DNA of 64,000 nt from Deltaproteobacteria bacterium HGW-Deltaproteobacteria-12 (GTDB lineage: Bacteria; Desulfobacterota; Syntrophia; Syntrophales; Smithellaceae). Positions 1 through 64,000 of this stretch are shown in pieces (position 1 is the stretch's first letter; every line of letters starts with the position of its first letter). The stretch is taken from NCBI GenBank assembly GCA_002840565.1, contig PHBK01000003.1, positions 47,493 to 111,492 on the forward strand. Reading direction: 5' to 3'. Both the position numbers and the translations under genes were made by a program. The notes beneath the pieces were generated by a model that saw only the letters and a program-made list of their open reading frames with translations, was not told the DNA's origin and did not search any database.

Positions 1-606
1 ACCATTAACGCTCAATTGCCTCACCGGATCGCGCTTGTCTGCCGCGGCATAGACGCAAGGCTGATACAAATGAGCACGGATTGTGTTTTTAACGGGAAAA
101 GAGGTGGATATAAGGAGAGCGATTCATCAAATGCCGAGGATCTCTACGGCCGGACGAAATATCTGGGAGAACTCAACGATCAGCATTGTGTAACCCTGAG
201 AACATCAATTATCGGTCACGAACTTAAAGGGCGCTTTGGATTACTGGAATGGTTTCTGGCGCAAGACAAGCAAGTCAGGGGATTTCGCAAAGCTATATTT
301 TCCGGCTTTCCTACAGTTGAACTTGCCCGAATTATCCATGATTGCATTTTGCCCAATCTTGAACTGAGCGGTATTTATCACGTGTCTTCAGAGCCTATTT
401 CCAAGTATGATCTTTTGCAAAAAGTTGCACAAAGATATGATAAGAAAATAGAGATAGAGCCGGACGATACATTTATTGTGGACCGCTCCCTCGATTCGAC
501 TGTCTTTCGTGAAGCAACAAATTATATACCACCTTCCTGGGACAAACTCATTGAAATGATGCATCAAGAGTTTCTTGCTAACCGTTGTTTTTATTCTGCA
601 GAATAA
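1..606 (+). CDS. RmlD-like NAD(P)-dependent sugar-nucleotide reductase, C-terminal part (5' end outside window)
   Basis: The frame is open from base 1. 'STDCVFNG...YGRTKYLGE' is the SDR YxxxK catalytic region of dTDP-4-dehydrorhamnose-reductase-type enzymes. It lies directly upstream of a non-hydrolysing 2-epimerase, as in L-QuiNAc/L-FucNAc loci. Confidence 0.7.
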   Translation, partial: TINAQLPHRIALVCRGIDARLIQMSTDCVFNGKRGGYKESDSSNAEDLYGRTKYLGELNDQHCVTLRTSIIGHELKGRFGLLEWFLAQDKQVRGFRKAIFSGFPTVELARIIHDCILPNLELSGIYHVSSEPISKYDLLQKVAQRYDKKIEIEPDDTFIVDRSLDSTVFREATNYIPPSWDKLIEMMHQEFLANRCFYSAE

Positions 607-631
607 TCAAGAAAGGGAGAACAGGTAAAAT

Positions 632-1759
632 ATGGCTTTAAAAGTAATGACCATTGTCGGTACAAGGCCGGAAATCATTAAGCTCAGCAGAGTCATTTAC
701 CAACTCGATATGCACACAAGACACACGCTCGTGCATACCGGGCAAAACTATGATTATGAGCTGAACGAGATATTTTTTCAGCAGATGGCGATTAGAAAGC
801 CCGATCACTTCCTCAATACCGCCGCGGAGAGTGTGGCGCAAACAGTCGGTAATGTAATTGCAAAAGCGGATGAAGTATTGGGCAAGGAAATGCCGGATGC
901 CCTTTTACTTCTGGGAGATACCAACAGCTGTCTTGCTGCATATCCCGCGAAAAGGCGCAAAATCCCGATCTTCCACATGGAAGCAGGGAACCGTTGTTTT
1001 GACTTGCGGGTACCGGAGGAAATCAATCGCAAAATTATTGACCATATCAGTGATATAAACATGCCCTATACGGAACATGCACGCCGCTACCTTTTGGCCG
1101 AAGGTATAAAGCCCCAGACGGTTATCAAGACAGGCTCACCCATGAAGGAAGTGCTTGTTCATTATCGTCAGCAGATTGAAGCATCGGATATTTTAGAGAA
1201 GCTCAAACTGAAGCGGAGCCGCTATTTTGCAGTCAGCTCGCACCGGGAAGAAAATATCGACAATGAAAGTAATTTCCGTGACTTGATAGATACCTTGGAA
1301 GCTGTAGTGGAAAAATATAATTTGCCGCTTATTTTTTCTACTCATCCCCGAACGAGAAAACGCATGGAAAACAACACTGTCAGAAAATTAGACAAGCGGA
1401 TTAAATTTTTAAAACCTCTCGGCTTTCCGGATTATGTTAAGCTGCAGATGAATGCTTTTTGCGTTATTTCCGACAGCGGAACGATTACAGAGGAATCATC
1501 AATCCTGAACTTTCCGGCCATAACCATCCGGCAGATGCATGAAAGACCGGAAGGAATGGATGAAGGTACTTTAATTATGTGCGGTCTGAAACAGGAGGGG
1601 GTGCTGGATGCTATCAATGTGGTGCGGTCAAATTATATTGATGGTGAGCGGCAATTTCGAATTGTATCCGATTACGAGACGGAAAATGTTTCGCAAAAAG
1701 TAGTGCGGATCATTATGAGTTACACTGATTACGTCAACCGGACTGTCTGGTATAAATAG
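632..1759 (+). CDS. wecB: UDP-N-acetylglucosamine 2-epimerase (non-hydrolysing), WecB/FnlC/WbvD family
   Basis: N-terminus 'KVMTIVGTRPEIIKLS', 'HTGQNYD', 'GDTNS', 'HMEAGNR' and 'SDSGTITEE' are family hallmarks. A GGAG RBS lies upstream. Confidence 0.9.
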   Translation: MALKVMTIVGTRPEIIKLSRVIYQLDMHTRHTLVHTGQNYDYELNEIFFQQMAIRKPDHFLNTAAESVAQTVGNVIAKADEVLGKEMPDALLLLGDTNSCLAAYPAKRRKIPIFHMEAGNRCFDLRVPEEINRKIIDHISDINMPYTEHARRYLLAEGIKPQTVIKTGSPMKEVLVHYRQQIEASDILEKLKLKRSRYFAVSSHREENIDNESNFRDLIDTLEAVVEKYNLPLIFSTHPRTRKRMENNTVRKLDKRIKFLKPLGFPDYVKLQMNAFCVISDSGTITEESSILNFPAITIRQMHERPEGMDEGTLIMCGLKQEGVLDAINVVRSNYIDGERQFRIVSDYETENVSQKVVRIIMSYTDYVNRTVWYK

Positions 1760-1769
1760 CTACAATAGT

Positions 1770-2966
1770 ATGAGGATATTACTACTCGTTGTTTATTATC
1801 TGCCGAGTGCCATGGCTAGCGCCAAGCTTATTCATGATTTGGCCGAGGAGTTGCTGAGCCTGGGACATGAACCTATTGTGGTTGCTCCTGACGAAAATAT
1901 TTATTCGGACACGGAAATATCCGATGAAGACGGCATCAAGGTATTACGAATACGCACGGGTAAAATCAAAACGGCAAGCAGACTGATGCGCGGCATTAAT
2001 GAAGCCCGGCTTTCGCAAACAATCTGGGAAAAAAGCCGGGACTTTTTCCGGGATAATCCCTGTGACTTGATAATCTACTATTCACCGACCATCTTTTTTG
2101 GAACACTTGTAAAAAAATTAAAAATTATTTTTTCCTGCCCAGCGTATTTAATTCTCCGGGACATCTTCCCTCAATGGGCGGTTGATGCCGGAGTTCTGCG
2201 GCGGGGGCTGATTTTTAATTACTTTAAATTCAAAGAGCGGCAGAATTATGAAGCCGCGGACATTATCGGGGTGCAATCACCGGCAAATCTCCATTATTTT
2301 AACGATAAGGGTATTAATGAGAAGCATCAGCTGGAGGTGATTTACAACTGGAGCAAATTAAAGGAAGAAAATGTTCCCTACGGAAATTACCGTGAGCGTT
2401 TGGGATTAAAGGGAAAAGTGGTCTTTTTTTACGGCGGCAATATCGGTGTGGCCCAAGACATGGACAATATCGTTCGTCTGGCGAAAAATATGCAAAGCGA
2501 AAGCACTGCTCATTTTCTGCTGGTTGGCAGCGGGAGTGAAGTGTCCAGATTACGGTCGGATATTTCTGCTGCCGGATTGACTAATATTGCCATCCATGAT
2601 GCCGTGGGGCAGCAGGAATATTTATCCATGCTGTCTGAATTTGATGTAGGTTTAATTTCCCTGAAGCGCAGTTTGCAGACACAAAATTTCCCCGGCAAAT
2701 TGTTAGGATACCTGTATCATTTTCTGCCGGTACTGGCCAGTATCAACCCGGGCAACGATTTAAAAGATATTTTGGAAGACCATCAGGCCGGTATGGTCTG
2801 CATCAACGGGGAAGATGAGCAGTTGGCTGTCTGCGCAAAAACTATGCTTATGGACGCTGAATTACGCCGACAAATGGGATTTAACGCTCATAAATTGCTG
2901 GAGAGTACCTTCTCGGTTTCCCGGGCAGCACAACAAATATTGTCTCATTTTAACCGTCATGAATAA
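1770..2966 (+). CDS. Glycosyltransferase family 4 (WbuB-like)
   Basis: 398 aa. 'MRILLLVVYYLPS' N-terminus and a GT-B C-terminal 'FPGKLLGY' region. Position after the 2-epimerase matches WbuB-type L-aminosugar transferases. Confidence 0.8.
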   Translation: MRILLLVVYYLPSAMASAKLIHDLAEELLSLGHEPIVVAPDENIYSDTEISDEDGIKVLRIRTGKIKTASRLMRGINEARLSQTIWEKSRDFFRDNPCDLIIYYSPTIFFGTLVKKLKIIFSCPAYLILRDIFPQWAVDAGVLRRGLIFNYFKFKERQNYEAADIIGVQSPANLHYFNDKGINEKHQLEVIYNWSKLKEENVPYGNYRERLGLKGKVVFFYGGNIGVAQDMDNIVRLAKNMQSESTAHFLLVGSGSEVSRLRSDISAAGLTNIAIHDAVGQQEYLSMLSEFDVGLISLKRSLQTQNFPGKLLGYLYHFLPVLASINPGNDLKDILEDHQAGMVCINGEDEQLAVCAKTMLMDAELRRQMGFNAHKLLESTFSVSRAAQQILSHFNRHE

Positions 2967-3972
2967 CAGGGGTCATTTCCCACGCTTACTAATTACGGGA
3001 GCAACCGGAGCTGTCGGTCCCATAGTCGTCAATGCCTTTTCTGCCGCCGGCTATTCTATCCGGACATTGTCTCTTGATCCACCGCCGGCAGGCCTTTGGC
3101 CGGAGAATGTGGAAATACGCATTGGTGATATCACCAATGATTCGGCCGTAGAGGCTGCCATGCAGGGTGTCGATGCGGTTGTCCACCTGGCGGCTTTGCT
3201 GCATATTGTCAATCCGCCACCGGCCCTGCAGGGAAAGTATGAACGTATCAATGTGGGGGGGACCTCGGCCGTAGTTTCTGCGGCGATTGAGGCGGGAGTA
3301 AAAAGAATTGTTCTGTTCAGCACAATTGCGGTTTACGGGCCTTCCGCCGGCCGCATCTTAACGGAAGAAACACCACCGCATCCCGACACATTCTATGCCC
3401 GGACCAAGCTGGATGCGGAAAAAATTGTCCTGGAAGCGAAAGGCACTGATGGCGTTAAACTGGGGACAGTGCTGCGTCTGGGCGCAGTCTATGGATCCCG
3501 CATTAAGGGCAACTATGAAAGGCTTACCCGCGCCCTGGCGCGCCATCTCTTTATACCCATAGGCAGCGGCCTCAACCGGCGAACTCTGATTTATGACAAG
3601 GATGTTGCCCGGGCGGCGGTACTGGCGGTTTCTTCTTCCGCTGCTGCCGGGCGGGTGTTCAATGTCACCGACGGGCAATATCACACACTAAATGAAATTA
3701 TTGAAGCTATTTGTCTGGCTCTGGGCCGCAGGCCTCCCCGATTTGCATTGCCCGCGGCACTTATGCACCGGATTGCCGGTTATGTTGAAAAAGGAGGCCA
3801 GGCCGCCGGTTTAAAACTTCCGGCCCTGAGGCTGATGATTGATAAATATAACGAAGACGTTGCCGTTACCGGTGATTTAATCCGGAAAGAATTAGGATTC
3901 TATCCCTGTTATGATTTGCAAACCGGCTGGCAGGAAACAATCTGCGAGATGGGTCTGGGCAAGAGAAAATAG
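2959..3972 (+). CDS. NAD-dependent epimerase/dehydratase (SDR) family protein
   Basis: 'LLITGATGAVGPIV' Rossmann motif and 'YARTK' catalytic YxxxK. I chose the ATG at 2959 (overlaps the upstream stop) over the longer track ORF starting at 2815. Confidence 0.8.
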   Translation: MNNRGHFPRLLITGATGAVGPIVVNAFSAAGYSIRTLSLDPPPAGLWPENVEIRIGDITNDSAVEAAMQGVDAVVHLAALLHIVNPPPALQGKYERINVGGTSAVVSAAIEAGVKRIVLFSTIAVYGPSAGRILTEETPPHPDTFYARTKLDAEKIVLEAKGTDGVKLGTVLRLGAVYGSRIKGNYERLTRALARHLFIPIGSGLNRRTLIYDKDVARAAVLAVSSSAAAGRVFNVTDGQYHTLNEIIEAICLALGRRPPRFALPAALMHRIAGYVEKGGQAAGLKLPALRLMIDKYNEDVAVTGDLIRKELGFYPCYDLQTGWQETICEMGLGKRK

Positions 3973-3982
3973 TACTATCGAT

Positions 3983-4543
3983 ATGAAACGTATATTTGAT
4001 GTTTTATTGAGTCTGCTTCTCCTTTGCATTTTATTCCTCCCCATGTTTATCATTGGCCTGATTATTAAATTGTCTACCAGAGGTCCTGTTTTATACTGGT
4101 CAAAGCGGGTGGGTATAAATAATATCATCTTCAAAATGCCTAAATACCGTACGATGAGTCTTGATGCACCGGAAGTAGCCACTCACCTGATGAAAGATCC
4201 GGATCTTTATCTGACAGGGGTCGGATCACTCCTGAGAAAATTCAGTCTTGACGAACTGCCGCAACTATGGAGTATATTAAAAGGCGATATGAGTTTTGTG
4301 GGTCCTCGTCCGGCCTTGTTCAATCAGGATGATCTGATTGACCTGAGAACAGAAAAAATGATTTCACAATTGACTCCGGGAGTTACCGGGTGGGCACAGA
4401 TTAACGGCAGGGATGACTTGCCCATTCCGGTAAAGGTTAAGTATGATGAATATTATTTGCAGCATCAATCTTTCTTGTTTGATATTAAAATTTTATGGAA
4501 AACTGTCTTTAAGGTAATCAAGAAGGAAGGCGTAACACATTAA
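3983..4543 (+). CDS. Undecaprenyl-phosphate sugar phosphotransferase (small PglC/WbaP C-terminal-type 'bacterial sugar transferase')
   Basis: 'MKRIFDVLLSLLLL' re-entrant helix, 'SLDELPQLWSILKGDMSFVGPRP', 'PGVTGWAQINGR'. Start taken at the ATG at 3983. Confidence 0.85.
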   Translation: MKRIFDVLLSLLLLCILFLPMFIIGLIIKLSTRGPVLYWSKRVGINNIIFKMPKYRTMSLDAPEVATHLMKDPDLYLTGVGSLLRKFSLDELPQLWSILKGDMSFVGPRPALFNQDDLIDLRTEKMISQLTPGVTGWAQINGRDDLPIPVKVKYDEYYLQHQSFLFDIKILWKTVFKVIKKEGVTH

Positions 4544-4554
4544 AATATAAAAAA

Positions 4555-4752
4555 GTTTTAGGTTTTAAGTATGATGTGATTACGGTAATAGTTTTAAGTG
4601 TTACGTTTTAGGTTTTAAGGAAAATATCCATTTTTGGATTAAGAGAAAAGTAAAGAAGTGTTAGGTGGTATGTAAGGAGAAGTTTAACGTTTTAGTGATT
4701 AGGTATTAAGTAAAAACAAATACTTAACAACGTAAAACATAAAACTTAACAC
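4555..4752. repeat. Cluster of GTTTTAAG/GTTTTAGG-type short repeats forming an imperfect long hairpin upstream of the four-helix-bundle gene
   Basis: GTTTTAGGTTTTAAG occurs at 4555-4569 and 4605-4619. An inverted version, CTTAACAACGTAAAACATAAAACTTAACAC, lies at 4723-4752. A further inverted copy lies at 5108-5129, after the ORF. Confidence 0.7.
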
Positions 4753-4761
4753 GAGTTTTTT

Positions 4762-5112
4762 ATGAGCTATAAATCATTTGAAGAATTGGAAGTTTGGAAA
4801 ATAGGATGCCGTTTGGCAGTCCGGGTTTATGAAGTGCTTAAAGAATGCAGGGATTTCGGTCTAAAGGATCAGATGACAAGGGCGGCTGTCAGTATCTCCA
4901 GTAATATAGCCGAAGGGGCAGAACGAGATTCAAAACAAGAGTTTATCAGATTTTTACACATCGCTAAAGGATCAGCAGCGGAACTTCGGACACAGGTTTA
5001 CATAGCATGTCAAATTGGTATCATAAGCAACGACATACAGAAAGAGCTTACAGAAGAACTGAAGAAAATTTCTTCAATGCTGCATGCTCTCATTAAATCT
5101 ATTAAAGCTTAA
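4762..5112 (+). CDS. Four-helix-bundle protein (23S rRNA intervening-sequence protein / Avd-like family)
   Basis: 116 aa. 'SFEELEVWK...A..L...VY', 'D.QMTRAAVSISSNIAEG', 'F..FL.IAKGSAAELRTQ' match the TIGR02436/PF05635-type pattern. Confidence 0.85.
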   Translation: MSYKSFEELEVWKIGCRLAVRVYEVLKECRDFGLKDQMTRAAVSISSNIAEGAERDSKQEFIRFLHIAKGSAAELRTQVYIACQIGIISNDIQKELTEELKKISSMLHALIKSIKA

Positions 5113-5177
5113 CACTTAAAACTTAAAACTGTTTTCTTCTACATTTCTTTCCTGTTGATTTTACCTTGCTGTCATGA

Positions 5178-5196
5178 TACACGTAAATCACGTGTA
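5178..5196 (+). promoter_or_regulatory. Perfect 7-bp inverted repeat (TACACGT-N5-ACGTGTA), candidate VapB operator
   Basis: It lies 18 nt upstream of the vapB-like start and just before the AAGGAGG RBS. Confidence 0.4.
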
Positions 5197-5213
5197 AATA
5201 AGGAGGGCTTATC

Positions 5214-5447
5214 ATGAAACAAAATATCACCATCAGCCTTGATAAAGACCTGATCCGTACAGGCAAGATAATTGCGGCGCAGCAAGGGACATCGTTGAAT
5301 CGGATGTTGCGCCTGGAATTGGAAAGGATCATCCGGAACGTGAAGAAATACGATATAGCGAAACAGAAGGCCATTGCTGCGATGAAGACAGGCTTTCATT
5401 CCGGTAGGGCTCGCTACCCTTCCAGAGATGAGCTTCATGAGCGATAA
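5214..5447 (+). CDS. Ribbon-helix-helix-type antitoxin (VapB-like)
   Basis: 77 aa. N-terminal 'ITISLDKDLI' beta-strand followed by helices. It overlaps the downstream PIN gene by 20 nt. Strong RBS. Confidence 0.65.
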   Translation: MKQNITISLDKDLIRTGKIIAAQQGTSLNRMLRLELERIIRNVKKYDIAKQKAIAAMKTGFHSGRARYPSRDELHER

Positions 5448-5856
5448 GATATTTGTTGATACCAATATCCTCGTTTATGCCCATGACTTGAGCGCTGGAG
5501 ACCGCCATGCCAAGGTTTCTTCCATCATTGAAGGCCTGTGGGAAGCGGAAACGGGGGTTCTAAGTAGTCAGGTACTTCAGGAGTTTTATGTCACTGTCAC
5601 GCGCAAGATCAAGAATCCGTTGAAACCGGCTGAAGCGCGAGAAATCATCAGGAATTACCTCGCCTGGCCTATGCAAATCAATGATCCGGAGATGACCATC
5701 CGGGCTTCTGAAATAGAAGAAAAGAACAATCTCTCTTTTTGGGACGCTCTCATTATTGCTGCTGCACTTCGGCTGCAAGCAAAAAAAATAATCACGGAAG
5801 ACCTGAATCATGGGCAGGTAATAGAAGGTATTCTGATTGAAAATCCGTTATTGTAG
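5428..5856 (+). CDS. vapC: PIN-domain ribonuclease toxin (VapC family)
   Basis: 'IFVDTNILVYA' (first acidic residue), 'SSQVLQEF', 'FWDALIIAAA', 'ITEDLNHG'. This is the typical PIN acidic quartet layout. Confidence 0.85.
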   Translation: MSFMSDKIFVDTNILVYAHDLSAGDRHAKVSSIIEGLWEAETGVLSSQVLQEFYVTVTRKIKNPLKPAEAREIIRNYLAWPMQINDPEMTIRASEIEEKNNLSFWDALIIAAALRLQAKKIITEDLNHGQVIEGILIENPLL

Positions 5857-5867
5857 AACGCATTAAA

Positions 5868-7772
5868 ATGAATTTGCATCCTCAACTGACAAATCCCAAA
5901 TTTTATCTGGTGCTTTTTGGCGATGCCGTAATTTTTGCGCTGGCCCATATTGCAGCTTATTTGTTTCGTTTTGAATTTTCTCTTGCTTCTCTCTCTCTTC
6001 AGCAGATTAAAGCTGTGCTTCTCTGGCTTGTTCCACTGAAGCTGGTTGTATTTTTTTCTTTCGGGCTTTATCGGGGTATGTGGCGTTATACCAGCATCAG
6101 AGATTTCTGGCTGATAGCGCAGGCCACCGTTGTGTCTTCTTTGCTGGCCACAGTTATAATGATCTACTTAAATCGCTTCGAAGGATATTCCCGGGCTGTA
6201 TTTATTATTGATGGAGTCCTGACTTTTCTCCTTATCGGTGGACTGCGGATGGTGATAAGGTCTTACTATTCCTTTTATGCCATCTCCGGCGCTGAACCTT
6301 ATTCGTTGTCCAAAATACATTTCAAAAAAGTACTCATTGTTGGAGCGGGGGACGCCGGGGAAAAAATATTGCGCGAGATTATGGAAAATAATCAGTTGCA
6401 CTACAAAGTTATTGGTTTTATCGATGATGATCCGGTGAAAAAGGGACGATCGATTCACGGAATTCCCGTCATCGGCAATGTTGATAATATGGCATCCTTT
6501 CCGGAAAAAGAGGATATCCAGGAAATACTTATTGCTATTCCTTCGGCCACCGGTGATCAGATTCGCCATGTGGTGGAGGCCTGTCAAAAATGCGCCGTTT
6601 CCTATAAAATTGTTCCGGGCATCGGCGAACTCATTGACGGCCGGGTCAGCGTCAAAACTCTGCGGGATATCAGTTATGAAGATCTTTTAGGACGGCCGCC
6701 GGTGCGTTTGAATGTCGCCGGAATTCGTAATTATCTGGACGGGAAAACGATCCTTATTACCGGCTGCGGCGGATCAATCGGTGCGGAGCTTTGCCGTCAG
6801 GTCGTCAAATACCAGCCATATTCAATAATTCTGCTGGATGCGGGCGAAGCAAATTTGTTCAACATCCAGATGGAGCTGCAAAACGAAAAATACTGCCGGC
6901 GGTGCGAAGCAATCCTCGGACAGGTGCAAGACAGGCAGTTGATGGAGGACATATTTCTAAAATACAAGCCGCAGGTTGTTTTTCATGCCGCCGCGTACAA
7001 ACACGTTCCGATGCTGGAAAAAAATCCCTGGGAAGCGGTTTTTAACAACATAGTCGGCAGCCGCATGGTTATGGAAATGTCTCTTCGATACCATGTCGAA
7101 AGATTTGTGCTGGTATCGACAGATAAGGCTGTACGGCCGACCAATGTAATGGGAGCAAGCAAAAGAGTAACCGAACTGATCATGCAGTCGCTGCAGGGCA
7201 ACGGCACAAAATTTATGGCGGTGCGCTTCGGCAATGTTGTCGGATCCTCCGGTTCGGTAATCCCGCTTTTCCGGCGGCAAATAGAAAGGGGAGGCCCTGT
7301 CACGGTTACTCATCCCGAAGTAAATCGCTTTTTTATGACCATTCCGGAGGCATCGCAATTGATTCTGCAGGCCGGGGCAATGGGCGAAGGCGGAGAGATC
7401 TTTGTTCTGGAAATGGGAACGCCGGTGAAAATTGCCGATATGGCCCGCGACCTGATCCGTCTTTCCGGTAAAGAGCCGGAAGTGGATATTAAAATTGTTT
7501 TTACCGGATTGCGGGAAGGAGAAAAGCTCTACGAAGAGCTCGTCACCCTGGACGAAGACATTCTGCCGACGGGACATGAAAAGGTTATGGTATTGCGCGC
7601 CGGCAATCATTCGGATGATTCCGGGTATCTGTTCGAGGCAAGAAACAAATTGTGCAAGGCAATCGACGATTTGGCCAAAGATGCGGAAAGCCATAATACA
7701 AAGAGAATCAAGCAGAAGCTCAAAGAAATTGTTCCCGAGTACACGCCGCAGGAAAATGAAGCTGTACTATAA
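5868..7772 (+). CDS. Membrane-anchored polysaccharide biosynthesis protein CapD/WbpM/PglF family (UDP-GlcNAc 4,6-dehydratase type)
   Basis: 634 aa. Four N-terminal TM helices, two Rossmann motifs ('VGAGDAG', 'ITGCGGSIGAEL'), 'HAAAYKHVP', 'VLVSTDKAVRPTNVMGASKR'. Confidence 0.9.
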   Translation: MNLHPQLTNPKFYLVLFGDAVIFALAHIAAYLFRFEFSLASLSLQQIKAVLLWLVPLKLVVFFSFGLYRGMWRYTSIRDFWLIAQATVVSSLLATVIMIYLNRFEGYSRAVFIIDGVLTFLLIGGLRMVIRSYYSFYAISGAEPYSLSKIHFKKVLIVGAGDAGEKILREIMENNQLHYKVIGFIDDDPVKKGRSIHGIPVIGNVDNMASFPEKEDIQEILIAIPSATGDQIRHVVEACQKCAVSYKIVPGIGELIDGRVSVKTLRDISYEDLLGRPPVRLNVAGIRNYLDGKTILITGCGGSIGAELCRQVVKYQPYSIILLDAGEANLFNIQMELQNEKYCRRCEAILGQVQDRQLMEDIFLKYKPQVVFHAAAYKHVPMLEKNPWEAVFNNIVGSRMVMEMSLRYHVERFVLVSTDKAVRPTNVMGASKRVTELIMQSLQGNGTKFMAVRFGNVVGSSGSVIPLFRRQIERGGPVTVTHPEVNRFFMTIPEASQLILQAGAMGEGGEIFVLEMGTPVKIADMARDLIRLSGKEPEVDIKIVFTGLREGEKLYEELVTLDEDILPTGHEKVMVLRAGNHSDDSGYLFEARNKLCKAIDDLAKDAESHNTKRIKQKLKEIVPEYTPQENEAVL

Positions 7773-7796
7773 GAAATAGCATCAACGCTCTGCCCA

Positions 7797-8002
7797 GGAG
7801 ACTGTGTCACAATAGGTGAAATTGTCATTTCATGTCCTCCGCTGGCGGAGGTGTCACGTAGTGACGGAGGTGGACTAAGTAGTGCCAAGGTGTCACTTAT
7901 GAATATTACGGCCACTTCAAAAATATCCACCCCCTTACCCCCGCCAGCGGGGACATTACGAATAGACTGCAATCAGCATCTGTCAATTACGACACAGTCT
8001 CC
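7797..8002. repeat. ~206-bp palindromic intergenic element with 12-bp perfect terminal inverted repeats (GGAGACTGTGTC / GACACAGTCTCC)
   Basis: TIRs lie at 7797-7808 and 7991-8002. The inner mirrored hairpins CCTCCGCTGGCGGAGG (7836-7851) and CCCCCGCCAGCGGGG (7938-7952) have reverse-complementary cores (CCGCTGGCGG / CCGCCAGCGG). GTGTCAC occurs three times. Confidence 0.7.
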
Positions 8003-8025
8003 AGCCAGCAGGGGACATAAGCATA

Positions 8026-9126
8026 ATGGTCATAGCCGCTCAGCATAAAATATATATTCCCATAAAAAAAATCCTCATTATTCAATTAGGAGATATCGGC
8101 GATGTTGTCTGGATGATTCCGGCATTAGGGGCGATAAAAAAAGCATATCCCCAGGCGCAGCTAATGATTTTGGCCAGGCATCCTAATGCCGATGTGCTGC
8201 TGGATGATCCCCGAATTGCCTCGGTTTTTTCAGTCCGGATAGAAAGAAAATTTAAGGATAGACTGGCCGCCTCTTTTGAATTGCTTTGCAGTCTGCGCCG
8301 CGAGAAATTCGATCTGGTTATTGATTTGCGTGCCGATGATCGTGGAGCAATTACATCTTTGCTCACGGGGGCGCCGTTCAGAGCAGCGTTGTTTTATCCC
8401 GGCCTGTCCTGGCGCAATCGCCTGTTTACACATCTTGTTAATCCTCCGCCGGTCAAGAACAGGGTCTTTGGCGCAGCCGAACAATCATTGCAAATTATCC
8501 GCGGATTGGGAATTAAAGAGGAAACATCTGTACCGCGGATCGCTGTATCTGCGGAATCGGAACAAAAAGTCCGCCAAATTCTGGCAGCAGAAAATATTGC
8601 AGCAGATAATGGCTGGGTCAGCATAAATCCGTTTTCACGCTGGTCTTATAAAGAATGGGGAATGGACAAATGGCGGCGGATAGCTTCTTTAGTCTGGCAG
8701 GAATATGGCCTGCCGGTCGTCATAATCGGCTCGGGAGAAGAAAGGGAGCGGGCGGTAAAATTATTTTCAGACGCTCCGTCGCCTGTTCATAATCTGGCCG
8801 GGCTCATAGCTCTGCGGGATATTGCGGCTCTTTTAAAAATGAGCCGTTTGCACATCGGTGTGGACAGCGCCGCGCCTCATATAGCCGCAGCCGTCGGCAC
8901 ACCGACAATCACCATCTACGGCCCTTCCGATTGGCGCGATTGGGCGCCGCCGGGTGAGAAAAACAGGGTTGTGCTTCCCGACATGAATTGCTCGCCCTGC
9001 TATAAAAAAGGATGTGACGGCGGTGGCCGCAGTCTATGCCTGGAAGGCATAGATGTTAGAAAGGTGCAGACGGCTGTAGAAGAAATGCTGGGCAAAGACC
9101 TCAAAGTTTCTTTGCTTCCTCGATAA
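8026..9126 (+). CDS. Glycosyltransferase family 9 (LPS heptosyltransferase family)
   Basis: 'ILIIQLGDIGDVVWMIPAL', 'DSAAPHIAAAVGTPTITIYGPS', C-terminal 'CSPC' motif. Confidence 0.85.
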   Translation: MVIAAQHKIYIPIKKILIIQLGDIGDVVWMIPALGAIKKAYPQAQLMILARHPNADVLLDDPRIASVFSVRIERKFKDRLAASFELLCSLRREKFDLVIDLRADDRGAITSLLTGAPFRAALFYPGLSWRNRLFTHLVNPPPVKNRVFGAAEQSLQIIRGLGIKEETSVPRIAVSAESEQKVRQILAAENIAADNGWVSINPFSRWSYKEWGMDKWRRIASLVWQEYGLPVVIIGSGEERERAVKLFSDAPSPVHNLAGLIALRDIAALLKMSRLHIGVDSAAPHIAAAVGTPTITIYGPSDWRDWAPPGEKNRVVLPDMNCSPCYKKGCDGGGRSLCLEGIDVRKVQTAVEEMLGKDLKVSLLPR

Positions 9127-9268
9127 GCATGACCGGAATATCATTTTTTATTTCATAAAGTAATTTGCAAGTATCGCATATTAACCCGCCGTTTTTTTCA
9201 TCCCACCGCACATGACCATGACATTGCGGGCAGGCCAGAATTTCCAGCAGTTTTTCATTTAATGCCAT
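9101..9268 (-). CDS. Trm112/YcaR-family small zinc-ribbon protein (55 aa, below the ORF-track cut-off)
   Basis: Hand translation gives MALNEKLLEILACPQCHGHVRWDEKNGGLICDTCKLLYEIKNDIPVMLIEEAKKL. It has the CPxC...CxxC and 'IPVML..EA' signature. The start overlaps the upstream GT9 stop. Confidence 0.7.
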   Translation of the reverse strand: MALNEKLLEILACPQCHGHVRWDEKNGGLICDTCKLLYEIKNDIPVMLIEEAKKL

Positions 9269-10298
9269 CATTCCCTCCCGTTAACCTCTCATAAACCACG
9301 TCAAAAACATGCTCGGGCAAAATATCTTTCATGCACTTTTTTGTCGGGCACTTTTTTAAAAGGCAGGGGCTGCAAGCCAGATCAGTTCTGACTATTGTGT
9401 GCCCTTCGCCGTAGGGACCCGTTCGTTGCGGATCGGTCGGTCCGAACAGTGCAACCACCCCGGTTCCCACTGCTGCCGCCAGATGCATTGGTCCGGAGTC
9501 GGTTGTAATTACCAGCAGCGATTTTTGATAAAGATAAGCAAGCTCCGCAAGCGTTGTTGCTCCTCCCAGGTTCACAGCTTTTGTTTTCATCAGGCGAATA
9601 ATCTTTTCCAGCGGTTCTTTCTCACTTCCCGTAAAAACAACAGCGGTGTTTAACTTCGTTGTGATTAAATCTGCCAGACGGGCAAATCCGTCATTATCCC
9701 AGAGTTTTGTTTCCCAATAAGCTACGGGATTGACGGCAATGAATTTACTGTTCCCCAGGTGATGCTTTTCCAAAAGAGACTCAACACCTGCCCGGGCGGA
9801 GCTGTCTGACGGCAGAAGAAATTCAGGCCGGACAATTTCAGCGCCCAGATAACGTGGAAAATCGAGGTAGCGGTCGACGGCATGTTTGTTCATATCTTCG
9901 GGAATTTTTTCATTGTAGAACAGGCAGCTTAATTCCTGCAGAGAATCGTAGCCCAGTTTTCTTTTGCCGCCGCTGGCCAAAACAATCAGTGAACTTTTCA
10001 GCAGGCCGTGAAAATCGATGACCAGATCATAGCGGCGAGCCCGCAGTTCCTGATGAAATAATCTTATTTCCCGCCAAGTCTGCCGAATTTTACCTTTTTG
10101 GAAGTCCTTCAGCCAGCTTTTGCGCCGTGAGATCAAAACTTTATTCAGGAGAGGATGATTCTGTACTATTCCCGCCGCTGCTTCTTCCACCACCCAGGTT
10201 ATGTGCGCGGAAGGATAAAGATTTCTTAATGCCGCAAGAGACGGGAGTGTGTGAATTACATCGCCGACGGCGCTGAGCTTGACGATCAGTATATTCAT
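9255..10298 (-). CDS. LPS heptosyltransferase (GT9, WaaC-like)
   Basis: 'MNILIVKLSAVGDVIHTLPSLAAL', 'DSGPMHLAAAVGTGVVALFGPT', 'CSPC'. The ATG at 10298 forms an ATGA overlap with the gmhB stop. The track ORF extends to 10328. Confidence 0.85.
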   Translation of the reverse strand: MNILIVKLSAVGDVIHTLPSLAALRNLYPSAHITWVVEEAAAGIVQNHPLLNKVLISRRKSWLKDFQKGKIRQTWREIRLFHQELRARRYDLVIDFHGLLKSSLIVLASGGKRKLGYDSLQELSCLFYNEKIPEDMNKHAVDRYLDFPRYLGAEIVRPEFLLPSDSSARAGVESLLEKHHLGNSKFIAVNPVAYWETKLWDNDGFARLADLITTKLNTAVVFTGSEKEPLEKIIRLMKTKAVNLGGATTLAELAYLYQKSLLVITTDSGPMHLAAAVGTGVVALFGPTDPQRTGPYGEGHTIVRTDLACSPCLLKKCPTKKCMKDILPEHVFDVVYERLTGGNDGIK

Positions 10299-10891
10299 TT
10301 GATGTGCTTCCGGTTTTTTAAAATCCACTGCACGGCTTCCAGAATATCCGCAGCAATAAAGTCAGGTGTCCCCTCCGCCGTGGCCTGATCCGGGCCGTCA
10401 TCCTGCAACAAATCCTCACCATAGCCCGTCTTGACTAAAATTCCTTTTGCCCCCACTTTTTTTGCCGTTTCCATATCAATAAATCTGTCGCCCACGAAAT
10501 AAGAATTCAACAAATCGATATTCAGCTCCTGTGCGGCTTGCAGAAGCATTCCCGGTGCCGGTTTGCGGCAGTTGCATTTTTGAAGATATATTCCTTTGCC
10601 TTCCTCCGGGTGATGCGGGCAATAATAGAATTTATCGATTCGTGCGCCTTTTTGCTGCAAAAGAGCCCGCAAGCGGTTATTAACCGTATTAACAAATTCT
10701 TCGGTGAAGAATCCCCGCGCCACACCTGCCTGGTTGCTGACAACGACCGCCTTCATCCCACTGGCATTGATCAGTTTAATAGCTTCCTGGGCGGTCGGAA
10801 TTATCTTCAGTTTGTCCAGACTGTCCAGATAACCCACTTCTTCATTAATTGTTCCGTCCCGGTCAAGAAACACAGCTACATTTTTTTCCAT
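10295..10891 (-). CDS. gmhB: D-glycero-D-manno-heptose 1,7-bisphosphate phosphatase (HAD superfamily)
   Basis: 'VFLDRDGTIN' DxDGT motif, 'VVSNQAGVARG', 'CPHHP.....C.CRKP' zinc site, 'VGDR..D'. Confidence 0.85.
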   Translation of the reverse strand: MEKNVAVFLDRDGTINEEVGYLDSLDKLKIIPTAQEAIKLINASGMKAVVVSNQAGVARGFFTEEFVNTVNNRLRALLQQKGARIDKFYYCPHHPEEGKGIYLQKCNCRKPAPGMLLQAAQELNIDLLNSYFVGDRFIDMETAKKVGAKGILVKTGYGEDLLQDDGPDQATAEGTPDFIAADILEAVQWILKNRKHIK

Positions 10892-10899
10892 TTAATTTG

Positions 10900-11952
10900 C
10901 TAAACCTTATGTAAAATATTTTGGGCAACAGCGAATACATCATCCACGGATATCAGTTCCATACAACGAAAATCAGTAGGACATGTCTCTTTTAAACAGG
11001 GGCTGCAGGAAACTTCGTGACGCACGACCACAGACTGCTTACCCACGGGTGAAGTAGTCTGTGGATTAGTCGATCCGAAAATGGCGATGGTGGGGACATT
11101 TAATGCGCCGGCTATATGCATGAGTCCGGAGTCATTGCTGATAAAGAGGCGGCACTGGGAAATTAAATAAGCGGCTTCCTTCAGACCGGTTTTACCGGCA
11201 AGGTTGATGATGCTGGTTTGGGCAAGCCGGCGTACCTCTTCTGCTGTCTCTTCATCGGATTTGCCGCCCAGTAAAATTATGCGGCAGGCAAACGCACCGG
11301 CAATTTTGTCGGCTACAGCGGCAAACCTTTCCGGAAACCATCTTTTGGCCGGGCCGTAAGTAGCTCCCGGGGAGATGCCGATAATATTTTTTTCCGGTCC
11401 AGTTATATACTTTTGTAAGATGCTTCGGGCATCCGGACTGCTGATTTTTGTTTCCAGGTGCATTTCTTTATTGACGGAAACGCAGCCGAGAGCTTTGACC
11501 ATTTCGAGATAATAATCTGTCTGATGCAGCTTTTTAATTTCCCTGTTGCGTCGTACCCGATGCGTCAGCAGGCTGCCCCGGCCGTCCGAATTATACCCGG
11601 CGCGCAGGGGAATGCCGGCAGCCCAGGACATTATTGCCGCTTCGATGGCATTTTGCAAAAGAATCGCCAGGTCAAATTTCATTTTTTTCAAGCGGCGGGC
11701 CAGCCGCAGGACACCCAATGCATTGTCATATTCTTTCTCGTAAAGAATTATTTCATCAATGCCGGTGAACAGGCTGTAGATATCGGCCACCAATGGTTTG
11801 GCCAATACGGCGATATGCGCCTGGGGATATGTCGCCCGGATGGAGTCAACTGCCGGTATCGTTAAAATGGCATCGCCGATCCAGTTGGTTGCGCGAATCA
11901 GGATTTTGTTGATCCCTTCCGGCGGTAATTTCCTGTTGCTGTTCAACTTCAC
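10900..11952 (-). CDS. waaF: LPS heptosyltransferase II (GT9)
   Basis: 'KILIRATNWIGDAILTIPA', 'PGATYGPAKRWFPERFA', 'NDSGLMHIAGALNVPTIAIFGST', 'CSPC'. Confidence 0.85.
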   Translation of the reverse strand: MKLNSNRKLPPEGINKILIRATNWIGDAILTIPAVDSIRATYPQAHIAVLAKPLVADIYSLFTGIDEIILYEKEYDNALGVLRLARRLKKMKFDLAILLQNAIEAAIMSWAAGIPLRAGYNSDGRGSLLTHRVRRNREIKKLHQTDYYLEMVKALGCVSVNKEMHLETKISSPDARSILQKYITGPEKNIIGISPGATYGPAKRWFPERFAAVADKIAGAFACRIILLGGKSDEETAEEVRRLAQTSIINLAGKTGLKEAAYLISQCRLFISNDSGLMHIAGALNVPTIAIFGSTNPQTTSPVGKQSVVVRHEVSCSPCLKETCPTDFRCMELISVDDVFAVAQNILHKV

Positions 11953-11998
11953 GTGATTTACCCTCTTTTTTAGGAGCCGTTATGAATTACCAACCATG

Positions 11999-12039
11999 CC
12001 GGTCTTGTGACCTCGCATGACCTTCAGGTTATCAGGTTA
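11999..12039. repeat. Dispersed repeat core, copy 1 (CCGGTCTTGTGACCTCGCATGACCTTCAGGTTATCAGGTTA)
   Basis: It matches the reverse complement of 60534-60574 at 40 of 41 positions. Confidence 0.85.
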
Positions 12040-12097
12040 TGGCAATACTTGTTTGTTTTCTCAAATTCGTTACGGCTCCTTATGTCGGTTACAGCAT

Positions 12098-13057
12098 TTA
12101 TTTGACCAGTTTATTTTTGCTAAACGGCTTTGCCTGGCAAAGTTTCGTCTTCCAGCGCTGATGCACCCAGAACCATTGCTCGGGATATTTACTGATTTTT
12201 TCTTCGATGATCTTAGTGAAGTTTTGCGTATTGATCAAGACGTCTTTATCGCGGTCACCGGAGCGCATAATTGCCACTTTTTTGCCGATCTCCAGAACGT
12301 ACTGGCCGGACGGCAGGCGACGGGTAAAGGAAGGAAGTACCGGAGCATCTGTGTGTAATGCCAGCAGAGCCAATCCGGATGTTGTGCAGGTCTGGCGGCC
12401 GAAGAAATCCACAAAAACTCCATCATACCAGGCTACGTTTTGATCAATGAGCATATTGATCGTGGTGTTTTTTTTTAAGAGCCGGATTACCGGCCGCATT
12501 GCATTCTCCTTCGAAAGAGAGGCATTGCCGTACGAGGCACGCACGCGGGTGATGTTATCCTCCAGAAAAGGGCTGTCGAGAATCCGGTAAAGGAAGGCAA
12601 AAGGCCGGGTTGTCAGGGCCAGGGCGGCATTTCCTATTTCCCAGTTGCCAAAATGCGCGCCAAAGAGCAGCACGCCTTTTCCTTCCCCGCAGGCTTCCGT
12701 ATAGTTTTCGAGCCCTTCAATTGTAATCCATTTATGCAGATTATCTCTGTTGAAATAGGGAATATCGACAAACTCAGCGGCAACTATGGCAAAACTGAAA
12801 TACGAATGCCGCGCAATTTTAATAATTTCCGCAACCGGTTTTTCCGGAAAGGACCGCATTAAATTATGAATAGCGATAAGCCGGTGCTTCAGGGACAGAT
12901 GGTAAAAAGCTCCGGCCACGGCGACGGTGATAAACTTCCGCAGTTGCAGAGGAATAAGTCTTACCAATTTAAGAATAATAGTCTGCTGCACTTTCAATCC
13001 TTCGTCAGTCCGGCAGGAACTCCGGCGCCTGCCGGATAAGCCAGCCTTTACCGGCAT
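12098..13057 (-). CDS. Lipid A late acyltransferase / lysophospholipid acyltransferase family (LpxL/HtrB-like)
   Basis: 319 aa. N-terminal TM segment, 'GAHFGNWE' (HX4E-type acyltransferase motif), 'YPEQWFWVHQRWK' C-terminal signature of the LpxL family. Confidence 0.8.
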   Translation of the reverse strand: MPVKAGLSGRRRSSCRTDEGLKVQQTIILKLVRLIPLQLRKFITVAVAGAFYHLSLKHRLIAIHNLMRSFPEKPVAEIIKIARHSYFSFAIVAAEFVDIPYFNRDNLHKWITIEGLENYTEACGEGKGVLLFGAHFGNWEIGNAALALTTRPFAFLYRILDSPFLEDNITRVRASYGNASLSKENAMRPVIRLLKKNTTINMLIDQNVAWYDGVFVDFFGRQTCTTSGLALLALHTDAPVLPSFTRRLPSGQYVLEIGKKVAIMRSGDRDKDVLINTQNFTKIIEEKISKYPEQWFWVHQRWKTKLCQAKPFSKNKLVK

Positions 13058-13071
13058 ACGCCGGTCTGCTA

Positions 13072-13113
13072 GTCTTCAGCTCTCAGCTCTCAGCCCTCAG
13101 TCTTCAGTCTTCA
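13072..13113. repeat. Six tandem heptamers G(Y)C(Y)TCA, read as TGARRRC on the minus strand
   Basis: gtcttca gctctca gctctca gccctca gtcttca gtcttca. The array fills the lpxK-stop to lpxL-start spacer, and the last unit contains the lpxK stop. Confidence 0.85.
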
Positions 13114-14205
13114 GCCTGTCTTTCCCAGTTTACCCAAAAGGAAATTTTTTAATGAATTTTCGTCGGGAACTATTTCCAGCTCTATGCGCAATAAATAAAT
13201 CTCGTTTAAAAATTCGGTAAATTCCTGCAAACGCATGCCGTCTTTCTCTGTTGTCATGATAATATCTGCGTTGTTTTTGGACATATTATGGCGAACATTT
13301 TTCAGTTCCTGGAGGCAATAGCGATGATGATCGGGGAATATGTCCCATGAAATAACCTGCACCCCTAGGGACAGAAGGGTCTTTTTAAAGGACTCGGGCT
13401 GGGCAATGCCGGCAAAGGCGCATACTTTTTTCCCCTGCAAATCTGCCAGCGATAACTGGCGGCTGTAATCCCCTTTGATGGCGGCGACAGGCCTGTGAGC
13501 GCTCTTGAAGACAGGAGTATTCCCGGCTGCGGCTAACTTGGCAATAGCCACATTTGTCTTTGCCGACTCGTTGGTGCGCGTCAGGATAAATGCACTGGCC
13601 CTGCTCAGAGCTGTGATGGGTTCTCTCAAACTGCCCCGCGGCAGCATCTGGCCGTTTCCTAACGGCTTTTCGCTGTCCAGCAGCACTAAATTAATGTCAC
13701 GGAATATTTGCCGGTGTTGAAAAGCATCATCACAGATAAGGACATCGGCACCGAAACTATTAATGGCTGTTTTACCTGTTAATATTCTTTGGGGGCCGGT
13801 GATTATCGGAATTCCCTGCAGTGACCGGGCCATTAAATATGGTTCATCTCCGGCGCCGGCACTGGAGGCAAGAATATGGTTGCCGTCAGAAACTATATTC
13901 ACGGGGGAAGAATTGATACTGCCATACCCACGACTCAAAACCGCGGGCTTAAATCCCTGCTCCCGCAACATCCGGGCCAGCCAGATGACGCAGGGGGTTT
14001 TCCCCGTACCACCCACCGTGATATTGCCGACGCTGATTACCGGACAGGGAAGTTTGACCTCCCGGAAAATGTTATGATCATACAGCCAGTTGCGCAAATG
14101 AATAATCAGGCGGTAAAGCAGAGAAAAAGCATATAACAATGTTTTGGTTGGACTGTAACGGTTGTTGCTTCCGTCATCATTCCAGATCCTTTGCCAATTG
14201 TCCAT
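13111..14205 (-). CDS. lpxK: Tetraacyldisaccharide 4'-kinase
   Basis: 'PVISVGNITVGGTGKTP' P-loop and 'LSRGYG'. I chose the start at 'MDNWQRIW' (14205) by analogy with the usual LpxK N-terminus. The track ORF runs to 14313, inside msbA. Confidence 0.88.
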   Translation of the reverse strand: MDNWQRIWNDDGSNNRYSPTKTLLYAFSLLYRLIIHLRNWLYDHNIFREVKLPCPVISVGNITVGGTGKTPCVIWLARMLREQGFKPAVLSRGYGSINSSPVNIVSDGNHILASSAGAGDEPYLMARSLQGIPIITGPQRILTGKTAINSFGADVLICDDAFQHRQIFRDINLVLLDSEKPLGNGQMLPRGSLREPITALSRASAFILTRTNESAKTNVAIAKLAAAGNTPVFKSAHRPVAAIKGDYSRQLSLADLQGKKVCAFAGIAQPESFKKTLLSLGVQVISWDIFPDHHRYCLQELKNVRHNMSKNNADIIMTTEKDGMRLQEFTEFLNEIYLLRIELEIVPDENSLKNFLLGKLGKTG

Positions 14206-15940
14206 TTTTTGAATTATTGCCTTCATCTTTGAACTGCAAATTATAAAGCCGGAAATATTCGCCTCTTTTTGCCAGCAGTGCTTCATGATTGCCTTCTTCG
14301 ACAATTTCCCCATTGACCAAAGCTATTATTCTATCCGCATTGCGAATTGTGGAGAGCCGGTGCGCAATAACCAGGGTGGTCCGCCCTTTCATGAGATTAT
14401 CCAAGGCTTCCTGAACTTCGATTTCCGCCTCCGTATCGAGTGATGATGTTGCTTCGTCCAGAATTAAAATGGGAGCATTTTTCAGCAGGGCGCGGGCAAT
14501 AGAAATTCTTTGTTTTTCTCCGCCGGAAAGTTTCGTTCCCAGTTCGCCGATGTTGGTGTCATATTGCTTCGGCAGCTGCATGATGAAGTCGTGGGCATTG
14601 GCGGCCCTGGCGGCGTCGATTATTTCGCTTTCCGTCCTGTCTATATCGCCATAGGCAATATTATTTCTTACGGTATCGTTAAAGAGGATGGTCTGCTGGG
14701 TGACTATGGCAATCTGACTGCGCAGCGATTGCATGGAGACGTCGCGGATGTCGTGGCCGTCAATAAGAATGCGGCCGGAAGTAACATCATAGAATCGCGG
14801 GATCAGATTGACGAGTGATGTTTTTCCTCCTCCGCTCATCCCCACAAAAGCGACGACTTCCCCGGCGGAAATGGTAAGGTCGATGTTTTTTAAAACAGCC
14901 GTCTTTTCATAGCAGAAAGTGACATTTTCCACATCAATGCTCCGGGTGATCGGCGGAAGCGGGGGAGCTCCCGGCTTATCCGCGACATCAGGTATGCGGT
15001 CAATGATGCTGAATACTCTTTCGGCTCCGGCAATGCCCTGCTGAATAGTATTGTTGACATTGGTGAGTCTTTTTACCGGCTCATAAAGCATTAAAAGGGC
15101 TGCCAGAAACGAAAAAAATGTGCCGGGCGTGGAATTACCCTGGACAACATTATAACCGCCATAAAAGATCACGGCAGCAATACCCAGGCCGCCCAAAAAT
15201 TCCATCAGGGGGTGGGAAATGGCATTGACGGAAACGGCCTTCATGTTCAATTTGAATAGCCTTTCGTTTTCCGCTGCAAAGCGTTCGTTTTCATACTTTT
15301 CCATGCCGAAGGCCTTAACGATGCGGGTTCCGGAAATGGTTTCCTGCAAGAGAGAGCTGAGAGTCCCCATAGTAATTTGCGTTGATGTGGCTACGCTCCG
15401 CATTTTCTTGCCCAGACGGGATATGGGATAGATGGTAAGCGGGAAAACAATCATGGCAATAATGGCCAGTTTCCAATCAGTATAAAAAATAACAGCAATC
15501 AGTGAAATCAGAGTGACTGTATCTTTAATCAGGCTGGTAATAGCTTCAGAAGATGCCGATTGGATCGAAACGACATCATTAGTAATTCGCGACATGAGGA
15601 TCCCGGTCGGATGGTTGGTAAAAAAAGACAAGGATTGCTTCTGTATCTGTTCGTAGAGTTTATTACGCATGTTTGTGACAATTCGCAAACCGATAAAACT
15701 CATCAATATTGTCTGCCCGTAATTGCAAATGCCTTTAACAAGAAAAATTCCGATTACAGCAAGCGGAATCCATTTCAGCGTGGCCGGGTTTTTATTCAGG
15801 AAGATGTCGTCAAGGACCGGTTTAACTAATACCGCCAATGATGATTGCAGTGCTCCCGCAATTATCATGCAAATCATGGCCAGGGTAAAGCGCACGTAAT
15901 AAGGATTAGCCAGCCGTAAGAGTCGTTTGAATGTTTCCAT
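14177..15940 (-). CDS. msbA: Lipid A export ABC transporter, fused permease/ATPase
   Basis: 587 aa. Six-TM domain, Walker A 'GMSGGGKTS', 'LSGGEKQR', Walker B 'ILILDEATS'. It sits between lpxB and lpxK. Confidence 0.9.
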   Translation of the reverse strand: METFKRLLRLANPYYVRFTLAMICMIIAGALQSSLAVLVKPVLDDIFLNKNPATLKWIPLAVIGIFLVKGICNYGQTILMSFIGLRIVTNMRNKLYEQIQKQSLSFFTNHPTGILMSRITNDVVSIQSASSEAITSLIKDTVTLISLIAVIFYTDWKLAIIAMIVFPLTIYPISRLGKKMRSVATSTQITMGTLSSLLQETISGTRIVKAFGMEKYENERFAAENERLFKLNMKAVSVNAISHPLMEFLGGLGIAAVIFYGGYNVVQGNSTPGTFFSFLAALLMLYEPVKRLTNVNNTIQQGIAGAERVFSIIDRIPDVADKPGAPPLPPITRSIDVENVTFCYEKTAVLKNIDLTISAGEVVAFVGMSGGGKTSLVNLIPRFYDVTSGRILIDGHDIRDVSMQSLRSQIAIVTQQTILFNDTVRNNIAYGDIDRTESEIIDAARAANAHDFIMQLPKQYDTNIGELGTKLSGGEKQRISIARALLKNAPILILDEATSSLDTEAEIEVQEALDNLMKGRTTLVIAHRLSTIRNADRIIALVNGEIVEEGNHEALLAKRGEYFRLYNLQFKDEGNNSKNGQLAKDLE

Positions 15941-15948
15941 ATTTCCTT

Positions 15949-17088
15949 CTATAGCATATCACAGGCAAGTTTAGCAGCTCTTATTGCTGCGCCCGGATTT
16001 CCCAGTTTCGCCCGTATGGAGTTTAATTCTTTGATTATTTGCCGCTTTTTTTCATCATTTGTCAATATTGCCAATGCCTCCCGGGCAATGCGCTCCCCAG
16101 ACGCCTCGCCCTGAATCAGTTCCGGAACAATTGTTTTTCCGGCTATTATGTTGACCAGACCGATGTTCTGTACAGAAATGACCAGTTTGCCGATAAAATA
16201 AGATAAAGGAGAAATCTTATAGACGATGATCATGGGAATTCCCAAAAGCGCTGTTTCCAGAGTTGCCGTTCCGGAAGCTACAATTGCCAGATCAGCGCAG
16301 GAAATTACATCGTAGGTGTTGCCGCGAATTACATTTATTTTTATGCCCAAGCGGGAAATTATTTCGCTGATGATTTTTTCTTCCAGCGTGTCGGCCAGAG
16401 GAAGGACAAATTGGATATCAGGGATTTGTTTTTCCAGGGTTGCTGCCGCCCGCAGCATTTCCGGCAGTAATTTTTCAACTTCGGAAATCCGGCTGCCCGG
16501 CAGAAGCCCGATTGTTGTTTTGGCTCCGGCAAGATTAAATTTTTGCCGCGATTCTGTTTTGGAATAATTCCGCTTCACCAAGTCCAGCAGTGGGTGGCCG
16601 ACATAATGAACACGGAAACCTCTGCTGGCGTAAAGGTCAACTTCAAACGGCAGAATTACGGCCATTTTATTTACGAGCTTTTTAATCTGGTTGATTCTCC
16701 CCTGGCGCCACGCCCATACCTGCGGGCTGATGTAGTAAAATATTTTAATATTTCTTTTTTTGGCTGCCCTGGCGACAATATTGAGATTGAAATCAGGATA
16801 GTCAATGAGTATCACCAGGTCGGGTTTTAAATTATCAAGAGATTTCGTGAGGTTCCTGATAATCTTTATAAAGCCGAATAATTTGGAAACAACTTCCGTC
16901 AGGCCTACAACGGCAGTCTCGGCAACATTGGCCAGAAGCTTGACGCCGGACTCCGCCATCTTGTTGCCGCCAATGCCGAAAAAGTTCAGGTTGGGATCAA
17001 TCTTAAGCATTTCCTGCACAAGACTGGCGCCGTGCATATCACCTGATGCTTCACCGGCAATGATCATTACGGTTTTTGATGTTATCAT
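15949..17088 (-). CDS. lpxB: Lipid-A-disaccharide synthase
   Basis: 'IIAGEASGDMHGA.L', 'GIGG..M', 'YYISPQVWAWR', 'GSR..E', 'ASGTATLE'. Confidence 0.9.
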   Translation of the reverse strand: MITSKTVMIIAGEASGDMHGASLVQEMLKIDPNLNFFGIGGNKMAESGVKLLANVAETAVVGLTEVVSKLFGFIKIIRNLTKSLDNLKPDLVILIDYPDFNLNIVARAAKKRNIKIFYYISPQVWAWRQGRINQIKKLVNKMAVILPFEVDLYASRGFRVHYVGHPLLDLVKRNYSKTESRQKFNLAGAKTTIGLLPGSRISEVEKLLPEMLRAAATLEKQIPDIQFVLPLADTLEEKIISEIISRLGIKINVIRGNTYDVISCADLAIVASGTATLETALLGIPMIIVYKISPLSYFIGKLVISVQNIGLVNIIAGKTIVPELIQGEASGERIAREALAILTNDEKKRQIIKELNSIRAKLGNPGAAIRAAKLACDML

Positions 17089-17100
17089 GGGATTTTTTCT

Positions 17101-18198
17101 TTAAAAGGTATGGTTAATTACATCGGCAATCAGTTGAATTTCATCACCGTCCAGCTCCGGAAACATCGGCAGGGAAAGGACTTCCCGGGCGCATGCCTCA
17201 CTTAGCGGCAATTTAATTGAACTATTGTATAACTTCATGAAAACCTCCTGCTGATGCAGAGGGACGGGATAATAAACGGCGGAGGCGATGTTTTTTTCTG
17301 TCAGGGCATGAGCAATGGCTTCGCGTCGGGGAGAACGGATGGTAAACTGGTGAAAAACATGTTCGCATCCTTCCGCCACGGAAGGCAGGATGACATTTTG
17401 CTGGTTAATGGCCGCACAATAGGCGGCGGCGTTTTTCCGGCGGGCAGCGTTGAACTGATCAATATACTTTAATTTAACACGCAGAATGGCGGCCTGAATT
17501 TCATCCAGGCGGCTGTTATAGCCAACCTCCGAATGATGGTAGCGCTGCGAACTGCCGTGATTGCGCAGCATTTTTATGTGTCCGGCAACTGATTCACTTT
17601 TGGTGATGACCATGCCGCCGTCGCCGTATCCGCCTAAATTTTTGCTGGGGAAAAAACTGAAACACCCCATATCGCCGATGGTGCCGACTAATTGAGTCTT
17701 ATATTTCGCTCCAAACGCCTGCGCACAATCTTCAATGACTCGCAGATCGTTTTTGGCGGCTATTTTCATGATCGGGTCCATATCGGCCGGATGGCCGAAC
17801 AAATGGACCGGAATGATCGCTTTTGTTCGGGAAGTTATCTTTTCCGCAAGCAGGCTCGGGTCAAGGTTAAAAGTGTTCGGACATATGTCTGCAAAAACCG
17901 GAGTGGCTCCTAATTGCGCGATTACTTCCGCCGTGGCAATAAAGGTGAATGGTGATGTAATTACCTCGTCACCGCTCTTGATGCCGCAGGCCCTGAGAGC
18001 TAACAGCAAGGCATCCGTGCCGTTGGCGACGCCGATGGCATAAGGCAATTGGTGATAGGCGGCGACTTCTTGTTCGAAAAGGCTCACATTCGGACCGAGA
18101 ATAAATTGTGTCTGCTCCAGAACATCACTTACAGCGGCATCAATTTCTGTTTTTAGGGTCCGGTACTGCCTCTTTAAATCCACCATCGGGATCGTCAT
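17101..18198 (-). CDS. DegT/DnrJ/EryC1-family PLP aminotransferase (GnnB-like, UDP-3-keto-GlcNAc transaminase candidate)
   Basis: 'GVANGTDAL', 'FFPSKNLGGYGDGG' (PLP lysine region), 'NSRLDEIQAA'. It lies between lpxA and lpxB next to a Gfo/Idh/MocA oxidoreductase. Confidence 0.8.
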   Translation of the reverse strand: MTIPMVDLKRQYRTLKTEIDAAVSDVLEQTQFILGPNVSLFEQEVAAYHQLPYAIGVANGTDALLLALRACGIKSGDEVITSPFTFIATAEVIAQLGATPVFADICPNTFNLDPSLLAEKITSRTKAIIPVHLFGHPADMDPIMKIAAKNDLRVIEDCAQAFGAKYKTQLVGTIGDMGCFSFFPSKNLGGYGDGGMVITKSESVAGHIKMLRNHGSSQRYHHSEVGYNSRLDEIQAAILRVKLKYIDQFNAARRKNAAAYCAAINQQNVILPSVAEGCEHVFHQFTIRSPRREAIAHALTEKNIASAVYYPVPLHQQEVFMKLYNSSIKLPLSEACAREVLSLPMFPELDGDEIQLIADVINHTF

Positions 18199-18199
18199 T

Positions 18200-19147
18200 T
18201 TAGATCACCTCAGCAGTTTTCATTTTCCGAATTATATCGATGGCCAGCTCCAGTGATTTGCGGGCGTCCTCGCCGGAGATGAGAGGGCGCGTGCGGGAAA
18301 TAACGGCATGAAGATATGAGCGGATTTCTTCTTCCAGAGGATCGTGGCTGCCTACTTCGATGTTGTTGGAATAAATTTCCACTGTGCCGGCATCATTTCT
18401 CCTTTTTCCCAAAGATAAAATTTCGCGTTTCTGGCAATCCACAGAGTGATAGCCCTCATTGCCGAAGAAACGGATTTTCTGCATGGTTTTAGCGCTGATC
18501 CGGCTGGCGGTAATGTTGGCTACACAACCGGTGGCAAAAGAAAGCCGCACATTGGAGATATCAATTTTACTGGAGAGAACGGGAATGCCTACTGCCTCTA
18601 CGGAAGTAAGCGGTGCATTGACAAACTTGAGAATGATGTCAAGATCGTGAATCATTAAATCCAGAATGACATCAACGTCGGTACCGCGTTCGAAAAATGG
18701 GTGCAATCTGTGCGCTTCAATAAACATCGGCTTGCCGATGACATTATCCAGAGCCATGATTGCCGGATTAAATCGTTCGACAAAACCGACTTGGAGAATA
18801 CAATTTTTTTCTCCGGCCAGAGCTAATAATTCATCTGCTTCTTCCAGAGTTGAACAAATGGGCTTTTCAATGAGAACGTCAAGGCCTGCAGCTAAAAAAT
18901 CCCGGGCTACACGATGATGTTCTCCCGTGGGCACGGCAATGCTTACGGCATCGACCTGGCCCAGCATCTCCCGATGATCGGAGTAGGCGGCACATTGATA
19001 AAGATCGGCCGCCTTCCCGGTTCGTTCGATTTGGGTGTCGGCAACAGCAACAATCGTGCAGTTGGCCAGTTTAGCATATTTCTGGAGATGGTAATTGCCG
19101 AGGTGGCCGATACCAATAACGCCGATTTTAATTTTCTTTTTACTCAT
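18200..19147 (-). CDS. Gfo/Idh/MocA-family NAD oxidoreductase (GnnA-like, UDP-GlcNAc 3-dehydrogenase candidate)
   Basis: 'IKIGVIGIGHLGNYH' Rossmann motif and 'EKP' motif. Position in the lpxA-lpxB gap. Confidence 0.75.
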   Translation of the reverse strand: MSKKKIKIGVIGIGHLGNYHLQKYAKLANCTIVAVADTQIERTGKAADLYQCAAYSDHREMLGQVDAVSIAVPTGEHHRVARDFLAAGLDVLIEKPICSTLEEADELLALAGEKNCILQVGFVERFNPAIMALDNVIGKPMFIEAHRLHPFFERGTDVDVILDLMIHDLDIILKFVNAPLTSVEAVGIPVLSSKIDISNVRLSFATGCVANITASRISAKTMQKIRFFGNEGYHSVDCQKREILSLGKRRNDAGTVEIYSNNIEVGSHDPLEEEIRSYLHAVISRTRPLISGEDARKSLELAIDIIRKMKTAEVI

Positions 19148-19163
19148 AATGATATGTCTGCAG

Positions 19164-19937
19164 TTAGCGGCAGACGCCTCTTTTTGATTCTTTAATAAAT
19201 TGGATAAAGTGGCGTACTTCCGGGAAATTTTCCATTTCTGCTTCCGCCTGACTGATCGCCACGTTCAAAAGAAGACGGGACCGGAAAATTATGCGATATG
19301 CTTTCTTCAGCGCCTTGATAGTCTCTTCGGAAAACCCCCGTCTTTTCAAACCGATTAAATTGAGCCCGAACAGTTTGGCATGGTTTCCGGCGGCCGTGGT
19401 ATAAGGGGGGACATCTTTGTTGACTCCTGAGGCTCCACCGACAATGCAATGAGCTCCGATACGGGAGAATTGATGAACGCCGGTAAGTCCGCCGATAATT
19501 GCGTAGTCCTCGATATGCGTATGCCCGCCTAATGTGGCGCCGTTAGACATAATAATGTGATTCCCCAGCTTGCAGTTGTGGGCTACATGGCAGTAGGCCA
19601 TAATCAGATTGTGATCCCCGATAATGGTTACGCCGATATCCGCCGTGGTGGAGCGGTGAATGGTTACAAATTCCCGAATGGTGTTGAAATTGCCGATAAC
19701 GACACGGGTTTTCTCACCGCTGAATTTTAAATCCTGGGGGTTTGCGCCGATGGAAGCAAACTGAAAAATATGGCAATTCTCGCCGATAGAAGTGAAATCG
19801 TCGATGACCGTATGAGGACCAATAATTGTATTGTTGCCAATCTTTACGTCGGAACCAATTATTGAGTAAGCGCCTATTTCCACTCCTTCCCCCAGTTGGG
19901 CGTCGGAAGCAATGATTGCTGTGGGATGAATTTTCAT
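19164..19937 (-). CDS. lpxA: Acyl-ACP--UDP-N-acetylglucosamine O-acyltransferase
   Basis: 'MKIHPTAII...A.LGEGVEIG' hexapeptide repeats, '[13 protein letters not shown]' C-terminal domain. Confidence 0.9.
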
Positions 19938-19955
19938 TTTCTTACCCTTTATTAA

Positions 19956-20993
19956 TTATTTGTTTTTTATTTGTTTTTGCAGTATCTCTATTTTTCTTTG
20001 TAATTCTGACAAGTCCTTCTTCATTTCCGGCAGCTTTGTCCGGCAGGCTTCAACTTTCAGCCATTGCCGGTAAGGCATTTGCGGAGAGCCGGCAACAATT
20101 TGTCCCGGTTCAATTTCTTTGTGGATGCCCGATCCGGCCGCGATCATAACATTATCGCCAATATTAATATGGCCGACAATGCCCGTCTGGCCGCCGATAA
20201 TCACGCTCTTGCCCAGTTTGGTGCTTCCGGAAATACCGACTTGTGCCGTAATAACTGAATTTTCACCAATGACAACATTGTGTGCGATCTGCACCAGATT
20301 ATCAATTTTTACATTACGCCCGATCCATGTTTTTCCCAGGGTGGCGCGGTCTATTGTTGAATTCGCCCCAATCTCTACGTCATCATCTATCTGAACAAAA
20401 CCCACCTGAGGAATTTTGTTGTTTTCTCTGCCCGGGGCGGCGAAACCAAAGCCGTCACTGCCCACAACCACACCCGAGTGCAGAATTACCCGTTTCCCTA
20501 TTATGGAGCCCCAATAAACAGCAACATTGGCGTAAAGGATAGAGTTTTCACCTATGGACGCATCACTGCCGATGAAAACTCCCGGATAGATAACAGCTCC
20601 TTTGGCTATTTTTGCTCCCCTGCTGATATAGGCGCGGGGGAACACGGTGGCTTCCGGAGACACACTGGCGCCCTCCTCGATATAAGCATCCTTGCTGATG
20701 CCATGGCAGCTGTGTTCGAGCGGATAGAAAAAAGATAGCAGCCTGCCGAAAGCAACATAGGGATCGGGAACAAGAACTAAATTTTTCCCTTCGGCTGATG
20801 TTTGCGGCGCTGCCAAAATTGCCGAAGCAGCGGTCGTCTTCAATTGCTTTAAATACTTCTTGTTGGCAATGAAGGTTATATCTCCGGGGCCGGCTTCTTC
20901 AATGGGGCGGATATTTTCAATGATAATGTCATCTCTGCCCACGATTGATCCATCAAGAAACAGTGCGATTTCTTTGAGAGTTATCTGCACCAA
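19956..20993 (-). CDS. lpxD: UDP-3-O-acylglucosamine N-acyltransferase
   Basis: 345 aa. Uridine-binding N-terminal domain, long left-handed beta-helix hexapeptide run, C-terminal helix. Confidence 0.9.
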
Positions 20994-20999
20994 AGGCTC

Positions 21000-21554
21000 C
21001 TATTTCTTGCTTACGGATTGCTGCTTATTGTATTCATCTATTACCTTTTTGCTGATGTCATACTCTTTGGCATAGTAGGCAACAGGCATACTGGCTACAT
21101 CAATAACCAAAGTGTATTTTTCCCGTTCTGCTATTGTTCGAACAACTTTTGTTATTTCAGGAATAATCTTGGTGGCGATTTCTTCATCTTTTGCTTTCAG
21201 TTCCTTATTCGTGTCATCCACTAAGATTTGATAATCGCGCATTTTTTTTTGATAGGCAGTTTCCTTTTCCTTGGCGGCCAGCGGGGTTAAAACCGTCGCC
21301 TGTTTCTCCAGGGCTTCCTTCATCTTTTTCAGTTCATTTTCTGCCGCCCTAACAGTTTCGGTTTTCTTATCATAGAGCTTCTTGAATTCTTCTCCCGCCT
21401 TTTTACCGCTATTGGAATTCTGCATTATTTCCCGCAAATTAATAAAACCAATTTTGTCTGCGGCAAACACATTAGAACCTGTCAAGATAAAAAACATCAA
21501 GACAAATCCTGCAATCAGATAAATGCTCTTACGCGTGGCCTTCAGGTTATTCAT
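21000..21554 (-). CDS. skp: Periplasmic chaperone OmpH/Skp
   Basis: 184 aa. Signal peptide and a Lys/Glu-rich coiled coil. Canonical position between bamA and lpxD. Confidence 0.85.
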   Translation of the reverse strand: MNNLKATRKSIYLIAGFVLMFFILTGSNVFAADKIGFINLREIMQNSNSGKKAGEEFKKLYDKKTETVRAAENELKKMKEALEKQATVLTPLAAKEKETAYQKKMRDYQILVDDTNKELKAKDEEIATKIIPEITKVVRTIAEREKYTLVIDVASMPVAYYAKEYDISKKVIDEYNKQQSVSKK

Positions 21555-21631
21555 ATCAAATACTCCTCCCTAAGTTTGTTGGTATCTATGTCCAGGTTAT
21601 TCTTGTAATTTAAATTTCGCCCTGATTTTTT

Positions 21632-24337
21632 TTACATCATCATGCCTATGGAAAATTCCCAGCGGCCGGCGGATTCGTTTTCTTTCCGGTCGAGCACATA
21701 ACCATATTCCAGTCTCAAAGGACCGATAGGTGAATACCAGCGTATACCGGCACCCACTGTCTGCCTTAAATCATTGAGTTTATATCCGCCTTCCCATGTG
21801 TTTCCTGTGTCGTAAAATATGACGCCTTTCATGCCTGCACTTTTAATCAACGGAAATACAATTTCCAGGTTCAGGACCAACATGCTGGTACCGCCAAGGA
21901 CATCGCTGGTTCCGGATCCTCGAACGCCCAGATACTGTAGGCCACGGATCGTAGTTAGTCCTCCGAGAACATATCTTTCCGAAATCGGCACATCGTAAGG
22001 AAATTGTTTGTCCGTATTGTGGCTTTCGATGTTTCCGATTCGCCCTTTGGCGGCAAAAACAAGATTCAGAGGCAGGGGGAAAAATTTAGCCACAGTGAAT
22101 CCGGTTTTTGTGTAAGAGTTATCACCACCGAAATAACCGCCTGCCTGCTGGACGAACAAATTAGCTCTTGTTCCTTTGGTGGGGAAAATCGAATCATCTG
22201 TGTCATCAATTCCAATTCCCAAGGTTACAGAACTCGTAACCGTCTGTCCAGGCGGATTTACAACTGTGGTATCGGTCGGCCCAACCTCTCCTTTGATATA
22301 CCAGGGAGCGGTTGCATTATTAACATCCTGAATTTCATCCAGGGTAAGTCTGTAACCGATTGAACCGTATATTTTTTTCCAGAGGGGATAAGAGAAAGTA
22401 AATCCCGTTCCCCTCGAGTCCCAGTTATAAGAATCGTATGTTTTCTTATACTTCCAGACATCATATTTAAACCAGAGAGGCAGATCAAAGAGCCAGGGTT
22501 CGGTAAAGGATAATTCATACATGTTGGTCGTTGAACCCAAAGATGCTTTCAGGCTTAAAATCTGCCCCCTGCCCAGGAAATTCTGCTGAGTGACCTGCGC
22601 CATGATAACGGCCTGATCAACAGCGCTGTATCCTGCGCCGATCATGAACATGCCGGTATTTTTTTCTTTTACCCGGATGTTGACGTCCATCACGCTTTGA
22701 TCAGGTCCTTTTTCCGTTTTGAAATCGATTTCTTCAAAATAGCGCAACCGGTTCAAATTGGCATAGCTCGTTTTCAATTTGCTGCTGGAGTAAAGATCTC
22801 TTTCAATTATTTCCAGTTGACGGCGGATAACTTTGTCCCTTGTGTTGGTATTGCCCGTGATGGTAATGCGGTTAAAATAGACTAATCCTCCTTTGTTGAT
22901 GCTGAAATCCACATCAGCCAGCTGTTCTTTTTCCCGCGTGTTAATTTTAGGGTTAACATCAGTGTTGGCGTATCCTTCGTCGGTATAGAATTGCGTTACT
23001 GTCTCCATATCCTTAACGATTGCTTCCCGATCATAATTGTTACCTTCTTTGGTAATTAAAGCTTTCAGTATTTCAGCTCTGGGCTTATCCAGATGATCGC
23101 CGGATATTTCCACCTTTCCTATTTTGAATCGTTTGCCTTCTTTGATGATAATTTTGATATAAATGCCTTTTTTATCATGGGTTATTTCCGGTTCGCCTAT
23201 CTGGGCGTTGATGAAGCCATTGTTGAAGTAATAAGTGTTTATTTTACCGACATCCTGTTTGAGCTGGTCTCGCTTGAGCAATCCGGAATCATTGAAAAAG
23301 TGCAGGAGCCCATATTCATTAGTGCCCATCATGTTTTTAAGTTCTTTTGTCGAGTATGCCTCATTACCTTCGAATGTTATGGAGCGAATATAGATCCGGT
23401 CATTTTCTTTGATATCGATGATTATCCGGAAATCCTTTTCTCCGTCTTTCTCCACTCTGTCGGATATCTCTGCATTGTAGTATCCTTTGCTGTCGTACAG
23501 AGCTTTAATCTTTTCCAGATCCGTTTTAATCTTTTCCCGGTTTATTGTCTGTCTGGTTTTAACGGTTAAAACATCATTAATGGCATCTCTATCCAATGCT
23601 TTATTGCCGTTGATTTGAATGTCCGATATTAATCCTTTTTCCAGCACGACAAAGGTAATTACTTTTCCTTCCGGAACTTCCGACACTTCTGCCGATACAT
23701 CCTGAAAGAACCCCATTTTGAAAATAGTTTTGATATCGGAAGTAATGTCGGCTTCAACAAAAGGCTTGCCTTTCTGGCTCTTGATTTGCTGGGTTATTAC
23801 CAGGGATTCAATTTTGCGATTTCCCTTGATTTCAACTTTGGCAATTTTTATAATTAAGCCGGTGCGGGTAAGAATTTCTGTTTTTAATCGGGTTACCAGC
23901 GGTGGAATGTCCGCTAATCCTTTACCCTGAAGAGAAACAGAAGGTAAAACATTTTCTGTTTGAGCATCGATTATTCTGGCATCTATGCTCATAGTCTCGC
24001 CGAATTGAGTCATGCTCCCCATAATGATAAAGTCAGCGCCGAGAGACTTTCCCGCTTCCATAGCAAACTTATCGGTTACTTTCTCGGTGCCGGCCAGCAG
24101 ATCAGATGTCGGCAGCAGCTGGACCAGTTTTTCCTTTCCGAGCTCTTCTGATAATTTCTGAAAAAGCGTTTTTCTCAAGGCGGTGTTGTCGCCTTTGCTA
24201 TAAATATCAAAAGGCAGAACAGCAATTTTTTTTATTTCCTGTGCGGCAGCCGGAGGAACGGCAAAAACTGCCAGAAAAAGAAGAGCCAGCATGATTCGAC
24301 GCCAATTCTTATTGATAGTCATATATTTTCCCGTCAC
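21632..24337 (-). CDS. bamA: Outer-membrane protein assembly factor BamA with an extra N-terminal domain
   Basis: 901 aa. POTRA repeats ('I..I.I.GN'), C-terminal 16-strand barrel ending 'RWEFSIGMMM'. About 115 extra residues lie between the signal peptide and POTRA1. Confidence 0.9.
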   Translation of the reverse strand: MTGKYMTINKNWRRIMLALLFLAVFAVPPAAAQEIKKIAVLPFDIYSKGDNTALRKTLFQKLSEELGKEKLVQLLPTSDLLAGTEKVTDKFAMEAGKSLGADFIIMGSMTQFGETMSIDARIIDAQTENVLPSVSLQGKGLADIPPLVTRLKTEILTRTGLIIKIAKVEIKGNRKIESLVITQQIKSQKGKPFVEADITSDIKTIFKMGFFQDVSAEVSEVPEGKVITFVVLEKGLISDIQINGNKALDRDAINDVLTVKTRQTINREKIKTDLEKIKALYDSKGYYNAEISDRVEKDGEKDFRIIIDIKENDRIYIRSITFEGNEAYSTKELKNMMGTNEYGLLHFFNDSGLLKRDQLKQDVGKINTYYFNNGFINAQIGEPEITHDKKGIYIKIIIKEGKRFKIGKVEISGDHLDKPRAEILKALITKEGNNYDREAIVKDMETVTQFYTDEGYANTDVNPKINTREKEQLADVDFSINKGGLVYFNRITITGNTNTRDKVIRRQLEIIERDLYSSSKLKTSYANLNRLRYFEEIDFKTEKGPDQSVMDVNIRVKEKNTGMFMIGAGYSAVDQAVIMAQVTQQNFLGRGQILSLKASLGSTTNMYELSFTEPWLFDLPLWFKYDVWKYKKTYDSYNWDSRGTGFTFSYPLWKKIYGSIGYRLTLDEIQDVNNATAPWYIKGEVGPTDTTVVNPPGQTVTSSVTLGIGIDDTDDSIFPTKGTRANLFVQQAGGYFGGDNSYTKTGFTVAKFFPLPLNLVFAAKGRIGNIESHNTDKQFPYDVPISERYVLGGLTTIRGLQYLGVRGSGTSDVLGGTSMLVLNLEIVFPLIKSAGMKGVIFYDTGNTWEGGYKLNDLRQTVGAGIRWYSPIGPLRLEYGYVLDRKENESAGRWEFSIGMMM

Positions 24338-24980
24338 GCAGACCTATTCTGCCCGACATCCTTTCTGCCAGTGATTTATTGTGAGTTACAACCACAAGAG
24401 TAATTTTTTTTTCTTCATTTAATTTCAGTAGAATGTCTTCTATCTTTTTTCCTGTTTCCGTGTCAAGGTTTCCCGTCGGTTCATCGGCAAGCAATATTTC
24501 CGGGCTCATCACTAAAGCCCGGGCGATAGCCACTCTCTGCTGCTCACCGCCGGACAGTTCTCCCGGTTTGTGACGGACTCTATGCCCCAACCCCAATTCA
24601 GTCAGCAATTGCAAAGCCAGTTGACGTGCTTCCCTCTTGTGCATACCGCTGATTAAAGCGGGCATCATGGCATTTTCCAAGGCGTCGAATTCCGGCAGTA
24701 AATTATTGAACTGAAATACGAAGCCTATTTTCGAATTACGAAACTGTGATATTTCTCTCTCTTTCCAATCAAAAACATTGACGCCATTAATAAAAAGATG
24801 GCCGTCTGTGGGATGATCCAGCGTTCCCAGAATATGCACAAGAGTGCTTTTTCCGGAACCGGAAACACCCAGAACAGCCAGCGATTCGCCCTTTTTAATC
24901 TCATAATTGAGGCCGCGTAAAACCTCAATTTTATTGCCGTCTTTAACGAATGTTTTTGACAAGTTTTCCAATTTGATCAT
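24309..24980 (-). CDS. lolD: Lipoprotein-releasing ABC transporter ATP-binding protein
   Basis: 'GVSGSGKST', '[15 protein letters not shown]', '[11 protein letters not shown]'. It follows the LolC/E-type permease. Confidence 0.85.
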
Positions 24981-25003
24981 TTTCTGAGCATATCCTAAAT
25001 CAT

Positions 25004-26287
25004 TTATTCGTATCTTAAAGCTTCCGCCGGATCCAGGCGGGAAGCTCTGTACGAAGGATAAATTGTGGAGACAAAACAGACAAGCAGAGTGCCGATCACA
25101 ATAATCGCGACATCGGAGTAATTTACCTGAGATGGTAATTCACTTAAGTAATACACATCACCGGGTAAAAATTTGATGTGAAATATTTTTTCCACAAATT
25201 GAGAAATCTTTTGCAGATTCAGCGCAATAGCGAGGCCGGCGGCGCAGCCCAAAGCAGTTCCGATTGTTCCGACAATAAGTCCCTGATAGATGAAAATTTT
25301 CATGATGTCGCGGGACGTTGCCCCCATTGATTTCAGGATGGCAATGTCTTTATTTTTTTCCATGACAATCATTATTAACGCGCTGATGATATTAAAGGCG
25401 GCAACGAGGACAATGAGACTTAATATGATGAACATAACCCGTTTTTCCAGTTTCAGCGCGGCAAAGAGATTTTTATTCATTTGCATCCAGTTGTTTGCCC
25501 AGAAGGGGAATCCCAATTTGCTTTGTATGTTTCGGGCAATTTTATCCGCCTTGTAAATATCATCAACCTTGATATCTATTCCTGTAACAGTATCACCCAT
25601 TTGCAGGAAATCCTGGCAACTCTTCAACGACAAAAAGGCCAGGCTGGAATCGTACTCATAAAAACCGGATTCAAAGATGCCCACGACAATAAATCTCTTC
25701 ATCAGAGGCACCATGCCCAGCGGAGAGGAAACGCCTACCGGTGAAATAATGGTAATGGGATCATAGAGAAAAATCCCCAGGTTTTTCGCCATTTCCTTGC
25801 CAATGACAATTCCGGCGAGCAGGGCGTCTTCCTTTTTCTGGCGCTGAAGCAAATTAGCCGGTAATTTATTTAAATGCTCGATATTCCCTTCCTTGATTTT
25901 GCCCAGATTAATGACTTTAAAGGCGTTTTGAGTATCCAAACCCCTGATGACTACTCCGCTCACGCCGTTGCTGTGACGAATCATGGCCTGGCTGTAAATA
26001 TAAGGAGTGGAGGCGACAAGGCCTTCCGTACCGGCAATCCGCTCGCGAACTTTTTCGTAATCCTTCATTGGTCCTGCGATATCCGTCGTCAATTCAATAT
26101 GAGACCTGATGCCGAGAATTTTTGTCCGCAAATCTATCTCAAATCCGTTCATGACGGCCAACACGATAATTAAGGCTGCAACTCCCAGAAAGATGCCGAA
26201 AATAGATATAAAAGTAATAATGGAAACAAACACTTGCTTCCGTTTGGCCCTTAAATAACGACGGCTTATAAAAAATTCATACGACAT
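25004..26287 (-). CDS. Lipoprotein-releasing system permease (LolC/LolE family, MacB-FtsX fold)
   Basis: 427 aa. 'FISRRYLRAKRKQ' N-terminus, large periplasmic loop, C-terminal FtsX domain. Confidence 0.85.
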   Translation of the reverse strand: MSYEFFISRRYLRAKRKQVFVSIITFISIFGIFLGVAALIIVLAVMNGFEIDLRTKILGIRSHIELTTDIAGPMKDYEKVRERIAGTEGLVASTPYIYSQAMIRHSNGVSGVVIRGLDTQNAFKVINLGKIKEGNIEHLNKLPANLLQRQKKEDALLAGIVIGKEMAKNLGIFLYDPITIISPVGVSSPLGMVPLMKRFIVVGIFESGFYEYDSSLAFLSLKSCQDFLQMGDTVTGIDIKVDDIYKADKIARNIQSKLGFPFWANNWMQMNKNLFAALKLEKRVMFIILSLIVLVAAFNIISALIMIVMEKNKDIAILKSMGATSRDIMKIFIYQGLIVGTIGTALGCAAGLAIALNLQKISQFVEKIFHIKFLPGDVYYLSELPSQVNYSDVAIIVIGTLLVCFVSTIYPSYRASRLDPAEALRYE

Positions 26288-26328
26288 GGAAATAAATATC
26301 CCAGTTGGAGGTGGTTTTAATATGGAAA

Positions 26329-27831
26329 TTATTGGCTAACTTTGTCACTTGTTCCCTGCCTGTCTTTCAGAAGGGGGAACAGAATTACATCGCGAATAGA
26401 AGCCGAATCGGTAAAGAGCATCACCAGGCGATCAATACCGATGCCTTCGCCGGCCGTCGGGGGCATCGCGTATTCCAGTGTGTGAATGTAATCCTCATCC
26501 ATTTCATGGGCTTCGTCATTTCCCGCAATGCGCTCTTTTATTTGCTGCTCGAAGCGGTCTCTCTGGTCCGCCGGATCATTCAATTCAGAGAAAGCATTGG
26601 CGATTTCCCGACCGGAAATATAAAGCTCAAAACGGTCAACCAGGTCCGGCTGGCTGTTTGATCTGCGGGAGAGAGGAGATACCGCCACCGGATAATGAGT
26701 GATGAAAGTAGGTTGAATCAGCTTCTTTTCCACAACTTCATCAAAAATTGCCATCAGAATTTTACCGAGCTGGTCGCTTTCATTAATTGGGCAGCCTATT
26801 TTTTTAGCGAATACGATAGCCTGCGCTTTATCCCGAAGCGCCGCCGTATCCATGCCCGCGATCTGTACAAGGGCATCCATTACCGATAGACGCCTCCAGG
26901 GCGGTGTCAGATCGATTTCTTTCCCCTGGTAGCTGAACTTCAATCCGGAAAAAATATTCTGAGCTATTTCGGTAAACAATTCTTCGGTAAATGACATTAA
27001 GTCTTCATATGTTGAATATGCCCAGTAAAATTCCATCATTGTAAATTCGGGATTATGGAAAGTAGAGATGCCTTCGTTGCGGAAATTCCTGTTGATTTCA
27101 TAGACTCTTTCCAGTCCACCGGTGACCAAACGCTTTAAATAAAGTTCCGGTGCAATCCGCAGATAAAAATCCATATCGAGAGCGTTGTGATGCGTCTTAA
27201 AGGGACGAGCCATCGCCCCGCCGGCGCGCGGCTGCATCATGGGGGTTTCCACTTCCAGAAAGTCGTGCTGGTCCATGAATTGGCGGATCAGCCGTATAAT
27301 ATGACTGCGGCGGTAAAAAGTTTCTTTAACTGACGGATTGGAAATTAAATCCAGGTGCCTTTGCCGGTAACGGGTTTCCACATCCGTCAGGCCATGCCAT
27401 TTTTCCGGCAGGGGACGGATAGCCTTCGATAAAAGACGCAGCTCTTCCGCCTCAATGGTCAACTCATTGGTTTTGGTGCGAAAGAGCTTTCCGGAAACAT
27501 AAATAATGTCGCCTATGTCCAGTTTTTTAAACACAAAATAGGCTTCCTCGCTCAATATGTTCTTAGCAATGTAACTTTGTATTTGTCCCTTGCGGTCCTG
27601 AATTTTGATAAATGCCGCTTTGCCGAAATTACGCATAGCCATGAGCCGGCCGGCAATCGAAAATTTTTGGGTTAATTGCGCCAAAGCATCGCTGTCAGCA
27701 TCGCCGAATGATGAGAAAATGTCACTTGTTGTATTCTGAGGCTTAATGTCGTTAGGGTATAAATCAATCCCGGTTGCTTTCAAGGCCGCAATTTTTTCCA
27801 GACGAACCTTTAAAAGATCATTATCTTCCAT
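26329..27831 (-). CDS. lysS: Lysine--tRNA ligase, class II
   Basis: OB anticodon domain and class II motifs 'FLEVETPMM', 'YLRIAPELYLKRL', 'GIGIDRLVML'. The ATG at 27831 has a GGAGA RBS. The track TTG start is at 27849. Confidence 0.95.
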   Translation of the reverse strand: MEDNDLLKVRLEKIAALKATGIDLYPNDIKPQNTTSDIFSSFGDADSDALAQLTQKFSIAGRLMAMRNFGKAAFIKIQDRKGQIQSYIAKNILSEEAYFVFKKLDIGDIIYVSGKLFRTKTNELTIEAEELRLLSKAIRPLPEKWHGLTDVETRYRQRHLDLISNPSVKETFYRRSHIIRLIRQFMDQHDFLEVETPMMQPRAGGAMARPFKTHHNALDMDFYLRIAPELYLKRLVTGGLERVYEINRNFRNEGISTFHNPEFTMMEFYWAYSTYEDLMSFTEELFTEIAQNIFSGLKFSYQGKEIDLTPPWRRLSVMDALVQIAGMDTAALRDKAQAIVFAKKIGCPINESDQLGKILMAIFDEVVEKKLIQPTFITHYPVAVSPLSRRSNSQPDLVDRFELYISGREIANAFSELNDPADQRDRFEQQIKERIAGNDEAHEMDEDYIHTLEYAMPPTAGEGIGIDRLVMLFTDSASIRDVILFPLLKDRQGTSDKVSQ

Positions 27832-27953
27832 AATTTCTCCGCTTTTCAAAAAGTTAATCTGGATATATTTTTTTCGTCAATTAGTCAAGCATGATTGTAG
27901 GCAAAAGCCTGGCGCCTGATGCGGGAGAAACAAATCGGTAACGCAAAATTAAT

Positions 27954-27982
27954 TTGCCACAAGTGATGATGTTATGTATGAT
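27954..27982 (+). promoter_or_regulatory. Sigma70-like promoter candidate for ssb (TTGCCA-17 nt-TATGAT)
   Basis: Read directly: -35 at 27954-27959, -10 at 27977-27982, about 34 nt upstream of the ssb ATG. Confidence 0.45.
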
Positions 27983-28015
27983 GGCGCACACTTATTAAAA
28001 GGGGGAACGGGGAAA

Positions 28016-28420
28016 ATGGTAAATAAGGTAATCTTGATCGGCAGACTGGGTAAAGATCCGGAAGTGCGCTATACCCCGGATGGAACAATGGTGACTAATT
28101 TTAATCTGGCTACAGATGAAAGTTATAAGGATAAAAACGGGGAAAGAGTTTCTAAAACAGAGTGGCATCGGATAGTTACCTACAGAAAGCTGGCCGAAAT
28201 CTGCGGCAATTACCTGGTGAAAGGTAAAATGGTCTTTATAGAAGGAAAAATTCAAACCCGTTCCTGGGAGGACAAAGAAGGCGTAAAACGGCAGACGACG
28301 GAAATTGTGGCCAGCGACATGAAAATGCTTGATTCTAAAGGCCAGGCCAAAGCGGACGGACCATCCGACGTCGTCAATACAGGGTCAGTAAACGGACCGG
28401 AGGAAGATGTTCCGTTTTAA
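28016..28420 (+). CDS. ssb: Single-stranded DNA-binding protein
   Basis: '[20 protein letters not shown]', 'TEWHRIV', acidic tail ending 'EEDVPF'. Start at the ATG at 28016, after a GGGGAA RBS. Confidence 0.9.
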
Positions 28421-28463
28421 GGAAATCACGAATCAATGGATTGATTGACGTATTAACGTTTGG

Positions 28464-28496
28464 AAAAAACCTCACCCGTCGGGCGGGGTTTTTTAT
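28464..28496 (+). terminator. Weak intrinsic terminator candidate after ssb
   Basis: A-tract, a short GC stem (CCCG..CGGG), then TTTTTTAT. Confidence 0.4.
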
Positions 28497-28683
28497 TCCC
28501 CCGGAAAATTTGATTATCAATAAAGCTTTACAGGGAAGACAATAATCGATATAGCAGCGGGCGGGGCAGAATGCCCGCAAGCCGGATATCGCCGGGAATG
28601 CAATCAAGTTCCCATGAGCTGTCGGGAATTGGCGGTGCAAAAAATAAATGCTCTCGGAAAATTTCGCAGAAGGAGTATCAAGA

Positions 28684-29535
28684 ATGAGTTCGAAATTGCG
28701 TAAATCTTTACAAACAATTGAGGATTACAAAACAGAACATCCTCATTACAATGAAATCCTCGATATTTTGGGGGAAATTTTAATTGTGCGGGAGGAATAC
28801 CGCAACAGCATGAAAGATTCCATCTTTTCGGTCGATGAAAATATCATTGCGCAGAAAATGGCCGGAGGGCTTCCGTTGATTGATATGACGAGGGGGAATT
28901 TTGACTTAACACGCCCGCGGGAATATTTTAATTCTCTGATTGCTATCGCGGAGAGAAAGATGCCCGAGGATGCAACAAGCATTGTGGATATAATCAGGAA
29001 TCAGCAATTTGACTGGGAAAAAATGATCATAGCATCGTTTGACCATGTCGAAGAAGAGCCTGTCTCTGAGGGCAGACAAAAACATGATGATGCCGAGGAT
29101 AGTCTTGATCTGATCGATCTGTTTGTTGAGGAGAGCTTAAGGCCGGAGTTGGAATACGTGGCCGAAAAATATTCTCCGAGCGTTGCCAAATTCGGGTGGG
29201 CGGAGGGTTACTGTCCCATCTGCGGCAAGGAGCCGAAAATCGGGGAGATTCGGGGAGAGGAAGACGGGAAGCGCTATCTGTTCTGCCATCAATGCGGTTA
29301 TAAATGGAATTTCCGGCGGATTAAATGCCCTTTCTGCGGCAATGAAGAACAGCATTCTCTGGCGTATTTTGCCGTGGAAGGAGAAGAGCGCTATCATGTT
29401 GACGTCTGCAACAAGTGCCGCCGCTACATTAAAACCGTTGAGCTTTCCAAGGCCGCCGGAGAAATAAATCTTGATGTTGAAGACATCGCCACCCTGCACC
29501 TGGATATGCTCGCATACGAAGAAGGCTACAATTAG
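28684..29535 (+). CDS. fdhE: Formate dehydrogenase accessory protein FdhE
   Basis: Four CxxC pairs in the typical layout: 'CPICG', 'CHQCG', 'CPFCG', 'CNKCRRYIK'. The ATG at 28684 has an AAGGAG RBS. Confidence 0.8.
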   Translation: MSSKLRKSLQTIEDYKTEHPHYNEILDILGEILIVREEYRNSMKDSIFSVDENIIAQKMAGGLPLIDMTRGNFDLTRPREYFNSLIAIAERKMPEDATSIVDIIRNQQFDWEKMIIASFDHVEEEPVSEGRQKHDDAEDSLDLIDLFVEESLRPELEYVAEKYSPSVAKFGWAEGYCPICGKEPKIGEIRGEEDGKRYLFCHQCGYKWNFRRIKCPFCGNEEQHSLAYFAVEGEERYHVDVCNKCRRYIKTVELSKAAGEINLDVEDIATLHLDMLAYEEGYN

Positions 29536-29536
29536 C

Positions 29537-29660
29537 GAATTCGCAAAAAGATCCCATATGCTGCGTTACACTGCATTCCTCGTCATTGCGGCGTACGCTA
29601 AAAGTACGCCTCACTCCTCGGAATTTGTGTGCCTTGCCTCTGGAGCCTTTTAGCGAGTTC
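29537..29660. repeat. MITE/REP-like element with 14-bp imperfect terminal inverted repeats (GAATTCGCAAAAAG / CTTTTAGCGAGTTC)
   Basis: TIRs match at 12 of 14 positions. There is an internal perfect 7-bp hairpin, GGCGTAC-N7-GTACGCC. It shares the CGCAAAAAG and TCGTCATT(G/C)CGG motifs with the element at 60450-60614. Confidence 0.6.
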
Positions 29661-29698
29661 GTCTTTATTAATTCATTAAAATTATTGCATTTTATATT

Positions 29699-30355
29699 AT
29701 GCAGGATTCGCAGATCAATAATGTAATTAAAATTCTGCGGCGGGAGCTGGCAGTGGGAACAATGCCGATTGTCTCTCATCTGGCAGCGGATCAACAAAAT
29801 CCGTTTGTCATTTTAATTTCCACCCTTTTAAGTTTGCGCACCAAAGATGAAGTCACCGCAGTTGCTGCGGAAAGACTCCTGGAAATTGCTGCCACCCCGG
29901 AAGAAATGGTGGGCATTCCTTTAGCCAGGATAGAGAAAGCAATTTATCCGGTAGGGTTTTATCATGTTAAAGCAAGGACAATTCATTCTGTCTGCCGGGA
30001 GTTAATCGGCAGATTTGACTCACAAGTTCCCGCTAATCTTGATGATTTGCTCAGCATTAAAGGGGTAGGCCGAAAAACGGCGAATCTGGTTGTTGCTCTG
30101 GCCTACGGTATGGATGCCATTTGTGTGGATATACATGTGCATCGAATATCCAACCGTCTGGGTTATGTTAAAACAGACACTCCGGAAAAAACAGAATTTG
30201 CCCTGCGCGACAAATTGCCCCGACGGTACTGGATCATCTATAATACTCTTCTGGTCGCCTTCGGCCGCAGGACGTGTAAACCAGTCTCTCCGCTTTGCAG
30301 CCAATGCCCCGTTTATAAATACTGCGGCAGAGTAGGTATCGCTAAAAGCCGTTAA
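29699..30355 (+). CDS. nth: Endonuclease III (DNA glycosylase/AP lyase)
   Basis: 'LISTLLSLRTKDE', HhH-GPD 'IKGVGRKTANLV', catalytic 'VDIHVHR', C-terminal 4Fe-4S 'C....C..C......C'. Confidence 0.9.
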   Translation: MQDSQINNVIKILRRELAVGTMPIVSHLAADQQNPFVILISTLLSLRTKDEVTAVAAERLLEIAATPEEMVGIPLARIEKAIYPVGFYHVKARTIHSVCRELIGRFDSQVPANLDDLLSIKGVGRKTANLVVALAYGMDAICVDIHVHRISNRLGYVKTDTPEKTEFALRDKLPRRYWIIYNTLLVAFGRRTCKPVSPLCSQCPVYKYCGRVGIAKSR

Positions 30356-30362
30356 AAAAACA

Positions 30363-30391
30363 TTGACGCGGAAGATAGGTTTGGCTATTAT
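30363..30391 (+). promoter_or_regulatory. Sigma70-like promoter candidate for gap-tpiA-secG (TTGACG-17 nt-TATTAT)
   Basis: -35 at 30363-30368, -10 at 30386-30391, 58 nt upstream of the gap ATG. Confidence 0.5.
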
Positions 30392-30449
30392 GCCGCGGCT
30401 TTTAGAATAAGCGGGCTCTTTAGTCTATCAATTCACCGGAGGTTATAAA

Positions 30450-31454
30450 ATGGCCACAAAAATTGCAATTAACGGTTTTGGACGCGTAGGCCGCTATCTG
30501 GTTCGTGCCTGCCTCGATTACCAGGATATTGAAATCGTAGCTATTAATTCGCGTGCCAAGGCTGACGATCTGGCTCATTTGCTTAAATATGATTCTGTAC
30601 ATGGTAAAATTAAAGCCGATGTCAGTGCCGACAAGGATAATATAATCGTCAACGGCAAAAAAATAGCCATAACCCAGATCCCTAATCTGGCTGATTTGCC
30701 CTGGAGGGCATTGGGGGTCGAAATTGTCATTGAATCCACGGGGAAATTTCGCAAAGGTACGGAATTGAACGCCCATATTGCGGCAGGCGCCAAAAAAGTT
30801 ATTCTGGCTGTTCCCGGAAAAGGTGTTGATGGCACCTTTGTTTTGGGTGTCAACGAAGAGACTTATGACCCCGCCAAGCATCATATAATTTCCAACGCTT
30901 CCTGTACGACTAACTGCCTCGGGCCGGTGGTCAAAGTGCTGCAGGATAAATTCGGCATAGTAAAAGGTGTGATGACGACGATTCATTCCTATACGATGGA
31001 TCAGCGGTTATTGGACGGTTCCCACAAAGATTTACGGCGCGGCCGGGCGGCGGGCATGAATATAGTCCCCACTTCCACCGGAGCGGCAAGCGCTATAGGC
31101 GACGTAATTCCCGCTCTCAAAGGTAAATTGGACGGCATCGCCTTGCGTGTGCCGACTCCCAATGTTTCCCTTGTTGATCTCGCTGTCGAAATTTCGCGGC
31201 CGGTAACGGTTGCCGAAATCAACAGTGCCTTTAAAGAGGCTGCGGAAAACAAACTGAAAGGCATTTTAGCTTATAGCGAAGAGGAACTCGTTTCCATTGA
31301 TTTCACCAGCAGCTCATATTCTTCAATCGTAGATGCGCTGCTCACCCAGGTAGTCGGTGAAAAACTGGTGAAAGTATTTTCCTGGTATGACAACGAAAGC
31401 GGCTATGCCTGCAGATTACGGGATTTGGCAATTTATATCGCCGGCAAAGGATAA
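30450..31454 (+). CDS. gap: Type I glyceraldehyde-3-phosphate dehydrogenase
   Basis: 'KIAINGFGRVGR', active site 'SNASCTTNCL', 'WYDNE'. Confidence 0.95.
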   Translation: MATKIAINGFGRVGRYLVRACLDYQDIEIVAINSRAKADDLAHLLKYDSVHGKIKADVSADKDNIIVNGKKIAITQIPNLADLPWRALGVEIVIESTGKFRKGTELNAHIAAGAKKVILAVPGKGVDGTFVLGVNEETYDPAKHHIISNASCTTNCLGPVVKVLQDKFGIVKGVMTTIHSYTMDQRLLDGSHKDLRRGRAAGMNIVPTSTGAASAIGDVIPALKGKLDGIALRVPTPNVSLVDLAVEISRPVTVAEINSAFKEAAENKLKGILAYSEEELVSIDFTSSSYSSIVDALLTQVVGEKLVKVFSWYDNESGYACRLRDLAIYIAGKG

Positions 31455-31456
31455 AA

Positions 31457-32212
31457 ATGGCCAAGACATTTATTGTCGCCAACTGGAAAATGAATAAAAC
31501 AACCGGACAGGCTCTGGAGTATGCCCGCGGGCTAAAAGCAGCGCTTTTGCAAAACCCCGTTTCCGCGGTTGTTGTGATTGCTCCGCCGTTTACCGGCATG
31601 AGGGCGCTGGCCGAAGAATTAAAGGACTCCGCCGTATGCCTGGCGGCGCAAAATATGCATCCGGCTGCCCGGGGCGCTTTTACCGGAGAGATTTCCGGTG
31701 AAATGGTGGTTGATGCGGGCTGCCGCTACTGTATAATCGGCCATTCGGAGCGGCGGCAGCTTTTTGGTGAAGACAACCATTTAATTAATGCCAAAATAAC
31801 TGCGGCCTTGAATTATGGAGTGATGCCAATTTTTTGCATTGGTGAAACGCTGGCGTCAAGAAATGCCGGGGAAACATTCAGCGTCCTGAGCAAACAATTA
31901 AAAGAAGGATTGAATAAAATTCCGGCCAATGATATAGGAAAAATCGCCATAGCTTACGAACCGGTTTGGGCCATTGGCACAGGCCTTACGGCAACACCGG
32001 GGCAGGTTCACGAGGCACACTCATTTATCCGCAATTTATTGAGTGAAATCTACGGGGAAAAAGCAACCGCGGACTTATCAATAATTTATGGCGGCAGCGT
32101 AACTGCTGCCAATATCAGTTCGTTAATGGCCGAAAAGGAAATAAACGGTGTTTTAGTGGGTTCGGCCAGTCTGGATTTGGCCTCGTTTTTAGCAATAGTT
32201 AATTTTAAATAA
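31457..32212 (+). CDS. tpiA: Triose-phosphate isomerase
   Basis: 'ANWKMN', 'IIGHSERR', 'AYEPVWAIGTG', 'YGGSV'. Confidence 0.95.
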   Translation: MAKTFIVANWKMNKTTGQALEYARGLKAALLQNPVSAVVVIAPPFTGMRALAEELKDSAVCLAAQNMHPAARGAFTGEISGEMVVDAGCRYCIIGHSERRQLFGEDNHLINAKITAALNYGVMPIFCIGETLASRNAGETFSVLSKQLKEGLNKIPANDIGKIAIAYEPVWAIGTGLTATPGQVHEAHSFIRNLLSEIYGEKATADLSIIYGGSVTAANISSLMAEKEINGVLVGSASLDLASFLAIVNFK

Positions 32213-32225
32213 AAAAGGATTTTAT

Positions 32226-32570
32226 ATGTACACTTTGTTTACAATTATCCATGTGTTAGCCTGTATCATCATGATTTTGGTAGTTCTGTTGCAGGCAGGA
32301 AAAGGCGCAAATATGGGTGCTGCCTTCGGCGGGTCCAGCCAGACAGTTTTTGGCTCCAGCGGAGCCGGTACTTTTTTGGGTAAAATGACGGCGACGGTAG
32401 CAATAGTTTTTATGATTACTTCTCTTGCCCTTACCTATTCGGTATCGCGCAAAGGGTCATCACTCTTTGAACGCTCCGCCGCGCCGATTACTAAGCAGGC
32501 GGTGCCGGCAGCACCGGCTCAGAATGCAGCAATTCCGGCGCCGGCTCCTCCGGCACCGGTAAATAAATAG
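32226..32570 (+). CDS. secG: Preprotein translocase subunit SecG
   Basis: 114 aa. Two TM helices, 'LLQAGKGANMGAAFGG' signature, Ala/Pro-rich tail. Confidence 0.85.
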   Translation: MYTLFTIIHVLACIIMILVVLLQAGKGANMGAAFGGSSQTVFGSSGAGTFLGKMTATVAIVFMITSLALTYSVSRKGSSLFERSAAPITKQAVPAAPAQNAAIPAPAPPAPVNK

Positions 32571-32669
32571 TATTATATTTAGATCTTTACACCCCCCCCG
32601 CGTGGAAAGAGCAGATGCCGGGGTAAATGTTGCGACAAGTTCCTGTATAAAGTTATTTCTTTATGGTCA

Positions 32670-32755
32670 GCCGAAGTGGTGGAATTGGTAGACACGCTAT
32701 CTTGAGGGGGTAGTGGGCCACGCCCGTCCGGGTTCAAGTCCCGGCTTCGGCACCA
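32670..32755 (+). tRNA. tRNA-Leu (anticodon GAG), encoded CCA end
   Basis: Acceptor stem GCCGAAG/CTTCGGC. Anticodon stem CTATC/GGTAG with loop TTGAGGG. Long variable arm. T-arm CCGGG-TTCAAGT-CCCGG. Discriminator A followed by CCA. Confidence 0.9.
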
Positions 32756-32812
32756 TTTATCAAGACAATCCTTTAAATAGTTGTAAGGAATATTCAGGGG
32801 ACTGATTAAATC

Positions 32813-33688
32813 GTGAAACCTTTAAAGAAAACTATCCCATCGTCACCGGCAGTTCAGCTGACAGTTTCCAATCATGAAGATTTAAAAAATCTACTGAAGA
32901 AAGCAAAACCCGCTGTCGCCAATCGTTCGTCGAAGAAGGATCAACCGGAAATTTTCTTTATCCTGACTGCCGACCTTTCCCCGGAAGAACTGGCCAGACT
33001 GCTGCAAACAAAAAAGGGTGTGACGGTTAACCTGAAGGATGATCTTCTCAAGCGCCTGTTGAAACTGGAAAAGGATTATCATTATTTAAGGGCATTGAGC
33101 CTGACAGATGAATTAACCGGTCTTTATAACAAGCGGTTTTTTAATAAACAGCTGAAAATTGAAATTACCCGCACTAAACGAACCGGCCAGCCTTTTTGCC
33201 TGATGTTTATTGATTTGGATAATTTTAAATCCGTCAATGATACCCTCGGACATGCCAAAGGTGATGAGTTTCTTATAAAACTGTGCCGTCAGATTAGCCA
33301 GAAAATAAGGCCAACTGACTTTGCCTGCCGCTACGGTGGCGATGAGTTCAACATTATCATGCCGGCCACTCATTTAGTTGACGGTATTTCTATAGCCCAA
33401 AGATGGCACGGTTTAATTTCGCAGGTGGCTTGCCAAATGGGATTGTCTGTGTCCTCCTCCATCGGTATTGATGAATTTGATGTTTCCTCCACACTCAAAG
33501 CGGAAGAATTTTTAGACAAGGTCGATAAAGAGTTATATAATGCCAAGAACACCGGCAAAAATAAGGTTTGTTATCCCGGAGGGAGTGTGCCGGCTGAGAA
33601 AGCTGTTCCGCCAGCAGTGAAAAAAGTTCTCTATAAAGGTTCGGCAGCGTTAAAAACAAAAAGAAATCAAATCAGTGCCAAATGGTAA
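32813..33688 (+). CDS. GGDEF-domain diguanylate cyclase
   Basis: 'LTGLYNKRFF', 'FIDLDNFKSVNDTLGH', intact 'RYGGDEF' active site. GTG start as in the ORF track. Confidence 0.85.
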   Translation: MKPLKKTIPSSPAVQLTVSNHEDLKNLLKKAKPAVANRSSKKDQPEIFFILTADLSPEELARLLQTKKGVTVNLKDDLLKRLLKLEKDYHYLRALSLTDELTGLYNKRFFNKQLKIEITRTKRTGQPFCLMFIDLDNFKSVNDTLGHAKGDEFLIKLCRQISQKIRPTDFACRYGGDEFNIIMPATHLVDGISIAQRWHGLISQVACQMGLSVSSSIGIDEFDVSSTLKAEEFLDKVDKELYNAKNTGKNKVCYPGGSVPAEKAVPPAVKKVLYKGSAALKTKRNQISAKW

Positions 33689-33760
33689 AAAATTAACTGC
33701 CCAACCAACCCTTTTGCTGTTTCTGTTGCGGGCGGCACCACTATCTTTTCCATCGCAATT

Positions 33761-34606
33761 TCACTTTCCATTGATGATTTGCTCCAGTTCGTCGCCATAC
33801 AGTTTGACTTTTTCCGGAGACAAAACTTCCCGCCATTTATTTCCGCTCTGGACAAGATCAGCTAATGAATTATCCGGCAAAAACATAAAGATGGCGCGGT
33901 TTTCGTCTTTTGCCCGCTGGAAACGCCAGATGTAAAGCTTTTTGAGGATATCTTTTTGTTCCGAATTGAGAAAAGCATAGCTCGCAATTTTGGTATGCCC
34001 TTTCTTATCAATGGTCTTTTCCTGCCAATTGCAAGCGGCGATTTTGGCGAAGGCTTCCCCGGCAGTATCTTCCAGAGATTTCTTGCGCAATTGGGCTAAC
34101 TGCTCCTCGTAGAGCGCCGGTAAATAAGCGACATCCTGGACTCCATATTCCAGTTGTTCATCGGCGAGCGGCCGGGTGTCCCAGCGGGACCGCTGCATTT
34201 TTTTACTTTTCTTCAGCTCCAGACCTAAAAACTGATGGATCATTTTTTCCAAAGACAACTGCTGAAAGCCCAGCAGATATGCCGCCCGATGAGTATCGAA
34301 AATATTTTCAAAAACAAAGTTATAATCTCTTTTCAAAAGACGGATATCGTTATCGGCGGCATGAAGAATTTTTACAATTTTCCTGTCTGCAAAATATTTG
34401 CCTAAAAAGGACAAGTCAATTTTGTCCAGCGGATCAAAGATATAAGCTGCCGCTTGGGCTCTGATTTGAATGAGGCAGAGTTTTTCCCGGAAATAGCGGA
34501 AAGAATCGTATTCCGTATCGACACTCAAGACAGTTGAATTATCGAAATCATCAATGGCGCGCTGCAATTTTTTGGTGTTGTCTACCAGAAACCAGGTTTT
34601 ATTCAT
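33761..34606 (-). CDS. 3'-5' exonuclease, RNase D-like (DEDDy)
   Basis: 'LSVDTEYDS' ExoI, 'KILHAADNDI' ExoII, 'YGVQDVAYL' ExoIII(Y) motifs. Confidence 0.75.
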   Translation of the reverse strand: MNKTWFLVDNTKKLQRAIDDFDNSTVLSVDTEYDSFRYFREKLCLIQIRAQAAAYIFDPLDKIDLSFLGKYFADRKIVKILHAADNDIRLLKRDYNFVFENIFDTHRAAYLLGFQQLSLEKMIHQFLGLELKKSKKMQRSRWDTRPLADEQLEYGVQDVAYLPALYEEQLAQLRKKSLEDTAGEAFAKIAACNWQEKTIDKKGHTKIASYAFLNSEQKDILKKLYIWRFQRAKDENRAIFMFLPDNSLADLVQSGNKWREVLSPEKVKLYGDELEQIINGK

Positions 34607-34719
34607 GAATCGCTATTTAGCCGAAACGGAGATTTAAAGCTATCAAAATGATGCAGCACATAACAAGATTTCTGGTCCCAACCCAACTGCAAACTGATGA
34701 TAATTTCTGCCGGCCCTGC

Positions 34720-36789
34720 TTAGAATTCGAAAGAAATTCCGCCTTTAAATAATCTTCCCGGCATCGGATAATAAAAATTAACCATACCATATTGCGCGTA
34801 ATCAATACCGAAGGAGGAATATTTAACGTCGGCGATATTATCGGCGCCGATAAAAGCTGTGAGCGCCGCTTTAGCCCAGGTTGGCTTGTAATAAAGATAG
34901 CAGTTCAGCAACGTATAGGATTGCAGTTTTTCCGTGTTGTTGTCGTTGTCTCCGGAGAGAAAGGCATCGGCTACATAGCGGATTTCCGGTTTTAAGGTCA
35001 GGTTGAAGGGCAGATAAATTTCCAGTCCCGCGTTAACCATCTGCCGGGGAACCAGGGGCATATCTTTTTTGTTATCAGCGCCGTCTTCAAAAGTGGCCAG
35101 ATGATAAGTGTAGTTTCCGTAAATCTTGAGGTATTGCGGCCATAAAAAAGAAAAGGAAGCTTCCGCGCCGTTGTGGCGCGTCTTGCCTGTATTGCGGTTC
35201 CGGCCGGTAAACGTCAGCGGATTGTAAATATATTCGACTTCATCTTCCATGTCCGTGCGGAAGAAGGTCAATCCAATTTTCAGATCATTGATTGGGTAAA
35301 ATTCCGTGCCGAATTCCCAGCTGGTTCCCTTTTCCTTTTCCAGGTCGGTTAAAAATACTCCTCCGAATCCGCTGAAAGAGGCCACCTCATCAATAAAAGG
35401 AATGCGGTAAACAGTTGCATATTTGGTAAACACTTTTGATTTCTGTCCCCAGAGCCAGGTCAGACCGGCCTCATAAGCATTTGCGGAATAACTTTTCTCA
35501 TTGGAAAAGTTATTGGCCGGTGCGGCCGAATCAATATTGGACCCTTTAATATTTGTTTGTTCCAGCCGGAAACCGGCGTTGAAGATAAGATTCTTCGTGA
35601 TCCTGAACTCATCGCGGATGTAAAAGCCGCTGCTTTCTCTGATGAAGTCGGCGGCGCTTAATTTGGCGGTTCGTTCTCTGTTGCTGAAAATATCCTTCTT
35701 GTATGGTTCTCTGTAATAGTCGAGGCCGATGACCACTTTGTTGGGAAAGCCGAATATTTCTTTATCCAGGATATATTTCGGCGTCAGGCCATAGGTGTCG
35801 GCTTGCGTGTCGGAATAATTGTAGGAAAACCAGGAAACCATGTTCATCTGCAGATCTTTTTTCCCGTACAACAGGTTGACTTCCAGCTGTCCCCATGCTC
35901 CCCAGAATGATTTTATTCCCAGGCTGATATTGGTATATTTATCGGAGCCGTCGTCATTGTCATGTGCCTTCATGAAGTACAGCGGTATTGCCGGCTGGTA
36001 CTGCCGGCGATCCTGTTCCATTTGCGCCCTGGTCAGCGCGCCCGGCATTTGATAATCAGATTTGTTGAAGGACCCACCCAGCGAAACATTGAGGAGATCG
36101 TTTGCGGAATAACCGAAATCAAAGCTGCCGCCCTGGGATGAGTATTGGGAACGTTCCCGGTAGCCGGAACCGAAGTTATTTTCGCCGGTGACGGCATAGG
36201 TCCATTTACCCGTTGCCCCGGTCACTCCAAGTCTTTCATTATGCAGGCCATAGCTGCCGGCCAGACCCGAAATGTTGAATTGCGGTTCTCCTTTTCCCTT
36301 TTTGGTGATGATATTGATGGTGCCGCCGATTGCCGCATCGCCGTAAAGAACGCTGCCCGGTCCACGCACAATTTCAATGCGTTCAATGGTGTTGACTGGT
36401 ATTTGCAGCCAGTTGATGGAGGCCATATCCGTGCGGTTCAAGCGTCTTCCATCGAGCATAATCAGCGTTTTTCCGTAGGGGTTGTCGCCGCCGAAGCCGC
36501 GCATGTCAATCAACGCCTGCGACGCGTTGCCGCTGTACGTGCGAAACTGAATGCTTTCGAGCTTGTCCAGCGCTTCGATGACGGTAGTCGCACCTGTTTT
36601 AGTAATGTCTGCGGCGGTAATAACGGTGACATTAGCGGGCGTTTTGCGGATTTCCTGCCGGTCGCGTGTGGCGGTTACAATAACTTCCGGCATCGCCAAG
36701 GCAGTATCGACGGTTTTTTTGTTTTGGGCTTGTGCCGGTGAAAAAACAACAACGGAAAATAACAGAACTAAAACAGATACTTTCTTCAC
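34720..36789 (-). CDS. TonB-dependent outer-membrane receptor (BtuB-like by riboswitch context)
   Basis: Signal peptide, TonB box 'EVIVTAT', plug 'IEIVRGPGSVLYG', terminal 'GGISFEF'. GTG start. A cobalamin riboswitch lies immediately upstream. Confidence 0.85.
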   Translation of the reverse strand: MKKVSVLVLLFSVVVFSPAQAQNKKTVDTALAMPEVIVTATRDRQEIRKTPANVTVITAADITKTGATTVIEALDKLESIQFRTYSGNASQALIDMRGFGGDNPYGKTLIMLDGRRLNRTDMASINWLQIPVNTIERIEIVRGPGSVLYGDAAIGGTINIITKKGKGEPQFNISGLAGSYGLHNERLGVTGATGKWTYAVTGENNFGSGYRERSQYSSQGGSFDFGYSANDLLNVSLGGSFNKSDYQMPGALTRAQMEQDRRQYQPAIPLYFMKAHDNDDGSDKYTNISLGIKSFWGAWGQLEVNLLYGKKDLQMNMVSWFSYNYSDTQADTYGLTPKYILDKEIFGFPNKVVIGLDYYREPYKKDIFSNRERTAKLSAADFIRESSGFYIRDEFRITKNLIFNAGFRLEQTNIKGSNIDSAAPANNFSNEKSYSANAYEAGLTWLWGQKSKVFTKYATVYRIPFIDEVASFSGFGGVFLTDLEKEKGTSWEFGTEFYPINDLKIGLTFFRTDMEDEVEYIYNPLTFTGRNRNTGKTRHNGAEASFSFLWPQYLKIYGNYTYHLATFEDGADNKKDMPLVPRQMVNAGLEIYLPFNLTLKPEIRYVADAFLSGDNDNNTEKLQSYTLLNCYLYYKPTWAKAALTAFIGADNIADVKYSSFGIDYAQYGMVNFYYPMPGRLFKGGISFEF

Positions 36790-36794
36790 GGTTC

Positions 36795-36965
36795 TTCTCC
36801 TTTCCCCCTCGGGATTAAAGTAAGTTGAACCACCTCAAAGTATCCTGGCTTGCGGCATCCTACTTTCCACGCCTTCCCGATGTTGTCCATCAGTGGCTAA
36901 ATGTGGATTTCGTTCCGCTTACAGTTGCGGGGCAGCGCCGGTCTCACACCGGCTTCCTTTTTTGG
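36795..36965 (-). promoter_or_regulatory. Cobalamin (B12) riboswitch
   Basis: The minus strand reads ...GGAAGCCGGTGTGAGACCGGCGCTGCCCCGCAACTGTAAGCGG...GCCACTG...GGGAAGGC...GCAAGCCAGGATAC... These are the conserved core and a B12-box-like element. It ends just before the AAGGAG RBS of the receptor. Confidence 0.8.
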
Positions 36966-36974
36966 CGGTTCTTT

Positions 36975-37751
36975 TCAGGTAAACAGTGTCATCCTGGGCA
37001 ATCCGCTGTGCGGATTCTGATCTACCAGAACATTCACATCATATACCTCTTTTATATTTGCCGCGGTAATGACTTCCGCAGGGCTTCCTATAGCATAATT
37101 TTTTCCGCTGTAAAGTAAAATTATCCGGTCGGCATGCGAGCTTGCTAAATTGATATCATGGGTGACAAAGACAACCGTCAGTTTCTGCTCCTGATTTAAC
37201 TGTCGCAGCATCGCCAGGAACTGCGCCTGATGCTTCAAGTCCAGGAAAACAGTGCTCTCGTCAAGCAGCAGGATTTTTGGTTCCTGGGCCAGGGCACGGG
37301 CAATCAGCACACGCTGGCGCTCCCCGGCGCTGAGCTGATCAAAGCGGCGGGCGGCAAAAGCAAGAGTGTCCGTTTTCTCCATAGCTGCATGGGCTATCCG
37401 GTAATCCTTTTTGTGCTCAAAAGAATAATTACCCAAATGCGGAAATCGTCCCATCAGGACAATTTCTTCAGCATAAAAAGGAAAAATCGAAAGATTTTCC
37501 TGGGGAACGACGGCAATTGCTTTCGCCAGTTCCCGGCGCAGCCATTGGCTGGTATCTTTATTTTCAATCAGGATTCTGCCGCTGTTCGGAAGTAGAAGAC
37601 CGTTGATTATTTTCAGCAGTGTGGTTTTGCCGGAACCGTTCGGCCCGATTATCGCCACAACCTGCCCCTCCTCAATGGCAAAAGACAAATTATCCAGAAC
37701 AAGTTTATCGGCATAGCTGAAGTTGATATTCCGGCCGCAAATTAAGGGCAT
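36975..37751 (-). CDS. ABC transporter ATP-binding protein, FecE/BtuD/FepC type
   Basis: 'GPNGSGKTT', 'LSAGERQRVLIARAL', 'LLLDESTVFLD'. The ATG at 37751 lies 2 nt after the permease stop. Confidence 0.85.
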   Translation of the reverse strand: MPLICGRNINFSYADKLVLDNLSFAIEEGQVVAIIGPNGSGKTTLLKIINGLLLPNSGRILIENKDTSQWLRRELAKAIAVVPQENLSIFPFYAEEIVLMGRFPHLGNYSFEHKKDYRIAHAAMEKTDTLAFAARRFDQLSAGERQRVLIARALAQEPKILLLDESTVFLDLKHQAQFLAMLRQLNQEQKLTVVFVTHDINLASSHADRIILLYSGKNYAIGSPAEVITAANIKEVYDVNVLVDQNPHSGLPRMTLFT

Positions 37752-37753
37752 AA

Positions 37754-38728
37754 CTAATTTCCCTTCCTTTTCAGAAGAAAAATGAAATAGGGCGCACCGC
37801 AAAGAGCGGTTATTACCCCTACCGGCAACTCCGCCGGAGCCAGAACGACTCTGGCGACAGTATCGGCAGCAACTAAAAAAGAAGCGCCGAAGAGAACGGA
37901 GGCCGGAATCAGCAGGCGATGATCAGAGCCAAAAACCAGCCGCATCATATGCGGCACCATGATCCCGACAAAGCCGATTATGCCGCTCAGCGATACGGCC
38001 ACCGCCGTTATCAGCGATGTTACAATCAATATCCATTGCCTGGTTCTCTCCACATTGACGCCCAGTTGCAGAGCATTTTCTTCCCCCTGCGCAATCAAAT
38101 TGAGCTTCAGCGCCTGCCGGTAGAGCAAAATAAATCCGCCCAGCAAACAGGCTGCAGCCACACCGATTTCTCTGGCTGATGCCCGCGAGAGATCGCCCAT
38201 CAGCCAGAAGGTTATGCTGTGCAGCTCCATGCTGTCGGCAATGGAAAGGAAAAAAAGGATAGCGGCGGAAAAAAAAGCATTGACCACTACCCCGGACAAT
38301 AAAAGCGAATTATCCAGCAGGGCCCCCCGGTTGCCGCCGGAAACTATGAAGACCAGAAAAACCGTCGCGAGCGCTCCCAGGAAAGCCAGCAGCGGCGTCC
38401 CCAGATAAAACGAGCTTGCTCCGATCAGGATGCCGATAATCGCGCCCAGGGCGGAGCCCCCGGAGATACCCAGGATATAAGGGTCAGCCAGGGGATTGCG
38501 CAGCAGTGCCTGGAATACAACGCCGCCCAGGGAGAGGGAAGCGCCGACGATGCCGGCAAAAATGATGCGCGGCAGCCGCACCGCGAAGATAATTAAATCT
38601 TCCTGAGAGCTAAGAGAGCGTCCGCCGGCCAGAGCTTCGATCAAAGACTGAAAAACCCTCCCCGGGCCAATGTGGACGCTGCCAATGGCCAGAGAAACAA
38701 GAGTAAGCGCCAGAAACACGGCCAGCAT
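37754..38728 (-). CDS. FecCD/BtuC-family ABC permease (iron-chelate/cobalamin type)
   Basis: 324 aa, about 9-10 TM helices. 'RLPRI..A..VGA.L...G...Q...RNPLADPYILGIS.G' signature. Confidence 0.85.
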   Translation of the reverse strand: MLAVFLALTLVSLAIGSVHIGPGRVFQSLIEALAGGRSLSSQEDLIIFAVRLPRIIFAGIVGASLSLGGVVFQALLRNPLADPYILGISGGSALGAIIGILIGASSFYLGTPLLAFLGALATVFLVFIVSGGNRGALLDNSLLLSGVVVNAFFSAAILFFLSIADSMELHSITFWLMGDLSRASAREIGVAAACLLGGFILLYRQALKLNLIAQGEENALQLGVNVERTRQWILIVTSLITAVAVSLSGIIGFVGIMVPHMMRLVFGSDHRLLIPASVLFGASFLVAADTVARVVLAPAELPVGVITALCGAPYFIFLLKRKGN

Positions 38729-38886
38729 CGTAGCGCTTATTCGCAGGACCCGGAATGCGGTTACACGGCGATAAATAGGGATGATTCTCCTCTTGGTATT
38801 TTCATTCTTATTACCAATTTACAGGGAAAAAGCCAACAGGTAATAATGGAGTCTCCGCGCCTAGTGATTGGTGATCTTCCCGCCTC

Positions 38887-39711
38887 CTATCCGGTACGGC
38901 GAGATTTTTTAGCCGGATGCTCCGGGGGCGGTATGGGCGAAGGTACCGGGATGTTCCTCGGGTCGGGGAATTGATCTTCCCGCCCGCAATAGTGATCGGC
39001 CTGGTAGGTGAGGTAATTGATCCGGTCATCTAATTCCCGACGCAGCCCTTCCATCTGTTCCTGAGATGGATCGGCGGGAACTTCGAGAGCATGACAATCG
39101 AATATCATGACAATCCTGGAAAACGGCTTCGGAATCATTGTGCGATCCCAGCTGTTGATCCGGAAACATGGTTGCGCGCTCCAGCTAAAAGGAATAATCG
39201 GTATGCCCGTCCGGGCGGCGGCGGCGATTACACCGAATTTAGAAATATAGGGCGGCCCATTGGGCCCGTCGGTGGCAATACCGGCTGGTTTGCCGGCCTG
39301 TATTAAACCGACGAATTCTTCCAGCGCTTGCTTGCCGCCCTTGTCCTTGCCGCTGCTTCCGCGCGGCGGTGTATATCCGAACCTTTTCAGCATCGCAGTC
39401 AGCAGTTCACCGTCCTTGCTGCGGCTCGTCATCAGAGCGGCCCCGAGGTTGCGGAAATAAAAAACGGTGAAAAGCAATCCCCGATGCCAACTCGCGCCGA
39501 GCATTCGTCCGCTGTGTGCCCTCTTGCTATCCTCGAGAATTTCAGCGCCAAAGACGCGAATTCGGCAAGTCAGAAACAGCAGGTGCATTGCCGCCCAGAT
39601 AGCATAGCTTCCCAGAAAGGAGACGATTCTGATTTGAAGTGGATGTTTCGGCCGATAGAGTTTGACTCTCCGTCCGTATTCGTTTTTGATCATTAAAAAC
39701 TCTTTTGCCAT
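38887..39711 (-). CDS. DUF374-type lysophospholipid-acyltransferase-like protein
   Basis: 'SWHRGLL', 'SRSKDGELL', 'ATDGPNGPPY', 'G.PIIPFSW' pattern. The start is uncertain (39711 or upstream to 39840). Pro-rich C-terminal tail. Confidence 0.6.
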   Translation of the reverse strand: MAKEFLMIKNEYGRRVKLYRPKHPLQIRIVSFLGSYAIWAAMHLLFLTCRIRVFGAEILEDSKRAHSGRMLGASWHRGLLFTVFYFRNLGAALMTSRSKDGELLTAMLKRFGYTPPRGSSGKDKGGKQALEEFVGLIQAGKPAGIATDGPNGPPYISKFGVIAAAARTGIPIIPFSWSAQPCFRINSWDRTMIPKPFSRIVMIFDCHALEVPADPSQEQMEGLRRELDDRINYLTYQADHYCGREDQFPDPRNIPVPSPIPPPEHPAKKSRRTG

Positions 39712-39884
39712 GTCAAAGCTGAGCGGACCATACACGAGTGCCGGGATAAACACAAAGAGTTTAATCCTGGTTGGCAGCACAATATTTGCCTGCAATTTCT
39801 CTTGACACTTCAATACATCCAAGGCAAAACAATCGGGCAACGTCTCGATTTACGCCGTCCGAAGAAAATGCAGGGGATGTTCTC

Positions 39885-40310
39885 ATGGATGAAATGTTGG
39901 CAATGGGGAAACAGGTTTTAGCAATGCAACCCTTCAGTGTGCTCATCGGGGCGGAACTGACCGCCTTTTCCGCAGGATACACGGAATTAAAGATTCCGAT
40001 CAGGCCGGATCTCAGGCAGCAGCACGGCTTCGTTCATGGCGGAGTCATCAGCTATGCCGCCGACAACGCCCTTACTTATGTCGGGGGCAGTGTCCTGGGG
40101 CCGGCGGTGGTGACATCCGAATTCAAGATCAATTATCTGCGGCCGGTAGTGGACGATTTAATTATTGCCCGCGCCTCGGTGATTTATGCCGGGAAGAATC
40201 AGGCGGTATGCCGCTGCGATGTCTATGCCCTGAGCGAAGGTAAAGAGAGTCTGTGCGCAACGGCACAGGGCACGATCAGAGCAATCGGCCAAACACAAAG
40301 GGAGCCTTAA
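39885..40310 (+). CDS. PaaI-family hotdog thioesterase
   Basis: 'N..G.VHGGVISYAADNA', about 140 aa. Start at the ATG at 39885. Confidence 0.8.
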   Translation: MDEMLAMGKQVLAMQPFSVLIGAELTAFSAGYTELKIPIRPDLRQQHGFVHGGVISYAADNALTYVGGSVLGPAVVTSEFKINYLRPVVDDLIIARASVIYAGKNQAVCRCDVYALSEGKESLCATAQGTIRAIGQTQREP

Positions 40311-40360
40311 GGGCAAAAATATCAACCATGCTTTTCAAAAGCTTTTTCCCGGGAGGTCTT

Positions 40361-41314
40361 ATGGAAACACGCCGTAGTTTCATCAAGAAAGGCGTCATTA
40401 TCGGCGCTGCTGTATGTTTGCCGGCGGCAATAGGTCGTGAAAGCCTCGCTTCTTATCCGGATTTAAAAACTCGCCACCCGAAAAAGGCGCTGGTGTTATG
40501 GTACAGTCAGACTGGTCAGACCAGCCGGTATGCCAGGCTTATCGGCTGTATCCTCAAAGACAGAGGCCTTGCGGTTGATGTGCGCGATATGCAGGAGTTC
40601 GATAAAAACGGACTGGCGAACTATGATCTCATCGTTGTCGGCACGCCGACTTTTTACTATGATACCCCTGATAATGTCCGGGATTGGCTGCAGGCAATTC
40701 CCCTGATCCCGGGGACACCGGTTGCAGCGTTTGTGTCTTTTGGCGGTCCGGAAGGCAATCAGCACAACGCGGCAACTCATATCCTTAAACTGTTGATAGA
40801 GAAAGGAGGGGTCCCGGTGGGGCGGGATGCGTTTCGCAATATTCCTTCCTATCCGACGCCCAAGTGGAATACCGCGAACCAGATTTCCGGGCAGCATCTG
40901 CCCAATGCGGCAACTTATGATCAGGTGCGCCGTTTTGCAGCAGACGTTCTGGAAAGAATTACCCGGGGCCAAACCATTGCTGTCGGATATGAAATAGCGC
41001 TGCGGGAAGGTTTGCGGGTGCTGCCCCTGATCTGGCTGAACAAGAAGGCGATCAGCAAGCACACTGTTGATGCGGGCAAGTGCATCGGCTGTCAAACCTG
41101 TGTGAAAAAATGCCCCACGAAAGCAATTAATCCTTCCCGGCAGACTGTTGACCGTGATAAATGCCTGGCCTGCTTCGGGTGCCTGAATAATTGCCCTGCC
41201 GATGCCGTGGTTATGGAATACCGGGGAGAGCGGTTGTACGGATTTCCTGAATATCTCCGGCGCAACAAAATTGTTATCCTGGAGCCGCCGGAATTCAAAG
41301 CATGCAAGCTGTAG
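40361..41314 (+). CDS. Tat-signal flavodoxin-like / 2x[4Fe-4S] ferredoxin fusion protein
   Basis: 'METRRSFIKKG' twin-arginine motif, flavodoxin-like 'ALVLWYSQTGQT', two 'CxxCxxCxxxCP' motifs. GGAGG RBS before 40361. Confidence 0.7.
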   Translation: METRRSFIKKGVIIGAAVCLPAAIGRESLASYPDLKTRHPKKALVLWYSQTGQTSRYARLIGCILKDRGLAVDVRDMQEFDKNGLANYDLIVVGTPTFYYDTPDNVRDWLQAIPLIPGTPVAAFVSFGGPEGNQHNAATHILKLLIEKGGVPVGRDAFRNIPSYPTPKWNTANQISGQHLPNAATYDQVRRFAADVLERITRGQTIAVGYEIALREGLRVLPLIWLNKKAISKHTVDAGKCIGCQTCVKKCPTKAINPSRQTVDRDKCLACFGCLNNCPADAVVMEYRGERLYGFPEYLRRNKIVILEPPEFKACKL

Positions 41315-41703
41315 GCGTTTTCCGCTCGAGCAGTGCCGAAGAGAATTCACCAGGTACAAAGGGCAAGAACAAGAATCATCTTGGTTTATATCTCTGCCTG
41401 AAAGAACTTGGTCTTTTGGCTCAACCGCTATTTTGTTCAGTACCGCAGGGCACCTGATGTTACACATAAAAGAACTCCGAAGCAATTATATTCAGTAATA
41501 CTCAATGCCCGGAAAGTAATTCAAAAGAACCTGCCGCACTGATGAAATAATCATGAATGTTCATTATTTGTGCACGTTCAATTTATATGAACACACAAAT
41601 AAATGAACATAAATATTGTTATATTGCTGTAAAATAATATATAAAATATTGGAATATTTTACTTTTATAAATAAACAGCCCAAATCATTTATTTTCAAAT
41701 ATC

Positions 41704-41747
41704 TTGACATTCGTTCAATTTTATCTTATGTTCATCATTAATGAACA
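41704..41747 (+). promoter_or_regulatory. Promoter candidate (TTGACA-17 nt-TATGTT) overlapped by a perfect inverted repeat, TGTTCAT-N5-ATGAACA
   Basis: -35 at 41704-41709, -10 at 41727-41732, IR at 41729-41747. More (A)TGAACA/TGTTCA(T) half-sites lie at 41551-41610. Confidence 0.5.
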
Positions 41748-41768
41748 AATTGAAAAAGTGAACGTCCT

Positions 41769-42818
41769 ATGTATAATACAAACAAAAATATCGAAGATGA
41801 AATCCTTAAACTTGCGATAGAGGCATTTAGGAAGAATGTCCCTTTGCAGTTAAATGTCGAAACTTTGGTTAAACAACCCCATTACAATTTTGATTTTCGA
41901 CCAGATATAGAATTAGGTATGGAGATAAACGGTAAGGAAATTAGATATTGTGCTGAAATTAAGAACACCTTCACAAAGACAAATATTATGTTATTGCTCA
42001 TGCACAAACAAAAATTACCATACCCCCTTTTGTTAGTAGCAAAATATGTAAATCCCGTTATGACTAAAGATTTAAAGGAGAAAGGTATAGAGTTCATTGA
42101 TACAACGGGCAATGCATTTATCAACCGGCCACCAATATACATTTTTTTAAAAGGTAATAGACCTCCAGAGGCCCCTGGACAAACTCAAAACAAAACGTTT
42201 AAACCAGCAGGTCTCAAAATAATTTATGCCTTTTTGTGTAATCCCAAACTAGAGGATGCGCCATTTCGAGAAATTGCAGATAAGGCAGATGTCGCTCTTG
42301 GAACAGTAGGCTGGTTCATGAGGGATTTAAGGGAATTAGGTTTTCTAATAGATATGGGGGAAAGGGGCTACAAACTTGTTCAGAAAGATACCCTGTTTCA
42401 GCGATGGATAACCGCGTATCCGGAGCGGTTAAGACCTAAACAGATACTGGGACGTTATAGGGGAGAGTACGATGGTTGGTGGAATAATAAAGAATTGCAT
42501 AATTTGAAGGCAAAATGGGGCGGAGAGGTTGCTGCTGCAAAACTGACTAAATATCTTAATCCTGAAGTAATAACGATCTATACGAAGACTGAATATCTCA
42601 ATCAGCTATTGCTTGAGTGTAAACTTAGAAAGGATCCGGCTGGTGAAATTGAAATACTCAATCAGTTCTGGGAGTATGATGAAAATACGGAATATAGGGA
42701 TTTGGTTCACCCAATACTTATCTACGCAGATCTTGTCGCAACAGGAAACCAGAGAAATATCGAAACGGCAAAAATGATTTATGAAGACTATATCATTCGA
42801 CTTATCAGGAAAGATTGA
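41769..42818 (+). CDS. AbiEi_2-like putative antitoxin/transcriptional regulator (PD-ExK-like N-terminal domain plus wHTH)
   Basis: 349 aa. 'RPDIEL...CAEIKN' nuclease-like motif, HTH 'FREIADKADVALGTVGWFMRDLRELGFL'. Overlaps the downstream nucleotidyltransferase gene. Family assignment is from memory of the COG4861/PF09952 pattern. Confidence 0.55.
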   Translation: MYNTNKNIEDEILKLAIEAFRKNVPLQLNVETLVKQPHYNFDFRPDIELGMEINGKEIRYCAEIKNTFTKTNIMLLLMHKQKLPYPLLLVAKYVNPVMTKDLKEKGIEFIDTTGNAFINRPPIYIFLKGNRPPEAPGQTQNKTFKPAGLKIIYAFLCNPKLEDAPFREIADKADVALGTVGWFMRDLRELGFLIDMGERGYKLVQKDTLFQRWITAYPERLRPKQILGRYRGEYDGWWNNKELHNLKAKWGGEVAAAKLTKYLNPEVITIYTKTEYLNQLLLECKLRKDPAGEIEILNQFWEYDENTEYRDLVHPILIYADLVATGNQRNIETAKMIYEDYIIRLIRKD

Positions 42819-43647
42819 TCAGCAAAAAATAGAAGCCCTGCTAGCTATTAAAAAAGAAACTGATATTTTAAATATCCCTTTTTTTGTGGTCGGCGCTTTT
42901 GCAAGAGATATAATATTTAAGCATTATTATGATATAACTCCTCGCAGAATGACGGGAGATATCGACTTGGGTATTAATATTGCTGATTGGGAACAGTTTG
43001 ATATGTTGATTACTTCATTAATCTCAACCGGTAAATTTTCTCGAACAAAAGAACCTCAAAGATATATCTTCGACTCTACTCTAATTGATATAGTGCCATT
43101 TGGTGCGATTTCTGATGAACAGCTTAAAATTAGTTGGCCACCTGAACATAAAATATTTATGAGTATTGTTGGATTTAAGGAAGCATTTGAAAATTCCATT
43201 ATATTCAGATTAAATTCTGATCCCGAACTTGATATCAAAGTACCCACCTTGCCAGGTCTAGCAGTTATGAAAATCATTTCATGGAAGGAAAAATATCCTG
43301 AACGTTCCAAAGATGCTGATGATTTGTTGCTAATAATGCATGAATACGAGCATGCAGGAAATTTTGATAGGCTTTACGTGAGCGAACAGGATTTGCTGAT
43401 GGAAGAAGATTTCGACAACCAAATTGCGAGCATTAGATTGCTTGGTAGGGATATGGGAATGATTGTTGATAAAGACACAGCAAAAGTTGTCCGATCTATT
43501 TTAGAGGGTGAAAATAATGATTTTCAAAATTTGATCATCGATGTTATCCGAGAGAGAAAAATGTTCGATCATAAATTTGAAACAATAAGTCTTCATCTAG
43601 AAAAACTAAAAAAAGGGTTTATTGAGGTCTTGGAAAAAGAGTTATAA
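42781..43647 (+). CDS. Pol-beta-fold nucleotidyltransferase, AbiEii/AbiGii-like putative toxin
   Basis: 288 aa. 'VVGAFARD...TGDIDLGI' (G-x...DxD NTase motif) and 'K.ISWKEKYPERSKDADDL' (K..R..KD..DL motif). 38-nt overlap with the upstream gene. Confidence 0.6.
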   Translation: MKTISFDLSGKIDQQKIEALLAIKKETDILNIPFFVVGAFARDIIFKHYYDITPRRMTGDIDLGINIADWEQFDMLITSLISTGKFSRTKEPQRYIFDSTLIDIVPFGAISDEQLKISWPPEHKIFMSIVGFKEAFENSIIFRLNSDPELDIKVPTLPGLAVMKIISWKEKYPERSKDADDLLLIMHEYEHAGNFDRLYVSEQDLLMEEDFDNQIASIRLLGRDMGMIVDKDTAKVVRSILEGENNDFQNLIIDVIRERKMFDHKFETISLHLEKLKKGFIEVLEKEL

Positions 43648-43772
43648 AACCTCTTCGGTGGGGGATCTTAAACATCAGTCTATTTTGAAATAAAAATTTA
43701 TTGTGCTATGGAAATATCCAAATTATCAGGAAAATAGAAGCTCAGATATTAATTGCATGGGCTGATATAAAT

Positions 43773-44084
43773 ATGACAAAGACACAAACAATTTACAATC
43801 TCGCGCAATGCGTGGCCGATGAGTTGCCAGATATGTTTCTCAAGAAATGCCCTGGAGTGGGAAATAACTTCACCAATCTATACATGTATCGCCTCAATGA
43901 AACTGCTGTTAACGCTCTCGGCAAATACTATGCCGAACAGAAAATATGCGAACCCACTGTTGAATGTGTTGATTCCTATGTGCCGGAAGAATCAACAATC
44001 ATTGAGGTAGAACTTAGTCTTTACAACGTCCACACGAATCTCGATAGAGATATGTCCGCAGGGGCAAATTTGTCCTGCCGGTAA
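43773..44084 (+). CDS. Hypothetical small protein (doubtful)
   Basis: 103-aa ORF with no recognisable motif. It overlaps the 3' end of the lipoprotein gene convergently by 64 nt. Confidence 0.25.
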   Translation: MTKTQTIYNLAQCVADELPDMFLKKCPGVGNNFTNLYMYRLNETAVNALGKYYAEQKICEPTVECVDSYVPEESTIIEVELSLYNVHTNLDRDMSAGANLSCR

Positions 44085-44680
44085 TTATCGTCCGGAAGTA
44101 ATGTCTGATATGTAGGCCGGGGAGCAGATGGGATCCGGATAAGTTTATCTTTATAGGCGGCAAAAATCTGCGGGTGTTGCTCGGCAAAATATTTCAGTGT
44201 TTCATCTTCTGTAATCCGCTCATAATGATATTTAAAGGCAACAGAACCTTTTCCCGTTTTCCCCTGGGGGAAGGGCCCCGCAATCCTGTCAATGACTATT
44301 CTGACGGTGCCGAAGTAGACCAGCTTGCCCTGGGGGACTTCAAAACGCAGGATATCGTCATGATCGTTTTTATCATTGCTTCTTTTCTTTAATCGAAGGA
44401 TATAGCTGCCGGGACGGGCAACCTTAAAGAGGTAACCCCGGTTCTGCAGTTTGTCGGCCTTGGTTAAACCGAATCCCTTGCCCGCGATATCAATCCTGTC
44501 TTCCGTTCTGCTTTTTATCTCGTAGAGGCTGAATTCCCAGAGTATCGGAACCGTTTCTATTTTGCCGACAATGATCGAATCCGTGGAATTAATTTCCGCG
44601 GAGATATTTTTGATGTTGCCTGCACATCCGGGCAGAGAAAGCAGGAGAAGCAGAATGTATAGATAACGGAATCTTTTCAT
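44021..44680 (-). CDS. Lipoprotein of unknown function
   Basis: 'LLLLLSLPGC' lipobox. It is the last gene downstream of ccsA on the same strand. Confidence 0.6.
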   Translation of the reverse strand: MKRFRYLYILLLLLSLPGCAGNIKNISAEINSTDSIIVGKIETVPILWEFSLYEIKSRTEDRIDIAGKGFGLTKADKLQNRGYLFKVARPGSYILRLKKRSNDKNDHDDILRFEVPQGKLVYFGTVRIVIDRIAGPFPQGKTGKGSVAFKYHYERITEDETLKYFAEQHPQIFAAYKDKLIRIPSAPRPTYQTLLPDDNYRQDKFAPADISLSRFVWTL

Positions 44681-44739
44681 CAGTCAGCCATTTTAATTTT
44701 GGATAAAACTGAAGTGGGCCGTCCCAGGGCAACAGGGCA

Positions 44740-45582
44740 TCACATGTAGCTGTGCAGGCTGGGCAGCAGATTTACACCCAGATAGGTAAAAAGAACGCAG
44801 CCGAAGCCAATAACAGCCATAATAGCCATGCGTTTTCCTCGCCAACCCCGGACGTTGTGAGCATGCAGCATCAGGGCATAGATCAGCCAGGTGATCAGCG
44901 ACCAGGTTTCTTTGGGATCCCAACTCCAGTAGGACCCCCAGGCGTAATGCGCCCAGACGGAGCCGGTGATAATGCCCAGCGTTAAAAAGACAAAACCCAG
45001 GGCTACACACTGATACATCAGTTCATCAAGTATGGAATCGGCAGGCAGCAACCTGATAAAAGCGCTTGTTTGTGATGATTCGGCTCCGGCGGCTTTCTTG
45101 ACAAAAAACATGATGCCCAGCGCAAAAGCCACGGTAAAAGCGGCATAGCCCATAAAGCAGGTCAGTACATGCGAGGTCAGCCAGTTGCTTTGCAATGCCG
45201 GAATGAGCGGTTCAATGCGGTTGTTGATTCCGGGCGCAATGGAGGCATAGGCCATGATCAGAAAGGCCACAGGCAAAACAAATGCGCCGAGGCTTCTGTT
45301 TTTTAAACGCCATTCCATTGCGAGATAAAGCAGCACAATCGTCCAGGCAAAGAAAATAAGCGATTCGTAAAAATTGGACAGCGGCGCATGTCCGATGCCG
45401 AGATCGTAGGATGTTTTCCAGCGGATGACCAGAGCCACGCTCTGGGCGACAAGGCCAATCAACGCAGTCCAGGTCGCCAGCTTTCCCCAGAATTCCCTTC
45501 CCAGGATCATCCGGAAAAGATAAAATACAAAAGCGGCAAAATAGATGAAGGTCACCGCGCTCAAGATGGTCGTATTGATCAT
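44740..45582 (-). CDS. ccsA: Cytochrome c biogenesis protein CcsA/ResC (System II haem handling)
   Basis: Polytopic. WWD-type tryptophan-rich motif 'WAHYAWGSYWSWDPKETW' and conserved His residues. Confidence 0.85.
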   Translation of the reverse strand: MINTTILSAVTFIYFAAFVFYLFRMILGREFWGKLATWTALIGLVAQSVALVIRWKTSYDLGIGHAPLSNFYESLIFFAWTIVLLYLAMEWRLKNRSLGAFVLPVAFLIMAYASIAPGINNRIEPLIPALQSNWLTSHVLTCFMGYAAFTVAFALGIMFFVKKAAGAESSQTSAFIRLLPADSILDELMYQCVALGFVFLTLGIITGSVWAHYAWGSYWSWDPKETWSLITWLIYALMLHAHNVRGWRGKRMAIMAVIGFGCVLFTYLGVNLLPSLHSYM

Positions 45583-47009
45583 GGGGAATTCTCCAGTTTA
45601 TCTTTTAGCTCCGCGAGCAGATGTCGCAGTTCGTGTTCCAGCCCCGATTTGTTTTTATAGCTGCGACCGGCAACGCTTATAAGAGACTGCTCCTTCTTCT
45701 GCTCGATCCGAATCCAGACCTGCCGGGAATAAGAGAACAAAACCAGCATCAATCCGGATATCAGGAGCGCTGCCGCGAAGGCCAATACCGGCGTACCCGG
45801 ATCACGGCTCACCTGCAGGCCGGTGAAATATTTTTCTTCCAGTCCCAGAAGAGTGAATGTATAAGGGTGGAAAAGACCGGGATTGAACATCGGAACCTGT
45901 TCAATAATGCCGGGGTTCATTTCCCTGATTTTATCAATATTCTGAAAAACCCAGAAGGTCACTTCTTCTTTTGCGGAACGGACGGCTACTTTTATGGCCG
46001 GTCCCATTTGCATAAGATTCTCTTCCACGCGCAGAACGGTGAACGTTCCTTCTTTTCCCGGAAGTTCAAACTGGTATCCCTTGGCGACATTAATCACATC
46101 CCGGCGGCCGCTTTTCCATAAAGCCAGCGTCGCTTTTCCTTCCGGAGCGGCGCCGTAGCTCGCCTGATAAAAGCGGTATCCTTCAACGGTGACAGGATGG
46201 TTGACCAGCAGCTTTCCCGAATAAATGACCTGATTGTTTCGCAAAAAGGTCAGGTCCGATTGGAACTTTTTGGGTGCGCCGTTTTCATAGAGTTCCAGAA
46301 TAAACTTGTCGCAGCGTACGTCAAAAGGCAGGGGCATGGTCAGTTTTCCGTTGCGCAGAATGAAGGTATTTGCCGTCTCTCCTTCATTGATGTTGAGGTT
46401 TCCTTCCAGTCCGAAGACGGAGCCGATAATGACGCCGGCTATCAAAACCAGAATGCTCAGATGAACGATATAAACGCCGAAGACCGCAAAGCGTCCCTTT
46501 TCGGCACAAAGGACAATGCCCTGTGATTCGTTTCCGCGCTGACAGTTACGGTAGCTTTTTTTTAATACGGCGGCTGCAATATCGGCCGCCTTGGGAGAAT
46601 CCATGCTTGTCGGAAATACATTTTCTTCCGGAAGATTTTTAAAAATATCTTCATTTTGCGGGGATGGCCGCAGGCGAAAACGCCGCCAGGCCAGAGGAAA
46701 CCGATCCAGCGAACAAACAGTCAGATTGATCGTCAGAAGCGCCAGCAAAAGATAAAACCACAGGGAGTGATACAGGTCGAAAATCTGCATGGTCTGCAGG
46801 AAGGAAAAAAGCCCGGGCGAAAGAGTGCGGGCCAGTTCCGCGGCAGCCTCCCGCTGGGGTACGATTGTTCCAATAACGGCGAATAAAGCAATGAGCGCAA
46901 TAAGGACAATGGCCAGTTGAACCGACGAAAAAAAAGACCAGAGGGCGGATTTATTTTTGGTCAAACGAGTTCTCTCCCGATGATGATATTTCCAGATATT
47001 TAACATCAT
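45579..47009 (-). CDS. Cytochrome c biogenesis protein ResB/CcsB
   Basis: 476 aa. 'FSSVQLAIVLIALIA' TM1, large periplasmic domain, C-terminal TM. 4-nt overlap with ccsA. Confidence 0.85.
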   Translation of the reverse strand: MMLNIWKYHHRERTRLTKNKSALWSFFSSVQLAIVLIALIALFAVIGTIVPQREAAAELARTLSPGLFSFLQTMQIFDLYHSLWFYLLLALLTINLTVCSLDRFPLAWRRFRLRPSPQNEDIFKNLPEENVFPTSMDSPKAADIAAAVLKKSYRNCQRGNESQGIVLCAEKGRFAVFGVYIVHLSILVLIAGVIIGSVFGLEGNLNINEGETANTFILRNGKLTMPLPFDVRCDKFILELYENGAPKKFQSDLTFLRNNQVIYSGKLLVNHPVTVEGYRFYQASYGAAPEGKATLALWKSGRRDVINVAKGYQFELPGKEGTFTVLRVEENLMQMGPAIKVAVRSAKEEVTFWVFQNIDKIREMNPGIIEQVPMFNPGLFHPYTFTLLGLEEKYFTGLQVSRDPGTPVLAFAAALLISGLMLVLFSYSRQVWIRIEQKKEQSLISVAGRSYKNKSGLEHELRHLLAELKDKLENSP

Positions 47010-47042
47010 CCCTGTTTTTATGCAATATTTGCAGCAACATGT

Positions 47043-48134
47043 TTACTTTTTGTGACACTTGGCGCAATCGCGGGCGGAAAATGCCTTGCTGCCATTGTGG
47101 CAGACACCACAGGTCTTTCCCTGCAGCATTTCCGACATGATCATTTTTGTCTGACCTTTCTTGACGGCAAAAGGATCAGGATGACATTGATTGCATAAAA
47201 AAATCGCGTGACTGGCATGATGGAAATAGACATTGAGCATTGGTGTTTTATATTTCAGCTGACCCGGGTAATAAACTGGAGTCTTGGCGGCCGGCTTATC
47301 CTTGTGGCAACGGTTGCAGCTGTAAAATGCGGATCCACCTTCGGGGGCATGACAGGTAAAGCACGATTTCCCATTGACATGATCGTTGAAATCAATTTTA
47401 GCGTCACTCTTCCGATAAGCAAATGTCTGCGGATGGCAGGCAACGCAGCCGGATTTAAGCTGATGTTTTTCGTGCTTGAAAGAAACCGCTTTAGCGCCCT
47501 TCCCATACTTTATCGTTTCCGTCGGGGCGGCAGGGGGCTTCTGATGACACTTGTTGCAATCTGTCCAGGCAAACGTACCTTTGCCCTTTTCGGCATGGCA
47601 GGTGAAGCAGTACTTCTTCTGGCTGTGATCAGCCATTTTGATACTTGCCGCTCCTTCTTTGGGCTTAAACACAGAGGAATGACAGCTTTGACAGCTTGCT
47701 TTCTTGACGTGTGATTCGTGGTTAAAGGTCACGCCCTTGTCATCCTTACCCAAAACAACAACTTTTTTATAAGCGGGGATGTCTTTTGATGGTTTCGGAG
47801 CATTTGTGCCCAGATGACAGCGCGCGCACTGCGTATCCGAGGCAAAGGCACTTTTACCGTTATGACAGGCTCCGCAGTACTTTCCCTTATAGAGGGAGTC
47901 CATCGTAAAATCTTTATTTTTCTGAACCTGCAGCGCTTCCATGGCAAACAGGCCGCTGTGACAGGTAATGCAGGAGGTGTTCTTTTGTGAATGATCCTGA
48001 TGGCGAAAAATTACCGATTCTATCGGTTTAGTATAAAGGATGCCGCCCGCAGATTCTTCTCCTGCGCTCATCCCAAAGGATGACGTAATGCCGATCACAA
48101 CAATAATTAACAGGAGGGTAAGTCTTTTTCGCAT
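47043..48134 (-). CDS. Periplasmic dodecahaem cytochrome c
   Basis: Signal peptide and 12 CxxCH motifs counted. They fall into four groups of three, resembling tandem c7-type trihaem domains. Confidence 0.85.
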   Translation of the reverse strand: MRKRLTLLLIIVVIGITSSFGMSAGEESAGGILYTKPIESVIFRHQDHSQKNTSCITCHSGLFAMEALQVQKNKDFTMDSLYKGKYCGACHNGKSAFASDTQCARCHLGTNAPKPSKDIPAYKKVVVLGKDDKGVTFNHESHVKKASCQSCHSSVFKPKEGAASIKMADHSQKKYCFTCHAEKGKGTFAWTDCNKCHQKPPAAPTETIKYGKGAKAVSFKHEKHQLKSGCVACHPQTFAYRKSDAKIDFNDHVNGKSCFTCHAPEGGSAFYSCNRCHKDKPAAKTPVYYPGQLKYKTPMLNVYFHHASHAIFLCNQCHPDPFAVKKGQTKMIMSEMLQGKTCGVCHNGSKAFSARDCAKCHKK

Positions 48135-48146
48135 GGCGCTATCCTG

Positions 48147-48896
48147 CTACCCTTTCATGTAAAAGATATTGGGTTTGGCTCCGGTCTCTTTTTTGAGCAC
48201 CCAGACCGGCTTCTGCAATTGATGAATTAAGTGATACACTCTGTCTTTCGGATTGGCGAGATCGCCGAATACCCGGACATCCGCCGGACAGTGCACCGAG
48301 CAGGCAACGTTTTTCTCTCCCCTGGATAAGCGCTTTGAAAAACAGAAATCGCACTTATCGATGGCACTCTTTTCTTCATTGAAATACCGGGCATTGTAAG
48401 GGCAAGCCACCATGCAAATTTTACAGCCGATGCATTTCTTGTTGTCCATCATTACAATGCCGGTTATTTTATCCTTGTATGTCGCTTTGACGGGACATGC
48501 GCGGACGCAGGGAGGATTGTTGCACTGGTTGCATAGTACCGGAATGAACTCTCTTTTTTGCCCTATTGCCTGCGGCACTTCCCGCTCCAAAACCTTTGTG
48601 CGCCATCCGTAGTCCGGAACGGTGTTGGTGGCAACACAGCCTTTTTCACAGCGGCGGCAGCCGATGCACTGATCCACACGGATCACCATGCTGTAGTGCG
48701 GCTGATAAGGATATTTTTCCGCATAGGTGCCGGATGGGAATAATCTTTCGGCCGCAGAAACGGCGGACACGATGGAACCGCCGGCAAAAATACCGGTGAC
48801 AGCCAGGCCTATTTTCAGGAATTCACGGCGATCCAGTTCGGATATTCTTCCGGATTTTTCCAATATTTTGTCTTTATTTAAAGGCTCAAATATCAT
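48147..48896 (-). CDS. Tat-exported 4x[4Fe-4S] ferredoxin subunit (NrfC/PsrB/HybA type)
   Basis: 'DRREFLKIG' Tat motif and four Cys clusters: 'CIGCRRCEKGC', 'CNQCNNPPC', 'CIGCKICMVAC', 'CDFC'. Confidence 0.85.
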   Translation of the reverse strand: MIFEPLNKDKILEKSGRISELDRREFLKIGLAVTGIFAGGSIVSAVSAAERLFPSGTYAEKYPYQPHYSMVIRVDQCIGCRRCEKGCVATNTVPDYGWRTKVLEREVPQAIGQKREFIPVLCNQCNNPPCVRACPVKATYKDKITGIVMMDNKKCIGCKICMVACPYNARYFNEEKSAIDKCDFCFSKRLSRGEKNVACSVHCPADVRVFGDLANPKDRVYHLIHQLQKPVWVLKKETGAKPNIFYMKG

Positions 48897-50158
48897 AATT
48901 CACTCTCAGCCTTTCCGCTTTCCAAGTCTTCGATGCCCGGCGCTTCGCTAAAACCGTTAAATACCTTCTCCCCGAGCATAAACGCCGCACCGCAAAATCC
49001 CACCCCTCCCAGAGCAACAAGAATTTCTTTCCAGGTAGGCGCATAAGTGTGCAATTGGGAAAATTCCTTGACTCCAAGATCCCAATACAAAGGAACAATC
49101 TGAGCCATAATGACCAGATCCAGGCGCATGAAAAAAATACTGAAAATCATGAGAGCTGCGGCAGTCATCATCAATCCACGCTTCCTGCCAGAAGATCGCC
49201 AGAGCAGAAAAAAAGGAATAATCATGCCGCAGGCCACTTCCAGCACCCAGAAGCTGAAAGCATGCGAGCCGCTGATGGTCTCATGAAGCGTAAGCAGATG
49301 TGTTTCGCCGCCGGTGGTCATGGTAATCAGCTTCCAGACGGTCAAGAAAACAATAGCAGCAATCATCAGCATGGCCAGTTTGCCGACCAGCGCCAATGAC
49401 TTTTCTTCGGCTTCATCCATTTTGGTGTTTCTGATCTTTTGCGCAATAATGCTGAAAAAGATAATGAAAGCACTTCCTGTCATCATGGCCGACAGGATAA
49501 AATAGACCGGCAGAAAGGGGCCATACCAGATATCGCGGCCATGCAGCATGGCAAAGATGCCTCCCAGATTGCTGTGTGCGGCAACGCCGGAGATAACACT
49601 CAGGAATCCGAAAAAGGCGGCAACGCGGTGTGACTCCCGCATCAGCAAAACAAATTCTATCGCCATGAAAATCATATACAGCATATACAGCGCGCCCATC
49701 CACCAGATGTTGGAAGAGAAATTAGGCGATGTAAAAAAGTAAATCAACATCCGGAAGGGATTCTCTATTTCCAGGGCGATCACGAGAAAACCGGATATAA
49801 TTGTAATCAGGGCCAGAAGCACCGACCGTTTGGCAATCGGCAGAAAGTCGCGATTACCGAAGACATGCCCTATGGACGAAACCAGGCAAAGCCCGGTGGA
49901 AGCAACAACAAAGAAAATATACGTGGCAATGAGCAGTGCCAGCGGAATCTCCCGGAAGGTGCCGTAAGAATGAAGGGTGCCCGCTATGAAGATGGAGTAT
50001 ATTCCGGATATAACTCCGGCAATAAGCAGAATGACGAATGCCGTTAAAAGGAATAGATAAACCGGGCCGCCTGATATTACACGGTTTAACGCATCTTTGA
50101 TGCCGGTAATGACGGGCGAATTGACTGTGTTTTCCATGGTGCTACCTTTTCTGGCCAA
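48893..50158 (-). CDS. NrfD/PsrC-like integral membrane quinol-interacting subunit
   Basis: 421 aa, about 10 TM helices. 4-nt overlap with the FeS subunit gene. Confidence 0.8.
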   Translation of the reverse strand: MARKGSTMENTVNSPVITGIKDALNRVISGGPVYLFLLTAFVILLIAGVISGIYSIFIAGTLHSYGTFREIPLALLIATYIFFVVASTGLCLVSSIGHVFGNRDFLPIAKRSVLLALITIISGFLVIALEIENPFRMLIYFFTSPNFSSNIWWMGALYMLYMIFMAIEFVLLMRESHRVAAFFGFLSVISGVAAHSNLGGIFAMLHGRDIWYGPFLPVYFILSAMMTGSAFIIFFSIIAQKIRNTKMDEAEEKSLALVGKLAMLMIAAIVFLTVWKLITMTTGGETHLLTLHETISGSHAFSFWVLEVACGMIIPFFLLWRSSGRKRGLMMTAAALMIFSIFFMRLDLVIMAQIVPLYWDLGVKEFSQLHTYAPTWKEILVALGGVGFCGAAFMLGEKVFNGFSEAPGIEDLESGKAESEL

Positions 50159-50169
50159 ATCCTTTTATA

Positions 50170-50724
50170 TCAGGGCACGATATAGTTAAATTTATGGCAT
50201 TGAGCACAGTAGTTTTCCGACTTTGTATGCTGGTGGTGACAAAGATTGCAATCCAGTTCTGTTCCGTAATGGGGCGACGTGTGCGGATTATGCGGTTTTA
50301 TCTTTGCCGTTTTCTCCGCCAGTTTGGCCGTTGCGCCGTGGCAGGCAATGCACTTGCTCATTTCCACCGGTTCCGGTTTCTTCACTTTACCGTGGCATTG
50401 TTCGCATTTGACGCCTTTAAGAGCGTGCAGATGGCTGCCCGGAATTTTAGCTTTCAGCGTTCCGGCGTTGCCTTCTCCCGGAATGTGACAAACAAGACAA
50501 CCTTCATAAGGCATATCCTTTGTGGCGACGTGATTGTCGGAAAGTACTTTTTTGTCTTTATGGCAGCCGGCGCAATCCCATGCTTTTAATTCAGCTTTTT
50601 TCTCCTTCGTCGCTGCCGCCTTTTTTTCTTTGGGGGCGGCGTACAGACTGACTGTAAAAACCGCAATCAGAAATAAAACAAGTGAAAAGGCAATGAGCAC
50701 CTTGCTTGTATTGTTGTTTTTCAT
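50170..50724 (-). CDS. Hexahaem cytochrome c (flavocytochrome-type tetrahaem core plus two N-terminal haems)
   Basis: Six CxxCH motifs. C-terminal 'CIACHG...LAEKT...NPHTSPHYG..LDCNLCHHQH...YCAQCHKF' resembles the haem domain of Shewanella-type flavocytochrome c. N-terminal signal or anchor. Confidence 0.85.
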   Translation of the reverse strand: MKNNNTSKVLIAFSLVLFLIAVFTVSLYAAPKEKKAAATKEKKAELKAWDCAGCHKDKKVLSDNHVATKDMPYEGCLVCHIPGEGNAGTLKAKIPGSHLHALKGVKCEQCHGKVKKPEPVEMSKCIACHGATAKLAEKTAKIKPHNPHTSPHYGTELDCNLCHHQHTKSENYCAQCHKFNYIVP

Positions 50725-50797
50725 ATTTATCCACCGCTATGGGAATGTGTACCAAGGGACATTGTGATTCTTTTTAAATACATTGTTATTAAAGCAG

Positions 50798-50848
50798 AAA
50801 AAAAAGCATGCGTCAATGGGCTATCTTGATGTTGTCCATTGACGCATG
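50798..50848 (-). terminator. Intrinsic terminator/attenuator between flavoprotein and hexahaem cytochrome genes
   Basis: 13-bp perfect stem (50807-50819 / 50836-50848) followed on the minus strand by an 8-U tract (50798-50805). Confidence 0.7.
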
Positions 50849-50864
50849 AAAGGTTGCGTTAATC

Positions 50865-52442
50865 CTACAGTTTTTCCCTTACAACGTTCTTGCCTGCTTT
50901 GCGCCCAAAGACGACACAGTCTGTCGTGGCATTGCCACCCAGTCGGTTCGAGCCGTGAACGCCCCCCGACACCTCGCCGGCGGCGTAAAGCTTCGGAATC
51001 ACCTCACCGAAGATGTCGATAACCTGCGCATTCTCGTTGATTCGCAGACCGCCCATGCAGTGATGGATCGCTGGCCACTGGGCGACAGCGTAGAAGGGAC
51101 CCTTAACCATCGGGGTCATGGCCTTGGTAATCGGCTTGCCGAATTCGGGATCTTTGCCTTCAGCGAGATAACGGTTGTGCTTCTCGATCGTATCGACCAG
51201 CGCATCTGCGGGAATGCCTATTTTCCCGGCCAACTCGGCGATGCTGTCGGCGACAATAAAACGATTGTGTTTCAAGCCTGTCTCGACTTCTTTGCGGCTG
51301 CCACCTAATTTTTCGATCATCTCATCGCTGAAAATTGTGTAGGTGGGCTTGGCCTGTGGTCCCAGAGCAATCTGCGCAAAACTCACATGATCGCGCCTTG
51401 CCAGTTCGCTGATGAAGCGCTTGCCCTTCTTGGTGACATAAACGATGCCGTTGCCCGGACCGTTGAAAGGATAAAGCGCCGGGCTGTCGAGGATACCCGT
51501 ATCCGGATCGGCATAGGGATACAACTGGATGAAGTTCATCTGCAGAGTATCCGCACCGACAGCCTGGGCGTAGCGGATTGTCTCGCCGGTTGCGCCCCTG
51601 TGGTTGGTGCTTTTCCAATCGCCTGCCAGGTAAGGATAATGATCGCTACGCATTTTGATGTCGCGGCTGAAGCCGCCGGAGGCCAGAATCAGGCCCTTGG
51701 TGATTTTAATATTGGTCACTTTCTTACCCTGTGTGACCTCGACGCCCAGAACGGGGCTTTTCGAATCGGCATCTGCTCTCCAAATCCAGGTCACGGCGTT
51801 GTTGAGGCGGATCTTAGCTCCCCCCTTCTCTGCTATTCGCTTGAGTGCGTCGACATAAATCTTCCCGGAACCGCATGCATGAGAGCGATATGCTGAGTGG
51901 CCACCACCGCGAAGTACTGTCGGGCGAATCACCGCTCCCCCTTCGTCGATCATCCAGTTCAGCGATTCGGTGGCCCCTTCCGCCATGGCCTTGGCCAGTG
52001 CCGGAATGTTGAAGTTGTCGCCCCCTTTTAGGGTGTCCTGCGTGTGGAGCTCGACACTGTCGTCGCCCAGGTTGAGATTCTGGCGATAGTGGAATTTGTC
52101 GTCCCAGGAGTTATATATCCCACCGTTGATGGCGGAGTTGCCACCGATAACGGGCATCTTCTCCAGGATAACGACCTTCGCTCCGGCTTTGGCAGCTTCC
52201 GCGGCGGCTGCCCATCCGGCAAAGCCGGAGCCTACGATGACCACATCGATGGTTTCGTCCCATTTCTTGGGCAGGGGACGCTTGGCTGCTTCCGCAGAAC
52301 CCGGGAGAGCCATATTCAACGCCAAGCCGCTAACCACAGTTGCGGCGCCAACTGCCGCCGCTCCCTTCAGAAAGGAACGGCGATTTACACCTTTTACTTC
52401 TTCATGCAGATTGTTTTTGATTTCTTGTTGATTTGTGTCCAT
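50865..52442 (-). CDS. Tat-exported FAD-dependent reductase, flavocytochrome-c/fumarate-reductase superfamily (paralogue 1)
   Basis: 'NRRSFLKGAAAVG' Tat motif, 'DVVIVGSGFAG' and 'GGNS' FAD motifs, 'HHCMGG', 'NRLGGNA'. The ATG at 52442 has a GGAGG RBS. The track TTG start is at 52454. Confidence 0.85.
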   Translation of the reverse strand: MDTNQQEIKNNLHEEVKGVNRRSFLKGAAAVGAATVVSGLALNMALPGSAEAAKRPLPKKWDETIDVVIVGSGFAGWAAAAEAAKAGAKVVILEKMPVIGGNSAINGGIYNSWDDKFHYRQNLNLGDDSVELHTQDTLKGGDNFNIPALAKAMAEGATESLNWMIDEGGAVIRPTVLRGGGHSAYRSHACGSGKIYVDALKRIAEKGGAKIRLNNAVTWIWRADADSKSPVLGVEVTQGKKVTNIKITKGLILASGGFSRDIKMRSDHYPYLAGDWKSTNHRGATGETIRYAQAVGADTLQMNFIQLYPYADPDTGILDSPALYPFNGPGNGIVYVTKKGKRFISELARRDHVSFAQIALGPQAKPTYTIFSDEMIEKLGGSRKEVETGLKHNRFIVADSIAELAGKIGIPADALVDTIEKHNRYLAEGKDPEFGKPITKAMTPMVKGPFYAVAQWPAIHHCMGGLRINENAQVIDIFGEVIPKLYAAGEVSGGVHGSNRLGGNATTDCVVFGRKAGKNVVREKL

Positions 52443-52687
52443 TGCAGCCTCCAAAAAAAATTTGAATTATTCCGTCAGATGCCGGCAGATAAATTTGCCC
52501 CACAGTTCTGGAAGTGGGCAGATGCGACAACAGAGTAATGATTAATTGGTTTTATGGTGTCTTTCGGCCATGTGTCCTGACGTAACAAATGGGTGCCCAC
52601 ATTTATTGACTGATTTATTATCATCAATATGAAACCACGTAAACGGTTATTTAACAGGTAGATATCGGGTATTGTTATATACCCGTT

Positions 52688-54091
52688 TCATGGGCGAGGT
52701 GCTTCGCTGGCTGCATTTATCCCGGCGATGCGCCCGAAAATCAAACATTCGGAAATAGAGTTGCTGCCCAGACGGCTGGCGCCATGAACACCCCCGATGA
52801 TTTCGCCTGCTGCATAAAAACGGCCGATGGGCGAATTGTCGTCAATCCGGATCACCTGTGCTTGAGTATTGATCTGGATTCCGCCCATGCAGTAGTGAAC
52901 TTTGGAAATCAGGCGGATGCAGTAGTAGGGAGGGTGTTTAATGGGATGCAAGTCTCGGGGAATCGGCTTGCCAAACTTGTCATCTTTCCCCTGTTCGATT
53001 ACAGTATTATAAGAATCGATCGTGTGTTTCAATGGAAGAAGTGGCACCTGGTTGGCCATGGCCAGTTCTTCGAGCGAACCGTATTTCCGGACGACACCGC
53101 GCTTGAGACACTGATCCAGCGTGTAGGCTTGATGCACGCCCATCTCATCCACGATGGCAATGGCTTCGTTTCCCGCGCTGAGCATGGCGTCCACCAGAAG
53201 TTTGCGATCCGCTTGTTCGTTGACAAAACGCGATACTGTTTGCAGATCAATCAAAATGCCGTAGGGAAACCCCGCCAGCATGGAGAACATCGATCCTACC
53301 CCGAAGCCTTCTTCATCGCGGGACGCCCATGGTCCGAGCTGGATCATCGACAACTGCACGGGCGTCGCGCCGGCTTTCAGCGCCAGAATAAGGCTTTCGG
53401 CCGTTGCCCCCTTGTGATTGGTGCATTCAATATTTTCCGAAAGCGAGGGGTTTTGGATGGCCCGGAATGCCTTGTCCTGACTGAATCCCCCGGTGGCCAT
53501 GACCACCGCCCGTCTGGCGCGGATGCGCTTGGGCGCACCGCTTTCGCGATTGGGGAAAATATAATTCTCGCGGACCTCCACGCCTTCGATGTCTCCGTGT
53601 TCATCGGCGATGAGCTGCGTTAGACAAGTCTTCAGACGGATCGGGATTTCCATTTCCCGCAAACGAACCAGCATCGGCCGGATAATGCCGGCCCCTGATG
53701 TGTTGGCCGTGCTGTGAGAACGCGGCACGGAATGTCCGCCCAGATGGCTGAGATTGAGTTTATACTCCACACCCAGTTCGTTGATCGTCCAGAGGAGCGT
53801 TTCGGTGGATCGTTCGGCCACGATACGGGCCAGATCGCGGTGGTTGAAGTTTTGACCGGCGGCCAGCATGTCAGCAAGCATCAGTTCCGGCGAATCTTTA
53901 ATATTTTCGTCAGCCTGCAGAGGAGATCCAGCCGCGGCGAAAAGGCCTCCACTGATTGTGGAGTTGCCGCCGGGCACGGCCATTTTTTCCAGAACCACCA
54001 CGGACGAGCAGAGCTTGCGAGCCTCGATAGCTGCCGCCAGTCCTGCAAAACCAGAACCGATAATCACCACATCATATTCTTCATGCCACAT
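52688..54091 (-). CDS. Cytoplasmic (no signal peptide) FAD-dependent reductase, same superfamily (paralogue 2)
   Basis: It starts directly at 'MWHEEYDVVIIGSGFAG'. 'HYCMGG' and 'SRLGSNS' are present. GGGAGA RBS. Confidence 0.8.
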   Translation of the reverse strand: MWHEEYDVVIIGSGFAGLAAAIEARKLCSSVVVLEKMAVPGGNSTISGGLFAAAGSPLQADENIKDSPELMLADMLAAGQNFNHRDLARIVAERSTETLLWTINELGVEYKLNLSHLGGHSVPRSHSTANTSGAGIIRPMLVRLREMEIPIRLKTCLTQLIADEHGDIEGVEVRENYIFPNRESGAPKRIRARRAVVMATGGFSQDKAFRAIQNPSLSENIECTNHKGATAESLILALKAGATPVQLSMIQLGPWASRDEEGFGVGSMFSMLAGFPYGILIDLQTVSRFVNEQADRKLLVDAMLSAGNEAIAIVDEMGVHQAYTLDQCLKRGVVRKYGSLEELAMANQVPLLPLKHTIDSYNTVIEQGKDDKFGKPIPRDLHPIKHPPYYCIRLISKVHYCMGGIQINTQAQVIRIDDNSPIGRFYAAGEIIGGVHGASRLGSNSISECLIFGRIAGINAASEAPRP

Positions 54092-54164
54092 TTGTTTCTC
54101 CCTATGCTTTTAACGGACTCTTTACTTTTCATGGCCGTTTTTTTTCGCCTTGTCTTCACTTTGA

Positions 54165-55442
54165 TCATAAAACACGATTCATCAGGAAAGCATGCAGGTT
54201 CAGCTTCTCACCGCTCAGTCCCAGCTTTTTGCGGATATTCTTGCGATGCGTCTGAACCGTATCATAGGACAGCTTCATGGTCGTGCAGATATCCTTGCTC
54301 GAACAACCGGCTTGAACCAAACGGCAGACTTCGATTTCCGTTTTCGTAAGCTTCAGAAGCCCGGCGTCCAGTTCTTTTTCGGAGCCCGTCGTCAATCTAA
54401 TCAGTTGCTCTTCCAGAATCGCCAGGTAGCTCCTGCGGGTGCCCGCTTCGGAGGCGGCTTCGATTTTTTTCAAGCCCGGCAAAAGTGATGTCTTGATTTT
54501 CGAGGCCAACCGGCTTTCACGATCCTTGCGGTCCTCCTCGATGCTTTTCATGACAGTTTTCAGGGTGAGATTCATTTCCTCCACCTGCTGTTTTTCCTGC
54601 CGAAGCTGCATCTCCATCGCTTTCTGCTGGGTGTCGTCCCGAACGATCAGCGACCAGTAAAGCCTGCTGTCAAGATCGCTACGAGCCAACGTCACAGTGG
54701 CCGGAAAGGTTTTGCCGTCCACATACAGAAAGGTTACTTCAACATGCCGGCGCTGGCCATCTATCAAATCCTCCATATGCCGGATTAAAAGGGCGGCGTC
54801 CGCCTCTTCCAGCAGAGACCGTATATTCGATCCAACGATATTCTGAAACTGCATGCCGAAAATTTCGCAGGCTTGCTGGTTGACCTGGACAATTTCAAGG
54901 TCTTCGTCAACCAGCAGAATCCCTTCACCCACGGACATAAAAATCGCACGAAGCAACTTGTCCGATGTCGCCGGATTGGCCGACCTTTGCTCCGGCACCA
55001 CCATGCCCGGCGTCTGCCAGCCGGCAACAATGTTCATCTCGGTGCAATCCGCGACACGCCGAAGTTTCAAAATCATGTCGGTTCGCGCTGCTGCTGAGAC
55101 ATCCGCTCCGGCAAGTCTTTCCTCAACGCAGGAAATCATGGTTTTGAAATAACCGAGAAAAAACTCCAGATCCATGCCGCGCTTCTGCCCGAAACGGGCT
55201 TCGTCGGCCAGCGGCTGCACCAGGCAAAATGCATCGCGCTCGCTTTCCGCAGACATAGCGGTCTTTGCATCCCGGCAGCACAATTCCAGCGCCGCAAGCA
55301 GGCCGGTGAATCTCCGGAGGAAATCTTCGCGGCCGGTCATACGCGGATTGGCCTGTCCGGCCCTGTGCATCCGACGCAGCCATTCTTCAAATATATCCGA
55401 CTGGGCTTCCCTGAATTGATTGAGCAGCTGTTTCGTATCCAT
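54165..55442 (-). CDS. PAS-domain LuxR/FixJ-type HTH transcriptional regulator (no receiver domain)
   Basis: C-terminal 'LTKTEIEVCRLV..G.S.KDI...M.LS..TVQTHRKNIRKKLG'. Central PAS-like 'GEGILLVDEDLEIVQVNQQACEIFG'. Coiled-coil linker. Confidence 0.8.
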   Translation of the reverse strand: MDTKQLLNQFREAQSDIFEEWLRRMHRAGQANPRMTGREDFLRRFTGLLAALELCCRDAKTAMSAESERDAFCLVQPLADEARFGQKRGMDLEFFLGYFKTMISCVEERLAGADVSAAARTDMILKLRRVADCTEMNIVAGWQTPGMVVPEQRSANPATSDKLLRAIFMSVGEGILLVDEDLEIVQVNQQACEIFGMQFQNIVGSNIRSLLEEADAALLIRHMEDLIDGQRRHVEVTFLYVDGKTFPATVTLARSDLDSRLYWSLIVRDDTQQKAMEMQLRQEKQQVEEMNLTLKTVMKSIEEDRKDRESRLASKIKTSLLPGLKKIEAASEAGTRRSYLAILEEQLIRLTTGSEKELDAGLLKLTKTEIEVCRLVQAGCSSKDICTTMKLSYDTVQTHRKNIRKKLGLSGEKLNLHAFLMNRVL

Positions 55443-55450
55443 GTTTTATT

Positions 55451-55762
55451 TCAATTGAGTGAGTGCAGATGGCTGCCCGGAATCTTAGCTGTCAGCGTTT
55501 CGGCATTGCCTTTTCCCGGAATGTGGCAAACAAGACAACCTTCATAGGGCATATCCTTTGTGGCGACGTGATTGTCGAAAATCATCCTTTTGTCTTTATG
55601 GCAGCCGGCACAATCCCAGGGTTTCACTTCAGCTTTTTTCTCCTTGGTCGCTGCCGCCTTTTTTTCTTTGGGGGCGGCGTACAGACTGCCTGTAAAAACC
55701 GCCACTAGAAATAAAACAAGTGAAAAGGCAATGAGCACCTTGATTGTATTCTTGTTTTTCAT
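55451..55762 (-). pseudogene. Truncated duplicate of the hexahaem cytochrome gene (first two haem sites only)
   Basis: The 103-aa product is nearly identical to residues 1-100 of the 50170-50724 product. DNA similarity ends abruptly near 55462, 8 nt upstream of the LuxR-gene start. Confidence 0.7.
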
Positions 55763-56452
55763 ATTTATTCTCCAGTCAATGCAGTCGCCCCTCAGTACTG
55801 TACAGGAATTGTTTGTACCGCCTCAGGACGGTAAAAAATCAAACATCAATGGACAAAGGCAATTAACCAATGCTTTAAACGACAGAGAGTTCAATTTGTC
55901 TGAATAAAAGCAGGCTGCTTTCTTTATTTGCCCGTCCCAATCATTAATATGCTTTTGTCTAAATGCTTGTCAAGAATATATGCCAACAGTCCGATGTTTG
56001 AGGTCCGATTCTCTTTATTGACAGCAGCGACAATAATGAAAGCAAACGGAAATCCTCTTGGTTGCATTATGTATATGTTATAATTGCCATTTAATGGATA
56101 TGGCGTTCCTTGATGGGAGTTTTTTAGTGATTGCTGCCGGACAAAGATTGTGATATGGTTAAAAAAAATTGTTATAATGAATCATCTCCATCTGAAACCA
56201 TTTTGTAACCTGCATTCCCAATTCGCCATTGCTATACAGGATTGTATCATCTGTCGAGCGCAGCAAACGCACAAAAATCATTTTCCAGCCATTATTATAC
56301 ACAAAAGCATTATTTTGATTCAGCTGTTTCGTCAAGAAACAGCTTTGCTGAAATTAAACATTCCTGAACTGTTAAAATCACTGACAATTATCCGGAGAAA
56401 AAAATAACGACAGTCTGATATAAAAAATCAACAAAATATAAGGAGAAAAACA

Positions 56453-58021
56453 ATGACAGAGGACAAGAAACTTACCAATGCACTAAGCAGAAGAAATTTT
56501 TTAAAGACAGCCGGAGGGGCCGCGGCAGTAGCTGGACTGGCAACCAGTGGTTTGGCTTTAACGCCTTGGACAGCGGAAGCGGCATGCACGACAATGCCCA
56601 AGAAGTGGGATGAGACTTATGATGTTGTGGTTATAGGCAGCGGATTTGCGGGACTTGCCGCCGCTTATGAAGCGAAAAAAGCCGGGGCGTCTGTTGTCAT
56701 TCTGGAAAAAATGCGGACACCGGGAGGAAATTCCATTATCAACGGCGGTGTCGTTTCCGCAGCCGGATCGCCGCTGCAAGAAAAAGAAGGCATCAAGGAT
56801 TCGCCGAAGCTGTTATTGAAAGATATGCTGGCAGCAGGTCTTAACCTGAACCACATCGAACTGGCCCGGATGGTGGCTAATGAGTCAAACAACACGGTCC
56901 AGTGGACCATCAGCGAACTAGGTGTCAAATACAAAGATAGAACTACACAGGAAGGCGGTCATTCTGTCCCCCGGATGTACACCACTTACAATTCGAGCGG
57001 TTCAGCCATAGTTCAGCAGCAATTGGCTAAACTTAAAGAATTAGGTTTGGAGCCGAAAACACAAAGCTGCCTGACCCAAATATACCGTGATGCTGACGGG
57101 CGGGTCAAAGGTGTGCAGATCCGTGAAAAATACGTTTTCCCGAATGCCGACAGTGGAAAGATTAAGAATATTAAAGCCAGAAAGGCTGTTGTCATGGCAT
57201 CAGGCGGTTTCGGGAACGATGTGGCGTTCCGCACGATTCAAGACCCCCGCCTGACCGATGAATTCCAAAGCACCAATCAGCCCGGTTCCACAGCGGAGGC
57301 CCTGCGTGAGGCCTTCCGCATCGGCTGTACACCCCTGCAGCTTTCCTGGATTCAGCTCGGCCCCTGGACAAGTCCGGATGAAAAAGGCATGGGAATCGGC
57401 CCGACTTTCGCCGGGGGATGCACCATGTACGGGCTTTGGATAGATCCCAGGACAGGCAAGCGTTTTGTCAATGAACTGGCCGACAGGAAGATCCGCGCCG
57501 ATGCTATCATCAATGCCGGCAATAACTGTATCGCCTTTACTGATGCCAGAGGTTACGCGATCTTTAAGCAATTTTTAGGAGAGCCTTTAATGCTGAAAAT
57601 GCAGGAAAGAGGCGTTGTTAAAAAATATGACACCCTGGAACAGATGGCGGCGGCATACAATTGTCCCGTCGAACCACTCAAAGCAACAATTGATAAATGG
57701 AATAAGGCTGTTTTAGCGGGAAAAGACGAAGAATGGGGCAGGTATTTACAGAAAGATCAGAAGCCACTCGGTGCCGGGCCCTACTATGTGTCGCGGCTCA
57801 GCCCCAAAGTACATCACTGCATGGGCGGCGTGAACATCAACGCTCAAGCGCAGGCATTGGACGTAATGACAGACAAACCTATTGCCGGACTCTATGCAGC
57901 CGGTGAAGTCACAGGCGGCGTACATGGCGCCGTCCGTCTGGGCAGCTGCGCGACGCTGGATTGTTTAATTTTCGGCCGCATCGCCGGTAAAAACGCGGCG
58001 GCAGAAAAAAAATGGAGCTGA
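56453..58021 (+). CDS. Tat-exported FAD-dependent reductase (paralogue 3)
   Basis: 'SRRNFLKTAGGAAAVAG', 'DVVVIGSGFAG', 'HHCMGG', 'VRLGS'. AAGGAGA RBS. Confidence 0.85.
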   Translation: MTEDKKLTNALSRRNFLKTAGGAAAVAGLATSGLALTPWTAEAACTTMPKKWDETYDVVVIGSGFAGLAAAYEAKKAGASVVILEKMRTPGGNSIINGGVVSAAGSPLQEKEGIKDSPKLLLKDMLAAGLNLNHIELARMVANESNNTVQWTISELGVKYKDRTTQEGGHSVPRMYTTYNSSGSAIVQQQLAKLKELGLEPKTQSCLTQIYRDADGRVKGVQIREKYVFPNADSGKIKNIKARKAVVMASGGFGNDVAFRTIQDPRLTDEFQSTNQPGSTAEALREAFRIGCTPLQLSWIQLGPWTSPDEKGMGIGPTFAGGCTMYGLWIDPRTGKRFVNELADRKIRADAIINAGNNCIAFTDARGYAIFKQFLGEPLMLKMQERGVVKKYDTLEQMAAAYNCPVEPLKATIDKWNKAVLAGKDEEWGRYLQKDQKPLGAGPYYVSRLSPKVHHCMGGVNINAQAQALDVMTDKPIAGLYAAGEVTGGVHGAVRLGSCATLDCLIFGRIAGKNAAAEKKWS

Positions 58022-58045
58022 TCGATCATTTGATTCTGTGAACTA

Positions 58046-58085
58046 AAAGAGCTCCTTCCCTGTGCGGGTTGGAGCTCTTTTTTTG
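58046..58085 (+). terminator. Bidirectional intrinsic terminator between convergent reductase and rhodanese genes
   Basis: 10-bp stem AAAGAGCTCC/GGAGCTCTTT flanked by A- and T-tracts. Confidence 0.75.
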
Positions 58086-58114
58086 ATCATCAGTTTTTAT
58101 TTGTTTTGCAAAAA

Positions 58115-59008
58115 CTAGGGCTCAAAAGGTGCGGCCGGATCCGCCAGCCATTCCATCGAGGAGCCGTCATAAACTTTCACATCTTTATATCCCAGCATAT
58201 CCGTCATAATTAATGCCCAAGATGTGCAGGTCTTACCGGTATCGCAATAAACAATGATTTCCCTGGCCAAATCGTTTCCCGCAACCTTATCGGCGAGAGC
58301 GGCCAAAACGGCTTTATCCTTGTATAAACCTTCAGGAGTATACAGAGCCCCGACAGGAAGGTTAACAGCGCCCTTGATTCGTCCCAATTTAGGTACGAAA
58401 GCAAGTTTTTCCTTTCCCTCATAAAAAGCCGGGGCGCGGGTGTCGATGATTATAGCCTTGCCCAGTTTGCTCATCACATAAGCCTTGTCCACATAAAGTT
58501 TATCGGTTATTAAAGCCTTAAATGATTTTGCCTTCGCTTTCACCATGTCTTGTGACAATGGCTTGCCTTCTTTTACCCACTGATTCTGCCCGCCATTGAG
58601 GATGGCTGCATTGGGCACTCCCAGGTACTTCAACGTCCAGGCAACGCGGCTCATGTCAAACTGATCGGGAACTTTGTCTGTTTTGCCGACGATTACGACC
58701 AGAGAATCTTTATCGATACCTGCACTCCCGATAACATCGGCAAGGTCATCAATGGGCGGCAGTTCGTTCAGCAGATAACCTTTTTTAATGGCCCATGATC
58801 CATAAAATACATTAACTGCCCCCGGAATATGGCCGGCCTTGTATTCTTCCACTTTACGCACATCCACGATGACTAAGTTTGCATTTCCCAGATTTTTTTG
58901 GAGCCAGTCCGTGGAGACAATGGGATCGATGCCTTTGGCCAGCGCTGTCAGCGGCAGAAGTAATATAATTGCAATTATTACTGATTTTAACCATCTTGCA
59001 TTTCTCAT
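58115..59008 (-). CDS. Periplasmic tandem-rhodanese sulfurtransferase
   Basis: Signal peptide 'LLLPLTALAKG'. Two rhodanese repeats. Only the second has an active-site loop, 'YCDTGKT'. Confidence 0.85.
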   Translation of the reverse strand: MRNARWLKSVIIAIILLLPLTALAKGIDPIVSTDWLQKNLGNANLVIVDVRKVEEYKAGHIPGAVNVFYGSWAIKKGYLLNELPPIDDLADVIGSAGIDKDSLVVIVGKTDKVPDQFDMSRVAWTLKYLGVPNAAILNGGQNQWVKEGKPLSQDMVKAKAKSFKALITDKLYVDKAYVMSKLGKAIIIDTRAPAFYEGKEKLAFVPKLGRIKGAVNLPVGALYTPEGLYKDKAVLAALADKVAGNDLAREIIVYCDTGKTCTSWALIMTDMLGYKDVKVYDGSSMEWLADPAAPFEP

Positions 59009-59022
59009 AGAATCCTCCTAAG

Positions 59023-60306
59023 TTATTTTTTAAGCGGTTTAATGTTGAAAATCAAGCCTTCATTGGCTTTAGAACCTCCTTCTTTGATAACCATTTCTTT
59101 ATTCAGAAAACCTTCTTTCGCCACATGGCAGGAATCACAGGAACGCGTTCTCGACGTTCGTTTTTTGATGTTGTGCACCGCTGAATCCCAATAATTGGGC
59201 AACGCGTCAAAGTTATCCATTTTTATTCCGTGCGCATCAAAAGTGTTCTTTGTAGTGGGAATAAGGCGGAGCGTGGTCAAGGTCTTTTTGTCCCGCGGAT
59301 TCAAACCCAAAATAAAACCCGGCTTTGCTTTCGATCCTGTAGTTGTGTGACAATTGGAACATTGGCGATATTCACCCGAAGAATGGCAGCCGTAACAGGT
59401 TACCTTGTCGATATGCATCTGATGGGATGTTTTAGCCGCGGGAGTCTTTTCGCTGCCCGGCTTGTGGCAGTCCCGGCAGGCCGGACGGTCTTTAACCTGA
59501 TTTTTGGACGCATAAGCCTTGCCGTCGCCGTGAAATTCCATCTTTTTGTGGCAATCCATGCATAACATGCCCTTCTGATAATGAACATCCGGCTCGCCGC
59601 CGTATTCTCCTGTGTATTCAGGGTAGACCCTGCCACCGTGGCAGGACGAACAGGTTTTGCCTTCGTGTTTTTTGACAAATTTATGGCCTGAAATCAGCCC
59701 GGTGGATATTCCGGAAACGGCTGGAGATTTAACGTGGCAATCACCGCAGGAGGCATGGCAACTGCGGCACGACTTTTCAAAGACTTTCTCATCAAATTTT
59801 TTTAAGTCTTCCTTGGAAAAACGGGGCATTACACCGTTTCTCTGGCCGGCGGTCGTGTAATGGAGAGACTTTGTGTATTTGTCGGTAATTGTTTTATGGC
59901 ACGTCGCGCAGTTGGCCATGTTGTCTGAAGGTCTTTTGACCAGATCTTTGTGCGCCTCTTCCTTTTTTAAAACCTTATCGTTTCCCTGATGACATTGGGG
60001 GCAGGAGAGGATAAAGTGCTGATCTTTTTTCAGAATATCACGATCGACAACATACCCTTTATACATTTCTTCCGCCCGGACCGGCGGAGGTGCACCCGCT
60101 CACCCTTCCTCCTCGCCCGCAGGCACAGGTAGCGGTTTATGAAGTGACTTCATCAAAGATTCATTCGTATGACATGTTACACAACTGCTGGGGGGGGCAG
60201 CAGCACTTATAGAACTGTAAAGCAGCAAAGAAATAACGATAATGAATAAACAGTAATATTTGTGCTGGCTTTTCACAAACCCTCTCCAATTTAAATTTGA
60301 ATTCAA
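59023..60306 (-). CDS. Undecahaem cytochrome c interrupted by one in-frame UGA at 60100-60102 (candidate selenocysteine codon, otherwise a pseudogene)
   Basis: ORF 60100-60306 carries the signal peptide and the first CxxCH. ORF 59023-60066 carries 10 CxxCH but no signal peptide. Both are in the same frame, separated only by TGA plus 33 nt. A SECIS-like hairpin follows the TGA. Confidence 0.5.
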
Positions 60307-60449
60307 ATTAACAAATTAGCGATGCCGTGTCAAACTTATTTACCAATTATTAAGTGAAATCGAATAGCTCAAAATTTGTGCAATTTGCCTTCGGTTTTGA
60401 TGATGGATAGGGATGGAATTAAATAAACAGAGTGTCGACTCAATTATGA

Positions 60450-60614
60450 CGATCGCGCAAAAAGTCCGTCACACCTGTTAAAACCGGTGTCCAGTTTTTG
60501 TAAGTCGTTGGGATTTCTGGATTCCGGCTTTCGTAACCTGATAACCTGAAGGTCACGCGAGGTCACAAGACCGGAATGACGATTATGAGGATTTTTCGAC
60601 TTTTTACGGCTCCG
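60450..60614. repeat. 165-bp MITE-like element flanked by a perfect 10-bp direct repeat (TCAATTATGA at 60440-60449 and 60615-60624)
   Basis: Sub-terminal inverted motifs GCAAAAAGTC (60457-60466) and GACTTTTTAC (60598-60607) each lie 7 nt from the direct repeat. The core at 60534-60574 is the reverse complement of 11999-12039. Confidence 0.7.
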
Positions 60615-60621
60615 TCAATTA

Positions 60622-60669
60622 TGAAACAGAAATTAAACAAGCGGAAGACGAATAATCTTCCGCTTGTTT
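60622..60669 (-). terminator. Intrinsic terminator after the second hexahaem cytochrome gene
   Basis: 14-bp perfect stem (60635-60648 / 60656-60669) followed on the minus strand by AATTTCTGTTT. Confidence 0.6.
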
Positions 60670-60696
60670 AACATGTTTTAATAAGTTACCGCCGCC

Positions 60697-61224
60697 TTAC
60701 GGTGTTTTAAACTCGAATTTATGACACTGCGCACAATAATTTTCCGATTTGGCGTGCTGATGGTGGCATAGATTACAATCCAGTTCTGTTCCGTAATGGG
60801 GCGACGTGTGCGGATTGGTCGGCTTCACATCTTTTGTTTTTTCCGCAAGCTTTGCCGTTGCACCATGGCAGGCAACACATTGTTCCATGGTCAGAGCTTC
60901 AGGCTTCTTGGTCTTGCCGTGGCATTTGAGGCAAGTTACATCTGCCAGTTGATGAACATGGCTGCCTGGCAATTTGCCGATCAGGTTGAGATTATCTTTT
61001 GTGTGGCAGGCCTTGCAGGCTTCCCAATTCATGGCTTTGGTATCGGGATGCTTATCCGGCAGCATCTTTGCTTTAAGATGGCAGGCGGCGCAGTCTCCGC
61101 TCTTGGCTTTGGACGGCTCCAGTTTGGGGGCAGCCCAAAGAGCCTGACCGAGTATAAACACCATGATAATGCTGAATAAAACAGCGCCCGCTTTCGTCTT
61201 TTTTTCAAACAGATGCTTTTTCAT
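60697..61224 (-). CDS. Hexahaem cytochrome c (paralogue of 50170-50724)
   Basis: Six CxxCH motifs. The C-terminal half is almost identical to the paralogue ('CHGATAKLAEKT...NPHTSPHYGTELDCNLCHHQH'). Confidence 0.85.
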   Translation of the reverse strand: MKKHLFEKKTKAGAVLFSIIMVFILGQALWAAPKLEPSKAKSGDCAACHLKAKMLPDKHPDTKAMNWEACKACHTKDNLNLIGKLPGSHVHQLADVTCLKCHGKTKKPEALTMEQCVACHGATAKLAEKTKDVKPTNPHTSPHYGTELDCNLCHHQHAKSENYCAQCHKFEFKTP

Positions 61225-61253
61225 ATCCCTCCAAAATAATTCTTTCCAAAAGC

Positions 61254-61295
61254 CGGATAACCGGGAACCCGCTCAAACAGTCTCCCGGTTATCCG
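61254..61295 (-). promoter_or_regulatory. 13-bp perfect hairpin between flavoprotein and hexahaem cytochrome genes (weak terminator/attenuator or processing site)
   Basis: CGGATAACCGGGA (61254-61266) pairs with TCCCGGTTATCCG (61283-61295). Only a short U-run (GCUUUUGG) follows on the minus strand. Confidence 0.5.
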
Positions 61296-61302
61296 AAAAA
61301 AG

Positions 61303-62856
61303 TTAACTCCAGGCCTTTTCGCCCGCGGCATTTTTGCCGGCAATACGGCCGAAGACAACGCAATCAGCCATGGCTACTCCACCCAGACGAACAGCTCCGT
61401 GGACGCCGCCGGTCACTTCGCCCGCTGCGTAAAGACCTTTAACGGGCTTTAAATCAAAACCGGTGACCTGGGCGTTTTTGTCGATAACCAATCCCCCCAT
61501 GGTATGATGAACCTTGGGCCAGAGTCTGGCGGCATAAAAAGGTGGAACTGTTGTCGGTTTCGCGTCGGGGAAAATCATACAGTCAAAGTCGGGGTCTTTC
61601 TTTTTTTCTACATAGGAGTTCCATTTGGCAATTTCATCCAGGAAAGTGGCCACCGGCATATTGTATTCTTTGGCCAGCGCTTCCAGGGTGTCGAATTTCT
61701 TAATGGCTCCTGCTTCAATGCCTTTTTGCAGCATGCTGGCCATAACCTGCTTGGTTACGGCGTAGGAATCACCCATAATGAGAACCGGCTCACCGATGGC
61801 AACGATGGCATCGGCTCTTTCTTTCCTGTTTCCCGTTTCCTTGAAAAATCTCTTACCCGTTTTGGGGTTGATCATCAGGCCGTGGCCGACCAGTCTTTCA
61901 CAGAAAAGGGGAACATAGCCGAAGCCTTTTTCATCCGGACTGGTCCAAGGACCAAGCTGAATCCAGTCCATCTGCACATCCATGGCGCCGGCACGGCACG
62001 CTGCCATCAATGCTTCTCCGGTGGCCCCGGGCTGGTTAGTGGAACCGAACCTGTCCGTAAGACGGGGATCGTGTATCTGGCGCAGCTGAAGATCCTCGGA
62101 AAAACCACCCGAACTCAGCACGACAGCTTTTTTTGCCTTGATAAAAGCTGTCTTGCCCGTGCCTTCATTGGGGAATTTATAATCCTTGCGCACTTCGACG
62201 CCGACAATCCGGCCATCCTTGTTGGACAGGAATTTTACCAGTTTGGTGCGCACCTGCAGCTTCACGCCAAGCTCCTTGGCCTTTGCCAGCATCTTGTTGA
62301 CCAGTTCGGAGCCGGAAGAGTTAACCGTTCCGTGGGTTCTCCGGACAGAGTGTCCGCCATGGAAGTTAAGTCTCGTGTACTTGGCGCCGATATAGGATTC
62401 ACTCCATTCAAAGGCATCTTTGGCGCCATAAGCAACCATTTTGGCCAGCTCGGGATGATTCAGATAAGCGCCTGCTTTAAGCATATCTTTTAACATGAGC
62501 TCAGCAGAGTCTTTAACATCTTTTTCCTCCTGCATCTTTGTTCCGGGGGCGCTAAAATCACCGCCGTTGATGATGGAGTTGCCGCCGTGAACCGGCATTT
62601 TTTCCAGGACCACAACGTTGGCCCCCGCATTTTTTGCCTCGATGGCGGCGGCGAGTCCGGCAAATCCGCTGCCGATGACGACAACATCATACGTTTCATC
62701 CCACTTCTTGGGCAGAGCCGTGCATGCCGCTTCCGCTGTCCAGGGTGTTAGAGCCATCCCGGTGGTGGCCAGACCGGCAACGGCTGCGGCCCCTCCGGCT
62801 GTTTTTAAGAAACTTCGCCTGCTGAGTGTTTTTTCTGTAGTGTCATCTTTTTTCAT
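61303..62856 (-). CDS. Tat-exported FAD-dependent reductase (paralogue 4)
   Basis: 'SRRSFLKTAGGAAAVAG', 'DVVVIGSGFAG', 'HHTMGG', 'VRLGG'. The ATG at 62856 is better spaced from the GGGAGG RBS than the track start at 62862. Confidence 0.85.
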   Translation of the reverse strand: MKKDDTTEKTLSRRSFLKTAGGAAAVAGLATTGMALTPWTAEAACTALPKKWDETYDVVVIGSGFAGLAAAIEAKNAGANVVVLEKMPVHGGNSIINGGDFSAPGTKMQEEKDVKDSAELMLKDMLKAGAYLNHPELAKMVAYGAKDAFEWSESYIGAKYTRLNFHGGHSVRRTHGTVNSSGSELVNKMLAKAKELGVKLQVRTKLVKFLSNKDGRIVGVEVRKDYKFPNEGTGKTAFIKAKKAVVLSSGGFSEDLQLRQIHDPRLTDRFGSTNQPGATGEALMAACRAGAMDVQMDWIQLGPWTSPDEKGFGYVPLFCERLVGHGLMINPKTGKRFFKETGNRKERADAIVAIGEPVLIMGDSYAVTKQVMASMLQKGIEAGAIKKFDTLEALAKEYNMPVATFLDEIAKWNSYVEKKKDPDFDCMIFPDAKPTTVPPFYAARLWPKVHHTMGGLVIDKNAQVTGFDLKPVKGLYAAGEVTGGVHGAVRLGGVAMADCVVFGRIAGKNAAGEKAWS

Positions 62857-63197
62857 ATTCATCCTCCCATATGTTTAGATTTTTTAAAAAAAATATCTGA
62901 AGACCTAAGAAAGTTAAGACTGGACGCCGATTCTTTTTTGAACATAGAAAACAAAAACTTATGATAATGGTGGACGATAAAAAAATAATCGCTTTCTTTG
63001 CTGCTCTATATACACCTCCACAATAATCCCTGTCAACGGCAATTCTCCAGACAGAAAAACACTCTTCTGGTTGTTGAAGTAATCTATATTAATATTAACT
63101 ATTTATGTTCTTTAAAGATAAGCTAGTGTCCTGAGTTATAAATACATTGACAAATAATATTATTTCTGTAATATGTTGGGGAAAAAGGAGAATCGAC

Positions 63198-64000
63198 ATG
63201 AGTCGTCCACTTGCTCCCCTCACAGTGACCGCAGAAGAAAGAGAAACCCTGCTGCGGTGGGCACGAAGGCCTAAAACAGCACAAGCCCTTGCCTGCAGGG
63301 CGAGGATCGTTCTTGCCTGTGCAGACGGCAAAACGAACGGTGACGCAGCACAGATTCTTCACATCACGCGACAGACGATTGGCAAGTGGCGTAGTCGCTT
63401 CGTCTTGAATCGTCTTGACGGCTTGCTGGATGAACCTAGACCAGGTGCCCCGAGAGCAATCAGTGATGAGGATGTTGAGCGCGTTATCACCATGACGTTG
63501 GAATCGTCCCCGAAAGATGCGACGCACTGGAGTACCCGTTCGATGGCGGCGGCATCTGGCCTGAGCCAGAGTGCGATAAGTCGCATTTGGCGTGCCTTTG
63601 CTTTGCAGCCCCACCGTTCCGAAACCTTCAAGCTTTCTACAGATCCGCTTTTTGTTGAGAAGGTCCGGGATATCGTGGGTTTGTATCTCAATCCGCCTGA
63701 GCGTGCTCTGGTCTTGTGCGTTGATGAGAAGTCTCAGATTCAGGCGTTGGATCGCACCCAGCCTATTCTCCCGATGCGGCCCGGGCAGATAGAACGACGC
63801 ACCCATGACTACAGCCGACATGGTACGACGTCCCTGTTTGCCGCTCTGGATGTGAAAACCGGCGAGGTAATCGGACAATGCCATCGGAGACATCGGTCCG
63901 TCGAGTTTCGGAAGTTCTTGGATAAGATCGACGATGCTGTCCCTGAATCGTTGGATGTCCACCTGATCTTGGACAACTACGGCACTCACAAGACATCTGC
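63198..64000 (+). mobile_element. IS630-family transposase gene, 5' part (runs off the window; absent from the ORF track)
   Basis: Hand translation from the ATG at 63198 (AAGGAG RBS) gives [68 protein letters not shown]...DEPRPGAPR...HWSTRS...[12 protein letters not shown]...[19 protein letters not shown]...LDNYGTHKT. This is the typical IS630/Tc1-mariner-like HTH plus DDE layout. Confidence 0.85.

Follow-up and report, generated by a model that had tools for sequence, protein, structure and literature searches.

A putative modular periplasmic respiratory system, with paired flavoproteins and hexahaem cytochromes and a candidate selenocysteine-containing cytochrome, in an uncultured Smithellaceae bacterium

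The gene cluster described here belongs to an uncultured Smithellaceae bacterium (order Syntrophales) of the Smithella group. It lies in a stretch of 64,000 nucleotides, referred to here as the window, in which genes were called from open reading frames, translations, CxxCH counts, and Pfam and NCBIfam profiles. An earlier, sequence-only reading had listed the genes of this locus, and all of them are present at the coordinates and on the strands given below; the observation itself was confirmed, and the interpretation attached to it was partly supported overall.

One end of the cluster carries genes for cytochrome maturation and for a predicted quinol dehydrogenase, all on the minus strand. 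CcsA, named CcsB in TIGR nomenclature (44740-45582; PF01578 E = 2.6e-54; TIGR03144 278.8 bits, cut-off 187.6), is the subunit that handles haem in System II cytochrome c biogenesis, and the start of its gene overlaps by 4 nt the gene of its System II partner, ResB (45579-47009; PF05140 E = 5.3e-99). The 12-haem cytochrome c (47043-48134; 12 CxxCH; PF14522 E = 3.7e-47) is composed of four c7-type trihaem domains, as TIGR04257 was matched four times (222 bits). Next by coordinate is a periplasmic ferredoxin resembling NrfC, DsrO and TtrB (48147-48896; PF13247; Tat motif RREFLK), with matches to all three below cut-off. The 16 Cys of this protein, being three complete CxxC..C...C motifs and four other Cys, would suffice for four [4Fe-4S] clusters. 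An NrfD-like integral membrane subunit (48893-50158; PF03916 E = 2.6e-27), with at least nine hydrophobic or transmembrane segments and weak matches to HmcC and DsrP, is encoded by a gene overlapping the nrfC-like start by 4 nt.

All four FAD proteins of the window score 402-485 bits with TIGR01813 ("flavocytochrome c"), above its cut-off of 285. The proteins F1 (50865-52454, minus strand; 402 bits; likely ATG start at 52442), F3 (56453-58021, plus strand; 452 bits) and F4 (61303-62862, minus strand; 485 bits) carry Tat signals, matched by the TAT_signal profile in F1 and F3. Tat export had been proposed for all four, but the remaining one, F2 (52688-54091, minus strand), has no signal peptide. 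Past the window, the source contig continues with a further flavoprotein, F5, then a Crp-type regulator, a thioredoxin, an FeS protein and a b-type cytochrome. F5 is 81% identical to F3, which is its recent duplicate, and no cytochrome gene is adjacent to F3. Along their entire length, the flavoproteins can be aligned with the FAD and clamp domains of two reductases, Shewanella FccA (residues ~118-566) and UrdA, with scores of 200-282 bits. They are closest to this reductase clade, the scores for KstD being 79-101 bits. The best solved-structure match of F1 is UrdA (261.5 bits), and both have Tyr at the position of FccA His365. All five paralogues retain residues equivalent to Arg402, Arg545 and His503.

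The two intact hexahaem cytochromes, 54% identical to each other, lie on the minus strand at 50170-50724 (hexahaem 1; 6 CxxCH; PF14537 E = 1.5e-19) and at 60697-61224 (hexahaem 2; 6 CxxCH; PF14537). In the family profile, the last four haems align with the Fcc3 tetrahaem domain (residues 9-93, E = 4.5e-11), all four CxxCH being matched; each protein consists of two N-terminal haems and an Fcc3-type tetrahaem domain. The proposal of a split Shewanella flavocytochrome c is supported by homology on the haem side as well as on the FAD/clamp side. Sec-type signals are found on both hexahaem cytochromes, on the 12-haem cytochrome, and on the 11-haem cytochrome and rhodanese described below.

The signal-less F2 begins with MWHEEYDVVIIGSG; an in-frame stop lies just upstream of the start, and a signal peptide would not fit. 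Among its 120 close homologues, most of them 464-484 aa long, GxGxxG lies within ~20 residues of the N terminus in 110, and the Arg402, Arg545 and His503 equivalents are invariant in all 120; the cultured genera Malonomonas, Desulfosediminicola and Desulfofustis are represented. F2 is a cytoplasmic member of a conserved family. Beside it is a PAS-LuxR one-component regulator (54165-55442, minus strand; PF13426 for PAS, PF00196 for the LuxR/GerE HTH, TIGR00229), in which neither a receiver domain nor a hydrophobic or transmembrane segment was found. In 24 of 27 metagenome loci, the gene immediately before that of the F2 homologue encodes this regulator, the three remaining loci being incomplete, and an exported flavoprotein and a cytochrome lie downstream of F2 wherever the locus sequence extends far enough. 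This order of four is found in both Syntrophaceae and Desulfosediminicola, and is conserved across orders; the short contig of Malonomonas rubra holds the PAS-LuxR/F2 pair only. F2 most likely works alongside the regulator: it could be a co-sensor of ligand or redox state, or else an enzyme of the cytoplasm that makes or removes the inducer. A simple model, in which F2 senses the substrate of its partner, fits poorly because the F2 pocket is essentially constant while that of the exported partner falls into two different classes. There is no obvious electron donor for F2, which forms a conserved regulator-enzyme pair with the PAS-LuxR protein.

The gene of the 11-haem cytochrome c (59023-60306, minus strand) has a likely GTG start at 60276, preceded by the ribosome-binding site GGAGAGG, and contains an in-frame TGA at 60100-60102. 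One CxxCH lies upstream of the TGA and ten lie downstream in the same reading frame, so that the count of 11 in the sequence-only reading is valid only if the TGA is read through. In 26 of 27 species the TGA is found at this same codon, with both halves in frame and conserved, and it serves as an ordinary stop in 13 of the 45 window genes. A SECIS-like hairpin, UCCGCC-GGUCCG-GGCGGA (60071-60088, minus strand), follows the UGA after an 11-nt spacer, with the loop G and U invariant. Four-fold-degenerate third positions have an entropy of 0.47 bits at the hairpin versus 1.44 in the rest of the gene (Mann-Whitney p = 1.5e-4). The protein is a selenoprotein candidate, with UGA read as selenocysteine, and this cytochrome was apparently unrecognised before; public annotation calls it as a 346-347-aa fragment. 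None of nine full-length homologues has Cys at the selenocysteine position, an atypical situation for a catalytic selenocysteine. The next gene encodes a periplasmic tandem rhodanese (58115-59008, minus strand; PF00581, two domains, E = 6.1e-34; signal peptide; active-site loop CDTGKT), and at least 18 related loci have the two genes in this order. The cytochrome and the rhodanese weakly match ExtN, ExtM and ExtH, which are encoded in the selenite/tellurite operon of Geobacter. They form a separate conserved unit, apparently selenocysteine-dependent, which was not mentioned in the earlier account. A strong terminator-like hairpin 3' of hexahaem 2 (60632-60672, minus strand; 18 pairs, then a T run) separates this unit from F4 and its hexahaem gene.

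Traces of recent remodelling are also visible. A truncated hexahaem copy (55451-55762, minus strand; 103 codons, 2 CxxCH) is a 5' remnant with 91% nucleotide identity to 50417-50716. In the two closest relatives, the matching promoter and 5' hexahaem DNA continue directly into hexahaem-nrfD, and the remnant is the scar left when the PAS-LuxR/F2/F1 cassette entered the resident hexahaem gene. An IS630-family element with 14-nt terminal inverted repeats (63123-64000, plus strand) sits between F4 and F5 and reaches ~64280 on the source contig; its intact transposase (360 aa, DDE_3/HTH) begins at 63198 and extends past the window edge. The element is real, although it falls outside the interval that had been assigned to the cluster. 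The word "island" makes the locus sound more foreign than it is. Synteny of these modules extends across Smithellaceae, and the cluster does not stand out from its flanks in G+C content. The locus is typical of its lineage, and was recently remodelled by cassette insertion, duplication and an insertion sequence.

Synteny was followed in 79 species-level genome loci of Smithellaceae, Syntrophaceae and Syntrophorhabdus, the related genomes being all metagenome-assembled. A flavoprotein gene followed by an adjacent hexahaem gene was found in 63 of these, and the order flavoprotein, hexahaem, 11-haem and rhodanese in at least 13. The order hexahaem, NrfD, NrfC and 12-haem occurs in 20, with ResB(-CcsA) next in 17 of them, as expected of a shared quinol-dehydrogenase hub with its own maturation genes. 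Each of seven multi-locus assemblies has one NrfD module and extra stand-alone flavoprotein-hexahaem pairs. The pattern supports a single NrfCD/12-haem/CcsBA hub that would serve several pairs; one complete relative, in which ResB/CcsA are not next after the hub, counts against this explanation.

We consider it reasonably likely that the whole is a modular periplasmic respiratory system, consisting of the hub, the flavoprotein-hexahaem pairs, the regulator cassette and the selenocysteine unit. On the basis of homology and synteny, the NrfD-like subunit would hold the menaquinol site and oxidise menaquinol. The four-cluster ferredoxin, a Tat-exported protein, would relay the electrons to the outlet of the hub, the 12-haem cytochrome, with haem attached by the dedicated ResB/CcsA. 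From there, electrons would reach the soluble hexahaem cytochromes, whose C-terminal four haems represent the detached haem domain of flavocytochrome c3, and finally the exported FAD subunits. Hexahaem 1 would be the partner of F1 and hexahaem 2 that of F4, and F3 is probably served as well. The FAD subunit is predicted to reduce an alpha,beta-unsaturated carboxylate at its C=C bond, with FAD N5 supplying a hydride and the conserved arginine a proton. The selenocysteine unit probably draws on the same hub. The conserved gene set probably lets the bacterium respire small unsaturated organic acids. Fumarate was excluded as an acceptor. The pockets differ between paralogues, so their acceptors probably differ too, and it was correct to state earlier that no substrate can be assigned from sequence.

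A different function, to which we give a small chance, is that the entire cluster, F4 and hexahaem 2 included, is devoted not to organic acceptors but to the chemistry of sulfur or selenium. Sulfane sulfur or selenium would be supplied by the rhodanese, and polysulfide, selenite or an organosulfur enoate would be reduced by the selenocysteine cytochrome and perhaps by the flavoproteins. The F4-hexahaem-11-haem-rhodanese order kept across species and the Ext-type matches are in line with this, as are the thioredoxin and YgaP-like genes just past the window. Additionally, a multihaem selenoprotein of Geobacter, MccSep, acts as a polysulfide/selenite reductase (PMC13510729), and ExtH, a rhodanese-like lipoprotein of Geobacter, has been studied together with the selenite-uptake porin ExtI in work cited there. 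However, a strong terminator stands between the two units, most flavoprotein-hexahaem pairs have no rhodanese or 11-haem gene, the flavoproteins carry the carboxylate-binding Arg/His set of enoate reductases, and the 11-haem protein has no detectable homology to MccSep.

A slimmer chance is left to reverse flow, in which the flavoproteins are dehydrogenases of saturated or hydroxylated acids, feeding cytochromes and a Qrc-like NrfD menaquinone reductase, or in which the cytochromes serve interspecies or extracellular electron transfer. The hub has below-cut-off matches to QrcA, QrcC, HmcB, HmcC, DsrO and DsrP, members of complexes that lead from periplasmic cytochromes to the quinone pool, and the trihaem domains of the 12-haem protein are of the "nanowire" type. 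Syntrophy is a known trait of the host lineage, and the PF00890 superfamily includes the dehydrogenases KstD and TcuA. Reduction is nevertheless favoured, because enoate/alkanoate couples lie above menaquinone. The proximity to FccA/UrdA over KstD and the retained arginine pair for enoate reduction also stand against reverse flow, and the characterised split relatives are all reductases (PMC4427408; bioRxiv 10.1101/2024.02.11.579808). A reading in which parts of the cluster are decaying is very improbable and already largely refuted; here the truncated hexahaem gene, the flavoprotein without a signal and the cytochrome split by the TGA would be pseudogenes produced by IS activity and recombination. 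The IS630 element, the fragment annotation and the 103-codon remnant, the only true scar, speak for it. Against it stand the conserved TGA, nucleotide-level constraint downstream of it, and intact F2 homologues with invariant catalytic residues.

Compared with known systems, the respiratory system favoured here differs from Shewanella FccA, in which haem and FAD domains are fused, by encoding them in separate genes. Its pairs have precedents in the split periplasmic enoate reductases Mrd/Mcc and ArdAB (PMC4427408; bioRxiv 10.1101/2024.02.11.579808). The hub has one in Cbc4, a quinol oxidoreductase made of a cytochrome, a four-cluster FeS protein and a membrane subunit (bioRxiv 10.1101/2025.04.14.648717), and arrays of reductases next to regulators, a parallel drawn by the sequence-only reading, are indeed reported (bioRxiv 10.1101/2022.12.26.521950). 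The Qrc-type relatives of the hub reduce menaquinone, opposite to the direction proposed here. For the 11-haem cytochrome and the rhodanese there is a parallel in Geobacter MccSep (PMC13510729) and ExtH, which share one locus, and by this analogy the selenocysteine unit may reduce a sulfur or selenium species.

Predicted flavin-dependent reductases, multihaem cytochromes and a putative quinol dehydrogenase are encoded together in this Smithellaceae cluster. The window is part of a 198-kb JGI metagenome contig, assigned to Smithellaceae/Syntrophales by the names of its homologues. On the minus strand lie the genes of the Tat-exported flavoprotein F4 (61303-62862), hexahaem cytochrome 2 with six CxxCH motifs (60697-61224), a multihaem cytochrome that is a selenocysteine candidate, with one and ten CxxCH motifs either side of an in-frame TGA (59023-60306), and a periplasmic tandem rhodanese (58115-59008). 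The gene of flavoprotein F3 (56453-58021) is the only one of the cluster on the plus strand. The minus strand continues with a hexahaem remnant of 103 codons and two CxxCH motifs (55451-55762), a cytoplasmic PAS-LuxR regulator (54165-55442), flavoprotein F2 without a signal peptide (52688-54091), the Tat-exported flavoprotein F1 (50865-52454) and hexahaem cytochrome 1, again with six CxxCH motifs (50170-50724). An NrfD-like membrane subunit (48893-50158), an NrfC-like Tat-exported ferredoxin (48147-48896) and a cytochrome with 12 CxxCH motifs in four c7-type domains (47043-48134) come next, and a System II cytochrome c biogenesis pair, ResB (PF05140; 45579-47009) and CcsA (PF01578/TIGR03144; 44740-45582), closes the series. 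The gene list that the sequence-only reading had given for 44740-62856 agrees exactly with the genes found through open reading frames, CxxCH counts, Pfam and NCBIfam. Its interpretation stands in outline and is revised on three points: F2 is cytoplasmic, the selenocysteine cytochrome and its rhodanese form a separate unit, and the locus is not a foreign island.

The four flavoproteins belong to the flavocytochrome c family. They score 402, 448, 452 and 485 bits against TIGR01813 'flavocytochrome c' (curated cut-off 285), match PF00890 (FAD_binding_2) with E-values of 1e-64 to 1e-71 and carry an N-terminal GxGxxG motif. Each aligns over its full length to the FAD and clamp domains of Shewanella FccA and UrdA, with 200-282 bits and 33-39% identity. 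A fifth paralogue, F5, is found on the source contig past window position 64000 (L001, 1-8300), beyond an IS630 copy, and is 81% identical to F3. Identity among F2-F5 is 44-81%, and F1 is the outlier at 37-43%. The flavoproteins contain no CxxCH motif, the fused tetrahaem domain of FccA/Fcc3 is absent, and Pfam detects in none of them the FMN_bind domain that carries covalent FMN at the N terminus of UrdA. Export through Tat had been proposed for all four, and a TAT_signal match with RR motifs is present in three only (F1, F3 and F4), F2 having neither.

The active sites give a common picture with local variation. Equivalents of FccA Arg402, His504 and Arg545 are all kept in F1, F3, F4 and F5; F2 has a tyrosine at position 504 and keeps both arginines and His503. 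The UrdA counterparts of FccA Arg402, Arg545 and His503/504 are Arg411, Arg560 and His520 (PMC7921117). FccA His365 is replaced by tyrosine in F1 and by glycine in F2-F5, no paralogue retains Thr377 or Arg381, and the clamp loop is different in each. Because the enoate carboxylate-binding set is kept and the residues for the second carboxylate are lost, the flavoproteins are predicted to be enoate-type reductases that do not use fumarate, probably with substrates that differ between paralogues. No flavoprotein reaches the cut-off of any NCBIfam equivalog model, and hence equivalogs provide no substrate. The marker Tyr373 of UrdA, which makes no substrate contact (PMC7921117), has a counterpart in F1 only (IQLYPY), the residue being glycine in F2-F4. 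For UrdA Asp388 (or Asn/Gln), which binds imidazole from the clamp helix, F1 has an ILDS that resembles the IADS of UrdA; as the loop differs in length and the two motifs stand at different offsets, the alignment is ambiguous and an Asp388 equivalent in F1 is uncertain. A literature search on Smithella and flavocytochrome returned nothing relevant.

The haem part of a flavocytochrome c is supplied by a separate gene. The hexahaem family profile matches flavocytochrome c3 over residues 9-93, the tetrahaem domain, with E = 4.5e-11 and four CxxCH motifs aligned, and the hexahaem protein can thus be described as a detached Fcc3 haem domain with two extra N-terminal haems. With the FAD and clamp homology of the flavoproteins, this supports the earlier proposal of a split Shewanella-type flavocytochrome c. 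The gene of such an Fcc3-haem-related multihaem cytochrome c, exported through the Sec pathway, adjoins F1 and F4, and does not adjoin F3. When 185,579 species genomes were searched with the hexahaem profile, 210 matches resulted; synteny was counted on 79 loci. The best 80 of the 210 come nearly all from metagenome-assembled genomes labelled Smithella, Smithellaceae, Syntrophaceae, Syntrophales, Syntrophorhabdus or unclassified delta proteobacteria, and one Geobacterales genome supplies two loci. A flavoprotein gene followed directly by a hexahaem gene occurs in 63 of these 79 loci.

Electrons would reach these pairs from a hub made of the NrfD-like, NrfC-like and 12-haem proteins. The NrfD-like protein matches PF03916 with 96.7 bits (cut-off 25.8) and has at least nine transmembrane segments. 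The NrfC-like protein matches PF13247, carries a RREFLK motif and contains 16 cysteines, forming three complete CxxC..C...C motifs with four further cysteines for a fourth [4Fe-4S] cluster; the 12-CxxCH protein is encoded beside both. Pfam finds no molybdopterin catalytic subunit (PF00384) in the cluster, and matches of the hub to NCBIfam equivalogs of Qrc, Hmc, Dsr, Nrf and Ttr fall far under the cut-offs (TtrB 170 against 416; HmcC 50 against 550). This architecture is best described as that of a predicted molybdopterin-free quinol:cytochrome c oxidoreductase. The order hexahaem-NrfD-NrfC-12-haem is kept in 20 of the 79 loci, with ResB(-CcsA) next in 17 of the 20, and each of seven multi-locus assemblies has one NrfD module and separate flavoprotein-hexahaem pairs. 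A single quinol-oxidising hub that feeds several reductase pairs, with cytochrome maturation genes of its own, would be expected to show such a pattern. Electrons would then pass from menaquinol through the hub and the hexahaem cytochrome to the flavoprotein. On the source contig, F5 is followed by a Crp-family regulator, a thioredoxin, a YgaP-like membrane protein, and a Fer4_11 protein with a Ni_hydr_CYTB b-type cytochrome, which may be a second quinol-linked module.

The history of the locus can be read from its closest relatives, L014 and L005, which share 81-88% nucleotide identity with the window over common genes. In both, the rhodanese gene is followed by an unmatched stretch of ~1.8 kb and then by hexahaem-nrfD, without an intervening gene for a flavoprotein or regulator. 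At this junction the window has F3 and a cassette of PAS-LuxR regulator, F2 and F1 instead. Of the ancestral arrangement, the promoter region and 300 nt from the start of the hexahaem gene persist as the truncated third hexahaem copy, correctly noticed in the first reading, which is therefore an insertion scar rather than a sign of decay. That reading had also called the cluster an island. Horizontal acquisition from a foreign source is not supported: the G+C content of the cluster (0.46-0.53) is similar to that of its flanks, and its modules are syntenic across the family; the locus is lineage-typical and recently remodelled. Mobile-looking parts are confined to the adjacent AbiE region and the intact IS630 at ~63123-64280. 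The AbiEi/AbiEii type IV toxin-antitoxin pair (41769-43647, plus strand) directly adjoins the cluster upstream, in a stretch of G+C 0.37 that looks like a small mobile insertion.

The remaining window encodes housekeeping functions, including lipid A synthesis, BamA, LysRS, GAPDH and TPI. A cobalamin riboswitch (RF00174, 96.9 bits; 36820-37002, minus strand) stands upstream of a TonB-dependent receptor gene (34720-36789), with FecCD/ABC transporter genes adjoining. Just 3' of ccsA, a 219-aa predicted lipoprotein with a LLSLPGC lipobox (44021-44680, minus strand) has no match in Pfam or NCBIfam.

F2 has no signal peptide and no upstream coding room for one. That it is a pseudogene truncated at the N terminus, or a product of misassembly, is ruled out by 120 close intact homologues and their fixed synteny. 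In 110 of the 120 the GxGxxG motif is no more than about 20 residues from the N terminus, most being 464-484 aa long, and all 120 retain the catalytic arginines and His503 without exception. Homologues occur in Malonomonas rubra, Desulfosediminicola, Desulfofustis and Desulfuromusa. Wherever the sequence suffices, a PAS-LuxR gene lies directly upstream of the F2 homologue (24 of 27 metagenome loci; three loci are incomplete), and wherever the contig reaches far enough, an exported flavoprotein and a multihaem cytochrome follow 3'. F2 shows almost no variation in its pocket signature. Its exported partners are of two kinds, those of Syntrophales being of the F1 type and those of other orders of a distinct one. 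From the conserved gene arrangement we infer that F2 is functionally coupled to the PAS-LuxR regulator, perhaps as a co-sensor or as an inducer-processing enzyme. The pair of PAS-LuxR regulator and signal-less flavoprotein (52688-55442 on the minus strand of the window; L084-L088 and L092-L118 among the compared loci) is spread over several Desulfobacterota orders, with Malonomonas rubra and Desulfosediminicola flagellatus among its cultured carriers.

The 11-haem cytochrome and the rhodanese form a probable selenocysteine unit. The sequence-only reading counted 11 haems, a number that is right only when 1 + 10 CxxCH motifs are joined across an in-frame TGA; the separate unit had escaped it. 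The open reading frame 60306-60100, with the signal peptide and the first haem, ends in TGA, and the same frame continues into the 10-haem frame. A split of this kind could be taken for a pseudogene, and that reading is ruled out by conservation of the TGA across species and by constraint on the nucleotides downstream. Of 27 species-level loci, 26 keep the TGA, embedded in the motif GEG-U-AGAPPPVR(A/P)E, even where identity across the compared segment falls to 58%, and L090 provides a further in-frame case. The genetic code is standard, TGA being the ordinary stop in 13 of 45 window genes. After an 11-nt spacer 3' of the UGA there is a hairpin with invariant G22 and U23 in its loop. Single-sequence folding of the SECIS region is not significant (z = -0.03), and a covariation count on 25 sequences is uninformative since the stem hardly varies, four of its six pairs being invariant. 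A synonymous-site test was used instead: at the four-fold-degenerate third positions of codons +4 to +8, entropy is 0.47 bits, compared with 1.44 at 72 comparable codons in the rest of the gene (p = 1.5e-4). At its gathering threshold Rfam reports no SECIS family, the cobalamin riboswitch being the sole match, and the 64-kb window contains neither tRNA-Sec nor sel genes. None of nine full-length homologues has cysteine at the selenocysteine position; alanine, serine (TCA), arginine (CGA), tyrosine or a mistranslated TGA stands there. The AlphaFold2 model of a full-length homologue is poor, with a mean pLDDT of 58 and less than 50 in the selenocysteine linker.

Public annotation gives the 11-haem family (59023-60306 in the window; L004-L067 and L090) as a signal-less 'cytochrome c3 family protein' of 346-347 aa, because gene callers stop at the conserved selenocysteine UGA; one JGI record (P0064/L090) translates the TGA as tryptophan. 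Homologues without selenocysteine in L089 and L091, with CGA or TCA at the codon, adjoin very large multihaem cytochromes of 655-716 aa and are not beside flavoprotein-hexahaem pairs; the one in L089 also adjoins a rhodanese.

The 11-haem cytochrome probably represents a new selenoprotein family. Solved structures and NCBIfam offer no meaningful relative, matches to ExtN, ExtO and ExtM being sub-threshold only. A term search of a 2026 review (PMC13188914) gave three selenoprotein families of cytochrome type, namely ExtKL/MccSep, that of GSU2204 and octahaem TIGR04315; the 11-haem family fits none of the three and has no NCBIfam match to them. In at least 18 loci the 11-haem gene is followed by the rhodanese gene, and at least 13 have this unit placed behind a flavoprotein-hexahaem pair; the window has a strong terminator between it and the F4-hexahaem unit. 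Many relatives (L031, L036, L041, L046, L053, L054, L058 and L060) have a second ResB-like gene after this rhodanese, so cytochrome maturation genes accompany both the hub and the selenocysteine unit. By analogy with MccSep and ExtH of Geobacter, reduction of a sulfur or selenium substrate by the unit is plausible. The selenocysteine itself is unusual, given that no cysteine-type homologue was seen and that it sits in a flexible linker. More tentatively, and with considerable doubt, these elements could be joined: the 11-haem protein would be a second multihaem selenoprotein family, unrelated in sequence to the Geobacter MccSep, which together with the rhodanese reduces sulfur or selenium species with electrons from the NrfCD/12-haem hub; its selenocysteine might serve as a translational gate that depends on selenium, or as a new kind of ligand to haem or substrate; and F2 would assist the PAS-LuxR regulator as a co-sensor of ligand or redox state.

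Smithella-type Syntrophales are regarded as obligate syntrophic fermenters. Periplasmic enoate-type reductases that are conserved, multiplied and recently expanding, together with a quinol dehydrogenase, suggest that these bacteria can also respire small organic acceptors, which, if true, would call for revised models of their niche in digesters and sediments. For electron transfer from menaquinol to the cytochrome partner of the reductase, a step missing for the characterised methacrylate reductase system Mrd/Mcc, the operon offers a specific candidate. Once the UGA is recognised, the 11-haem cytochrome regains its signal peptide and first haem, and the selenoproteome gains a probable new family. 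If F2 is a co-sensor, a new mode of control for respiratory reductases would be at hand, and since some cultured bacteria (Malonomonas rubra, Desulfosediminicola, Desulfofustis) carry the regulator-F2 pair, this module can be studied directly.

Among known systems, the nearest analogue of the 11-haem protein is MccSep (ExtKL, GSU2937-2936), a Geobacter multihaem selenoprotein that reduces polysulfide and selenite; ExtH is a rhodanese-like lipoprotein of Geobacter (PMC13510729). Both genes encode a periplasmic multihaem cytochrome c with one UGA-encoded selenocysteine, predicted in the case of the cluster, and have a SECIS-like hairpin, and both are mis-annotated as two reading frames. Both are also linked to a rhodanese, by adjacent genes in the cluster and through ExtH in Geobacter, where ExtH and MccSep are presumably encoded in one locus. 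The 11-haem protein differs from MccSep in having 11 haems rather than five, and its selenocysteine lies near the N terminus in a Gly/Pro-rich linker instead of near the C terminus. It has no spare cysteine for haem ligation, whereas the catalytic haem of MccSep is Cys-ligated, and no cysteine-type homologues were seen, and it matches neither NF040886 nor any solved structure.

The hub shares with Cbc4, Qrc, Hmc and alternative complex III an NrfD-family integral subunit, a periplasmic protein with four [4Fe-4S] clusters and a multihaem cytochrome c. Cbc4 (CbcSTU) of Geobacter is an NrfD-type quinol:cytochrome c oxidoreductase of this architecture (bioRxiv 10.1101/2025.04.14.648717). The cytochrome of the hub is a soluble-type 12-haem protein of c7 domains instead of a NapC/NirT-type tetrahaem protein. 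A further difference is that the hub is encoded together with ResB/CcsA and flavin reductase pairs.

The flavoproteins share Arg402/411, His504/520 and Arg545/560 with Shewanella FccA/Fcc3 and UrdA over the common FAD and clamp region. They differ from FccA/Fcc3 in that haem and FAD domains are on separate genes and His365, Thr377 and Arg381 are missing, and from full-length UrdA in lacking the FMN-binding domain, with the marker tyrosine in F1 only. On the quinol side, the donor is CymA in Shewanella and the NapC/NirT-type FccC in Wolinella. Closer in organisation are Mrd/Mcc of Geobacter sulfurreducens AM-1, ArdAB of Shewanella woodyi and FccA/FccB of Wolinella succinogenes, the likeness to Mrd and ArdA resting on their published descriptions. 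All have a Tat-exported haem-free FAD subunit and a neighbouring gene for a Sec-exported multihaem cytochrome c, its electron donor. They also keep the catalytic arginines and replace the fumarate-specific His and Thr, the cluster flavoproteins reading IQLGPW or IQLYPY. Mrd/Mcc reduces methacrylate and acrylate but not fumarate, Mrd having Trp for the fumarate-type His and Val for Thr/Ser, and Mcc has seven CxxCH motifs (PMC4427408); ArdAB is an acrylate reductase that requires its co-expressed cytochrome (bioRxiv 10.1101/2024.02.11.579808). The cluster partner is hexahaem, an Fcc3-type tetrahaem part plus two, in contrast to seven haems in Mcc and four in ArdB and FccB. The cluster operon also encodes a quinol-oxidising NrfCD and 12-haem module, whereas the carrier from menaquinone to Mrd/Mcc is not known.

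The reductase arsenals of gut Eggerthellaceae, Burkholderiaceae and Erysipelotrichaceae provide a last comparison, with many PF00890 paralogues per genome beside regulators, divergent pockets, and specificities that are narrow and unpredictable (Little et al., bioRxiv 10.1101/2022.12.26.521950). The cluster is similar in having several such paralogues beside regulators, with divergent pockets. It differs in belonging to environmental Syntrophales, in passing electrons via dedicated cytochromes and the NrfCD hub, and in a cytoplasmic PAS-LuxR regulator that is always paired with a cytoplasmic reductase paralogue. Three features are new with respect to the split flavocytochrome c reductases already known: a hexahaem as the cytochrome partner, an NrfCD/12-haem donor encoded in the operon, and a cassette that pairs the regulator with a flavoprotein paralogue.

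Follow-up and report, generated by a model that had tools for sequence, protein, structure and literature searches.

Known selenocysteine-containing multihaem cytochromes

The closest described system to the gene studied here is MccSep/ExtKL (GSU2937-2936) of Geobacter sulfurreducens, which was reported in 2026 as a selenocysteine (Sec)-containing multihaem cytochrome c and polysulfide/selenite reductase (PMC13510729). In MccSep, which has five CxxCH motifs, Sec lies in a C-terminal Ig-like domain, and one haem-ligating Cys, C239, is strictly conserved (PMC13510729). A 2026 selenoproteome review also lists the GSU2204-family CXXCH protein (NF041027) and the tetrathionate-reductase-family octahaem cytochrome (Otr, TIGR04315) (PMC13188914). 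An earlier reading of our DNA, made from the sequence only, had stated that no Sec-containing multihaem cytochrome was described; the MccSep/ExtKL (PMC13510729), GSU2204 and Otr (PMC13188914) families supersede this statement.

The cytochrome gene compared here lies in a 64-kb stretch of DNA, the whole of which is hereafter called the window. Like MccSep, its predicted product is a periplasmic multihaem cytochrome from Desulfobacterota that is annotated as two open reading frames (ORFs) split by an in-frame UGA, with a SECIS-like stem-loop just 3' of this codon. The two also share a Gly-X/Pro-rich Sec loop (D-G-U-P-T-P in MccSep and G-E-G-U-A-G-A-P-P-P in the window) and a periplasmic rhodanese-like partner (ExtH in MccSep and the product of the gene at 58115-59008 in the window). 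In contrast, the window cytochrome has 11 haems rather than five, and its Sec site, residue 59, falls after haem 1 and before haem 2, not in a C-terminal Ig-like domain. The rhodanese gene is directly adjacent to the cytochrome gene, without ExtI/ExtJ porin genes. The alignment of the window family contained no conserved Cys outside CxxCH that could match the haem-ligating C239, and its close Sec-less relatives have Ala, Ser, Arg or Tyr rather than Cys. Using NCBIfam NF040886 and PDB 9wt8/9wt9 as MccSep references, no match was found to NF040886 (NCBIfam, E ≤ 0.01) or to either structure (PDB, E ≤ 1). Given this lack of similarity, the 11 CxxCH motifs, the N-terminal Sec and the absence of an extra conserved Cys, membership in MccSep was rejected.

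Like the window cytochrome, the GSU2204 and TIGR04315 families consist of multihaem c-type proteins that occur in anaerobes, contain one Sec and were recognised by UGA readthrough analysis; haem number, motif context (GEG-U-AGAPPPV in the window) and operon partner all differ. The window protein matched neither NF041027 nor TIGR04315 at E ≤ 0.01, and membership in both families was rejected because no score exceeded the model cutoffs; a distant homologue (P0131) reached 30 bits against TIGR04315, whose cutoff is 375.

Among systems without a Sec cytochrome, the Sud/Psr system of Wolinella succinogenes uses a periplasmic rhodanese-type sulfur carrier to feed a respiratory polysulfide reductase, Psr, which is a molybdoenzyme. 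TsdA and SoxAX have a haem-ligating Cys and no Sec. No homology of the window proteins to Sud/Psr, TsdA or SoxAX was detected, and the likeness lies in the concept of a sulfur carrier feeding a reductase and of a chalcogen nucleophile beside a c-type haem (PMC13510729).

Gene structure of the 11-haem cytochrome

The gene has the following features.

59023..60276, minus strand: complete predicted coding sequence (CDS) for the cytochrome c selenoprotein with 11 haems (417 codons from GTG to TAA; codon 59, Sec)
60281-60288, minus strand: ribosome-binding site (RBS) GGAGAGGG, preceding the cytochrome signal peptide
60202..60276, minus strand: Sec-type signal peptide MKSQHKYYCLFIIVISLLLYSSISA, putatively cleaved before A (read directly from the sequence, cleavage site placed by eye)

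The sequence and its translation agreed with the layout given in the sequence-only reading, in which a TGA (60102-60100) separates two minus-strand ORFs of the same frame. The ORF 5' of the TGA encodes the signal peptide and one CxxCH, and the ORF at 60066-59023, whose ATG follows the TGA after 33 nt, encodes ten. That reading had placed the start at 60306 and the product length at 427 amino acids. Because an RBS (GGAGAGGG) precedes GTG 60276 and homologues start with MK, translation most likely begins at this GTG rather than at TTG 60306, yielding 417 residues with Sec at residue 59. Translation of the full 417-residue product gave 11 CxxCH motifs. In tblastn searches, homology at 80 loci extended in one frame across query residues ~1–417; full-length homologues were also aligned, and hydrophobic N-termini equivalent to the cytochrome signal peptide were present in them.

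With its CxxCH motifs, signal peptide and Pfam domains, the protein has the generic characteristics of a multihaem cytochrome c. Pfam multihaem matches above the cutoffs were PF14522 (2.4e-12), PF22113 (1.5e-11) and PF14537 (1.9e-10). All 11 CxxCH motifs, nine further His residues and two Met residues were conserved across the family. In cytochromes c matured by the Ccs system, haem is attached in the periplasm. ResB/CcsA-like ORFs occur at 44740-47009 in the window.

Conservation of the UGA codon and of the sequence beyond it

The codon and the segment that follows it are located as below.

60100..60102, minus strand: in-frame UGA, predicted Sec residue 59 (context G-E-E-E-G-U-A-G-A-P-P-P-V; TGA conserved, Cys in distant homologues)
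60067..60099, minus strand: 11 codons (AGAPPPVRAEE) from the UGA to the called downstream ATG, translated within the same protein and under purifying selection

Of 78 loci, each from a distinct GTDB species, 76 had TGA in the homologous column and none had TAA or TAG. The TGA was identical in three independent assemblies and was also present in cultured Syntrophus gentianae; the gene is carried by Smithellaceae chromosome OY820932.1, chromosome OY970063.1, contig CAXXVL010000002.1 and S. gentianae GCA_900109885.1. The flanks were conserved on both sides of the codon (GEG-*-AGAPPPV), and eight independent short ORF fragments stopped exactly at GEG. Downstream of the UGA, Ala+1, Gly+2, Pro+5 and Val+7 were invariant in 76/76 sequences, and all four Gly codons were used at Gly+2. 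Invariant residues encoded by varied codons indicate purifying selection at the protein level after the UGA, and therefore that ribosomes read through it. Met+12, corresponding to the called downstream ATG, was found in 56 of the 76 sequences and was absent in 20; thus, this ATG is not a conserved start. About 16 ORFs in the window end at TGA as an ordinary stop, so that the genetic code is not reassigned. An ORF scan found the cytochrome to be the sole plausible TGA-joined gene in the 64-kb window, and the same type of scan in the flanks of the homologous loci was far too noisy in this GC-rich DNA.

SECIS-like hairpin downstream of the UGA codon

The putative recoding element is located as follows.

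60071..60088, minus strand: SECIS-like hairpin with stem UCCGCC/GGCGGA (60088-60083 with 60076-60071) and loop GGUCCG (60082-60077)

After the codon, the RNA reads UGA GCGGGUGCACC UCCGCC-GGUCCG-GGCGGA AG, with a spacer of 11 nt from the UGA to the 6-bp stem and a distance of 17 nt to the 6-nt loop. The GC stem extendable by a U-A pair and the loop opening with GGUC 17 nt past the UGA, both proposed from the sequence only, thus correspond to this element. The likeness to the E. coli fdhF SECIS claimed at the same time also stood for the loop start and spacing. The fdhF SECIS is a hairpin within the CDS with an 11-nt spacer and a 4-nt apical loop starting with GGUC; it has a critical G-U at loop positions 2–3, a bulged U in the 5' arm and an extended lower stem. 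The window hairpin is likewise a short upper stem-loop in the CDS 3' of the UGA, with an 11-nt spacer and a loop opening with GGUC, which places G-U at loop positions 2–3. It differs in having a 6-nt rather than a 4-nt loop and in lacking both the bulged U of the 5' arm and the extended lower stem; in a subset of homologues, the 3' arm contains a bulged C.

The bSECIS geometry comprises a 3–9 nt apical loop, a 4–16 bp upper stem and a UGA-to-loop distance of 16–37 nt, together with a G in the first two loop positions and a minimum free energy (MFE) of ≤ −7.5 kcal/mol (PMC13188914 Fig. 2A). The window hairpin falls within all of these limits (loop GGUCCG, 6 bp, 17 nt, MFE −14.7). Applied strictly, they were passed by 52 of the 76 true sites and by 10.8% of 26,156 in-frame background positions; the other 24 sites had a hairpin at the same position if a one-nucleotide bulge was introduced or a C-C mismatch was tolerated in the stem.

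In the 76-sequence alignment, 93.1% of stem cells were paired, compared with at most 62.7% when the partners were slid, and the covariation score (0.060) exceeded those of 500/500 shuffles. True covariation was thin, consisting of one pair in four sequences, namely a compensatory change from C19-G28 to G19-C28. Among 89 conserved four-fold columns, the lowest third-position entropies were those of the stem nucleotides U15 (CCT in 71/74) and G18 (CCG in 70/76), and relative codon entropy was 0.57 in the SECIS region versus 0.84 elsewhere (p = 0.0013). RNA-level constraint acts on the stem nucleotides. The peptide AGAPPPV, which is kept in some sense-codon homologues, also explains much of the nucleotide conservation. 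A 71-nt single-sequence fold was no more stable than shuffles (z = +0.41). For the 76 sequences, the consensus fold given by RNAalifold was a different, weak structure that lacked the hairpin, and support for the hairpin was consequently taken from the explicit pair counts and the synonymous-site analysis. In the SECIS covariance-model search suggested by the sequence-only reading, Rfam gave no SECIS match in the whole window at the gathering threshold or in 59950-60200 at E ≤ 10. To our knowledge, the bacterial SECIS models in Rfam cover only a few lineages; this miss is therefore weak negative evidence.

Residue at the Sec position in homologues

Cys was the commonest residue in the Sec column among distant homologues and occurred there (G-C-G-G) in at least 9–12 of them, as determined with MAFFT and an independent profile-HMM alignment. 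Two entries that appeared to have Trp (P0062 and P0069) had TGA in the DNA and had been translated with another table. G215, R216 and P219, which flank haem 6, co-varied with Sec. The sequence-only reading had proposed to examine this column for Cys or Sec and to see whether homologues were continuous. Continuous homologues and Cys in distant members were indeed found, whereas close homologues with a sense codon had Ala, Ser, Arg or Tyr, never Cys. Replacement of Sec by these residues is unusual for a catalytic Sec. Homologues with a sense codon other than Cys had also been named as evidence against Sec. Such variants do occur, but they are rare (six found), their hairpin or motif tends to be decayed and the adjacent rhodanese is missing; for these reasons, they do not refute Sec.

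Decoding of the UGA codon

Considering the conserved TGA, the selection downstream of it, the constraint on the stem, the Sec/Cys pairing in the alignment and the Sec-proficient lineage, UGA at codon 59 is very probably decoded as Sec. The candidate Sec-containing multihaem cytochrome proposed from the sequence only is thus upheld, and of its two branches, one gene read through UGA or a dead gene, the conserved TGA and downstream purifying selection favour the former. The description of the lineage as one with large selenoproteomes also agrees with Syntrophus aciditrophicus, in which 19 selenoproteins including SelD have been reported (PMC1794560 Table 3). From the lineage only, we infer that the host has the Sec machinery; selA, selB, selC, selD and tRNA-Sec were not found in the 64-kb window, and scanning the flanks of 60 loci (L001-L060) gave no tRNA-Sec. 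In the proposed mechanism, the hairpin inside the CDS would act as a bacterial SECIS, its loop GGUCCG carrying the conserved G22-U23, and bring SelB-GTP-Sec-tRNA(Sec) to the ribosome. The ribosome would then insert Sec and proceed through AGAPPPVRAEE into the ten-haem body, and the N-terminal signal peptide would export the product for haem attachment at all 11 CxxCH motifs.

Readthrough might instead be independent of SECIS, or merely stimulated by the hairpin, with a near-cognate tRNA (Trp/Arg/Cys) reading UGA at low efficiency and without selenium; in a variant of this explanation, UGA would be a regulated leaky terminator controlling how much full 11-haem protein is made relative to a tiny monohaem peptide. 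The missing Rfam match and the absence of sel genes from the 64-kb window are compatible with such decoding, CGA and TCA are one step from UGA, and the Ala, Ser, Arg and Tyr tolerated by close homologues imply that the residue is not structurally essential. However, UGA has been specifically kept in 76 species and never exchanged for UAG or UAA, the hairpin geometry and G-U loop match the bSECIS consensus and the most frequent residue in distant homologues is Cys, the sulfur analogue of Sec. The selenoprotein-rich lineage and the association of the rhodanese gene with the UGA form, not the sense form, further argue against near-cognate decoding, and we know of no bacterial precedent for conserved, efficient readthrough of this kind producing a major respiratory protein. 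We therefore regard this explanation as improbable.

There is an even smaller chance that UGA terminates translation, in which case the upstream ORF would encode a small exported monohaem peptide, and the ten-haem ORF would be a decaying pseudogene or a separately initiated, non-maturing cytoplasmic protein. All public gene calls do split the locus into a 345–351-aa ‘cytochrome c3 family protein’ and short upstream fragments. Yet the position of the split is shared by 76 species whose proteins are 60%–90% identical, and its retention together with 11 CxxCH, nine His and two Met is incompatible with decay. Separate initiation is at odds with the purifying selection on the 11 codons between UGA and ATG and with the loss of this ATG in 20/76 sequences; moreover, the downstream ORF has no signal peptide, although haem attachment must be periplasmic. 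A pseudogene was accordingly ruled out by the conserved TGA column, the downstream selection and the kept haem motifs, His and Met. An error in sequencing or assembly, or reassignment of the code such that UGA is read as Trp or Gly (tables 4/25), has a negligible probability. The Trp shown in this column by P0062 and P0069 would favour reassignment, but both have TGA in their DNA. Genetic code 4/25 was ruled out by the normal TGA-ended genes of the window (about 16), and sequencing error, a point raised in the sequence-only reading, by the identical TGA in the three independent assemblies.

Rhodanese neighbour and proposed function

Two features accompany the cytochrome gene.

58115..59008, minus strand: periplasmic tandem-domain rhodanese, co-transcribed with the cytochrome (signal peptide; C-D-T-G-K-T in domain 2)
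60632..60672, minus strand: terminator-like 18-bp hairpin (consensus scan), between the upstream tetrahaem cytochrome gene and the selenocytochrome-rhodanese unit

A separate RBS precedes the rhodanese gene, which starts 14 nt past the stop codon of the cytochrome gene; the two genes form an operon. With tandem domains and an active-site Cys loop, the product is a rhodanese (PF00581, 6.1e-34, two stretches), scoring below the equivalog cutoffs of ExtH (74.8 vs. 200 bits) and SseA (98.8 vs. 250 bits). A rhodanese gene lay directly downstream in 58 of 75 selenocysteine-type loci and in none of six sense-type loci (Fisher p = 3e-4, a value that ignores phylogeny). It also follows the gene of a distant Cys-type homologue (P0170), and a truncated gene past another homologue (P0136) opens with a rhodanese-like motif. 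The surrounding island encodes periplasmic respiratory proteins, and an NrfD/4Fe-4S/cytochrome c7 quinol-oxidising module neighbours the cytochrome.

The association of the rhodanese with selenocysteine-type loci suggests a reductase of sulfane sulfur or selenium. From the gene context and the analogy with MccSep and its partner ExtH, we tentatively propose that the cytochrome may serve as a terminal reductase whose substrates are sulfane sulfur (polysulfide or rhodanese-borne persulfide) or selenium oxyanions, a role that we consider possible rather than probable. A Se-S(Se) adduct would arise when Sec59, on a flexible Gly/Pro-rich loop, attacks the substrate or the persulfide of the rhodanese, and the haem chain would reduce this adduct, probably near haem 6, using electrons supplied by the neighbouring quinol-oxidising module. 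In the AlphaFold2 model, mean pLDDT was 72 but fell to < 50 around Sec59, and the best Foldseek match in the PDB was no better than E = 3.7; no structural inference on Sec-haem proximity was therefore drawn. It is conceivable, but rather unlikely in our estimation, that the protein is a second, independently evolved Sec-dependent multihaem chalcogen reductase without a haem-ligating Cys, with Sec59 as its only nucleophile, which would accept sulfane sulfur directly from the co-encoded rhodanese. Axial ligation of one c-type haem by the selenolate of Sec59 itself is very unlikely, since the nine conserved His and two conserved Met could serve all 11 haems.

Distribution and significance

At least 350 loci were found in species-representative genomes, along with hundreds of catalogue proteins, and the family has been deposited in N-terminally truncated, signal-less form as ‘cytochrome c3 family protein’. 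It was found neither in the table of the 2026 review (PMC13188914) nor in NCBIfam, and no curated model was found. As judged from sequence comparison, the cytochrome represents a predicted, unannotated selenoprotein family in syntrophic bacteria, without detectable similarity to known Sec multihaem cytochromes. Recognition of the Sec codon would restore a complete exported 11-haem protein and enlarge the prokaryotic selenoproteome by one family. Considered alongside MccSep, the cytochrome suggests that the combination of Sec, a haem chain and a rhodanese may be a recurrent, convergent route to S-S/Se-S reduction. If true, Sec chemistry without a Cys partner would constrain mechanistic models. 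The presence of the gene in cultured Syntrophus gentianae makes the family experimentally accessible.

Smithella and Syntrophus are key syntrophic degraders of alkanes, fatty acids and benzoate in methanogenic systems. If true, a conserved periplasmic S/Se reductase module would mean that these genera need selenium and have an electron sink that has been overlooked. As the gene is near-universal in Smithella/Syntrophus, such a module would give these supposedly obligate syntrophs a periplasmic S/Se respiratory sink that could be used instead of interspecies H2/formate transfer.

Gene structure and translation through the UGA

The TGA at 60102-60100 (minus strand) lies in frame between an upstream ORF, which specifies a hydrophobic signal peptide plus a single CxxCH motif, and an ORF at 60066-59023 (minus strand) with ten further CxxCH motifs, the gap between the two being 33 nt. 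Re-reading of the sequence and its translation showed that the sequence-only reading had described this layout accurately. Its start codon was corrected to GTG at 60276, which is preceded by GGAGAGGG and fits the MK... N-termini of the homologues; the gene therefore spans 59023-60276 and comprises 417 codons, with the UGA as codon 59.

Several observations indicated that ribosomes read through the UGA. In the 11-codon stretch from the UGA to the downstream ATG, Ala+1, Gly+2, Pro+5 and Val+7 were invariant in all 76 sequences, and the Gly+2 codons GGG, GGC, GGA and GGT were used near-evenly despite the invariant residue. This combination of fixed residues and free codon choice, as seen in the alignment, is the pattern expected of a translated peptide under purifying selection. 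The ATG used by gene callers is Met in only 56 of 76 sequences and is thus not a conserved initiation site, and the part that follows it lacks a separate signal peptide. Yet the 11 CxxCH motifs were all invariant or nearly so, as were nine further His and two Met.

Conservation and identity of the UGA codon

A protein search retrieved 534 relatives, the majority of which were 345-351 aa long and started exactly at the start of the downstream ORF, whereas a few (407-420 aa) crossed the UGA junction. In GenBank, the relatives were entered in truncated form as "cytochrome c3 family protein" or "hypothetical protein". Eight more short ORF clusters terminated precisely at ...GEG. A scan of species-representative genomes located 354 loci; the best 80 matched query residues ca. 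1-417 in a single frame and were nearly all from Syntrophales MAGs (Smithella, Smithellaceae and Syntrophus). The homologous codon was TGA in 76 of 78 loci, CGA in one and GCA in one; TAA and TAG did not occur. The same UGA-split arrangement was present in a cultured isolate, Syntrophus gentianae (GCA_900109885.1).

This distribution, together with the identical TGA of the window's own allele in three independent assemblies, excluded a sequencing error, and the conservation of the UGA across loci likewise excluded pseudogene decay. Reassignment of UGA to Trp might seem to be indicated by two full-length catalogue proteins with Trp at this column (P0062 and P0069), yet their DNA reads TGA; evidently, gene calling on short contigs had used a table in which UGA=Trp. 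Such mistranslation can hide selenoproteins and distort Sec/Cys column analyses. Since TGA also ends ca. 16 ordinary ORFs in the window, the genetic code is standard, and reassignment was excluded.

At first sight, the close homologues without UGA argue against selenocysteine, as they carry Ala, Ser, Arg or Tyr at this column. When the N-terminal 125 residues were used for an exhaustive search, more distant full-length relatives (25%-36% identity) emerged, many of which had Cys exactly at the Sec column in a G-C-G-G-x-x-P motif (MAFFT); an independent profile-HMM alignment agreed, with Cys as the commonest residue there among distant relatives. The lineage decodes Sec: 19 selenoproteins, no cytochrome among them, have been reported in Syntrophus aciditrophicus (PMC1794560 Table 3). 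None of selA, selB, selC and selD was found within the 64-kb window or in the scanned locus flanks. The conserved TGA, the purifying selection downstream of it, the SECIS-like hairpin and the Cys in distant homologues all agree with the original proposal, and UGA 60102-60100 almost certainly encodes selenocysteine.

A SECIS-like hairpin

The RNA from the codon onwards reads UGA-GCGGGUGCACC-UCCGCC-GGUCCG-GGCGGA-AG. With the U of UGA as position 1, the stem consists of U15-A32, C16-G31, C17-G30, G18-C29, C19-G28 and C20-G27, enclosing a loop of nt 21-26 with an invariant G22-U23; the UGA is separated from the stem by 11 nt and from the loop by 17 nt. This geometry resembles the minimal element of E. 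coli fdhF. It also fits the published bSECIS consensus, which calls for 3-9 nt in the loop and 4-16 bp in the stem, a G in the first two loop positions, 16-37 nt of spacing and an MFE of ≤ −7.5 kcal/mol (PMC13188914 Fig. 2A).

A 71-nt single-sequence fold was no more stable than dinucleotide shuffles (z = +0.41), and no SECIS family was matched in Rfam, even with the threshold relaxed to E ≤ 10; the case for the hairpin therefore rests on comparative evidence. Standard pairs filled 93.1% of cells in the hairpin register, compared with ≤ 62.7% when partners were slid by 1-3 columns, and the covariation score exceeded all 500 shuffles. Genuine double changes were few: four sequences had G19-C28 in place of C19-G28, and an alternative bulged register showed a G-C to A-U change. 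RNAalifold did not recover the helix from the orthologue alignment. The conserved peptide accounts for part of the nucleotide conservation. Synonymous sites provide the strongest RNA-level evidence: across the whole gene, 89 conserved columns are four-fold degenerate, and among these third-position entropy was lowest at Pro+4 (CCU, U15) and Pro+5 (CCG, G18) and third-lowest at the G directly 5' of the UGA, while spacer and loop codons were free to vary (region-wide test of synonymous constraint, p = 0.0013).

Applied mechanically, the bSECIS rules passed 52 of 76 true sites; the pass rate among the 26,156 remaining in-frame positions of these genes was 10.8%. Most true sites that failed belonged to a "GGCCGG" subgroup in which the hairpin has a one-nucleotide bulge. 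Among the six sense-codon homologues, the stem was disrupted in four and the AGAPPP motif was lost in two, the hairpin being intact in the other two. The hairpin noticed in the sequence-only reading thus fits the consensus, is paired across orthologues and is constrained at stem third positions, and it appears to behave like a bacterial SECIS.

Genomic context and proposed function

Features of the window
34720-36789 (minus): 689-aa ORF with an outer-membrane-receptor-like N-terminus; ABC-transporter-like ORFs next
36820-37002 (minus): cobalamin riboswitch (Rfam RF00174, 96.9 bits), just upstream of the 689-aa ORF
44740-62862: dense periplasmic respiratory island
44740-47009: putative ResB/CcsA-like ORFs, by inspection
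47043-48134: c7-type multihaem cytochrome
48147-48896: 4Fe-4S protein
48893-50158: NrfD-type membrane subunit
50170-50724 (minus; 184 aa) and 60697-61224: two small c3-type cytochromes
50865-52454, 52688-54091, 56453-58021 and 61303-62862: four FAD_binding_2 flavoprotein paralogues, three with Tat-type signals
54165-55442: PAS-LuxR regulator
58115-59008: tandem rhodanese with signal peptide and active-site C-D-T-G-K-T loop, starting 14 nt downstream of the cytochrome gene
60632-60672 (both strands): terminator-like hairpin (18-bp perfect stem, then T-run) between the tetrahaem cytochrome and selenocytochrome genes

The neighbourhood is a periplasmic respiratory setting, and the terminator-like hairpin suggests that the selenocytochrome-rhodanese pair forms its own transcription unit. 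Many related loci have a flavoprotein gene paired with a tetrahaem cytochrome gene upstream of the selenocytochrome. A rhodanese gene was directly downstream in 58 of 75 loci with TGA at the Sec column (Sec-type) versus none of the six sense-codon variants (Fisher p = 3e-4, uncorrected for phylogeny); a few other Sec-type loci had one on the immediate upstream side. Rhodanese is also the next gene downstream of a distant Cys-type homologue (P0170), and an incomplete gene 3' of P0136 opens with a rhodanese-like motif, unconfirmed by BLAST or Pfam.

Besides Sec59, only G215, R216, P219 and I339 were ≥ 93% conserved in Sec-type sequences and changed in half or more of the sense variants. The first three (nt ca. 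59620-59634, minus strand), right after the haem-6 motif C209xxCH213, were kept in 75-76 of 76 Sec-type sequences (G215 and R216 without exception) and each changed in three of six sense-codon homologues. They are candidate partners of Sec59, hinting that it acts next to haem 6 together with an Arg, comparable to R83 near the Sec of MccSep, a Geobacter sulfurreducens cytochrome. The mature protein has no Cys outside CxxCH, and all 11 haems could find ligands among the nine His and two Met that are conserved; a role for Sec as a free nucleophile is thus likelier than one as a haem ligand. We tentatively propose, at somewhat less than even likelihood, a reductase of sulfane sulfur (polysulfide or rhodanese-persulfide) or selenium oxyanions, in which Sec would attack the substrate to form a Se-S(Se) adduct that the haem chain would reduce.

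Elsewhere in the window, the riboswitch, receptor-like ORF and ABC-transporter-like ORFs are probably a B12 uptake operon. A 103-aa ORF (55451-55762, minus strand) is almost identical over its first ca. 40 residues to the 184-aa c3-type cytochrome (shared N-terminus MKN.NT.KVLIAFSLVLFL.AVFT.SLYAAPKEKKAAATK) and looks like a truncated paralogue from local duplication. At the window edge, a 288-aa ORF (63123-63989, minus strand), overlapped by several long alternative ORFs, does not resemble the respiratory genes around it and is possibly degenerate or part of a mobile element. The contig carrying the Arg variant P0098 also has a NiFeSe-hydrogenase large-subunit gene (L085, 13-1222) called as overlapping 293- and 115-aa pieces, which could reflect a Sec-UGA or a frameshift.

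Relation to known selenocytochromes

The sequence-only reading knew of no Sec-containing multihaem cytochrome, a view now out of date. MccSep (ExtKL) is a five-haem polysulfide/selenite reductase with Sec detected by mass spectrometry and a structure at 1.75 Å (PMC13510729), and the entries of a 2026 selenoproteome review include a CXXCH protein of the GSU2204 family and an octahaem cytochrome of the Otr family (PMC13188914). The MccSep gene was likewise annotated as two ORFs, and the window protein and its rhodanese may work as MccSep does with its rhodanese-like partner ExtH. Membership of any of these families was rejected: haem number and Sec position differ, the window protein, unlike MccSep, has no haem-ligating Cys, the NCBIfam models of the three families did not match it, and the MccSep chains present in the PDB copy searched showed no similarity to it. 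No curated model reached its cutoff for the window protein or its distant relatives, and a literature search found no description of this cytochrome family.

Sec multihaem cytochromes are already known as a kind, and the 11-haem family is not categorically new. The finding defines an unannotated, widely conserved selenoprotein family of Syntrophales: cytochromes c that carry 11 haems and the motif GEG-U-AGAPPPV and share an operon with a periplasmic rhodanese. Its presence in cultured S. gentianae and the established Geobacter MccSep expression system make the proposed function directly testable.
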